64,000 nt of DNA from Trichoplax adhaerens. Lineage: Eukaryota; Animalia; Placozoa. Under the pieces are notes generated by a model. The model was not told the DNA's origin and made no database searches. It saw nothing but the letters and a program-made list of their open reading frames with translations. The stretch covers positions 22,482-86,481 of the forward strand of contig NW_002060952.1 in assembly GCF_000150275.1 (NCBI RefSeq), given 5' to 3'. The position numbers and the translations under genes are program-made. Shown here piece after piece: positions 1 through 64,000 of the stretch (its first letter is position 1; the number at the start of each line of letters is the position of its first letter).

Positions 1-520
1 AAATAATTACNTTGTTATGCTCTAATTACTTTATTACCTGAGAAGAAGAATACATAATATATATGCTAACGTATTATGCATCAATTTGAGGCTACCATTT
101 CACCGTTATAAGTGCTGCATTAGTTACCAGCAGCAGCAAAGACTGATTATTTTGAAAAAACTAAAATTACACAAGATAATGAGATTAGTTGTTTAGAAAT
201 CGCCCACCTTCAATTGAAAGCTACCATTATACTAGAATGATTTGTGAACTTGTAAGCATCTACCAAGTAAAAAAAGTAGCCAAACGATGGTATAATTCTT
301 ATATCAGCATACACCTTAAAGCATAATCTCACAAATTCGAAGGTTTACTAAATATTATATACTCATCTTTACTGAAAACAATATTTTAATAATATAGTTT
401 AAAGAACGATGACAACCGCTTAAGTTCTATAATTATATTTTTACAGAGCAATGTTAGGGACTGTTTCTGATAAGATATGGCAACGAAATAATGAAAACAG
501 CTGGCTCGCTCATTTAAAGT

Positions 521-3435
521 TTACTCGCAGATTTTACCAAGGAGCCAATACGTTTTCATAATTCCAAGCCCCTAATGATGTAAAGAACGTTTTCCTTACA
601 GTAATATAAGATTTTAGGTAGCTATGCAAAAGAAAACTGTTGCAAGTAAGATGTCTTAAAGACATTTAATCCAACTTTAAGATACCTTAATATTCGTCTG
701 TCCTCTATATTGCAATGTATACGAGCCACTTCTAGCAAGATTTCGGAAAGTAACCTGACTGCAATGAATTTTTGATGCTGAAAGGTTGCGACGGAAATTT
801 AATATTAATATCAAAATGCAATTATTACCTGTCATAATGTAATTATTGATTATTTACTTATTAGCTTAATAATAATTCGCAATATCTCGTTAAATTTAGT
901 TTTATGTTTTTGCTTGTAAATATTAATATGCGGGCTTGAAATTAGTGCCGTAAGCTGAACTTGAAATCGAAAATATTATAGATGGCTTCCAATTATAGTA
1001 GAGCCAGTATTCGCGTTAAATCAATCCGATTAACTGGATTGTTAAAATCGAATTTAGCTAGATTGCAATAAGATTCAGGCCCCAATCAGTATCTGTAATA
1101 AACTATCGGCAAGAAGAACTCTTGATTTACTTGATTTATCTGCTTATAAACTCTTTCATGCCTTGAGCATATAAATTGAAATAGTATAATCCCGCCGTAT
1201 AAAAATGAGTATACGGTATCTATACGAAGGCATTACTTTTGAGGATGATATTCTATGACCGGTGAAACTAAATAGTAGCCTGACAGAAGGGTTAACTCTA
1301 AATCATTCTTACACTACAGGCAAACCTACAATGTAGTTAATTTCTAGTGAAAAATTATTGGATTGCTATAGAAATTTAAAGGCTATTTATTAAGTATGAC
1401 ATTTATCTAATTAACCCATTTATCACTAATTTGTTATCTAGATGTCCGGTTTAGTTAATAGTATCACTAAAAAGGTGCTAATAAAGCAGAATCGTCGACT
1501 GTACCTAGGCTACTTGATTCCATTCTTGATGCAGTATTAATAGTATCGCCAAACAAACAATATCTTGGCATTTTAATACCAACAATTCCGGCAGCACATG
1601 GGCCTACAACGCACATACGATATGTATATTATATAGGTTATATATATAATATATATGTGTAAAACAATACATAATGATCGTAAACCTATAGGTTAAATCT
1701 ATCACGGAATTAGCTGTACCATGGCTTATAGTGTACGCTCTAGACGTTATCGCATCAAAAATATTAACGCCAAATCAATATCCTAACCTGTATGAATCCC
1801 AGCACGTAATTGCAACGGAAGACTCGAATTATGTGGTATCTTTAAATTCCGGACTGTATCGAATAAATCCAATGCCATGTTTGCAATTTCGATAGCATGC
1901 TGATTTCTTGGCAATCTTACTGGTAAACCAGATGCAACCATGTAATCATCACCAATGGTTTCTACTTTGTAGACGTTGTAATTCTCAATTCGAGTATCAA
2001 ACTGAATATATAATTCATTTAGCATATCTACAATTTGCATAGCTGTACTCTCTTTGCAAATTTCAGCAAATCCGACAATGTCACCAAAGTATAATGTCGC
2101 ACTATCAAATGCTTCAGCTGTTACACATTTTCCCTCTTTAAGCTGTTTCACAACTGATCTTGGCAACATTTGACAGAGTAATGTATCCGTCTTTCTCCTT
2201 TCACGAATTAATACATGAGTTTTAGTAGCAACATTAATAGCATATAGCTGATATTTTCTTGTTAATTTTATAGTTCGAAACAGCACCAGAGGACAGACAA
2301 TAACTGTACTAACCAATAAAGCAAGAGAAATTAAGAAAGCTACATTAGCACAGTGGCTAATATAATTTGACTGAGTTACAATATAATTAGCAAGTTCTTT
2401 TTGAATTAAATACAAATGGTTGATGTGAATAGTAATATTTTTGAACCAATAATTGGCATCTGCCATAGATGGTTTGTGAAGAGCATTGCTAGATATTATT
2501 CCTCTAAAATGCTGTACTTGCATATAGACACTGCCATTAACGCCCTGAATATACGAATCGTAACGATTTCTAACTAATTGTGAATATCGACCTGCAGATT
2601 CAATATTACTTATGCCAAGTTGTAAGTTTGAATAATATAACATTATTTCTTCATGATTCAATTTCTTATTCGCATAGTAAACGCTACCTAGAGATCTCTC
2701 CATGCCAGCTTGCTCTATACCATTTATTAGCATCCGAAATGCAACTAAATGATTCCATAGCTGATTTTTTTTAATTTTTTGTAACTTATCAATAGTCCAA
2801 GCAAATATCTCAGCAATTATATCAGAGTAAAACTCAAGTTCATGTAAAACAGTGGTATTCAAGCGATTGGCTACTTGACTGTGATGGTGCGATAAATAGT
2901 CTTCCAACGCAGTACCATTTCTTAAATAATAAACGGGTACATGATCAGTTAGCCATAGCTGAATATGCTTTATTGCTCGAATAGTTTGACGTCTTTGCTG
3001 AAGAAGGGGTTCAAAGATTTGATCGCTAAAGTTACTGCTTACCAACAGGACTGTTTGACTTCGTTCGATTTGTAAGGAATAAATTAAATTTCCAAGTCTT
3101 ACGCTTAATGATAGTTCGTTCTTAATTTGGATACCGTCATCATTCCTGACCTTATCAGAAATTAAATTATTAGTGGCTATAGCGGCTAAAGCAACGCAAG
3201 GAATTAATAATAAGAGGAAAAATTTTAAAATTTGATTCCGGCTACCAGTAGTCTTAGTTAGATCGTCATTGAGACACAATGTTCGTTTACCAAATTTATA
3301 GTATGAGAGTGTAGTATTCGACGCGCTGTTTGACATGTCCTCGACATTTCTGCTCTTAGTGAGGTCGGAATATTCACTAAACGTATAAGATTTACTAACT
3401 GTATGTTTGAAACGATCTCTTCCTGAAATAGCCAT
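521..3435 (-). CDS. NIT-domain two-TM receptor guanylyl cyclase (NIT-GC), paralogue 1
   Basis: Spliced by eye: complement(join(521..571,686..777,1505..1603,1788..3435)), all GT-AG. TM1 [19 protein letters not shown] motifs [10 protein letters not shown] and [14 protein letters not shown]2 [20 protein letters not shown]. Signalling helix [17 protein letters not shown]. Cyclase motifs [43 protein letters not shown]; ends [17 protein letters not shown] in KVET and C in RYCLFG are the GTP-specifying residues. Confidence 0.92.
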
Positions 3436-6400
3436 GATTTTCCTAAACTTTTTATGTTAAGAAGGTTAGAATTTTAGTTTACGGTAGAGTCTTGTTTATT
3501 GAAACACTTTTAGTACCAATTACGATATACAGTCTTTAGGTATATGAAAACAGAGAAAAGTATTTGCTAGGATCAATTGTATTTATTCTCTAAATTTTTC
3601 TTGTTTAGGCCATTCTTTTCCCTCATATCCTTTTCTATTTTTACCTTTAGAGCTATGATAATCAGTTTTGTTTAGCAATTAAAAATTAATAAAATAATTT
3701 ATACTGGTTACCTGCTGCAGACGATAATGAAGTATCGTACCGAGAATTCCCACCTATCCATCTATCTATAATTCATGCCGTTGCCTGTAGTACTATATTA
3801 ATATACTCTAATCTATGGAGTATATCTACCCAAATATAAGCAATAACTTAAAGTATTTAAAGTGTTAATGATCGTAGTTATCTTAAAAGGGTAATGAATA
3901 ACATTAAATCGCCCCAAAAAAATGAAAATACACTCACGTAAATTTTTTTACCACATTAACAATTAATAATGGCGAAAGATCAAGGCGCCATTTAATAAAA
4001 TTTTGAAAAGAAATAATTTTTATGTTACTATTACTGTGCTAACACGATAAGAATAGATTAAAAAATAAAGCAATATATATCACATCAATAATCAACTCAG
4101 TAATTATGATATCAGTCATATGAAGTAGACTGGACCTGGAATTTGTTGGAAATTGAAAGGCAGCAGTTCAAAGGAAAGTCGAATAATACATCAGAATATC
4201 AAAATACAGAAATTCTAACTTTCAATATTATAAATTATTTATAATAGCCAAGTTGCTTAGCCAACAATTATCATAGGTGTTCATTATTTTTGGAAATAAA
4301 AATAGTTGTGCATCAATTCTATTTCCTTAATAAATGAGGCTGAGGTTATATTCTCATTATTTTTTAAATAAAATCAAGCCTGTAAAAATAATTAACTACA
4401 GACTAATGTCATACTTGCTGTCCTCCCTATTTACCAACAGTATGTCACAAAAAGAGTACTGGTGACCTTTCATCATCAAGAATCCGAAACAAGCACATGT
4501 CTCTACACAGGAAAAAATACAAAATTCAATTTTCGTTGACATTTTAACTATTCTATACCTTAGCAAATATTCAATTAACTTTGCAGATTATAGAAAGATA
4601 ACATTATTTATGCACATCTTTAAAAAGTATAGATAAAAAGTATTAAAAGTAAATACAAGTTAGTAATTTAATAAAAAAAATTATAGTTATACCTATAGTC
4701 ACTCGTGCACCATTCTATTAATACTACAATAGCTTTTCAATAATTGACTAATTCAGTAATTATTAATTGGTATAGGCTATTCATCAGTGCTCCATGCAAT
4801 CCTATTGATAAATTTATTAATAATAGCTCTCTAGTCCTTGTTCGACCACTTTCATTGACTGCAATGATTATTTCTAATAAGCAGCAGTCTTCTTCACTAT
4901 ACTCGGTTAAATGCCTCAAAACTACTTGTGTAGAAGCTTTAATTGGTAGCTATACTCATTTAACGATCTTTTTGAATCCACCGACTCCACAGAAATGATG
5001 CTATTGAAATCTCTAATCCTCATCATTCAGATAAATAAATCAAGTAGAAGGTTTTAACGAAAATATAAAATAAATCAAAGCTTATTTGGCTGAGATATCG
5101 TATCGATTAACTTAATAATAATTTTACAAAACCATTGGTAAGAGAGAGAAGTAACTTCTATTATAGAACTACGTTAGATAAGCTACTGATAATATCTCAG
5201 ATCATTTTAGATGCAAATGAAATAGCAAGTGTATTACAAAACTAATCGCTATTCTTCATAATAACCACATCGATAATATCACATATATCATTCAAAATGT
5301 TTGTGTGTCTCAGATATCACTTGAATATTTATTTTTATATCTATTAGCCCACACTTTCCTATTTAATATTATCGATTAAAATTATACGTTAGTTTTACGA
5401 CCATACTCATTCAGTAATGTGTGCGTGTCACGTTCTGTAATAGTTACATAATTAGTATGTTACCTTCTTTCTATATATGGTTAAATATCACGATGTTATT
5501 ATCACGTCATGCGTATATAGATGTAGTTATGGTACTATATTAAGCTTATCTATATATGTATTCTCATGTTGCCATACTCGGTATGATATCCTATTTGTAA
5601 TGACTAAACTAGGGAAACCTTTCTGTTGGTGATGATCTTGTGATCTACGTCAGTAGATCAAAGGTCACAATAAAGAAAGTATATAAACTCTTCGTTTTAA
5701 CAATAAAGTTAGTTCTTCAACTTAATTACTGGGTCTCCTTGCTGAGTGCAGATCTAGTACTTGTTACAAAATTTGGAAGTTGTAACAGTGCGATAACAAA
5801 TAAAATGTAAATTATATTTAAAGTTAATATTACAACTTATGTAGGAATAAAATACAGCTGCATGATTACTTTGAATACTTTTAAAATATGTACTCTATAG
5901 CTTTGCTGAATGATCTAAATACAGTAAAATTCATATATGCCTCCAGGTCTGATTCGGAAACTTTAAAAACTGGCTAATATTTCAATTGCCTAAGTGGATT
6001 GAAATACTAGCGTTTGCTATAGGGTGATCGTCTACACTACCATTTCTGGAGGATGTTAGAAAAGCCATTTAATTCTATCGACATATAGTATTGTGGTTTT
6101 CCATATTACTTAGTTATAATTTAGCTATAAAAATCATATATAAGGCCATAAGCATTAAATACAAATTTCTAGATATTAATACTTAAATAATTCTATCAAT
6201 ATCTCTGTATTCTGGTATTCATATTGTGACTAGATAAAAACATTTAACTACGATTAATTTTACAAGCAATAAATAAATTTTACTACTTCAATGAATTATA
6301 AAATAAAACATTCATCTTTACAAAAGCTCAAGATAATTAAATGTTTGGATCATAAACTATGCATAAGAAAATTTCAATATACATATCTTAATACCTAACG

Positions 6401-7071
6401 ATTATGTTAATACTTTTGGGCCCAGGATCGTAGGATAAATTTGAGTTTACCTATGTGTCTTAGAATTAATTAAGTTCCCGTCATGTCTGCAATTCTTTGA
6501 TATCAGTCCTTTATTTTACTCTTTAAAGTAAATCACAAAGTTTGTATAACCTACTTAACTATTTAAAGTAATCAAGCAACTGTATTTCAGCATCGGTTAG
6601 CAGAATCATCAGAACAATCTATCATTATAATTAGAGCAAAAAATAATTTAAAAATGCAATGCGTAATCTTACGCAAAATCCGTCTTCAATATATTTGAAC
6701 TAGAGTTTAATTACATCACTTTCTACGCAGAGAAACAATTTTTGCTATTTTAGATGATTTTTAATAGAAATTTCAAACAATCAACATCTTAAATTTATCA
6801 AGGAGTTCCAAATTATTTTAACTCACTAAAATGAATTCTGCAAAACCAGGACAAGTACAATGTATGTGATTAAATTAGCTTAATGAACATATATCTTAAT
6901 TAAAATTTAATAATACTAAACGATGAGTAATTTATTAATGAACTTGTAAATAATTAATTAATCAATTAATAAAATAATTTCATTTATCAGTTTGCGGTTA
7001 TGAATAAATTGACTAGTTTTTCATACGAATACATCGATATTGTATGCATATGTCACGATGGCTTTTGCAGG

Positions 7072-7364
7072 GACTACTTAAAGAAAGAGAGGGGCTGTCA
7101 ACAATTTTTATTGAAAAAAAATGTAGAGGCTGACTATTCTTCTGGTCATTTCGCTATGTCACAAAGCTGGAACCACCATACACCGTTAGTGTGCAATCAA
7201 CTTAGTAATCACCTCGGAGCATAGCCGTAAACAGTACAGCATATGGTTTTAGATGTATATATGTTATATAGATCATTTAAAATGACCAGAGAAAGTCAGC
7301 CTCCACATTTTTGGACAACGAAAGTCGTTGATAGTCCGTCTCTCTTTCTTTTATTACTATAGTC
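7072..7364. mobile_element. Foldback/MITE-like element with ~80-bp imperfect terminal inverted repeats
   Basis: Left arm 7072-7151 (gactac...aagaaagagaggggctgtcaac...aaaatgtagaggctgactattcttctggtcattt) matches the reverse complement of right arm 7280-7364 (aaatgaccagagaaagtcagcctccacattttt...gttgatagtccgtctctctttc...tagtc). The ~130-bp spacer has no credible coding potential. Confidence 0.7.
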
Positions 7365-7764
7365 TATAGTCTCTGGCTATTACTACTTATAAAGCTTTAT
7401 CTATAAAAGAAATAACTTTAAAGGCTACTAAAAACCATAACTAATGTATTTTCCTGCTATTATAATTGATATAAAAGCGCCACTTTAAATATAGGCTATC
7501 ATAGCACATATTTTAATTAAACCTGTTTATACAATCAAAAAGAGACAGCTTAACAGAATTACCTAAGTATCATAAATCTAGCAATGTCATTCCACGAGTG
7601 TGTCAACAAATTAAACAAGAAAAGATTTCACGAATGCTACGAAAGACTACAAGTAAACAAAATAAGAGTAAAATTCTAAATTAAAGGCTTCAGTTTTACT
7701 AATTCCTTAATATAAATCATTAAATAGAGCATACTTGTATGTTGAACCAATTTCGTTTCTTAAT

Positions 7765-7804
7765 AAATTCTAAATTCTAAATTCTAAATTCTAAATTCTA
7801 AATT
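7765..7804. repeat. 7-bp tandem repeat (AAATTCT) x ~5
   Basis: aaattctaaattctaaattctaaattctaaattctaaatt read directly from the sequence. Confidence 0.9.
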
Positions 7805-10184
7805 GTTGTTGACATTTTAAAATAAATTCGATCAAATTTCTAAACCAATGTAATTTTTAAAGATTTGATCAGAACATGATCTGTTTATTAAATTGATTAA
7901 CTTTATATTATTCTCAAGTTACCCTTATCAAGCATTGATAACTAAATCTTGCTTTGAGCAGATGCAGTATATACGCGTACACTCAATAATGAAAAAGAAT
8001 TTAGCAACAAAAATCTGGCATGGATTAGTACAGATGATCCTCTTTTCTAAGCACAGATCATAGGAATTATAAAACAACCAGATTACTATCCAATAATTTC
8101 TTATTTATTGGGTGATGATAATGATAGGCACTGTATAAACTAAGCGAGGTTATGTACGCAGGTCTTGAAAATGAATAATATTAAAATGTGAAAATAAATT
8201 CAATAGCAAGCTCGGTCAGTAAAAATTTAAAACAGACCATAATTTTTTAGCTATTAACCTTCTTCTTCAAACTGGAAATTTGTAGGCTTAAATAAATTAT
8301 GTAGTACTTTTGTAGCCTTGTCGATGATACCGAAGTAAACCAACATTATAAATTAAAGTGTACATCGCCTAGTACGCAGCATACGCGTATACGGTAAAAA
8401 ATAATGACAATCGGCTTTTATTACTCTTAACACTGCAGATGAAGAGAGCCAGTAAAAGCTGCAGTCCCATTAACACTGCGGGTTCATTGATAGTTCAATA
8501 AATGAATTATACTTTCATATCAGTACGTATATTTAAGCCAATTATGCAGTACTTTTTAGATTTTATGGGAGCTGGTGGGTGGAAACGGGATGCAGTCTTG
8601 ACCAATTATACTCGTTATTGGAAAGGCTAATTAATACTTTTGTTAGTTTGTTTCCTATCATAGAATGATCTTATTGGCCTGATTCTTGATTCTAAATCGT
8701 TTTGATCATAAAAATTGATAAAATTTTAACAGATCGCTTTTATTATTAGTGTTAACTCTCCGCAAAAGGGTTGAATTTAATGATATAACTAACGATCAAC
8801 ATGTATAACTGAGATTACTAGAGCTCATAAAGTACTCCGATTATGATTATTGGATAGTATTTCATATTGAATTCTACAATAATAAGCTATCGCTCCTTCA
8901 AAGCAAGGTCTGTGATAGTTTTAACTTACATTTATTTCCTATTATTTCTTAAATAATGACGGATGATATTAATTATGCTACTTCTCATTGATATAGGACT
9001 GAAGATTTTGTCATACGAAATTGAAAAGACTGCAGTATCTCTGCCAGCGAAGTAACAAGACATTAAGCTAATAAATAACTGAGCAAGACAAGCTAGATTT
9101 GTCTAAAGTGCGATAAGACTGTAAAAGTATCTCCATTTAAGAACGACTTAGAAAGTATATATTAAGTACACGCTACAAGTTCAACACAATCTTTATACAC
9201 TACAGTAACAAAAATTAGGTAACCCTAAAATGCGGTAACTCTCTAAACTTTTTTACGTCTTTGGCATTCAATATCCCTTAACTACTCTCGGAAACTAAGA
9301 ATATTTTCATGCTATACGACTAGAGGATTGATTTTTGTTCTATTATCTGTCGGACTTAAGTACTCTTCGGAAGAAGCTAGCATTAATCAATCATCACGAT
9401 ATTCTAACAGTTAGGTCATACTTGACAACCAAATTATTACAGAAGTGTATATAGCCAGTGACTACTACTAGATAACTGGACTACAGTAATTCCACTCTCT
9501 GAATCATTTACAGCATAACCTTATCACTATAAATATTATGCCCTCTTTCACAAGGATTGTAGAGACAGGTTGAGGATGAGGGAAGGAGCTTTATTAATAA
9601 GGTAATTGCTGATAGTTACTCAGACAGAAAGGAGCATCGAATGAATATGTAATTCATATTCAGTACCAGATAATATAGTTACCGAACATACTGTTACAGT
9701 TACAACTAGTTTTGCAATACAGAAACCGCTTCCAACAGTAGTTGAGCACAGATACCAGCCTTTCACTAAGATCAAAACTAGAACTCTTTTTATTATACCT
9801 TCTATCTATTCACAAGCGGCTATAGCACATATAAACAGAATAGAGAGAAGCTAAACAATATCAGCTGTCGAATATCGTTAGACCTATATTAGTATAATTT
9901 AAAGCTATACCTTAAAATTCGTTAGGTGCATATGTAATGCGAGATTAACCATAATCAGAACACGATCTTACTTTTGAGCTATCTAATAAATTAAACATCT
10001 AACTAATTACTAACAATTTCAATCTACATGCGATATATAACACAATTCGTCGCGGTATGAGTACCGTGAAAAACCTATAAACGATTATATATTATCAATC
10101 AATCACAAGGGGCAGTATAAGATGGGATAATCTATCAATGTCAATTACTAGATAAGAATTCTTATTACGGACAGTATATATTGT

Positions 10185-10625
10185 TGTCACGGTACGAACT
10201 ACCGTGAAGAAATAGCTATCTAAATTTGGTTAATATAATATAGTGATAATATATTACAACTAGTTACTTACAATACGAATTACTCTAATTATAAATGTGT
10301 TACGGTAAATTTAATATTGCGCTGTAATGTGCACTGAAATGATTCTGTGAATGGACATGTTGTAATCTAACTATGAAAAATTAGTTAGTAGATGTTCTCA
10401 CTTAAGTATTTTTATAAGATAACTCATGAATGTTAGCTGCTGTAGAAGGGTATATAAGCCCGTCAGATAGTTGAATAAAGTAGTTCTCAATTGTATAGTT
10501 GTTTTAACGTAGAAGCAAAGACGTCTTAATTCTTGTGAGGCAGTTAAGGGATACTGAATCTTGGAGACTATAGTAATTTGGAGATTTGTTTTACGTTATC
10601 CTAGTCACGAAGCTGGTTTGTGACT
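10185..10625 (+). mobile_element. Solo-LTR-like element (441 bp) with 5-bp TSD ATTGT
   Basis: Starts TGTCACGGTACG and ends GGTTTGTGACT. These match the termini of the 17470 copy read on the minus strand (TGTCACGGTACG...GGTTTGTGACA). ATTGT flanks it at 10180-10184 and 10626-10630. Internal GTATATAAG (~10450) is followed by AATAAA (~10474). Confidence 0.75.
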
Positions 10626-11747
10626 ATTGTACTGTAAAATTATAACTATATCGATTCGTATGGTAAGCAAATTATTGTAATCACCATATGAGAAGGTAAA
10701 ATACACTAAATTGACTCATCTGATCCTTCACGCTAGTTGGTACTGCGATAGCAATATGTGAAGTAAAAGGGAGTTTGTTGCAATTTTTGGGTTATCTGTA
10801 GGAGAAAAGTACCAACGTAATTTAATTTAATTTAAATACTTCACTTTAGCTAGCTTTATCGATGAGTTAATTTGTGATACTATCCTTCATCATAGTTTAT
10901 AACAGAACGCTCTAATAATAATTAAATAATTATAATTATAATTAATAAAATCAACAATTGAGAAAAATGATTCAATTTTTGTTTAGTTCAGGCTACGTTC
11001 AATTGTATTGAGTATAAAATGATTGATAACATTATGAATGTGTTTATAGAAGAAAGAAAGTTTAATTGCTAAAGAAAAAAAAAAGTTGTCACTTATATAG
11101 GAATTATATTCATAGGAAAAATAGAATGCAATCATACATTTTTAATGACAGACTGTAGGAAATAATTATTATGATGTAGAAATAAAAAATGTCTACTGTA
11201 AGAACAAGCACACGACAATCATAAATGCGATCATATAGGGCGTATGATTTGGATGTTAATTTAAAGGTATAAATGAAGCATCTCATTTTCTAGATAAAAT
11301 ACTACCTTGATTCTAATTATCGCCAGATGGAAATCCTTACTTATTACAGCGGAGCACCGATATTTTATATCTACGTTAAATATGTCGGCAAACGTTGACT
11401 TTTGCTAATAATAAAATTGAAGATTTGGTAAATTATGCGACGGATTATATATCAGTAGTATTCATTAAATAGAATACTCATAGCTAGATGAGAATTAAAA
11501 TGTAAAGGCAATAGAAAGAAAACATGAAATCAATAAACTCTTTCTTCGCATATATCGGCAGTTGTAAATCTGACTAATTAGTTTATACGTGCAAAGTTGA
11601 ATAGGTTTTACTTCAGAATTTTAAAAATTAAAAGTCACTAGTTATCCTCCTCGTACGACGACGAAACTGAGATATTATCAACGAAAGGGTATTGAAAATA
11701 AGTTAATACTTTAAATTTCATTAATTTAATATCTTTGGTCGGACATT

Positions 11748-14700
11748 CTATATCGATATAGAATTTAAATTGACCATTTTACCGATTAACCAAAACGTCA
11801 TCATTGTTCCAAGGCCCTATCAAATTATAATGCAGAAATAAGAAAACGTGAAATTAACCTCCTCTAAATGAACTATGGAATTTCCTAGCATTAAAAAAAT
11901 GCGCTTGTTTGCTACAATACGAAGATCTCAATCAATAGCATAGTGTACAATTTCTATTACCTTAATATTTATATTTCCTCTAGGCTGTAACTCATAATGG
12001 CCGGTGGATGATAGAATATGGTAAGAGGCTTCGCTACAATGTATCTTGGAAGCTACGAAAGCAAATAAAGTAAACCATTACCAATTCTATGTCTGTTTCA
12101 AATTTATGCAAAAAGCTGTATTATGAATTCACATTTTTCTTACATTATTGGTAAAAATGTGAACTAGTAATAAATCTCAATTAATCATTTGGATCCATCA
12201 CAAGGAAAACAAGAAAATATATTTATACGAGAAACTATAATGATAATTATGTAATCAAATATTTCAGCTTTACTCTCGTCTTATACTGTTACTTTTATAT
12301 TTACAACGAATATTGTTGCCAGCGTAATGTGAGTATAAACTCAATTATGAACTTAGATTGAAGAACGAAAAGTTACAGCCACCTTATTGTTTCAGTAGAT
12401 AGTAAAGCATAGTAAAATGAAAAAAGTTTTTCTGCGCTGTATAACGTACATTGCATTTGATAGAGGCTTTCTATAATATTTGCTTTCAATTCGTCTATAC
12501 TTTAATTACATTGTGAGAAAAATACTAATAATCGCGATTGAGGAGACCAACAGACCAATTATACTAGTGTTTTATTTGAAAGTCTTTTATTTATTAAAGA
12601 ACCATAGAGAAAGATACTAATAATCGCGATTGGGAGACCAACAGAAAAATTATATTAGTGTTTTATTTGTAAGTCTTTTACCGATAAAAGCGCATTTTAG
12701 TTTATATTATTTCTGAATTCTTGCCCTACTTACGAATATCTAACTTCGATAAACTAAAATAGCATAGTTAAACAGCTATTACAATAGATTTCGTTGGCAC
12801 ATTATAATCAGTAGATTTTTAAATATTAATATCCATTATCTTAATATTGCTACTCTACTAGATTTAGAATGTAAGGCATAAGCAACTTTACAACAACGGC
12901 AAAAAAATGCGTAATAATCTCACCTTCTCCGCTAGATTCCATCCTGGAGGCAGTATTCACAGTATCGCCAAATAAACAATATCTGGGCATTTTCCTACCC
13001 ACTACGCCAGCAACACAAGACCCTATAAAATTTCAATAAATTCAAGTCAATTTTATTTAAATTACCTAGTTAAAGTTATACAAATAATGATATTAAACAG
13101 TTTTGGCCAAGTTTTTCAGAACCTGAATGAATTCCAGCGCGAAGTTGTAATACAAGATCAGGATTATGTGGAACTTTTAAATTTTTAATGATTGCTAACA
13201 ACGCTAGTGCCATATTAGCAATTTCAATAGCATGCTGATTTTTAGGTAATTTTTTAGGTAAGCCTGACACAACCATGTATGCATCACCGATTGTTTCTAC
13301 TTTATAGACATGATAATGTTCAATTTCACTATCAAATTGGACATATAAATAATTTAACATTTCAACCACTTCCATAGCAGTGCTTTCATGGCAAATTTGA
13401 GTAAATCCAACAATATCACTAAAATATAGCGTTACATCATCGTATGTTTCAGCCAATACATTTTTTCCATGTTTCAACTGTTCAGCAACTGATCTTGGTA
13501 GCATCTGACATAATAGACTATCCGTCTTTTTTCGTTCCCTATTTAATTTTCTAGTTTTATCCGCTAAATTGCTAGCATATAATTGAATACTACTTGTTAA
13601 TGTCGTTGTTAGATACAGTAGCAGCGGACATACAATGACTACACTGATTAATAAAGCCAGGGAAATTATAAAATTATTGGTAGCAGCTTGGCTAATTTTA
13701 CTCGATTCATTCAAGATAAATTGTGTTGTTTTTTCTTGTAGTATTGATAAACGATAAATATAATTAGTCATATTCTCAAACCAAACGTTGGCACTCATGA
13801 CAGAAGGTGAATGATTAACGTTAGCTGATACTTTTCGACGCAATATAGTCAGCATAGCGAGAATACCGGGAATAGCAGGATCTTCGTCATATTTTCCTTT
13901 TACAAAATCTGAATACTGTTTAGCCGATATTATATGCGTTTGGCCTAGTTTTAATTTAGAATAATATTGCAATAATTCAATATGAGTTAAATGGGTTTGA
14001 GAAAAAAAGACAGCACCCAATGCTCTTTCCACACCAGTCTCTTCTGCTCCGCTTAATAACATCTGATAAGCTACTAAATGATTCCATAAAGTCTCACTTT
14101 TAGTATAACGTAAACCATCAGTAATCACGGATAAAAGATTGGCAACAATATCGGAATAGAAGGTTAATTCTTGGAAAACAGTTGTATTCGCTGTATCAAC
14201 AATACTGTCGCGATGATGTGTAAGATAGTTTAGAAGTATCGTCCCATTTTTTAAGTAACCAACTGATGTATTGCTCGAAGGCCATGGTTTGATATCATTA
14301 ATAGCGTCATCGGTTTCTATTCTCTTTTTAATTACTGATTTAAATGCGAAGTTATTAAATTTACTGCTTACGAAAATAACGGTCTTACCACGTTCAACCT
14401 GTAAAGTTTGAATTAATTTAGCCAATCTGATCCCAATTGCAGCATTCTCTTTAACTTGATTGGCTTGATTATATCTTGAAATATCCTTGACTAACGCTGA
14501 TATAGTTACTGCAGCTAATGCTATGCATGGAATTAAAATTAAAGTCACCATTTTTAATGATTGGATACGTCTACCAAATAATTTTGTTGGATCATCGTTC
14601 ATACACTGCCTTCGACTATTCACTTTGGTTATAGCCAACGATAAGTCGTTTAAACTCTCTTCTCCTTCACTGTTACCGAAAATATCGGAATACTTGTTCG

Positions 14701-14755
14701 CTGGATTAGAAAGAGTAAAATGGCGAGTCGGAAGTTGATCGGTTTCTAGGTCCAT
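11748..14755 (-). CDS. NIT-domain two-TM receptor guanylyl cyclase (NIT-GC), paralogue 2
   Basis: complement(join(11748..11816,11961..12052,12924..13022,13123..14755)). First ATG is MDLETDQ at 14755; the ORF-track start at 14860 is a TTG. Motifs [77 protein letters not shown]; ends [16 protein letters not shown]. Confidence 0.92.
12522..12680. repeat. Local tandem duplication (~68-bp core, ~92-bp period) in intron 2 of NIT-GC2
   Basis: atactaataatcgcgattg(a)ggagaccaacaga..aattata.tagtgttttatttg.aagtctttta occurs at ~12522-12589 and ~12614-12680. Confidence 0.85.
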
Positions 14756-17469
14756 GACTTTCCTTTCAATTCGTTTTTTTTTTATTATAAATTTTAAAGA
14801 TTGGAACAATTTCAATTTTATCACCTTATGATACCAATAGATGATGATTGACTTTACCAAGAATCCTATTATTAAACCAAAAAATAATACAAGGAAATGA
14901 ATTTAACTTCCACTAAAACTAAGCATTATATTGGGTCTAAAATATTAAAAGAACATCATATGATATTTTCTTGTTGATCTTAACTGAAAAACTGGCTTAG
15001 CTAATTTAACAGCAATAGATAGGTAAAGTAAAATCGATCCAACGAAAGATATTGCAGATTTACTTCACCAAATGTCCTAATATGCACTCTTAAAATGATT
15101 ATCAGGATGACTACCAAGTCTTAATGATTTTGCATGGCATATTGAATCATATTTTGGAAACTAGTGTACATTTACAAACTAGGTATCAAAAACAAAATCT
15201 AAATCATATGATCATACAAGCGTAATATTGATAGAAAATTGATGATAATGATCTTTAAATTCAGTTTATCCCATTGTTTAAATCCTATGCAGAATAAGGT
15301 AACTTACTTTATTGTTTGAATTTCAGTATGACAATATTGTGTCAAGGCAAAAAAAGCTGAATGTTGTTTAAATTTAATGAAATTAGATCAGTAGAAGATG
15401 AATAAAAAATATTTTTTTAAAGTGCAAATTAATCGATCAGCTTATGTCAAAGACTGCCAACACATCGATCTTCATTAATATCTGATGTCATTATACAATT
15501 CGAAATTTGATGGCACTCCACTAGTGACTGATTGCGTCAGTGTTCGTTCATTTTAAAAACAGACAATAGTTTGGATTAATAATAACATTTTCTATTTCGA
15601 CATCGACTAAGTAATTGTGGGTGCATTTGTTAGCTCCCGCCCCTTCTTCCACTTTTCCCTCGAATAAAAATGGGGTTGTATCTTTATGTCATTCGGCATT
15701 ATAGTAATTATCCTATTGCTGTCAAATTTTAGCTATAAGAATAAAACTCTTTGATTGGTACATACTGGGCGTAATACGAGTATGATAATATACATATCAA
15801 TAACATTATACGCTATAGCATACTGCAACTATCAGAAATGAATCAAATTAATATCTCATAGTTGTATCTTCTTAATCAGATCTTTAGTCCCCACAACTAT
15901 TGACCACACTGATAAATAATAACTTCATTGCATTTTTTTAACCATAATGGCTGAATGGTTCTAATTTTAAGTACATTCAATTAGCTACAGAAATAGGTTC
16001 CTATTAGCTCACATAGACACGAAATGAAATAAAGATTGGATGGCATCAATAATTACTATTTATAACAGACTATTAAGTGCCTTGAAATCATATTTCATGT
16101 CATATTAGTAAATTTTAGGTTAATGTTGTTCACGCAAAGTTAAGAAATAATACATCTTTATCTAAGGTTATTATCAATTTTCAAGAACAATTTTACAAGC
16201 TTAGGTTTGAAATCCATGTATATTTTGTGATTTATACCTGATGCTCGCTTTTAGTTGTATTAACTTTTACTATCCTTCAAAATCTATTAAATTTCTAACG
16301 TACAGTAATGTTAGGGATATAAATGTGACCGATGATGTAGTTTCAGCTTTGCAAATCTCTCTTTCTCCATTTATGATACAGAAATCATATTGTAATAGGA
16401 ACTTCCTAACACTTATTGGATACTTACTATAGGAAATTTATTTCAGCTTAGCTCGGATCAATTATGGTTGTTGTCGTAAATTTCAGCTGACCATCAACAC
16501 TAAGTAAGTTTGTAACAAAATTATACCATTATCTTATTATCAAACTTAATAGCAGCATGTCTGTGCAAAAAAAAATCCTACCTGTAATCTCTAATAACCA
16601 AAATTTAGAAAAGCTTGATTTCCTACAAATTTGTCTTCTACATGTATTTACGGTAGATTTACAAGCTGACTAATAAATTTAGATCAGCGACCAATCTTTA
16701 AAAATAATTTAAAACAAAAAAAATTATTTATTAATTCTAATCTAGTCTATTGTTATCAGTTATCAATAGACAGCAATGAATGCACATGAATAATATAATT
16801 ATTTTCACCTGCTTAGCTAAATTTATATTAAAATTTATTCTGTCGTCATCAATAGCTTTTTTGGTATATCTAGCATATAATGATTTTAACATTTCATAAG
16901 TATCCTGTTGAGCTCGATCTATTTTAACTTAATTTTATTAAAATTAAAATCATTGCTCTGCTATCGTAAGTTTAAGAAATTCTATCAAAAAGTAACCATT
17001 GCATTTATAATTAACTTTCGATATTTAGACCGTAATCAGCTAATCTTTCGCTATGTATAAATATCAGCAACAGAAATACCGATTTGGTAACATATTCAGT
17101 GAGAAATGTGTTTCCATCATTGTTATCAAATAATTTTTGTCGTGAAGTTGGCAATCTAAATACCGCAGCTTGTATATTAACTTACTAAAAGAACAATAAA
17201 TTAAGTTCACAATCAAATTCTATGTCCACCAGTTATCTTAAAATGTATTTGTGAAAATTAATTAATTAGCTTTAAATGCTATAAATGTTACTTTATTAAA
17301 AATATAATAAACCAGCATCCTATTTTAATCATAACGATCCTTGTATATTGGTTACGTATTTTTGCCAGTTTCAATAAATTAAAACAATTCTTGCGTATTA
17401 TTTGATTTGATTATTTACTGGAAACTGATATGGTAAAGAATCGTATAGATAATATTAAGCAATACATGT

Positions 17470-18058
17470 TGTCACAAACCTTACTTGTGGCAAAGGAAAG
17501 TAAAGAACTCTAGTGTAGTTACTTAAAACTTGGGCTATTTCTCCCAATACTTTCAGTTTCTATGAGAGAAGTATTTGAGAACTCGATTTCTCGGCTGATC
17601 TCCACAGACAACTGACTAATTATTACACTATTCTTCACGATATGAGTCTTGCCGTTTCTTGAGCAATTACTTACTTTATTCTACAAACACACGCGCTTAA
17701 ATAGGTTTCTACAGTGAATTCCAATATTAACGAGTGAGAATTCATGCTTTACAAGTTACATTAATTAGTATAATACCATTACTAAAATATACATGTCGAT
17801 ATTCTCAGACTAAGATAGCTACAAGCTATCAGGTGTTAAGACGCTTAACCTTCGTCCATATACAGCTCAATTTTTAGAGATTAACACACCTTATAAACCT
17901 ACAGTAAATTAACTGCCAACAACTTCTATTTTTATCTCATTTCTACCATCCTATTATCAGCTACAAGCACATTAAAACATAGCACATAACCTTATCTTAT
18001 CTATTCATAAGCATTCATTAATTTACAGTTACTTAATTAGTAACGGCGTACCGTGACA
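17470..18058 (-). mobile_element. Solo-LTR-like element copy A (589 bp), 5-bp TSD CATGT
   Basis: TGTCAC...GTGACA termini (6-bp inverted). CATGT at 17465-17469 and 18059-18063. About 98% identical to 20608-21195 (roughly 11 substitutions and 1 indel counted by eye). Strand assigned by terminal homology to the 10185 element. Confidence 0.85.
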
Positions 18059-20607
18059 CATGTCAAAAAATGTTGAATAACATATTATCAAATAAATTGC
18101 TAAGAAAAACACTAGTTTATTAATATATTATTAAAATGATTGCTTTACATTAAAATTGAAGTATTTCAAGTAATGAAGCTAAATATAATTCTTTTTAGCT
18201 ATTTGGTGTCACCTCCATTTAAAGTCGTTACATAGCTGTTCACTTGTTCCACTTTATTTGATAAATCTGCCTTCTATTCTCTAATAGCACTATATTTAGA
18301 CAAGTAGTCGCGAAGTCGACTTCGTATGTTCTACACAGAACCTATATCGTAGAATCCGATCTTATTATGTTTAAAGATCGATAACTAAATTTTCAGATAA
18401 TGATTTACAATTTTCTGATGTAGTTTGATTTACTATTATTGTTATGACCAACTTTAAATATATCTAAAATAAAATAAATTCATGCTACAAGTAAGCTTTG
18501 GCAGAAATTTGCACACAATAAAACTTTTTACTATATTTAATATTTTAATGTTGTCTAAATCGAAAATCATTTTACTATAGATATCTATGTATCACCTTAC
18601 AATCAGGCATTATTACAATAAAAATAATTTTATCTTTTTTCTTATATAATATTAAACTATACATTCTCCTCATTAATAGAGTTAATATTATAGTTGAATA
18701 TCTAATACTATACAGTATCAGTATAAAAAATATGCATATGTCGCAGCAATTCTTAAGAATGGATTCAGCCTCATAAACTTTATCTTTTTAGCTTTGATTA
18801 ATACAAATTTCTCAAGCATTCATCGGAACACGATAAGGGTCATACATCAATGAGAATGAATAATTAAATTTGATATTTGTTACTCTAATATCTAGGTAAC
18901 TATAATTTGAGAAAGGAAGTCCGTATTATGTATATAAAATAATATCTTATAATTCCAATATGAAATACCATACGTTACAATTTCTAAAGCAGTCGTAAAT
19001 ACTCAGTACAAACGATCTTTATTACAAATAGGGGTTTTATAAAACACAGCTGAATATAAATAAGATCTGGTAGATACTAAATCATGATTGGCTTTTATAC
19101 ATCCGAAAAATATGTGTATCATTATTCTATTGTTTATTCATTTTTATACCATAACTTTCTACAGTATACACATACAATCGATATTACATGCACCATCATA
19201 GCATAATACAATAGTTTGTTAGATCAAATCCGTCATCAATTAGTAATTTATAGTTAAAATGATTGATCTATGGAATTTATATCACATGTAAGCCACATAT
19301 ATCTATCAATACCATATATTCATCGTCGTAATTAAAATGCATATATTAATAAATTAATCATCTTTGCCTAGCCAATAAATTTGGCAAAAATATTTAAAAA
19401 TCATTACTATTTTGCAATATATAACACACTCAATTAATTTAATATGGAAGACGAGCATACATAAACAGATGATAACTTTCAAATTATATGTACAATACAC
19501 AAAAATATCTATATTACGGTAGATCGTTTACAGCTATTAATCTTAGTTCAAATACTTTCTAGTTACTGAAAACTTCATTACAATAACATCCGTATAGGCT
19601 AATATTTAAAACTTTATCCTACCAATCGAAAAGTTATTAGTATAGCGATTGCCTGTCTATGTAATATCCAGCACAGAAAAGAAATAACCTCTTTTTAATC
19701 AAAAGAAAGCTGATCATCATAATGAAATAAATAATGGATAATTTTACAACGATTCATTATTTATTTTATAACAATTCGTAGTAGTTTAAGACTGAGATCA
19801 AAGTTGAAAATTTTAGATTATAGTTACAGTGACTTAGTGAGAAATATCCCTTGACCTATCCTAAGTTCATTCAATAAAGTTCAAAGAGTCATTTTTTGGC
19901 ACATATTGTCATTGAGTACAATACCGGCACCGGATCAATATTTTGTCTTTTCGATAAGAAATATCCATCATGAAGAAGAATTATCATGTAAATTAAGTAC
20001 CAAGTGTTCAGTGCTCAAAAAAATTGGCATCTAATTGATTAATCTTATATCTATATTTATTCTTCGATTGCTCATAATAAAATTTATCCAGTTGAACGAT
20101 GAATAGATTGAAAAAATCACATTACAGTCAATAAAATAATAAAAGATCATCTCACAAGCGAATATATGTGATTTAGTACGGTATGAACTGTCTTAAAGTA
20201 ATCTCTGCTTAATTTATGTCTACATTGACTACCATCCATATGTGTCGTATTGACTGTTCAATTTTGATTTGGTCTGATATCAATGTTATTGTAGTTGCTT
20301 TCGTTATTGATGATCATAGATTTTCGGTGTGAATAAGCCACACTATCGCGGCTATGGTAATAAATACTAAAAGTTATGATGCATGATAATAAAGAGTCAA
20401 AGCATTTCGCTATGAATTAAATTGAAAATAGCCGCACAAACTAAAATATAAACCATTTACTAACCTCAATAGCAATGTTAACGTGATCTATAGCTTGATG
20501 TCTATTTTCTAGCAATACACTTAAAACAACAATGTTACTCTTATATCATTGAATAAATAATAAATCAGCAATGATTATTATTTTGTGAAACATGCATGAG
20601 TATAATT

Positions 20608-21195
20608 TGTCACAACCCTCACTTGTGGCAAAGGAAAGTAAAGAACTCTAGTGTAGTTACTTAAAACTTGGGCTATTTCTCCCAGTACTTTCAGTTTCTA
20701 TGAGAGAAGTATTTGAGAACTCGATTTCTCGGCTGATCTCCACAGACAACTGACTAATTATTACACTATTCTTCACAATATGAGTCTTGCCGTTTCTTAA
20801 GCAATTACTTACTTTATTCTACAAACACACGCGCTTAAATAGGTTTCTACAGTGAATTCCAATATTAACGAGTGAGAATTCATGCTTTACAAGTTACATT
20901 AATTAGTATAATACCATTACTAAATATACATGTCGATATTCTCAGACTTAGATAGCTACAAGCTATCAGGTGTTAAGACGCTTAACCTTCGTCCATATAC
21001 AGCTCAATTTTTAGAGATTAACACACCTTATAAACCTACAGTAAATTAACTGCTAACAACTTCTATTTTTATCTCATTTCTACCATCCTATTATCAGCTA
21101 CAAGTGCATTAAAACATAGCACATAACCTTATCTTATCTATTCATAAGCATTCATTAATTTATAGTTACTTAATTAGTAACGGCGTTCCGTGACA
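20608..21195 (-). mobile_element. Solo-LTR-like element copy B (588 bp)
   Basis: Near-identical direct copy of 17470-18058 with TGTCAC...GTGACA termini. No perfect adjacent TSD: left flank gagtataatt, right flank gagtatatat. Confidence 0.85.
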
Positions 21196-24100
21196 GAGTA
21201 TATATGTGTAATTGTCTTACCTACATAGACCTAAAATAACTGAAATGGCCCCAATACGCGTGTAGTAAAGTAGCCTTCACATAGATGCTATCTCATAGAT
21301 AAGATTTAGCGTAACAAGGTATAGATTTTGTTTGTGTTATTGTTATGATCAACTGACGATAAATATTATATGAGCGAAAGAGGTTTAACTCTCATTAGCT
21401 TCTCTCGTACTCTCTTGTCGTTTAACTTAGTAGAACTAGTAGACTTTGAGACTAAATACTATTACTATAATCGAATTCGTAATAAAGGGTTAACTAAGCT
21501 CAAGTTTTTGCGTTAATACTTGTGTAAAAGTGATTAGCAAAAAGGAGACGGACTTTCCTTTATTATAAGGCGATATAAGTTTATGCTATACTCAGTTAAA
21601 TATACAGTATACTGTCTACCAATACGAATCTTTCTACTCGTATATCATGTCTACTGTGCGCATTTCTTCGGTATGATCTATGTCATCAAAAGAGGAAAAT
21701 TAGAAGAAAAAACTTACCTATATCGCTAATTTATCCTCATACTCATGTATTACAATATCATAGATAAACAGTAATTCAACTTGATAGTTTACGAACTTTT
21801 TACTTCCGACGTAAAGTTCCGATGACGCAGTGTGAGATATAATCAACATATGGGAATGGTATACTCGTGTGTTTTCATATTTTGTTTATCTGCTGATGGT
21901 TTCAAAATTTTTTCTATTTCATTGCAATACATAGGCTTACAAAGGAAGTAAGATATTTTGAGTTAATCGTAATAATATCTTACAACTTCTTCTATTTGCT
22001 ACATATTAGAAAAGTAATTAAATGCCTGCAATATGACAATATTAATTTCATTCGCAATCTTTATATTTATTACTAGGCAATAGCAAGGCAATAATAACAA
22101 GCGAATTCTTATTATTTACAACTTTTAACTTTTTCCAAGGGATTGTGCTCTCCTTTTTAGTGTGTCTGACCAGATGTGAAATTACTAACCGATAGAAGAC
22201 AATAGTACATCATTACATTTACTAAATTTTTATCATCTTGATAATATAATACCAAAGAAACAAGACTATCTTTCCCATGTTCTAAGAAGGTCAAGGTTCA
22301 CTAAGATCAGTTTGGACTAAACTTGGGTAGGTTTATTAATATTTTATCCTGATTAAATATCACCAACTACGGTAATTTATACTCGTCTCGCGTGTTATAT
22401 TTCAGTAGTACATTAATGAAAAAGTTCCGTACAGACAAATAGCGATCGCTCATATATCTATCACCATTAATTATATATTTAACGCCTTGTTGAACATTGC
22501 GCAGTACTGTAGTGTTGTATTTTATTATTTAGCTGCCGGCGAAATTGAAAGACTATAGAATCTCTGTCAGCCAAGCGACAAGATATTAAGCTAGTTTTTA
22601 TTATATTCTTAGCTTTTTGATTTTAGTTTGGAAAGGAGTAAAACACTCTGCAAATTAGTATCCCTATCTTGGTGCCAATAATGGTACCATTATGATCCAA
22701 GGTGATCATAATCACTCCTAAAAGAAGAATTTTACGCACGCAATCGTTGGCACAATTTTTTCGTAGATTTTTAATAAACATCAATAGGCGTGGTTTAACT
22801 CAAAAAGAGGAAATATGGGTGCGTTTAATTGAAAAGATGCCAATTATCTTGTTTTTAGGGAATGGAATAGACTATTTTAAACGCTAAGAATGAAATCGAA
22901 AGAACAAAAATGTATAGTAAAAATTTTTGTTTGCGATACGGGTGATAATAAGAATTAAAGTTAATGTTAAATTAGCTAATTAATATGGGGCATTCAATAA
23001 ATTTAAAACTGATGCAATTGTAATTGATATTTAATACGTCAACAAACGCCTTATTAAGTATGATTGACCAGAACAATAATTTCTGCCTTGAACAATTGCC
23101 ATAAGATTAATTAATTAATTATAATTATTATCATAAATTTCAAAATTCGATCGCAACTGTCAGGCTGTATTTTTTGATCATTCAAATACGTAATTTTAAT
23201 CCACTAATCTTATTAGTAAAGTGCAATGATCAACTAAGACAGTTATGATACGCTTTGGTAGTGATATAAACGGTAAATCTATTGAAAAATTCGAATTACG
23301 CATGCTTCCAAGAAGCTTAACATCAAGTGCAACAACAACAATAACAATCTAATGGAAGACTAATAAAGCTGCAAAATACAAATTATCATCCTTACAAAGG
23401 CTATATAAATTTTCATTATGATAGATCCGGCATATGAGGATATAACTTATACTAAATAAAAATACTTGACCGTACGTACACAAACGAAATTAATTCAAAC
23501 AAGTTAAGAAGCGGATATTTTTACTATTCCTTATATTACATAACACATTATTTGTTAATATACATTTATAAATGCAGTACTCTATCAAAAATATTTATTA
23601 TATTTTAAATTACTTTAAAACCATCGGGAAAACAGTTTAAATAATCCTAGTAGTAAGTAAGGAAATGACTACCGAACCTTCAGATGGAAAAGTCCTCAAA
23701 TGTTAAATAAAAGTTGCACTTCCATCTTACACATTCCATCTCATACACAGTAGTTGATGTACTTATTTATGTCATCAAGTGGATTCATCTGTTCATTTAA
23801 TTAAGCGTAGAATGATGGCAAAAGACCAATAAATAGTTTCTATAGAAAAGAATAGTAGAATATGCTATTGTAAATAGAAAGATATATATCTAGGATGATA
23901 TTTCCTCTTTACCGTTTCTATATTATTACAAAAATCAACCCTCTAGAACACCGATTTCATAAGCACAAACACAACATGCTTTTTGTTTAAATATTCATAG
24001 TGCAATGTCAAATGAATTCATCAGCATTTTAATTATGAAAATATTCACAAGAGAATTGAGAAATTTAATAAGTATTTTCTATTAACAGGAAATGAAAGGT

Positions 24101-26417
24101 TGTCTATATCGCACATGAATAAAATAAAATTAAAGCGCAGATACTCGGTATGAATTTAGCTGTACATCTGTCTAAGGTATTTCTTCGTGTCATATACATA
24201 CTACGCGTATATTCTTTTTACTAATATCTACGCTATTAATATTATAAACAAATTAAGGTGCATTATGTAACCATGGCAGAGTTAAGAAATTTATAACATA
24301 CCAGGATGTATAAACACGAATATTCTATTTTTTACAATTCAAATAATACAGGAATTTTAAATTTTTGACCTTATTTCAGTGAAATTCTTTCAACATCAAG
24401 TCAGATTAGAGACTTGACAATTTTACTGTTGTTCTCAAAATAATTACGGTACAACATCAAAATGGAGTATACTACGTGCTTTTTACTTGCGGTGTATTAA
24501 CTTGATTAAATCTATGTTTCATTATTCGTGAGCAAAATTCTAAAAGTCATTCAAAAATTTCCAGCAATGATCATCAAATATTCTATTAGTAACCCACCTA
24601 ACTTATTAGCTTTACCAACAACTGTCTTATTTAAAATTGCTAAAAGACAACCTTAAGAAGTCACCCAATAAAGATCTTCAAACAATTTTTACTTGAAAAT
24701 AACGTAGCTTTACGCCAAAGACGTATATACTAAAACATTAAATAATTATTTAATATCATCCATACGATACTAACTTATTTATCTAAACTTTATTTAGTAT
24801 TATAGTAAGTTGATTTTGAGCTTGTACAGAATATATTACTGTATCAAGTAGTACAAATGAAATAATTTGTTACAGCAACCATGCGATTATAACCGAGAGA
24901 ATTCCAGCGGACTATAGGATTCAAAAGAGGTTTTAATTAATTTTAGGCTACTTCTATTATATTAATGTAAATAGTAATGGAAGAATAAGAGAATAATTCA
25001 TGCAACTTCACAATGCTGAGATCCGTAAGTTCATAATTAACTCTTCATACAAAGTAAAGCATTAATTACAAGAATATGGATTTTACCAATGTAGCACTAT
25101 ATAAATTCTGCGCCTGTAAAATAGGATAATGTGAACGTTTTATTAGCAAATGTTGTTAGAAGCTACTATTTCAGTTAAAACAATTATCTTTCATTTCCAT
25201 GCTTGTCATCAATTGATGCAAGATTTCCTTCTTATTGAAACTACTACAATAAGGTATAGTATTTCTGATCCGGAAATGAATTTAATGATCTTTCTTCCTT
25301 TGTTTACTTACTTTAAATTATCAGCTCTTAGCTATTCTCGACATGAACACTGCATTTTATCGATTGCTTGACTTTTAGTAGCTAATACGAAAAATTTTTA
25401 TTTACATAAGTTTCGTGTAGAGAAGTTTTAGTATAAATCTAGTGATACATTATTGTGAGCTCTCTAAGGAAATCTGAATTAAAGCAGAAAAGGACGCTTG
25501 CTAAGGTCTTACTACAAGCTAACCATTTTATACATGTGATATATCATCGTTGTTCTCTTGTATAACACTGTAGTGGCATTCAATATCTCAACTAAAATAA
25601 GAATGCAAGGCTTATATAAAATTAGATTCAATAGCAGTTCCGATCCAATTAACCTATTAAGTAACTATTTTGAAATTGAATAAATCAGTAAATACAACTT
25701 CAGAAATGGTGTTGCAAAAAATTTTAGTATGCACTCTATACTCGAATAGTTAAAGTCTAATGCCAATTAACAGAATCATTCGACAGGCAAACTTTAAAGG
25801 GATCATATGAGAACTTAAAAATATCCAAATTTTTACTGACAGTGAAAATCCCAAGTGAATTTCCGAAAGTTCCTCCATCCAACAGAAATACTCAATATTA
25901 TTACATGAAAGTAACTGCTATTGCATTGCAGAAATTGTGCAAGAATGCTCAAAACTTATAATTGCAACTGAACTAGAGATTATGAATGTTGAAATTAATT
26001 TTCTTACGGCTGTACAGGATGCAACTAGTATGTATTTATCTACCGCGTCGATTTCTAACAAGAAAATACAAATTTGTTTATAATACGTCATATAAATCAA
26101 ATGGCGGTGATCATTGATCGCTAGTGAATCAATCATTTACGAAACAGATTCCAAACTAGAAAAAAATGAAAGAAAGCTCACTTGTAGGACGTTATGCAAA
26201 TTGAATACATTTCACACTTGATATATTCGAACAGTAACAATATCTGAATGATAAAATAAGAATTTCAAGAATCGGTTATCGCCCAATTGAACAATAAGTC
26301 ATAATTTCATGAAACCGTTTCTAATTTCTTCGGAGATAAAATTAATGCATGGCATAATCTAAAAGATTTATAATAAATCATGCACTGTAAGGCGTAATAA
26401 ATAGGTCTAAAATCGAA

Positions 26418-28868
26418 TTAGATGTTGAAAGAGTTCAAAGTGATCATTTTGCCAATTATCCAATAAGTTCTCATATTTCCTATTCCCTATATGTATTCAA
26501 GATAGTAAAATATCACTGTTAGCCAATTAAAATTGATAATAAAAATTTGTCCTATTACAATGATGAATTGAATCCTCGATTATGAACAGTGCCCACACTA
26601 TTCATATCTGTTAAAACTACAATCGTACAAAATCCACCTTTTCTAATACTTTCTCATGATACAACGGTTTTAGCGATATTTGCTTAAATATTATACCTTG
26701 ATATTCACTTCTCCTCTTTCTATCAGTCGATATTGATAAGTTTGCACCAATTTTCGATAGGTCGCTTCGCTGCAATGTATTTTTGATGCTAATATATAAC
26801 CGAGTTGATAGGATATTAATACAAATAATAATGCTAGCAACTTTTGAAAATGATTTAATTGTCCCAGCTCATCGATTTTGAGCTTTAATGATTGATATAG
26901 AATTTAATTGCATTCATCTTTATGCCTGATTATATATATTAGTTATATTATATCTAATTTTGACTAATCAAGCATAATTCCAAGTCTTATGATACCTTCT
27001 CCGCTTGATTCCATTCTTGATGCTATATTTACAGCATCACCAAATAAACAATATCGAGGCATTTTTCTACCGATTACTCCAGCTGCACAAGATCCTGTAA
27101 ATTCATGGATAAACGAAAATTACGTTCAGTTCCGCAGTTTCATAGAGGCGATACTAATTAATTTTAGGATTTTATGCTAGAAAAAGTTTGAAACTAGTTT
27201 AATAAGCTCTATACCAGAATGGATCCCAGCTCGTAACTGAATTTGAGTATTTGGGTTTTGAGGCAGTTTTACTTTTTTGATCGAGTTTAACATATCTAAT
27301 GCCATTTCGGTAATTTCCACAGCATGACGATCATCCGGTAATTTTTTCGGCAAGCCTGACACTACCATATAAGCATCACCAATAGTTTCAACTTTATAGA
27401 CTTCATGTTTATCAGTTTGGACATCAAACAACAAGTAGATATTATTCAACATGTCAACTATATCCATAGCTGAACACTGATGGCAAATTTGCTCAAAGCC
27501 AACAATATCGCTGAAATAGATTGTAACGTTATCGTATTTTTCAGCTACTATATCTTGACCTCGTTTTAATCGTTCAGCAATCGATTTTGGTAACATTTCA
27601 CATAAGAGTGCGTCTGTTTTAATCTTTTCGCGTTTCAATTTTTTAGTTTTGGTGGCTAAATTGACTGCATAAGTTTGAATGCTTTTCGTTAATTTAACGG
27701 TTAGGAAGATCAAGACTGGACAAATAAATAAAACACTCATTAGTAGAATGAGTGAAAGTATAAAATTTTGGGCTGCAACTTCGCTAATTTTTGTTGATTG
27801 AGATTGGATATATAGGGCCGTTCTATCTTGAATGATTTTCAGTTGATTAATATAGGCAGACATGTATGCAAACCAATCGTTAGCCTGTTCAATGGATGGC
27901 TTATGAGGGATATTTTCGGTTATAATACTGCGTAACGACTGCAAACGTTGATTGATACTCGCATTAGAGACCGTTTCATTAAAATGAAGAGCAATATAAT
28001 TGGAATACTGAACAGCTGAAGTTAAGCTCATATTACCAAGTTGTAATTTAGCGTAATAAAGTAACGCCTCCCGATAGCTTAAGTTCGTTCGTAAGAAATA
28101 GATACTACCAACAGCTCTTTCAAAGCCGGTCTCTTCTTTGCCCTTTAATAGCATTTGATAAGCAACTAATACATTCCACAAACTGTCTGTCTGCACATTG
28201 CGGATACCAGTGGAAATCCAACCCAATAAATGACTATTAATATTAGAATAAAAAATTAATTCATTCATAGCGGTAGTATTGGCAATATCGACCACTTTGT
28301 CACGATGATAATTTAAATATTCATAGATGGCACTACGATTGGCTAAATAAGATGCTTTTTCGTTTAAACTATGCAATTCTACTGTTGGCCATGGTTGAAT
28401 CTTGTCTATTGCTCTGTTTGTTTCTAATCTTTCTTGAATCAATGACTTAAACATATTTCTATCATAATTACTACTAACATATAAGACAGTTTGACCCCGT
28501 TCAATCTGTAAACGGTGAATAAGATCACCCAATTGAATGCTCGAAGAAATCTCCTTCTTAACTTGATTAGCCTGATTCTGCTGAAATGTGTTGTTGACCA
28601 AGCTGGAAACTGTTATAGCAGCCAAGCCAATACAAGGAATTAAAATTAATACTGTCATCTTAATTGATTGGATCCGTTTTTGAAGAGCACGAAGTGAACG
28701 CCTATCTATATAATTGCCTAATCGTCTGATACCCTCGGTTTCTTGACTATCACTACTATTATCATCGTCTTCGTCTCCATGAAAATCTTTGTACAAACTG
28801 GAAGCAATATGGCTTTTCAGCCGCATTTGAGTATTCAATCGTAATCTTCCGTCACCTGAATTCACCAT
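26418..28868 (-). CDS. NIT-domain two-TM receptor guanylyl cyclase (NIT-GC), paralogue 3
   Basis: complement(join(26418..26486,26697..26788,26996..27094,27215..28868)). Motifs [81 protein letters not shown]; ends [16 protein letters not shown]. Confidence 0.93.
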
Positions 28869-31800
28869 TATGAAAATGGATGCCCTCGGATGATAGATAA
28901 TTTTGGCATATACAATATCCTATTAAATTCGTAACATACAGTTAAATTAATGTTGCTGCTTACTCGAATAAAATGAGTATATTAACACGTTGTATTTTTA
29001 GTAATGTTAAAAGGCTAAGTTGATAATATCCTAACTAGTGGAAGTAATGAAGTATTCACATCTCTCTAAGTTGAAGATAAGGCTACTAGTATCAATCGCA
29101 ACTCTGGTTACTTCTTAAAATGGATAGCACATAATCAAAAATCGATCTTATTAGAAAGATAAATGAATGTCATTAGTTGAATATCTCTGAAAGCGATATT
29201 AATGGTCTATTTAAAAATGGAACAGAGATAAAGCAGATTAAAAAATGCAATTGGTAGTGGTCGTTCTAAGAATATTCAATCTTAAATGTTGTAAACCACT
29301 GAGATACTTCTCATCAATGCATTACATAAATCCTTCAGAGCAGTTTAAACTCAAGTCAATTTTCTGTTATATGATAGAATCAATTTCGCTTCAATCATTT
29401 CTGTCATGTCGATAGAAAATAACGATTAGCTCATTTATTAGAGTTATTAAACTAGTATTAGGCTCCCATTTCTGCTTAAACTGAAATAGGATACACGCTA
29501 TGGCGCAATTTCTTAACCATTTCAAGGTAAATTAAAGACGGTACTTAAACGATAACCACGCTACTAGATAATTCTTAATAAATAATTATTATTTAGATTC
29601 TAAAGAAGTAAACTAATATTCCTTCCGTCCTTCGAGGGGGTGGGGGTATTTGTGTGATATGTACGACATTATTACTTGCCAGTTAATTCATATACTTAGC
29701 ATTAGAAAGCAATAAATAACATGTCCAAACTGATTTATGAGTGTATTCTTTCACTTATAGATGGACCAATTCTAATTCAACTTCAAGCTAATAGTTTTAG
29801 AGATTGTTACGAACGATTCAAGAATTTAATAATAATGTAGCATAAAATACTTAATTGAAAATTTAGACTCTTGATCGTGATATTCTTTCTAGTCAAACAC
29901 TTGAAATTATTATCAATGATATCCTGAGAAATATCATGTAACTGATTTAAGAAAAATATCAATAAGGGCTTGTCTTTCTGATTCTCCAGAAGTAATTCCC
30001 AGCGTAAATGAAGATATAAACAAGAGCACCTTATGTACATATAGAACATAAATCGGCTCAAAAAATACTGTATTAGAAACTATTAATTTGGTACCGACAA
30101 TATTGCGTGTTCATTACATGGAAAGTTGTTAATGATACTAGTGTAAATAAATTCCATTATACACTAAGGGATAGTTGTACATGTTGTTGATATCAACATA
30201 GAGATATATATTTACTGTGTCATCTTCATTCCCTCAAGAATTCTAATATTGATCACGCCGAACTTTAGAAAATCTTACTTAAAATAAATCATTTCTATGA
30301 ACAATTTGGACTTAATACAAATATCTGGACAAGGTAATACAGTCTCATTTGCTATTGATTTTTACATACTAATACACTGCAACATTATAACAAGAAATTG
30401 ATGTAGACTGCATTTTTCATTTAAAATTTGTTTTTAACTAATAAATTAAAGAAATTTTAAATTCAAGACTATAAGGCAATATAAAATTTTCATCCATATC
30501 ATAGGCACAGTATTCGAACTGAAAGTATTACTCTATATGTGTAATATAATACATAAAAATTAAATTTAGACATATCGTCAATATATAAACAACTTCAATA
30601 AATTGATTGATTCAATTTTAGGCTAGTAAATTTATTAAAACCAAAAATTTTGAACGTACTTTTTCCTCGCTGAGTAAAATTTTACCGCAACAAAATCGTT
30701 CTGGCAGGAATATTAATCGTCTGTGATTCCTGTAAGCTAAAACAACAAAAAATAAGGATTTAGAATTATTTTTTTAGGTAAGTCCTGTCAATGCTAAATA
30801 GATCGAATGACTGCGTGTTATAATGTTATTAATGTGGCATTCAATAAGTTTATAATCGTGAAAAGTATTTTGGTCAGTAAATTCGAATAATTTCACCCAG
30901 GTATCAGATCCAAATTTCATATCGTTTCAAAAAATGAAGTTGCTTACTTGGATAAATAGCAGGAGTAACGAATACGAGTATTGGACGCTAATTTGCTTTG
31001 TGTAGTAATGAAAAAAAACGAAAGACCAAACGGCTTATACGACAAAGTAAAAGGACTTCTTAGTCAACTGTCGCCACTTTTCACTACATACCGCGACCCG
31101 TCTTATTGTAGGGCACCAAAGTAAGTCCTGATATGGCTATTACTTTTAATAATTGTTGTGAAAAGAAACAATAATACATTAGAAATTTGATCTCTCGGAA
31201 GAATACAATAGCCAAAATTATCTGCATGAACTAATGGTTGGAAATGCTTCCTTCGCATTTTTCCATTGTACTAATTAGCAATCTAATTTTTTTCTATTTA
31301 TAGCTTTGGTTGATATTATAAATTCTGACTCCTGCAGTTAAATAATTGTCTGTATAGCTATAAAATCAAACAAATGATTTATTTTTGCTTAATCCTTATA
31401 GAAAATATAACGAAAATAGCGCTGATAAGATAGAAAATTACCTTTATTATAATATACTACTTAACATCTTTAACTTCCTTTAATTAATTTTAAAACTTAG
31501 AAAGAATTATTTTAAATTGGTCTATTGCATTTCAGTATTCAAAGCAGAATGTTAATAAAATTTTAATAGAAGATATCATACGGAAATATTTGATAGTATT
31601 TGACTGAGCAGTAGCAATTTCCGATTATCTTAATCATAATATCCAAACTTTTTAGAAAGATGCAATTCTCTCCATATAATAAACTAAAATTCTTGAAAAA
31701 TCAAAGTATACGTAATTCATTTTACAGCAATATTATTTCTTAACTTTCGATAAAGGTAAATAGTAAATTTCCAATAATTTTAATTATTTCTATAGAATAA

Positions 31801-34800
31801 GCCAGCTATTTACAATTATTAACAAAGACAACTGACCCCATCTCAATGTAAGATTAATGACCTACACAAGACCTTTTTAACTTGATAATAAAATCTTTTC
31901 ATTAGAATAAAGTGAAGCAAAGCAAGTGCCCTTTATGCTATTAAAGCAAACTTATTTCATTCTAGCAGGCTAATCATTCCTGTCTTTATCAACAGATCCC
32001 ATTTATTGACAACAATATCTCATTGCAGAAAATAAATCATTACCGATGACAATAAATGTTAATAATAAAATTTATAGATAACACTTGTCAAGGTGTAATT
32101 TCTGTTCAGAATATCTATACCGATGCAAATTTTAAAGTAATCAGCAAAAAAATAGGTATTGTTTCTAGCTATAACATTACGTTAATTAAAATTTCTAAGT
32201 GATAAACATCTATCTTTTACCAAGACTACCTTACTTTGTTTATATTTCAACTTATATTTTAAACATTATTCACTTACATTCATCATTGCCTGGCTTAATT
32301 TATACATTTGTTCTATAGACAGCAGAATAAATTCTAGTTCCTCCGTAAAGTATACGGTATTGAGTAAAAATAGTAGGCAATTATTGAACTGTTCATGTAT
32401 AATTTATAATTGCATTGTCACCAATTTTAGCCTAAGCTAGGGTTGTTATGATCTATATGGCGAAGAGATTTCATTCAAAGCCTATACTAAATTATTTCTT
32501 AACTCTGGTCTTTAAGTTCAGCAAAATCATCACGTACTGTGTTGCTAACTTAAATAAATAATTTCCGTCAATGATCTCCCTTGATCTGTAAATAAACTTC
32601 CTTATATTTTAGCCGCTACTATTGGGTGATTTGTGTATTCGTAAATAAAAGTTATGAGATTTCTTAAATATCTGTTCGTAAAAAATCATATCTGCCATTA
32701 TTAGCGCTTTTTAAAGCACAACATGTGTAATATTTGCGTCTACTATACGAAAGATCCATTAGTTAGAACTTTAAAATGGAATATCGTGAATTCCTAGAAT
32801 AATTTAACAGTTAAAATAAGTGCATATGGTGCCGTATTATATCAATTTTTTTCGTTAAAATTTTTTCGGTGTCAAGTTGTTAGGCTGCATTTCTGGACAA
32901 AGAGTTGAAAGATTAATAAAATAGGAATATAAAAAATTATAGACTAGATATAGGAAAACATATTGCTTATGTATGCGAATTGATAACTTTAATCAAATTC
33001 TGGATAGCATTGATAGGAAACATCAACAACCATAATTTAATACCGTATGCTACGTCGAATGGTTACCTCATACACTGTCTTATTGGTGCGGATTCTGTTT
33101 TTTAATGAAAGATATTTTATTCTATAATGTATAAAAAAGTAGAAAATAATTTGTATTTTGGATGTTACTAAAAAAAATAACATCGATATTCGAATGAATG
33201 TATTTCATAATTAATTATAATTAAATAAGACATCGGTAATCTATTGCTGTTAAATGTGTTATCCATTATAGCTTTAATGGAGACATTTAAGTCACCCTAC
33301 TAATGATGGATACATTTAATTCTTTATTGAAGTGAAAAGACAAGAATTAATTGCTTAGTAATAACGATTATTCTCATTTTCTACAATATCTTACCTTATG
33401 CTATTTTAAAAGAATAATTATACTCGCATAGCCTAGCCAAAGAAACATGGAGCTTGCAATCTTTATTAACTAATAGTAAGTAACGCTAGCGGTTACCATA
33501 TTTTAATACAATATTTATTTAATTTTGTACTCGTAAATTTTATATTTCTTAAGTTACTCAGGTAAAATTCTAAAGATATTCTAAAATCAAAAAGCTTATA
33601 AAAGCATTCTCAAAGGAAAAAATAACTTCATATGATTACTATTGCTACTAATTATCTTTCCATTTAACTTTATTAGTAAACTTTCGTTAACGTTGTAAAT
33701 TAATAACTACTATAAATAATTCGGCGGATATAAACAGTAAAGGCATCACATTATACTAAATTGAAGTTGTAATCAAAAAGTGTGAAATTTTCAATTAAGA
33801 AAGAACGGTACTAGTACTTCGGTGTAATTATCAATTCTGTCATTAAGTGAAATGCCAACATTTATTGCTCAACGAGCTTTATCCTGGTCGTAACGGCGTA
33901 AAAATAGGAACTTATCTGCTATCAATAATATTACTATTTATGTTCCTCCTAGTACAGACCTCTAATTACAGTATTGAAAATGATAATATTGAGAGGAAAT
34001 TGGCATTATATTCAATATAAAGAATATATCGGAGGCATATCTCATTGACGTATTCTTTACACAATTGTAAAGTCCTAAATTCATTACGTCAAGCAATGTT
34101 ATTACTAGCTATTAGAAAGATTAATTGTCACTAAGCGTAAATCTAAATTTCGTTATTTCAGTCCAGAGAGGAGCAAATCATAACTCTGAATGTACTAAGA
34201 TGTTGACGATAGCATCAGATGAACGATAAATTAGCAATAACTCAAATATTATCAATTGTTCCTCTGTTAGGATCGAATTATTACGCGATTACTAACGGAA
34301 GAGACAGAGGCTTTATTAGAAATTAAATTAGCAAGATTTGTCGGTATCCTATTCTAACATTCAGTAGTGTTATTTTCTATCTATGCTCTAAAATGATCGT
34401 ACCGTAATTGAAATAGACAACAAGTATAAAACTTACACTATTATATATTACAACAATTGCAATTATTCTGAAATGTAGACTAGCGGAAATAGCACTCTTC
34501 AGTAATTTTTGCCTGAAATAAAAGAAAACCTATTATAAGTATAGGTGATTTGCAAGATTATCGTCTAATTTTTAATTTGTATAACATCGTAAACTGTGTA
34601 TAAGCCACGATTGCATGAGAAAGAGTAATATATTTTCTAGCTTAGGTTCCATCAATTGTAAATATCTGCCAGTATTGGTCGCAAACAAAATATGAGATCA
34701 TAATGAAGTTAGCATTTTGTACTTATGCGTTCATTCTAATGATAAGCACAACACGGCAAAGTTATAAGCGACCGTTAATTCTATTAGTTAGAGTATAGAA

Positions 34801-36863
34801 AGAACAGCACCATTTTTTTTATCATAGTTTATAGCCTCCGTAATTCTAATCTATACATAAATGATGCATGCATTAATTATTAGGGCGATTTATTGTTTTC
34901 ATTATAATATAATTGTTGTTTGACTTTTTCTTTATCCAATTATAAGTTGTTGTTATTTTTATTTATTTATTTATCTTAAAAATAGCAGCAGCTTTGATTC
35001 GACTTCTCAAGAAGCTTCAGTGATTCAACTATATAATTGCCGCTAAAATTCCTATCTAATTACTTTCATGCAGGTAATTGACGAGTAACACTGATCTTAT
35101 CCAATCTACATTTTACCTTATCATATTGCTTCTTGTTGTAACGGTATATTTTTTATTTGTGATCTCCTACCATAGCAATAATATCTACCTTTTCAAATTA
35201 CCGTTTATCCATGGTTAATTGAGTGAAACTAAAAGTTCTATGGGTGAACTATAACAGCATAAATTTTTCAGTATAAAAATTTATAAAATTTTTATGCAAA
35301 TTATCTATTAATTTATAGATAAAATCAAAATCTATTTCCATAATTTGTAATCAGTAAATGCCAGACGCTTATTTCAAAAGACTCCTTACATCTATCATTC
35401 ATAAATATTTTACTGTATTAAAATTTATTTCTAGTATTTCAAAGTTAACATAAAATCTATATATATTGGCAATATAGCAGCACACTTCACACTTTTTACA
35501 TATTATACGGTTTCATTATACAGATACATAGAAATTCAACCAAATAAACAGATAACTCAGATAAGTTTGGTTAATCTTACTGAATACAAATACATTGGCT
35601 TAATGAAATTGCAGCTCTAAACTTTTTTAAATCTCATTTGAGACTTGAAATGAAGTAGCAAGCGATCACTACCAGACTTAATATATATATGAAGTAGAGA
35701 AACACAACCTTGTTCATGAAAGTATCACAATTGTCTCATCTGGAAGTTTAAGCACATTCGCGGTACCGTATGTATTTTAACTCACTCCGCAAGTAATGCG
35801 GTATCGTTTACTGCATTAGCTTACAATATCTACAGGACACGGACATAAATAAATCTTATCTAGTCACGAAATCATAGTGATAATGAATTATGCGAAATGT
35901 AGGTATTAATCCACTGTATATTAGAGGCTTTTGCATGGTCGTTATAGTATATGCCGTAACATACAATGAGACTCCAATAAACTATCAAAAATGGTGTTAA
36001 CTACGTTATATAAATTATCTACCATCAGACTTACGAATGATGACTATGTACCGTAAATCATTTCAATTCTACGTTCTTAGTCAGTCATAATTTGTACAAA
36101 GATAATAATTTCAGGTGTGATAGATATTACAAACGAGAACAGTGATTGCGATATCTTAAAATAGGGGTCTAATTACAGTGTTAGTGATAGTGTTACTACA
36201 ACATATTTTACTGTACAATATATATATGTTACAGTCATTTAAGACGTTCTTTGGAATGACCATAACACATCCGCTTTTTAAGCTATCCGTAAAACGAAAG
36301 AAAGATGAAATAATGAAAAAGGCAATATCTGTAGACTGATAACAGCCACCCATGCATAAGATGAAGATACCGCAAGTTACTACTGATACCAGCTATTATA
36401 ATTTCGCTCTATACTGATAAGAGGATTGAGCCTTTAGTAACGAGTTAAATATTTAATATTGTTATTACAGTGTGCAGTGCACTATAATCATTTAATGAAA
36501 TGGTTAGTAGTCAACTCAGTTGGTATCTACGCCTTTGCCTAAGTAAAAAGTATAGGAATGGGCGTTCGAGTAACTATGAAAAAGTTTATACAGCCATACA
36601 AATTATACGAATGATATCTGTACAGCATAAAATCTTTGTATTGCAGACTACCGGCATGTTAATTCTTCTAAAGTTACTTAATTGATAGCAATAAAAATTA
36701 ATATAATCAAGAATTCAGTTTGTTAACACATTTAGAACATAAATTGAAGAGATAATAGAAATTCAAACTTAAATTGGTAGCTACTTTCGGAACATCAGCA
36801 TCCAGTCGCGTTGTAATTTAGCTTTATGCCCGATAGAAACACGTATTAGCAACATTTTATTCA

Positions 36864-41749
<4,886 letters not shown>

Positions 41750-44682
41750 TTTATTTTCCTTAATCTAGAAATCAGTAAAAAAAAAAGACTTGATGGTTAG
41801 TCGAGCTTTACTAACTCTAGCAGTCTTCAAAGCTAGCAGTTACTAATAAAATCAATTTTTTAGCCGTTAAAGAAGTTGCAATATTGCATTAATAACTTTA
41901 TATGATAATTAATACTTTAATGGAGATTGAAATTGAAATGAATTTTATTTTTCTGTTTTAGGCTAAAAATTGTAGTACCGAAAATATTAGATGACATTGA
42001 TCACGAAATTATTGAAAGATCTTAAAAGCTAATAATTGGTGAAATTTTTTCCGCTTTATCGGACAAGATACTGAAATAAATTGAAGAATAAGTAATGTAT
42101 GTATTAAAATATATCAGTATGGTCACATAGATAATATAGTGTAAATTTAACTGATAATTACGGTAAAAATAAGTTAAAATATCAACAATAGCCTACCTCT
42201 CTTTTCATGAAACACGGATGACGTGATCTTTTCAATTTTTGCTCATAAAACAAACAATTTCAATATTGATGGATATCGTCCCTTGATTGATAAAACGCCA
42301 TAATCCTCGATTTATGAAATATTTTATAGTCACTTGTCATTGATTGATTATTATCCCATTTTAGACATTCGATTTTTTACAACGCCTAACAAAATAGTAC
42401 TTATGTATATAGGTAAGCAAATTAACTTAGAAATTTTCTTGTTTCAGAGAAATCAAGCGACGATACCAATATAAAAAAATACATTAGTTTTCCTATAAAA
42501 AAATCGATAGAATCAACGATTTAAGATACTCACTAAATAATGTGATGGTCAGTGATATTGAACTATTACTATATCGTGTTGTATACGTTAGTCTTAAATT
42601 TCAATGTATTGTAAATAGCATATTGATGAATTCCTTTGACTGGTTTCAATTTAATATTATAGGAATACAATATCATGGAAACTAATTAATTAGAGTACAA
42701 TAAGTTGGTCTTGGGCATACTGATGCTTATTTAGACGATAATATTCTTTGTTAGTTGATATCAATAACTATGTACATATAAACATTTCTTTGTTGCTACC
42801 CTACTAAATATACCTACTATGAAATATTTTCTTCTGTCTGTGACTGATATCTGATATTACAACTTTGGATAAATGCTAATCTACTTGTAACGAAGGTGTT
42901 TGAAGTGAATCTGGTAACAATGTCACCACTGTCCTTGATGACGCTAAACTTAAATATTTTATATGAATATGTCTCCATTTTATTCTAAAGAAACGAATTA
43001 ATAGCATTAAATTTAACGATTGAAAGATTCTTTCTTCTCATACTGATAATCGAATTGCGATAACGTTTTATTTTGGAAAGATTTTATCATTTGCAGATAG
43101 TTTACTATTTGCTTCATATGATCATATATACTTACAGTATGATTGGCAAAATACGCCATTTATAAGCTTTCTTCGTATCGGTCCATTGCGCCAGATGTGA
43201 GTTGAAACTAATAGGAATAAAAATGGGCACACTACTTAGAGCTATGTTGCTATTATTTACGTATAATTTCGTATATCGTTGGTATGATGATTTTGATCAC
43301 TATTAAACGCGCATACCTAATTATACGCGTATATTTGTATATTATCATCAAGGGTATTGAAATTCAAATGATCTGTAACTATTTAAGTATAAAAGACAAC
43401 TTGATATAGTACTACTTCAATATAGCCGAACTAACACTGGGAAATGTTTTTTACGCCATACCAACTTTTTACAATAAATCATATCTTCCATTTTTTAATA
43501 ATTGAAATGTCCATATCATAACTACTAGAACGGAGGTTAAGCTTAATTGATAGAAATTTAAAATGTTTTTCATTTAACATATTTATTTACTTTACTCTTC
43601 AATTTCTAATAATAAATTTATGTCATACAGGCCTACGCAGATGATGTGCCATGATCATACTACGTATAATCATGGATTCTCTTTGTGTCAATACTGTATA
43701 GCTATGAATTTATTTTACAACTTATAACAACCAACAAATTCTAAATTTTAAAATACAAAGGTGAAAGGAAAATTTCAGTATTACTTCCTTTTTGATTGTA
43801 TAATTCAACTATCAGCGTGGATTACAGTACGCGTCTATTCTATTCTGCATGAATAGCAGGTGCATCGATTGTGGTCTGACAATAAAGACGTTTGCCATAT
43901 TTGTTATCCTCTTTTATCCAGAAAATAATCTCAATTTTACGTGCAATGAACACCAAATCATGAAGCTTATCAAACGTTCTCTCGTCAGTTGGATCATACG
44001 CTACGCGTATCTTTGATCTAATCTGCGGTGTTTAACTATTGGCAGGTCTAATGCATAACTGTGCTGATTTCCTATCAGTCAAACTCGAGATACTTTCCAC
44101 CGCAATGAGCATAATAAGATACGTGTCCGTTGCACTTTATTCGAGTTCTCTGCAATTGTAAAACAGATGACGTAATTTATTCAATTTTAAATTTTCTGCC
44201 ACCTCCATCTGACCGATATGCCACTAGACAGCAATCTGTGACCAACAGTGACTGATAATTATAATTAATTGATGAATTAGTACTAATGTCAGTTTCTGGC
44301 CAAGCACGATAACTCAAGTCGACTTTGTTATGAAGGACTGTGATACTGCCAGACATTGAATACAAGTCTCACCATACTGTAGACGTGTATTAACTGAGAT
44401 GGCATGTATACACGTAAATTAAGGTACAACGAAAACATCATTCGATTTGAATAGTAACTCTTCTGTCCGTACTAATAATAATTATTAATGTTGTGAAGCA
44501 TAGATTTGTCTAGGCCGCTGGTTTTGCATCAAGTGCGAGAGTCGAAGATGAACTACTGCAGAAGAAGGTGTCTTCCTTCAATACCATTATTACAGTACTA
44601 TACATTGTATACGTATACACTGTACACTGTAGCCTATGCCATGTTATGGTCACAAGCTGTACAGTACAGTACAGTACTGTAC

Positions 44683-45607
44683 AGTCACGGACTAAGAAGA
44701 CCTGGACTGATCACTCTTGGACAGACAGACACTTTTGGTCTCATTGCCTCCGGATATTGTACCAAACAACTGGTTTTGACAGTACCTTAGTAGGGAGACA
44801 ATCGATTTTAAATTAAGTGACTTTTTCTAAATTAAGTAATATTACATTCAATCTTATTATCTGTTACTAAGTTCTGCTTGGGAACAGTTATATAAGTTAT
44901 ATAAAATCGTCGATGTGATTTAAATTAGTACCTGCCTCATTTGGTAAGAAAAGTCCGTCTGTCCGAAGGAGAGATCAGTCCAGTCCATGGTACAGTATTG
45001 TAAAATCTGGCGCCGAACCCCCCCAAAAAGAGACTGGTACTGTACTGTACAGTACAGAGTGGACGGGCTAATTTCTATGATTTTGGTGCAAACAGATGGA
45101 TTAAATTTTTTTTTTTTGGACAAATTTTATATCAGTCTATAGAAAAAGAGTTCATTTACACGAATCTGTCATCAAAATTTACGTACGACGTTTACTTTCA
45201 TCGTAATTATTAATTAAAGTACGCGAGACGCTACAGTACAAAGTAAAAATGAAGGTTTTGTAATCATTTCGCCAAAATGCAGCACAGTGTATTGTGTCCA
45301 ACACTTCGGTATGACACTACTTCAGTATGCAGACCCTCGATTTTGAAATTGACTGATTTTTTCTCAATGAAGTAATATTACGCTCAATCTTATTATCTGT
45401 TACTGAGTTGGGATTAAGTTCCGCTTGGAGGCAGTTAGGTAAGATCGTCGATGTTATTAGAATTAGTACCAATGATTTAGAAAGCAGACACGGAAGATCC
45501 ATACTACAGTACAGTAAGTAGTCATTTTTCGATACTCATTTGGTAGGGAATGTCCGTCTGTCTGAAGGAGTTTTCAGTCCAGGTCATCTTCTAGTAGTCC
45601 CATGACA
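44683..45607. mobile_element. Composite foldback/MITE-like element with ~50-bp TIRs and an internal duplication
   Basis: Left TIR ~44683-44731 (agtcacggactaagaagacctggactgatcactcttggacagacagac) is the reverse complement of ~45552-45607 (gtccgtctgtctgaaggagttttcagtccaggtcatcttctagtagtcccatgac) and of ~44953-44985. Internal segment ~44803-44985 is duplicated at ~45338-45585; both share tcaatcttattatctgttact and atcgtcgatgt. Confidence 0.65.
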
Positions 45608-46565
45608 GTGGTCGAGTTTCATCAACCAATGGGAACTAGCGGGCCTAGCCTAGTGTACAATACTGTATAATGTACGCTCGACTACTGTACTGTACAGTAC
45701 AGTATACTGAAGTTTGAACTGGTTTGACAATGGCCTCGGACTTACATCAGTATGGACATGGATATGGAGGTGGTTTGCATCATGAGCGCTACACTCCACT
45801 TTGTAATTCTTCTTTTTCTAAACTAAATAAAGTCACATTTTTACATTAAGCAGTTTATTAGGACATGAATGTATTCCAATTGATAGCTGTGATTCAGAAA
45901 TCAGGCACAGAAGATCCATACTCACTGCAAGTACTGTCTGTAACTGTATTTCGACATTATCGGCCGTCAAGTCCGTCCGATATTCCCTGCCTCGGATCAG
46001 CCTCGTGTCTTTTGTCCAACTACAATATCGGTGTCAGAGTCAAACGTGTACCGTACAGTACCAGGGAGCTTGGAGAGAAATACTGTACACTGTACACTGT
46101 ACAGCGTTTTAAATTTCCTTTTGGATACTTTAATTTCAACTGGGAAAAAATACAACTACAACTGACGGGCTAATGCAGTAGTTTATACCGACATTGAGCA
46201 TCATCCTTAAGTGAACTGTACAGTATGTATAGAAATGGTAGTATAGATGACATTTCTTTTCTACTTTTCTTCCAATATCTTGTAGGAAAACAATATTGCT
46301 GTACAACACTACCACCAGAATAAAGGTTGGAAAGCTTTTAGCACCATGATGGACTGCAGACTCCAATCCAATTGGTATTTACTGTATTTAGTAGGCCATG
46401 CTACCTGTACTATACAACACTATACAGTACAGTAGACAGACTGTGCAGCGTACAGTCTGGTACAGTACAATACGTACTGTACTGAACGTGCCGAGTACTG
46501 TACAGTCAGTATTTTGAGTGTGCGCAGAGTCTCAACACGTGTCCTTTGCCGTTACGATCAAGAAA

Positions 46566-49500
46566 ATGGCGCTGATATGCTCAAGTAAGTCCTAAGATAG
46601 CTTTTACTCTTGATCGTTAGGAATCATTTCGGCTGTTGTACAAGTAGAAATAGCGATGAGCATTCTAAGATAGGAATGGTCTGTGCATGGATCAAACTAC
46701 TTTGTATTCTACTGGTAGAATGATGACCATTGAGTTGATTCGTGTTGAAGAAGTGACTGTAGTAGTGTCAATGCTCGAGCAGCAAGTGCATTTTCTTACC
46801 GCTCCAAGCACAAGTTTCCTAGTAATTAAGCTTCAAAGTAGTCGTTACTGATGATGCTATGCTTTAATACATTAGGAATAAAATCAATAGATCGGTTGAT
46901 TGCGTACTCTTGTATACCATGATTTTCGTGATAAAATGCGTTAGCGTTTCAACACCGTAAAAAACGACATCATGATCATTTCAGTGTCCAAGTAGATCAA
47001 CGCATAGGAGATGCGTACGCGTCTTGTCCTTGATTCAACTCGATCATGCAAAGAATCGTCATTTCTGCGACCTGATACTGTAGCTGATTGCTATTCTAAG
47101 GATAAAAGCCGCTATGGCTACTTGGAAGCACACGCCATCAAGTCATCATCTTCATATCTTCTCTATTCTGTAGCCACTTCAAGCTCAAGTACTGTAATAC
47201 GTATCATTGACAAGTATAGTTCTAGTCATACTGTACTATAGTCGATTTCACAAGCGACGCGTAGATTGCACAATTTCCATTGGCCATGCTCATGATGGGC
47301 ATACTGTAGTAATCCGTGGTTATAGTCTTCAATAACTTACTACTGTATACTTTAATATGTCATGCTTGCAATCTTGTCATAAATGAATGCTTTATTAATT
47401 GACAGTATGCAACGAAGTCCCGGAGGAACCAGTGTTATCGCTAAAATCGAATTGTATATTTGAGAAACGATTGATCGTCAAGTATATCAAGGAAAACGGC
47501 AAAGATCCCGTATCTGGCGATGATATTGAAGAAGCTGATTTAGTCAACATTAATTGTAAGTAGAAATTTTCATTTCTCAAGATATAAATGTTCATAGATA
47601 AAAGTAAAGTAATATCTCACTTGGCGATCAGCAAGTTCACTTGTTGTATTAACATTGTACTAGTATCAGTTTTGTAGTTGGAGAGAATGATCAACAGCGC
47701 TTTTACGTGCTAGTATGATACTCTGGACTATACTTTGATTTATGCCTAGAAAAGAATGCTTCTATAGTCTATATTTTATCGTACAGTATTATACATATCT
47801 GTTAACACTTACCTTGGCAACAAGCTCTTGAACTAAAATACTGCACTTGAATACTTAAATTATATGTTAGCCACACCAGTATCAAAGCCTCGGCCACCTT
47901 CTGCAACCAGCATACCTGCGCTATTGAAATCGTTACAAGATGAATGGGTAAATAGAGAAATAGGAACCTTCTGAATTTTGACCAAAATTGCATGTAAAAA
48001 AATTGTAAACTAACTGATACTTTGTACTTAGGATGCCTGTATGCTTCATAGTTATACCTTAAGGCAGCAATTGCAGACTACCCGACAAGGTTTGATACCA
48101 AGTGCTATGATAATGGGCATTTTATTTATAGGCTTTAGAATAGCGATAAGCATCCAGTGAGATAATTTTATATCAATCTTCATGTCTTATTTCTCGTATT
48201 GTTCCTTTAGAGTTGTCGCATGCTTTATATCAGCATGATGCAGCATGTCGTGTCATCGCTCGTTTAACTAAAGAACTTACAGCTGCTAGAGAAGGTAACG
48301 ATATAGTTAACAAAAAAGTCTTATCCAAATTTCGCAAACATACAATTGTCACACATAGATATGATTGCTGATATGCATTGATTGAAGAATACAATACTTT
48401 GCACTCAATGTGATCTCTCGTTCGACATTTCTTCCTCAGCTTTAGCAACATTGAAACCTCAAGCTGGCGTTTCGGCTCCTGCTGCTGGCGCTCAGCCTGT
48501 GGTAAGTTTGATGCTTCAACTTCGTTAAAGGGTTACTTGCATGGGTAATAGTAGAAATCTCTCAAATGGTCTTGAACAACTTCTAATTATATACTGTATG
48601 TGCTTGACATGCTATCTTGCTTCATTAAGGAACAAATGGAAGTTGAAGATGCAACGCAGGTTAGCATAGCGTCTTTAAAGTTAATGAATACATATACATA
48701 CTCTATATTCAGTCCGACCTTACTATGTATGCTGTAAATTGTTAATATCTCGCAACAATGATGATCGTAATAATCACCATCTTTCGAATGATGGCAAACA
48801 TATGATTTTATATTTTCTTGTCATCTGAGATGCGAAAAACTATCCTTAAACTTAAATTACTGATGATTAAATGGTCTTGATTAATAACGTCTCATACTGT
48901 GTATTTAAAAATAGGAAATTGGTCTTACGAAGGCAATAATACAAAAGGTAGGTGGCTAATAACTGTCTAAAATTTATCATGATATACTTGTATTGTAAAA
49001 TTCTAACTGATTTAATTTTTCTCAATCTCGTTCCTTTAGCTACAAGATACGTCAGTTGCTTTGACTTCGGAACGTAAAAAGGTAAGAGAACGACCATCGC
49101 TTACTGTATTCTGATTGGACGCCGATTCAGTTTTGCATCCATCTTAAGTACTACGGTGGTCTTCAATTTACTGTTTCATCAATAGGGTAGCATTAAAGTA
49201 TTTTTCTTTTTTTGTTTCAGAGAGGTAAAACTATACCTGAAGGTTTAGCTAAGACAAGCGACATCAGCAAATACGCAGAAATAGCCTCACTTCCTGTCAG
49301 TACCGCTTACAATTGATCTAACGATCGCCTAGAGTCAGTTTTCATGTACATAGTATAACCTGACTTGCAATTGTTTCACTTAGGGTTTGCATAGTGCTAG
49401 TGCTAAAGGAATTTTGACCATTGATTTGCAAGGCGGCAATCCTTCTAGAATAGTAACAGGTAAGGTGCTCCATAATGTACTCTTATATTTTCGAATTGCT

Positions 49501-51155
49501 GATCGTTAATTTAAAAATATCTCCTGGATTAACGGATTTTGAATAATTATCTATTTTAGGTGGAGTAGATAAAAACGTCGTCGTATTTGATCGTACAGAA
49601 GATAAGATTATTGCGACGCTAAAGGGTCACTCCAAGAAAGTTAACAAAGTCATATATCATCCGAATGAGGTAGCGCAAATCGTTAACTGTCAACAATATT
49701 TACTGTTCTGATACGCTATTGCATTGTACGTAGGATATTGTTTTTAGTGGTTCTCAGGATTCTACCGTACGTGTTTGGTCAGTACCGGAATCGTCGTCCC
49801 GACATATGATAAAGGTTAGCTATATATATCGTAAAGAATTTATTGGTTGATATTGTCACAAGAAAATAACATATTATACTATCGTACAGGTCCATGAGAA
49901 AGCAATCACTGGCGTCAGTTTGCATGCTACAGGTATATTTTTTATATGCATATTTTTGAACAGAAAATATCTCCTACGACAAGATTATTATAATTGCTTT
50001 CCAAATATTTCTTCAGGCGAATACCTACTTACTAGCTCTGCGGATCAGGTAACGTACCATTCTTTTGATTCTTCAAGAAGCTGTATACATACTCTACCGT
50101 CACTAATTTACGGGATTATTTCGGCATCTAGTTATGGGCTTTCTCTGATCTTCAGTCTGGAAGAGTTATCACAAAGTCTGACCCTGGTGACAAACAAGAT
50201 GGTACGATTCATCGATTTTATACAACTGTTATCAAATTGTTAACAATAATGTTGTTTGCTTTAATCATAGAATTCACATGTGCCGAATTTCATCCTGACG
50301 GTCTTATCTTCGGTACTGGTACATCAGATGGGTTAGTATAATAATCTTTGTAGTCTCACCAACGCTATACCCGACTACAATCATTGTTCTTGTCAATTAA
50401 TTTATTTGCTAGGATCATTAAGATTTGGGACCTTAAAGAGAGAACCAATGTTGCAAATTTTAGCGGACATTCCGCATCAATTACTGATATATCATTCTCT
50501 GAAAATGGGTTAGAATCTAGATTTTAATAATGATTGATTTTATACTTCAATTAGATAATTTAATATGTGATATTTCTATTTAAAAAAAAAACAGATACTA
50601 TTTAGCAACAGCCGCCGAAGATAGCACGGTAAAACTATGGGATCTGCGAAAGTTGAAGAACTTTAAATCAATTACTTTGGATGACAGTGTGGTATGATGA
50701 GTTTGACAATCATTCTATTGACCGTTGATGATAATTTTATCAATCGGTAGTAAATTCGAATATGTAATTGTTGATATTTATAATACTATTAGGTTAAATC
50801 CGTATCTTTTGATCAAAGTGGTACTTATATGGTAATCGGTGGATCTGATATACGGTTAGCCATTTTTGTAGTATAATAGATATCGCACTGACCAAGACCA
50901 TGCTGTTCAGTAATCTAATCTTGCTATGTTGTGAATAATAGGGTATATTTATCCAAGCAATGGCAGCTTTTGAACACCTTATCAGGTTAGTTACCAAATG
51001 GAAGTGTGAAACCGTGTTACTGTTGAGTATTGATTTTATCTGGTTATTTAACGTTAGGTCACAGCGCTGATGTTACTGGAGTAAAATTCGGTTCTAATGC
51101 TTCCTGCATCGCGTCTTGCAGTATGGATCGTACTGTCAAATTCTTTGGTCTGTAA
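46566..51155 (+). CDS. PRPF19: Pre-mRNA processing factor 19 (U-box E3 ligase, coiled coil, WD40)
   Basis: 22 GT-AG exons starting at 46566, 47406, 47871, 48032, 48211, 48440, 48630, 48915, 49040, 49221, 49384, 49560, 49734, 49890, 50017, 50132, 50271, 50413, 50594, 50793, 50942 and 51058. Translation [16 protein letters not shown]...[18 protein letters not shown]...[54 protein letters not shown]...[12 protein letters not shown]...[14 protein letters not shown]...[11 protein letters not shown]...[11 protein letters not shown] is a clear Prp19. The ORF track misses it. Confidence 0.96.
48750..48835 (+). ncRNA. Intronic box C/D snoRNA, dual guide (SNORD32/51/snR39-type 28S guide plus SNORD56-type 18S guide)
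   Basis: Terminal stem TCGCA/TGCGA. Box C ATGATGA 48758-48764. Guide TCACCATCTTTCG is antisense to conserved LSU CGAAAGAUGGUGA and is followed by D' ATGA. C'-like ATGATT. Guide TTTCTTGTCA is antisense to SSU UGACAAGAAA and precedes box D CTGA at 48825-48828, ~85 nt upstream of the 3' splice site of PRPF19 intron 7. Confidence 0.88.
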
Positions 51156-52442
51156 TACGGAATCTTGGATATTGACCTTTAGCGGGTCTTTACTCGCGTA
51201 GATTTACTTAAATTCTTGATAGCCTGTTCTATGCACTTTCAAGAAGTTCACTACCCTAATTATTATTTCCTGTAGAATCTACAAAGTTCAAAAATCATCT
51301 GTATATTAATTATAGTACCTGATAAGAATGTCAGTAAGACTATCGGTTCATTCGAAATGTAGAACATGTTTTTGACTTCTTTATGTACTAAACTATACGA
51401 ACCGTTGTTCGTTGTCTGTTAAAAATTATCTACTCTGAATGTAAATTAAAATGCGTGAATCTTGTAACGGTGATGGACACCGTGAAAAGTAAGGTAGCAC
51501 GATGAACTCGTACTTTACCAACTATTTGCAACTGAAAATAACTGTATTGCTGTTTGATAAGTTTGAAAATGTATAGCGAAACCCTTTTTTAAGCAATGTT
51601 TTCATACTGTTGCTTTATATCTTGCTGCAGAGCTAACAATTATAATTATGATGGTACGTCGACTAGTTAATAAAGCGAAAATTTGAAGACATGCGAAAAA
51701 CAAAAACGTTATGTGCATCGCGTAAAATTGGGTTCTTCACTCTATTAGTACAATGCTACATGGTAATCTATATCAGATTTCAGTACTATAAATGTCTAAA
51801 ATTCGCTAACTTTTGGAATTCCCTCATGGTATATCATTGCTTACTGTAGCACAGTGATTAGCTTACTGTGTAGTGCTATTATGACGTTATTAAAGTCGGT
51901 GATAACAGGTTCTTATATACAGGTTACAATTAGTTATCTGCACAGGATTAGGGTTAGGGTAACAGTCTGTACACTCCGGATCGTCGAGCTTCGCAATTAT
52001 TAGGTAATGACGCAATCCGCAACTTATCCCAAATTCGTCAATATAACTCTGTAATAGCAGGGACTAGCCAATAGTGCCATACTGTCCTATACTACTACTA
52101 CCTTGCCGTGCTGCAGGTCGGGTCCGGCTTTCCACCGCTCTCAACTGCTTGATAACGTCTATAGTGACGTAACCACTTTCCGTTGTCAATATTCTCAAGA
52201 ATAAACTATCTAATTCTAGTGGAAATCGACTGATGATGGCCATTAGTAAATGATCGCGGAGGTATTTTTAGCCGAAATGAATTTATCTTCACTCTAATTT
52301 CTATTGCTATCCCTTTACCCTTTCGACTGATTGGATTAGAAGAAATTCAATTGCCATCGTAGACGATTAGACAACAATCCTTATCTATTGCCCGATCGAT
52401 TTATCTAAAGATATCTATTTTAACTTCTTCCATTGAATCATC

Positions 52443-55400
52443 ATGAAGGAAACTACTTTAAATTATACTTTAACTATTGTTATAGCATTGCTCGATCTTT
52501 TGATCTCTACGGTTATCATGATGCATGGAAATGATTATACCTTATTTATTGTCAATGCAGTATTCTACCAATTCGGTCTATCCAATTTTGATTTATGGTT
52601 ATTTTCTATCGTTCGTTTTGCACTATCGATCGGTTGCCTTCTTGGTATCATTCGCGGTAAGAATACTGCTATTAAAAGGATTAAGACAGCCATGAAAGCG
52701 AAATGGCTTGTTTTGATGATAACGATTGCTTATCTAGCATCCAAACTATTAGTGTCATTAGAATATAATGCATTCCATAGCCAACAATCATGGCTATGGG
52801 TAGCACTTGGTGTAACTCTCTTTTTTACCACTGTTTGGTTGAGTACAATCCACATGCTAACTCGATTATATTTTACTCCTGTTCACCGCCAAGAAGATAG
52901 CAACACTTTAACGGTTGGTGTTAATAGTAGTGAAGCAGGTAGCCAACAATCACTTGTCAGCAATGAATCAAGTGCGAGTAGTTTACAAAGTAATGATGAA
53001 AATATCCAAATTTCATCTTATTCTGCAACAACTTGGCAATTATTAAAGTTATGCAAACCTGATTGGCATTATATTTTTGGCGGATTTATATTTTTACTTG
53101 CAGCATCGGTAACGGAAATATTTATACCATACTTTGAAGGACATGTTATCAATGATATCGTCAAATCAACATCGGATACCCAAATTCGGGATGCCATTAT
53201 CACATTAGGACTAATTACTTTTGCCACTTCAGTTTGTACTGGGATCCGTGGTGGCTTATTTATGGTTGCAGTGGCACGAATGAATATCAGGATTCGAAAT
53301 TTACTTTTCCAATCTGTTGTCAAACAAGACATTAGCTTCTTTGATCAATCGACCACCGGTGAAATAACGTCTCGATTAACGTCAGATGTAACTAAAATGA
53401 GCGATGAAGTAACACTCAATATTAACACTTTCCTGCGTGGCATTATTAAAGTCATTGGTACTACTATCTTCATGTTCGTCTTATCCTTTCGTCTAACAGT
53501 AGTTACCTTAATCAGTTTACCACTTATCGCGATTATAGTTGACTATTTTGGAGAATGGTACAAGGTAAGAGATTCTACGTTTGCTCATATCCAAAATTGA
53601 TTGATGCAGTTTACAACAAATTAGTGTTATATCGTCAATATTTTTACTGCTTATTCAACTCACTTTTTTAACATCGATACCATAATGTATAAAGTAATCA
53701 TAGCTCCAGCATTGTAAATGGAGTTAAGAATGCTACAAATAATCCTTAGTGCCGTAATCATTCCGTTGCATGTGTTCATTCATTAATCAATCACTTATAT
53801 CTATTATATAAACTGCGTACTTAATCTTAACTAGCCAGTCCATGTTTTAGATGGGCAATACAGTACTATCGTTATGAATGATGATATTCTAAACAATGAT
53901 GTAACTAACTACATCTTGTCAATAATAAATTATCCAGAAACTATCGAAGAGCGTACAAGATTCATTAGCTAGTGCTAATGGCGTCGCAGAAGAAGTCTGT
54001 TCTTCTATCAAAACTGTCCGAAGTTTCGCTTGTGAGTCCTACGAAATCCAACGATATGCTAAAAAACTGAAAATAACTTACGGCCATAAATTGAAGCAAG
54101 CCATCCTTTATGCAGGGTTTGAATTTACTAACGAGGTAAAGTACTACGTAAATAAAATGCTATCTCAGCTTGTTCAAAAATTATAAATTTTTGTACCTAT
54201 ACCCGTAAAAGTATTTCAATTACTTTAGTAAAGCTTTGTCTTGCAGTATTACGTTTATAATCGTTGCTTAGAGCCCAATATCAAACTTTAGACTACCAAA
54301 ATATATTTCTATAACAATTAAATTATACTTATGTACCATCCAGAAGAAATTGTATGCTTACGGTATATTTATATTAGCTCTTTAATTTTTACTTTCAAAG
54401 ATAGGAAAGCTGAGAGAAGTTATCGTTCTCTTACTACTAATGTACATAACACTTCTCCTCTTGTTTATGTATAACAGCACAAATGCTTCAAATACTGAGA
54501 ACTTATTAATGGTTACAAATCGTGAAAGTAGTTGTCAACAGGGCCTGAATTACACTCTTATTTTTCGCCTGCATTAATACCTTCAATAAATCGATAAAGA
54601 TGCTTTCTTTAATGCAGTATTTATTATGAAGTAATCTTACTTTTACGATCGAATTTTCGGTTAAATGTCCTTTCAATTCTAAATTTTGTTGTAGATGTTG
54701 GATCTTGCTATTACCGTTGTAACCTTGTACTATGGTGGTCATCTAGTAATTACCGGTCAAATTTCAGGGGGAATGTTTATTGCTTTTATTTTATACCAGC
54801 TTGAAATGGGAGAGTCTGTCGAGGTATATTTAGAATCAACAAGAACGAAATGTAATTAGTTAGAGGATGTTTTAAAAATGTATTGAACTGTAATATGGAA
54901 CGCATTCAATATTATTCGATGACTCTCCTAACAGCTACGTTATTGATGTAATAGGACTTAGGTGAGGTTTACACTGGCTTAATGCAGGCAGTTGGCGCAG
55001 CAGATAAAGTTTTCGAACTGTTAGATCGAAAATCAGAATTTACTTGTAATGGTACATATGCACCTGCACAATTATCTGGCCATATCCAATTTAAGGATGT
55101 TTCTTTTTCCTATCCATCAAATCGTGAGCGAATGGTACTTGATAAGGTTTCATTTGAAGCTAAACCAGGGGAAGTTATTGCTCTCGTAGGACAAAGTGGT
55201 AGTGGAAAATCAACATGTATTAGCTTGTTAGAAAGATTTTACGAACCGGCAAGTGGAGAAATTTTAATAGATTCGCATCCTATATCGGAATATGATCACG
55301 AATATCTCCACCGTAAGGTAAATCCTAGTAATATAAAAAATCTATTTTTTCACATAATCTACTAGGCAAAATATAAGATTATTCTGCTAACCTTAGCTTT

Positions 55401-56196
55401 CATTACATCGATTTAAATAAATAAATAATATTAAAAGATATCGTAATGGTTATTTCAGATGGCTTTAGTTGGGCAGGAACCTGTATTATTTGCTCGTAAA
55501 CTTGAGGAAAATATAGCGTACGGTCACGAAAACTGCGAATTTGAAGATATTAGACAGTCAGCTATTGAAGCTAATGCGGACGAATTTATACAAGATCTTC
55601 ATCATGGTTATGGTGCTTACGCTGGCGAGCGAGGTCATAATCTATCAGGCGGTCAGAAACAAAGAATTGCCATTGCTAGAGCCATCGTTAGAAAGCCTTG
55701 CATTTTATTGCTTGACGAAGCAACCAGTGCCTTAGATGCATATAGTGAACACTTAGTAAGCTTTGTTACTTCAATCTAGTGATTAATCAACACGATCAAC
55801 ACTTTTCTTTACAATTTTAATGTTTTGAATTGGTATAATAGATATTTGAGGAAGTATACTGCAACATATATATAGTATCTGTTAACTAAATTGTTCATCT
55901 AATATAATTAGGTACAGCAAGCAATAAAGGCAAACTGCAAGAATAGAACAGTTATTATCATCGCTCATAGATTAAGTACCGTTGAAGATGCCGATAGAAT
56001 TTTGGTAATTGATAAAGGCAAAGTTGCTGAAGAAGGAAATCACTTTTCTTTATTAGCTAAGAATGGAATCTATACCAAACTGGTCAAGAACCAATTACTC
56101 AGCACGTCTAAAGATTCCCCTCAACAAGATGAACTTTGCTCAGATGCTGATCAAAAAAGCCCCACTACTCCTTCTCTAACAACTGAAGAGATTTAA
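52443..56196 (+). CDS. ABCB9: ABCB9/TAPL-like lysosomal peptide ABC half-transporter, paralogue 1
   Basis: join(52443..53564,53938..54135,54695..54823,54955..55317,55459..55755,55912..56196). TMD0 with D..I.T...DLW....R pattern. Core [34 protein letters not shown]. Walker [11 protein letters not shown]-loop VGQEP, signature LSGGQ, Walker [13 protein letters not shown]-loop IAHRLS. Confidence 0.88.
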
Positions 56197-59100
56197 ATCC
56201 ATAAAGGCTAATATATGATAAAACTTGGCATGCCAAAACACTTCTAATTTATAATGTCATCGCCATCTACTGCGTTTTAGCCATCAAGTGGCCATATAAC
56301 TTTGACTAACTGGATTACGGTTGACTGTAATTTAATATGTATCGTATAAACTTTTAATTCGTATTATTTGAACACCGCATGAATCAATATTGTGATATCT
56401 CCTAGATTTATTCTATTACATTCGAGTTGCAGAATTTCATCAAGCATCTGATTTAGCATTGTCAGATATGTATTCTTAACCAGAATTGATAGAATCAGGA
56501 AGATGCGTGTGGCTGCCATCTTTTCAAATTTACTAGACGTATGTTGCAATAAGCAAATAGTATTTATTTTCAGCATATTAATATAATCATTTTACGATAT
56601 CAAGTTAGGGTTCATCTAATTTTAAATTAATATATTACTCTCCGAAAATTGGTTTAAAATTGTTATTATGATTTGTTACCTACAATAACATTACATAGAA
56701 GAAGCAGGTTTATCTTACGCTATGTAGTAACTATTAGAATTTGCATATCCACATTATTATTTTCAATGGAAATTCTTAGACACTTATATAATCATGGATT
56801 CATAAATGCAGGCATTTATACCAATAAATCTACGTACCTATTTAAAAAAATACAAAAATATTTTGTATATTTAATATGCACGTAAATGCTTGGAGAAGGT
56901 ACAACGAAAAGCTATCGTTCTTGTAAGTGCACAGCATGGGATAGATAGTCTCTAATCGAAACGAACTACCGTACTTGCTCATTTCTATGAACTTTCTATG
57001 AACTTTCTAAGCCAGTTTTCGTTCATGAAAGAAGTAAATCCATAATTTTGAAGATAAGCAGGATCATCTCTTATCATTGCTGTAGGTGAATAGCTGCGTG
57101 ATTTGACGGTACTTAAAAAGGATATTTAATGACACTCTTCAAATACAAATATCTTATTCTCAATACATAGATATCCATTTTTATGCCTTTGAGCACAAGA
57201 TATATTATTGATACGGTACCGAGTAAATCTTGGAATATACGATCTAACTAAGTATAAAAAATCTATGCGTTAGTTTTCGTTTACTATTAGTCCATCATAA
57301 GTAAACCCTTATAGCAAAGTATTCATCCCTCTACATACCAGTATAACATGTACGAGTCTTAAACATCAGCATAATGTTTTTTATTTACAGAAGATTGGGT
57401 AAATTACTTTCGGAGTTACAGAATATAAGGGAAACTTTAGGGTAAAAACTCATTTTCTTAGCAAGATAAATAAATAAATGAATATTTGGATGCAATCTTT
57501 GGATATGACGTGGCGATCCGAATAAAAGAGCGACTACGTAATTCTTACTGTCAACTATCGTAAGACAGTCCTGCAATAAAAGTGACTCACAATAACTGTC
57601 TTAGTCAAAGAGTATTTTTCTAAAAGGCTTTATTATATAGTTTTAGGAATAGTAGAGCAATTATTAATTACTACAAGAATCTAGTCTAAAATCCAAAGTA
57701 TTCCGAGCTCAAAGCGAAGTGAAATCTTTTCTCTCCCTATGAGCTCGTCTCTACAATTCTGAAATAAATTTCGCTAAATCTATTCATGACAACTTAATTA
57801 ATCTGCAGTCAGACTTGAGTCATCAAATAGAATTCCTTTTCTCAAATAGAACATCATTATCTTCCACAATCTGAATCACTCTACTTAAGATATCACTACT
57901 CTTTTATTAATCTCCAGCACCTTTCGATGTTGTGCATCTTCACAATTACAGTGTTTCATGTCACATATATAATAATTGGTCTACTGGCTAATATTAGCGC
58001 TACATCAACAATTTCTAATATAGTAGTTATCAATCATCTAATATTAGCTTTACGATAATGTCTGCTATTGGTAGCCTAATTACATCAATATAACTATCCT
58101 TATAATCGAATATGGGGCGCATCACTACAAGTCCTTTAATTCTTATAGTGTGAATATGTATTCAAAATATCAACTATTCCGTTAAAGTTTAAATTTAATC
58201 AAGTTCTCATAAGGATCCATGGGTTCAGATTCAAATAGAATTTAAAAGACTAGTCTTACAGTGCGTTAGAATACAGCTTTAGGATTATGCATTCGTCACT
58301 AATAAGAATCTAATGGACGTTTCGCTTAGTACGTATGTCTTGCAACGAAGTTTCCTACCATCAATAGAGGTAATTTCACATCAATAACTTAGTAGACTTA
58401 ATATTGGTTCAACTATTTACTGTAAGGCCAATTATTCTTTCGTTAGTGTCTGGCAGTGCTAGGTATTGTATATATATGGCACCTCCACAAGTATGTCACA
58501 TTTGACACATCATACCTATGTGCCGTAAGTATAGCAAATGCTTTTAACAGGTGTTATTATATGAAGCATCTTGGAAATAAAAAATAATGTTTGAATTATC
58601 TTTGGGAATAGTAACTTAATGGAACTTACTATACAGTCATGATCATTAAGATAGCCTTAAAATTGTACGGAACATTAATTGGGAATATGGATACTAAAAT
58701 TGCACCAGATAAATTTTTGAAGTATATTATCACATTAAATTTTACTGCGTTTATGAGATTTAGGTTTAACATTAGCGTGTAATAGTACGGATGTGTCCCG
58801 TTAGAAATTATCTAAGGTTAAGAAACTATCAATTAATAATTAAAAAAGGGGAATCGTAAGTACATTATTAGGACTTTAATCGGAGTACATTAAGCCATCA
58901 ATCAATACTGTAAGTAAATCAGCAGGCTTAGTATCTGCAGTTCCATTTATTTGTGCATTATAACCAATATTTTAAAATAACTATGTAAATATTAGCCGCA
59001 CACGTAAATTGGATAGATATGAAATTTCATAAAGAATGTAATTGTATAAACAACTAAAAATTTACTCCATTGACTATGGCATTTTGATTCTACCAAAAAC

Positions 59101-59473
59101 AAGAAAATGCTAATCATACTATTAATGATAGCGTTTAGACCGATGAATTTTTTTTCACATCTGAATGATTTATTATTCAATCTACATATGATAAAATTAG
59201 CAGCATAATAATAACACATTTTCCAATCACCAATGGTAAAGCTAGAACATTATAGTAAATCTCCTGGGGTAGGAACTATCAATAAATAAAAGACCTACTG
59301 TTGACATTTGTTTTAGCAAGGGGATGCGATTCAAATGAGCAACAACACTGCTTCAGGACGGTCGGTGAAACTTAAATAGCCTATAAAAGCAATTATTAAA
59401 TCGATTTATCGCCTATAGTGACTTGCTCCATTGAAAGAATTTTTAAACTAGACTCTACCATCTGGCTTTCAAC

Positions 59474-62400
59474 ATGTATTGCCACATCATGTCATGGTGC
59501 AAAGCGAACAGAACAATTATTACTTACTGGGTGGCGATTTGGATGGCTCTTTTTGATATTTCGATTACAACAGTTGTGACCATAGCAGCTAATAATGGTA
59601 GCTTATGCAGTCCACATTTAAAGTCCTATCAAATTGATCAATCTGTATGCGATCTGTGGGTACTTTCCTTGATACGATTCATTTTTGCCATAGCATGTGT
59701 TGGTGCAATCTTACGCTACAAACGAGCCGCTATTGATCGAATTAAAATCATCAAAAAATTTAAATGGTTTATTATAGCCCTGGTCCTTGCATTTTTAATT
59801 GCTAAAGCAATCTCAAGGCGACATCATTCACGTATTACTGCTTATAATTGGTTTGAGATATTTATTGGAATAACTGTTCTATTTACGTTGTCTTGGCTAT
59901 TAATTACCTTCCTTCTCTGTGGATTATCTATTTCATCGATTCTTAGCGATGATGGCATTACGATTACTCGAATACCATTACTGGATAGTTCTAGAACTAC
60001 CCTCAAATCGAACTTCAAGACAATTTTTCAACTTTTACATTTATGCCTCGATGACAAATACTATATTTTAATTGGGTTTATATTTTTCCTGATAACAGCT
60101 GGTATCGATATTGCCGTACCTTACGTCGACGCTCTAACATTTCAAGTCATCTTTAACGTCGGTGCTGCTCGAACAAAGCTTTATCTTATTCGAAATTTAG
60201 GCATTTTGTTAGCTTGTCGAACCCTTTGTGTAACAATTCGTGATTACTTGCTCGATGTACAAATAGCACGAATGATTAAACGAATTCGGCAGAAACTTTT
60301 TGAAGTAATTCTCAAACAAGAAACGGGCTATTTCGATACGGTCGATTCTGGCGAACTAACATCGAGATTAATATCTGATGTTAAAATCTTAAGTTCCGAT
60401 ATGACATTAAGCATCAATTTATTACTGAGCAGTATTATACGTTCTGTGGGAATGGCTGTATTCATGTATGTCTTGTCCTATAAGCTAGCTTTACTGACCT
60501 TTATCTATATGCCCTTGGTAGCCGTCGTCGTGGATTACTTCCAATCAAAGTTTAAGGTAGATCAACTTATGTCTAAACTTATGCATAAATTTTATCGCTA
60601 GCTATTGTCATGAAATCTTTCGTAGCTTCTATGCTTTAAATGAATTTTCCGATATTTGTATTTGTTTAATTCTATATAATTAATTTTTAACCTTTTCATT
60701 TACGGAAATTTTTCTAATTTAGATAAGTGGATAAAATTTTACTTTTATTTAACGATAATGAAATACCAGTATTCATGCATATATTGAATCAATTTCTGAG
60801 CTTATAGCATGCATAGTATTAAGATAAAGAAATATTTCGAATATTAGGTATTATCAAAACGAAAACAAGACGCTATTGCTAATGCAAATTCAGTCGCCAA
60901 CGAAGTGATTCCTTCTATCAAAGTTGTTCGCAGTTACGCCAATGAAAAAGGTGAAATTCTGCACTATAATGATAAAGTCACCGAAGTATATGGCTATAGT
61001 CTGAAATTGGCAAGAGTTTTTGCCGGATTTTTTGCTTTAACTGATGTAAGTTTATCGATAGAATTTCTATTTTTAAATTTTTTATCAGTAAGTAGCTAGC
61101 TTAGGGAAACCTTTGATTGTTACTAGATTTTCCATTTTAATACTCGGACTTGTCGTACCGATAATCTCGAAATGCAAATTTTACTTTTATGTCCATAGCG
61201 ATTTTTAAGAATAACCTGTTGTCTATAGAAACAGCACGAGATCGAAATTGTTCTGCAATGCTATTATTTGTTAATATAGTACTCTATTTTAAGTGTTACT
61301 ATTTCAATTTAAATCTGTATCATGCCTTAATTACCTTATCAAAGAAAAATTCCCATTGCTATTTCAAGTCTTTGATTCGTTAACGGAGGGAAAAATTTTC
61401 AAGACCTTATTATTTGCAATAGAGTAATAACTACTCATTTACGGATACTACTTTTGATGAGGGATCAAGTTATGTCTAAAATATAGGGTTATAACTAACA
61501 TGACTAATAAGATAATTACGATCACTAGATATTGGATTTTTGTTGTAAATTAAACCAGTCATTCGAAATAACGCTTTATTAATATGATTCCGTGAAATAT
61601 TTTACGATCGATAGATTTTTTAGCAAGATATAGATTCGATTTATTTTATTTATTCAACTTTATTGTATTCTTGTATAACATGTACTACCTTCTAATTGTA
61701 AAGCAACTTCCAGAGATTTTATGATGAATTATTGTAGCAACCCTTTTAAGATTACCTTTATCGTTGAATATTAATCTGTGTATTTATAAAATCTAGTCCC
61801 TTAGAATTACTCTTAAAATAATTACTCTTTACTACGGGAGCTACCTTACACATCACGAAGCTATCGACAGTACAACGATCTTCGCCTTTATCGTATTTCA
61901 GCCCATACTGCAAGGAGCAATACAGGTATTAATAGCTTTTATAGCCATGTAATCCATATATGCATATATATTCAACAAGATCTTTAAGGTCAGTTTTCTA
62001 AATCGTTTTATATAGTTCAGTTGACTCTATTAGACTATCTCATGCTTAATAAAGCACGGTAGAGCACTTAGTAAGAAATAACATGTTAGATATACTACCA
62101 AAACCAACTAAGGTATTAGAAAATGAAAACGTTATGGTACCTACTGTAATTACGATTACTAATTAAAGTAGAGTATTCTACTTCTTTCTAGCTAGTCTAC
62201 CTTCTCTATAGCTACTATACCAATAAACCACCTTTTATATGCTTCGTAGAGATATACGTGTTATCATAAGTTGAGAATGATAATCTTATCATATTCGAAA
62301 AGAACTCTACTTAAACTATTACACTTAATAATGCAAGTTTAGATTGATTCTATCTGACGATTCCTTTCTAATTTAAGCTACTGGTTTTCATCATAGATAA

Positions 62401-63704
62401 ATTTCTATTGATACATTTAACATACGCTGTGCCGTATTAGATAAATGTAAGCATTTCGTATCAGCTTAATTATATGGTGCCTTATGATGTATAACTATAA
62501 TATTCTCAAGAAAAAATTACAACTATCTAAAAGTGATCAGGTTAGCATTATACTCTTTTACCAGACAATATCTACTGTTATCAACAAACTAAATTAGTCA
62601 CAGTTACAAACTATTTAAGTCATACCTTATCCTAACTTTTATGTACATCACCCTGTAACGGTCATGATTATTTTTACAATATAACCACCATACAAGGAGG
62701 ATTCTAGTAAGTAATCTTCATAACAAGTGGCTAACACATGCGTACCTTACACACGTACAAAAATAATTTTTTATTATAGAATTAGCATAAACACAGTATT
62801 TCCCCGTTATTTTCTATGTAAACTTAATTACAATTTAGTAATATTGAGTGATTCTGAGTGATATTTATTATCCCATTATTAGTTTAAGCACTACGTCAAT
62901 ATGGCAGGCTAATGATGCAATAATATGATAGGACGTAGACTGCTTAATTATAGTACTTGATGTAGTTTAAATAACAAAATAATTTACCATGTGGCTGTAA
63001 TGGTGGAATTACCTTTAAATGATTGAATAGTAGCAAGAAGGTCTATTTATTGACATAATCGTCAACTCACCGATGGGTATAAATTTCAATAAATACAGGC
63101 AATTAAGAAATACTAGACATCAAAATTCTTCATATCCTTTCCATATTTATTGGATGTCGACTTGATAGTAGCTAATATATAAATTTACAATACGATATCG
63201 AAGCTATACCATTTGCGTTTACGTCGCATCATGCTCGAATAAAAAATTCTACATGATATGCTTTATGATGCAAGTATTTATTCACGTATATCAATATCAT
63301 CGTTATAAAAGGTTACGAGTTACTATTTTTGTTTCGACTAGGAAGTTGGAACAATATATGCCGATTTATTAGGGGCTATCGGAGTTGCTGATAGAGTGAT
63401 GAAACTATTTACTCGAATACCTGAAAAATGCGAGTATGGTGATGAAAAGCCATCAGATTTCAAAGGCTATATTCAATTTAACAATGTTTCCTTCGCTTAT
63501 CCAAATAAACCTGACACTATGGCAATTGAGAACCTATCCTTTAGCGTTAAACCTGGTGAAATTGTTGCACTTGTTGGTGCAAATGGTTCTGGAAAATCAA
63601 CAACCATCAAACTATGTAAGAGGTTGTACGAGCCGAAATCAGGAGAAATTCTTCTTGACTCACGTCCGCTATCAGATTACGACAATCAATATTTACATTC
63701 CAAA
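59474..63704 (+). CDS. ABCB9/TAPL-like ABC half-transporter, divergent paralogue 2 (3'-partial; runs off window)
   Basis: join(59474..60556,60848..61045,61797..61925,63342..63704,...). Exons 2-4 are 198/129/363 bp, the same as paralogue 1. TMD0 FDISITT...CDLWVLSLIRF, YFDTVDSGELTSRLISD, Walker A GANGSGKST. Confidence 0.88.
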
Positions 63705-64000
63705 GTAAGCCTTATTAAAATTATAAATAGACAGTTGGCCATATACATAATTTTATTACTTTATAGCTAGAACAATCTATACAACACTATCGAATAGAAC
63801 TAGGGAAGGAATTCATTAGAGTTAATCTTGCTAAATGACTAATAAAGTGGCCATTGGATAGCAAACTATAAGTTACTGCTACGCAATTATACTTTGCAGA
63901 AATTAACTAAATCATTCTGGATAGCTAATCTTGATGGTTTCCGTACAGTAATAATCAATTTATATGAGCTACATTATTTGGAATAGTTTAGTTGTAATAG

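Follow-up and report, generated by a model that had tools for sequence, protein, structure and literature searches.

Does the 64-kb window of Trichoplax adhaerens analysed here (the whole stretch of DNA) encode an array of intact NIT-domain guanylyl cyclases (NIT-GCs), and what would such receptors sense? Four intact NIT-GC genes, A to D, lie head-to-tail on the minus strand, each marked by a large open frame (1783-3435, 13076-14860, 27177-28868 and 40148-41749). In each of them the cyclase domain is completed by three short downstream exons, located by tblastn, Pfam and splice sites. Every gene has four coding exons at identical intron positions, with exon 2 of 99 nt and exon 3 of 92 nt, and all introns are GT-AG with phases 1/1/0. 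The models of 629 (A), 630 (B), 637 (C) and 598 (D) aa contain no internal stop. Model C equals database protein P0001 (TRIADDRAFT_29434) exactly, the start of P0001 lying 14 aa later, and model D is an exact match to P0121. The features are as follows; NIT-domain coordinates are PF08376 match positions on contig C1405 (genome G000) minus an offset of 22481.

521..571, minus: gene A exon 4 with TAA stop at 521-523 (tblastn, splice sites, model)
686..777, minus: gene A exon 3, 92 nt (tblastn to homologue C-termini, splice sites)
1505..1603, minus: gene A exon 2, 99 nt, cyclase motif [19 protein letters not shown] (Pfam, AG/GT boundaries)
1788..3435, minus: gene A (NIT domain GCY 8, EDV22184) coding exon 1 (Pfam, hydropathy, GT donor after split Gly codon)
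2281-2337, minus: gene A TM2, aa 367-385 (hydropathy)
2386..3090, minus: gene A NIT domain (PF08376, G000:C1405:24867-25571)
3175-3231, minus: gene A TM1, aa 69-87 (hydropathy)
11748..11816, minus: gene B exon 4 with TAG stop (tblastn, splice sites, model)
11961..12052, minus: gene B exon 3, 92 nt (tblastn, splice sites, Pfam)
12924..13022, minus: gene B exon 2, 99 nt (Pfam Guanylate_cyc E 2e-13, splice sites)
13123..14755, minus: gene B (NIT domain GCY 11, EDV22185) coding exon 1, ATG 14755 (Pfam, first Met, hydropathy)
13616-13672, minus: gene B TM2 (hydropathy)
13730..14419, minus: gene B NIT domain (PF08376, C1405:36211-36900)
14492-14548, minus: gene B TM1 (hydropathy)
26418..26486, minus: gene C exon 4 with TAA stop (P0001 mapping, splice sites)
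26697..26788, minus: gene C exon 3, 92 nt (P0001 mapping, splice sites)
26996..27094, minus: gene C exon 2, 99 nt (P0001 mapping, splice sites)
27215..28868, minus: gene C (NIT domain GCY 10, EDV22186, TRIADDRAFT_29434) coding exon 1 (Pfam, P0001 mapping, hydropathy)
27708-27764, minus: gene C TM2 (hydropathy)
27819..28526, minus: gene C NIT domain (PF08376, C1405:50300-51007; Foldseek to NasR 4AKK)
28596-28652, minus: gene C TM1 (hydropathy)
36864..36917, minus: gene D exon 4 coding part with TAA stop (splice sites, model, RNA contigs)
37091..37182, minus: gene D exon 3, 92 nt (RNA joints)
38036..38134, minus: gene D exon 2, 99 nt (RNA joints, Pfam)
40198..41764, minus: gene D (NIT domain GCY 4, EDV22187) first coding exon (Pfam, P0121, RNA contig joints)
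40691-40747, minus: gene D TM2 (hydropathy)
40790..41494, minus: gene D NIT domain (PF08376, C1405:63271-63975)
41588-41644, minus: gene D TM1 (hydropathy)
41979..42070, minus: gene D 5'UTR exon U1, 92 nt, in-frame stop at 42011 (RNA joints, frame check)
42197..42300, minus: gene D 5'UTR exon U2, contains ATG 42208, upstream limit beyond 42300 (RNA joints)

Exon 1 of gene A runs from the N-tail through TM1, the NIT ectodomain, TM2 and the signalling helix into the cyclase, of which it holds the first ~110 positions; exon 2 matches Guanylate_cyc positions 110-140 (Pfam, E 2e-11). When full-length and C-terminal queries were run by tblastn on the window, including the spacers of 8-12 kb, neither a fifth copy nor pseudogene fragments came up. 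Two ORFs in the spacers (4744-4998 and 29807-30061) had no match in Pfam, the ORFs at 44-52 kb belonged to no Pfam family, and scanning the window for tRNAs, Rfam families and tandem repeats returned nothing relevant.

Transcription was followed for gene D, to which alone reads were mapped, in three runs from two studies (X7 and X11, both recorded as RNA, and X8, presumed RNA). The RNA contigs show that gene D is transcribed and spliced exactly as modelled. Joints 38134/40198 and 37182/38036 were seen in all three runs, and the 5'UTR joints 41764/41979 in X7 and X8 and 42070/42197 in X7 and X11; the contigs run past the coding part of exon 4 as 3'UTR. Exon 40198..41764 opens with 15 nt of 5'UTR followed by the ATG at 41749, where P0121 also begins. 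A coding start at 42208 was rejected, since the contigs insert the 92-nt exon 41979-42070 between 42208 and the coding exon, which puts ATG 42208 out of frame and introduces the in-frame stop at 42011. The initial annotation had given the array an extent of 521-42208. Its lower limit stands, 521 being in the stop codon of gene A; the upper limit falls in a 5'UTR exon and gives way to the gene D start at 41749.

All four proteins run in the order N-tail, TM1, NIT ectodomain, TM2, signalling helix of ~50 residues and class III cyclase. The Pfam NIT profile (PF08376, gathering cut-off 24.9 bits) scores 75.5 bits in A, 84.2 in B, 114.8 in C and 93.7 in D, with E-values from 1e-20 to 1e-32 (3e-26 in gene D). 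Exactly two hydrophobic segments were found per protein, one on either side of NIT (Kyte-Doolittle peaks > 2.5; 4/4), and within exon 1 there are 5-8 N-glycosylation sequons in the ectodomain versus 0-1 in the cytoplasmic part. By prediction from hydropathy and sequons, the NIT domain is outward-facing in A-D. The initial annotation had described four intact head-to-tail paralogues of TM1-NIT-TM2-signalling helix-cyclase type and had proposed profile searches and TM prediction on them; profile scores above the cut-off, two TMs per protein and the intact models agree with that description. It had also noted the lack of kinase-homology and H-NOX domains. Indeed, Pfam finds no kinase-homology, H-NOX or ANF-receptor domain in A-D, and TM2 is only ~54 residues away from the cyclase. 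A match to HNOBA is limited to profile positions ~172-216 (the last ~40), which correspond to the helix preceding the cyclase. GC-A/NPR1 and GC-C have the cyclase domain and this preceding helix in common with the array proteins, and the catalytic and GTP-specifying motifs are identical. In contrast to these receptors, A-D have two TMs versus one and neither an ANF-receptor ectodomain nor a kinase-homology domain, which sets them apart from natriuretic-peptide-type receptor cyclases; the two TMs and the missing H-NOX domain set them apart from soluble H-NOX-type guanylyl cyclases.

Exon 1 of each gene matches the first ~110 positions of Guanylate_cyc (Pfam; 109 bits in gene A). Exons 1 and 2 of A, B and D together cover cyclase profile positions 2-141, exons 3-4 aligning to homologues, and gene C (P0001) spans positions 2-182 of the 183 of PF00211 (226 bits). 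All proteins (4/4) carry the motifs (S/G)DIVGF, (V/I)ETIGD, RYCLFGD and N(T/I)ASRMES. Each chain combines both metal Asp, the transition-state Asn and Arg, and the guanylyl-type pair of Glu (in VETIGD) and Cys (in RYCLFGD), as the earlier claim of GTP-specific E/C residues had it. We take these residue roles to be those established for class III cyclases; the roles of Glu and Cys reportedly derive from E925/C995 of RetGC-1, in work by Tucker et al. in 1998. Judged by residues, the cyclase domains are of guanylyl type with a homodimer-competent set and are candidate cGMP makers. They match GC-A (E 7e-72) and GC-C best, with adenylyl cyclases ranking lower, and the gene D domain aligns motif by motif to GC-A. 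Gene A shows two oddities: its second metal Asp is followed by another Asp (GDDYM), and its first is preceded by Gly in place of Ser.

The NIT identity, which had been made dependent on finding a match, is borne out by profile and by structure. In addition to the Pfam scores, an animal NIT profile matches Klebsiella oxytoca NasR (PDB 4AKK) over the full domain (E 2.2e-13). The AF2 model of the gene C ectodomain and TMs (pLDDT 95.3) yields 4AKK chains A and B as its only significant Foldseek matches in the PDB (E 1e-6, TM 0.68/0.61), and for this gene C model the double four-helix-bundle fold of NasR was found. Helices 2-64 and 258-325 of the model span TMs and bundle without a break. Together with the two TMs that flank NIT, this agrees with the bacterial-style two-TM sensor topology claimed for the array, and the continuity of bundle and TM helices suggests piston or rotation signalling. 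The same TM1-sensor-TM2-signalling helix topology is known from bacterial two-TM proteins whose periplasmic domain is a four-helix bundle, such as NarX/NarQ, NIT chemoreceptors and histidine kinases; unlike these bacterial sensors, the array has a eukaryotic class III guanylyl cyclase output, spliceosomal introns and a place in an animal-wide clade. NasR and the array NIT domains (~18 % identity) both carry LQxERG and GxERALG motifs with the pocket arginines, whereas NasR, a one-component regulator, is soluble and has an ANTAR RNA-binding output, and the array NIT is extracellular, between two TMs, with cyclase output.

A, B and C all read E-R-E-R-R at the five positions that align with the pocket proposed for NasR. 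Gene D reads E-I-E-R-Q and its Hoilungia sp. H4 orthologue E-V-E-R-Q. The pocket is assigned by alignment to NasR only, and that of NasR was itself deduced from mutants rather than from a ligand-bound structure. All pocket-aligned residues are kept in A-C and GCY 9; in four other paralogues, where the alignment is less certain, they are apparently not all kept.

The genes themselves are not new: Moroz et al. (Sci Rep 10:13020, 2020; PMC7400543) catalogue all four individually in their supplement, as NIT domain GCY 8, 11, 10 and 4. The N-termini of A-D equal these published sequences, gene A being GCY 8 (EDV22184, TriadITZ_007944) and gene B beginning [10 protein letters not shown]. The initial annotation had already called the family known; the array is a real observation on known genes. 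For placozoan GCY 1-12, the same genes with the same TM-NIT-TM-cyclase architecture, PMC7400543 proposes nitrite/nitrate sensing, and its main text is silent on the tandem layout. According to the same paper, placozoan NIT domains possess the residues critical in bacteria, which we find for A-C and GCY 9 but not for D. A literature search by gene identifiers found no paper. The sole functional evidence for the family comes from Platynereis dumerilii NIT-GC1, which gives cGMP after the NO donor SNAP only with its NIT domain (Jokura et al., bioRxiv 10.1101/2023.08.02.551600; eLife 2023), in an annelid assay that cannot separate NO from nitrite/nitrate. Platynereis NIT-GC1 and NIT-GC2 share family and domain order with A-D; they are bilaterian, and bilaterian homologues are ~30-38 % identical to A-D. 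Unlike NIT-GC1, NIT-GC2 is a ciliary cyclase that seems to be tonic in phototransduction (bioRxiv 10.1101/2023.08.02.551600), so a NIT domain is no guarantee of NOx gating.

The array proteins match T. adhaerens and Trichoplax sp. H2 proteins at 100 %, orthologues of array genes occur in three other placozoan species, and the numbering of the genes in the literature implies that the order of the four is unchanged in Trichoplax sp. H2 and Hoilungia hongkongensis. As a whole, the locus is best explained, with a probability of about 0.8, as a conserved tandem array of four intact, catalogued NIT-GCs that would act as ligand-gated, cGMP-making homodimers. As in bacterial sensors of the NarX or chemoreceptor type, a small ligand in the extracellular NIT pocket would move TM2 together with the signalling helix, and this shift would switch on intracellular cGMP synthesis. 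For A-C the most likely candidate ligands are nitrite/nitrate or another NO-derived species, given the five kept pocket-aligned residues and the micromolar nitrite in Trichoplax tissue (~150 uM, PMC7400543). In gene D, the response to these anions is probably changed or absent, because the first arginine is lost and the third arginine position has no basic residue. The locus presents no new kind of system. NIT-GCs are, however, a candidate second class of animal NO/NOx receptors beside the haem-based soluble cyclases, and the array offers a natural test set: three paralogues with NasR-like pockets and one without the key arginine, with the same output and as neighbours across placozoan genera. 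A comparison among A-D could tell if the response of an animal NIT-GC to nitrate, nitrite or NO donors depends on the pocket arginines.

How far gene D departs from its neighbours bears on two further readings, both of them tentative. It is possible, though we hold it improbable, that GCY 4, along with further placozoan members whose pockets are altered, has lost the sensing of NOx anions and responds to another ligand, or is tonic or intracellularly regulated. Ile94 of gene D (nt 41468-41470) replaces a near-invariant arginine, that of the NasR R50 position, which is kept in 87/90 animal NIT-GCs; R50A, like R176A, abolishes the nitrate response of NasR (PMC9581486), and the gene D position aligned to NasR R236 is not basic either. 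Moreover, gene D is 81-83 % identical to its Hoilungia-type orthologues versus 67-71 % for B and C, which together with its expression indicates that it is under constraint, and the apparently tonic behaviour of Platynereis NIT-GC2 would fit. Against this, gene D keeps the second Glu-Arg pair (NasR E175/R176), its fold assignment by Pfam is strong, one arginine might suffice for anion binding, and the pocket positions come from alignment to NasR. The related proposal, of similarly low likelihood, sees the array as an ancient mixed-ligand unit in fixed order, with GCY 8, 11 and 10 as NOx-anion receptors and GCY 4 serving a different signal or being a ligand-independent cyclase. In such a unit, GCY 4 would have been without the key arginine since before the Trichoplax-Hoilungia split and would have been retained beside the other three.

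Somewhat less probable still is the idea of the initial annotation that A-D are chemoreceptor-like sensors of external nitrate/nitrite, a repertoire in which every member has its own preferred anion or range of concentrations. Its premise of sensor domains more diverged than catalytic domains was correct: NIT domains are 21-45 % identical among A-D versus 54-67 % for the cyclase domains. The predicted outward-facing NIT domain, the differing pocket of gene D and the different sensitivities of NasR for nitrate and nitrite, to both of which it responds, would fit as well. Fast ectodomain divergence, however, is usual in receptor families and by itself no sign of tuning, and the one tested family member, in Platynereis, takes part in retrograde signalling by NO within the body. 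At 5/5 pocket-aligned positions A, B and C do not differ, so any tuning would need second-shell residues. Only D departs, and the sequence does not establish such tuning.

That the array is an artefact, made up of pseudogenes, of copies duplicated in the assembly or of contaminating bacterial DNA, is refuted almost with certainty by four intact frames in AT-rich animal DNA whose exon 1 identity of only 34-49 % speaks against assembly duplication, by the spliceosomal introns of A-D and the spliced gene D transcripts, and by the orthologues in other placozoans. A simple recent tandem duplication was rejected, too. The top matches all combine NIT and cyclase, and in the phylogeny the placozoan NIT-GC clade has a support of 99/99. 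Gene D falls outside a 100/100 clade that unites A-C with non-array paralogues, and B, C and D each have their own Hoilungia-type orthologues.

Four large open frames are carried by the minus strand of the AT-rich window (GC 26-38 % in a composition scan; G000:C1405:22482-86481 within the 105.6-Mb assembly). All four match the Pfam families NIT (75-115 bits, cut-off 24.9), HNOBA (last ~40 positions only) and Guanylate_cyc (first ~110 positions). The open frame of gene C matches the Trichoplax adhaerens protein TRIADDRAFT_29434 (P0001) with 100 % identity, and that of gene D likewise matches P0121 with 100 % identity, a protein common to T. adhaerens and Trichoplax sp. H2. Gene structures were derived from tblastn with homologues and inspection of the junctions.

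NIT-domain guanylyl cyclase (NIT-GC) genes of the array, with names from Moroz et al. 2020 (last exon including the stop codon)
Gene A: exons 3435-1788, 1603-1505, 777-686, 571-521; minus strand; 629 aa; NIT domain GCY 8, EDV22184, TriadITZ_007944
Gene B: exons 14755-13123, 13022-12924, 12052-11961, 11816-11748; minus strand; 630 aa; NIT domain GCY 11, EDV22185, TriadITZ_007945
Gene C: exons 28868-27215, 27094-26996, 26788-26697, 26486-26418; minus strand; 637 aa; NIT domain GCY 10, EDV22186, TriadITZ_007946
Gene D: exons 41749-40198, 38134-38036, 37182-37091, 36917-36864; minus strand; 598 aa; NIT domain GCY 4, EDV22187

The four genes have one common structure of four coding exons: a long exon 1 ending within the Gly codon of GIH(T/S)G, exon 2 of 99 nt, exon 3 of 92 nt and a short exon 4, separated by GT-AG introns of phases 1, 1 and 0. 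Since exon 1 ends at the same site in the other NIT-GC loci of the genome, this structure is family-wide. By script, all four models are in frame without internal stop, and P0001 and P0121 are contained exactly in models C and D, respectively. These two database proteins were used for full-length comparisons, separate exons for the Pfam searches.

For gene D, RNA contigs from two studies were aligned to positions 36700-42300 (sequencing runs X7 and X11, recorded as RNA, and X8, RNA by guess). The three coding introns are found exactly as modelled in contigs of all three runs, and the contigs reveal two more introns in the 5'UTR, 41765-41978 and 42071-42196. When the 92-nt UTR exon is taken into account, an in-frame stop at 42011 precedes the main ATG with no intervening Met; this puts the ATG at 42208 out of frame and places the start of gene D at 41749. 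The array delimited as 521-42208 in the initial annotation is real and was accurately described, except for the 5' end of gene D: its upper coordinate, 42208, falls within a UTR exon. Run X1, with introns of this region covered as well as exons, behaves as DNA. The RNA contigs extend ~430-1100 nt beyond the stop and ~590 nt upstream of 42300, reflecting either long UTRs or contigs entering neighbouring transcripts.

Each protein possesses exactly two strongly hydrophobic segments, which bracket the NIT domain, and the stretch between TM2 and the cyclase is only ~54 residues long. The ectodomain carries 5-8 N-glycosylation sequons and the cytoplasmic portion encoded by exon 1 has 0-1, a distribution that fits an extracellular or luminal sensor. 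As the cyclase needs cytoplasmic GTP, the NIT domain is expected to lie outside. Kinase-homology, ANF-receptor and H-NOX domains were not found by Pfam in the four genes. A profile built from 85 animal NIT ectodomains matched the NIT domain of the Klebsiella oxytoca regulator NasR (PDB 4AKK) along its entire length (E 2.2e-13). The gene C ectodomain, modelled together with both TMs by AlphaFold, reached a mean pLDDT of 95.3, and its bundle is continuous with TM1 through the first helix (2-64) and with TM2 through the last (258-325). Searched with Foldseek, this model gave significant matches to 4AKK chains A and B only (E 1e-6, TM 0.68/0.61). Pfam, the NasR profile match and Foldseek thus bear out the identity of the NIT domain, and the earlier description of two TMs around NIT followed by a cyclase, lacking kinase-homology and H-NOX domains, agrees with Pfam and hydropathy.

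The catalytic region of gene D is nearest to GC-A (E 7e-72), followed by GC-C (4e-60), and adenylyl and soluble guanylyl cyclases rank lower. Residues with established roles in class III cyclases are kept in all four genes: the two aspartates that bind metal, in (S/G)DIVGF and IGD, Glu in (V/I)ETIGD, Cys in RYCLFGD, and Asn and Arg in N(T/I)ASRMES. Every catalytic residue being present in a single chain, homodimers would suffice. Gene A alone carries GDDYM beside the second metal-binding Asp (window 1935-1950), where GDAYM is family-wide, and has YFGDIVGF in place of YFSDIVGF.

As noted in the initial annotation, the sensor domains are more diverged than the catalytic domains (pairwise identity 21-45 % in the ectodomain versus 54-67 % in the cyclase). 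An ectodomain diverging faster than the output domain is the usual receptor pattern. We compared the predicted anion pocket at five positions aligned to NasR E49, R50, E175, R176 and R236. E175 and R176 of NasR are predicted pocket residues (PMC7496416), and a NasR-based sensor loses its nitrate response upon R50A and R176A (PMC9581486). As translated here, the R49A and R176A primers in the Methods of that study alter the preceding Glu codon (CER to CAR, QER to QAR) and the R50A primer alone alters the Arg itself, which bears on these mutants as a pocket reference. Genes A, B and C read E-R-E-R-R, gene D reads E-I-E-R and then, according to the alignment used, Q or S, and the gene D orthologue of Hoilungia sp. 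H4 reads E-V-E-R-Q. The first pocket-aligned arginine is found in 87 of 90 animal sequences; gene D, the orthologue of gene D and a further Trichoplax paralogue lack it. Among nine T. adhaerens loci the full set occurs only in A, B, C and the gene on contig C1376 (GCY 9), with alignments of long-branch paralogues less certain. According to Moroz et al. 2020, placozoan NIT domains possess the critical bacterial residues (PMC7400543), a statement which these predicted pockets qualify. As for the proposed repertoire tuned to different anions, the residues of gene D, alone among the four, weakly hint at such tuning.

A NIT profile search reveals at least nine NIT-GC loci in the genome: four in the window, two on contig C1412 and three singles; Moroz et al. 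count 12 (PMC7400543). The C1412 loci form a second pair on the minus strand, 13 kb apart (L005, G000:C1412:8582552-8583250; L004, 8595550-8596239), both with very long branches and altered pocket residues. Judging from the published identifiers TriadITZ_010843/010844 (GCY 12/9), a third pair may be adjacent. A careful ML tree places A, B and C in a 100/100 clade that also holds paralogues from outside the array (GCY 9, the P0006/P0007 lineage), and gene D lies outside this clade, grouped with the C1412 pair and the locus on contig C1406 (92/93). A 99/99 clade joins most placozoan genes, apart from cnidarian and bilaterian ones. Hoilungia-type orthologues share 70-71 % (B), 67 % (C) and 81-83 % (D) identity. 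Tree and orthologues together indicate that the array is old and that its genes fall on both sides of the deepest split in the placozoan expansion. Orthologues of the array genes are numbered consecutively and in the same order in Trichoplax sp. H2 (TrispH2_001947 to 001950) and Hoilungia hongkongensis (braker1_g00824, 23, 22, 21); this gene numbering, rather than DNA, implies that the four-gene array is conserved in both.

NIT-GCs are named in a small set of papers. Trichoplax guanylyl cyclases with a NIT domain flanked by two TMs were described by Moroz et al. 2020, who proposed nitrite/nitrate sensing, reported the family in many invertebrate phyla and list all four window genes by sequence in their supplementary table (PMC7400543). 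In Platynereis, the cGMP rise of NIT-GC1 after the NO donor SNAP requires the NIT domain, and NO could not be distinguished from nitrite or nitrate (Jokura et al., bioRxiv 10.1101/2023.08.02.551600). Genes, architecture and the nitrate/nitrite/NO hypothesis all being published, the finding is already known. The word 'tandem' is absent from the main text of Moroz et al. 2020 (PMC7400543), and the window gene identifiers were not found in the text of the NIT-GC papers. What we add is modest: the tandem layout, made explicit and apparently conserved between placozoan genera, exact intron-exon structures, backed by RNA in the case of gene D, and the contrast of three NasR-like predicted pockets with one lacking the key arginine.

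Elsewhere in the window, positions 44000-52000 have a G+C content of 0.35-0.38 versus ~0.29 in the array, and short ORFs are numerous there on either strand; 13 of them were tested and matched no Pfam family. The plus strand, opposite to the cyclase array, carries two adjacent ABC transporter genes (52443-55779 and 59474-63770). Their ORFs match ABC_membrane (E 4e-34 and 1e-24) and then pieces of ABC_tran (Pfam), and they look like a second tandem pair.
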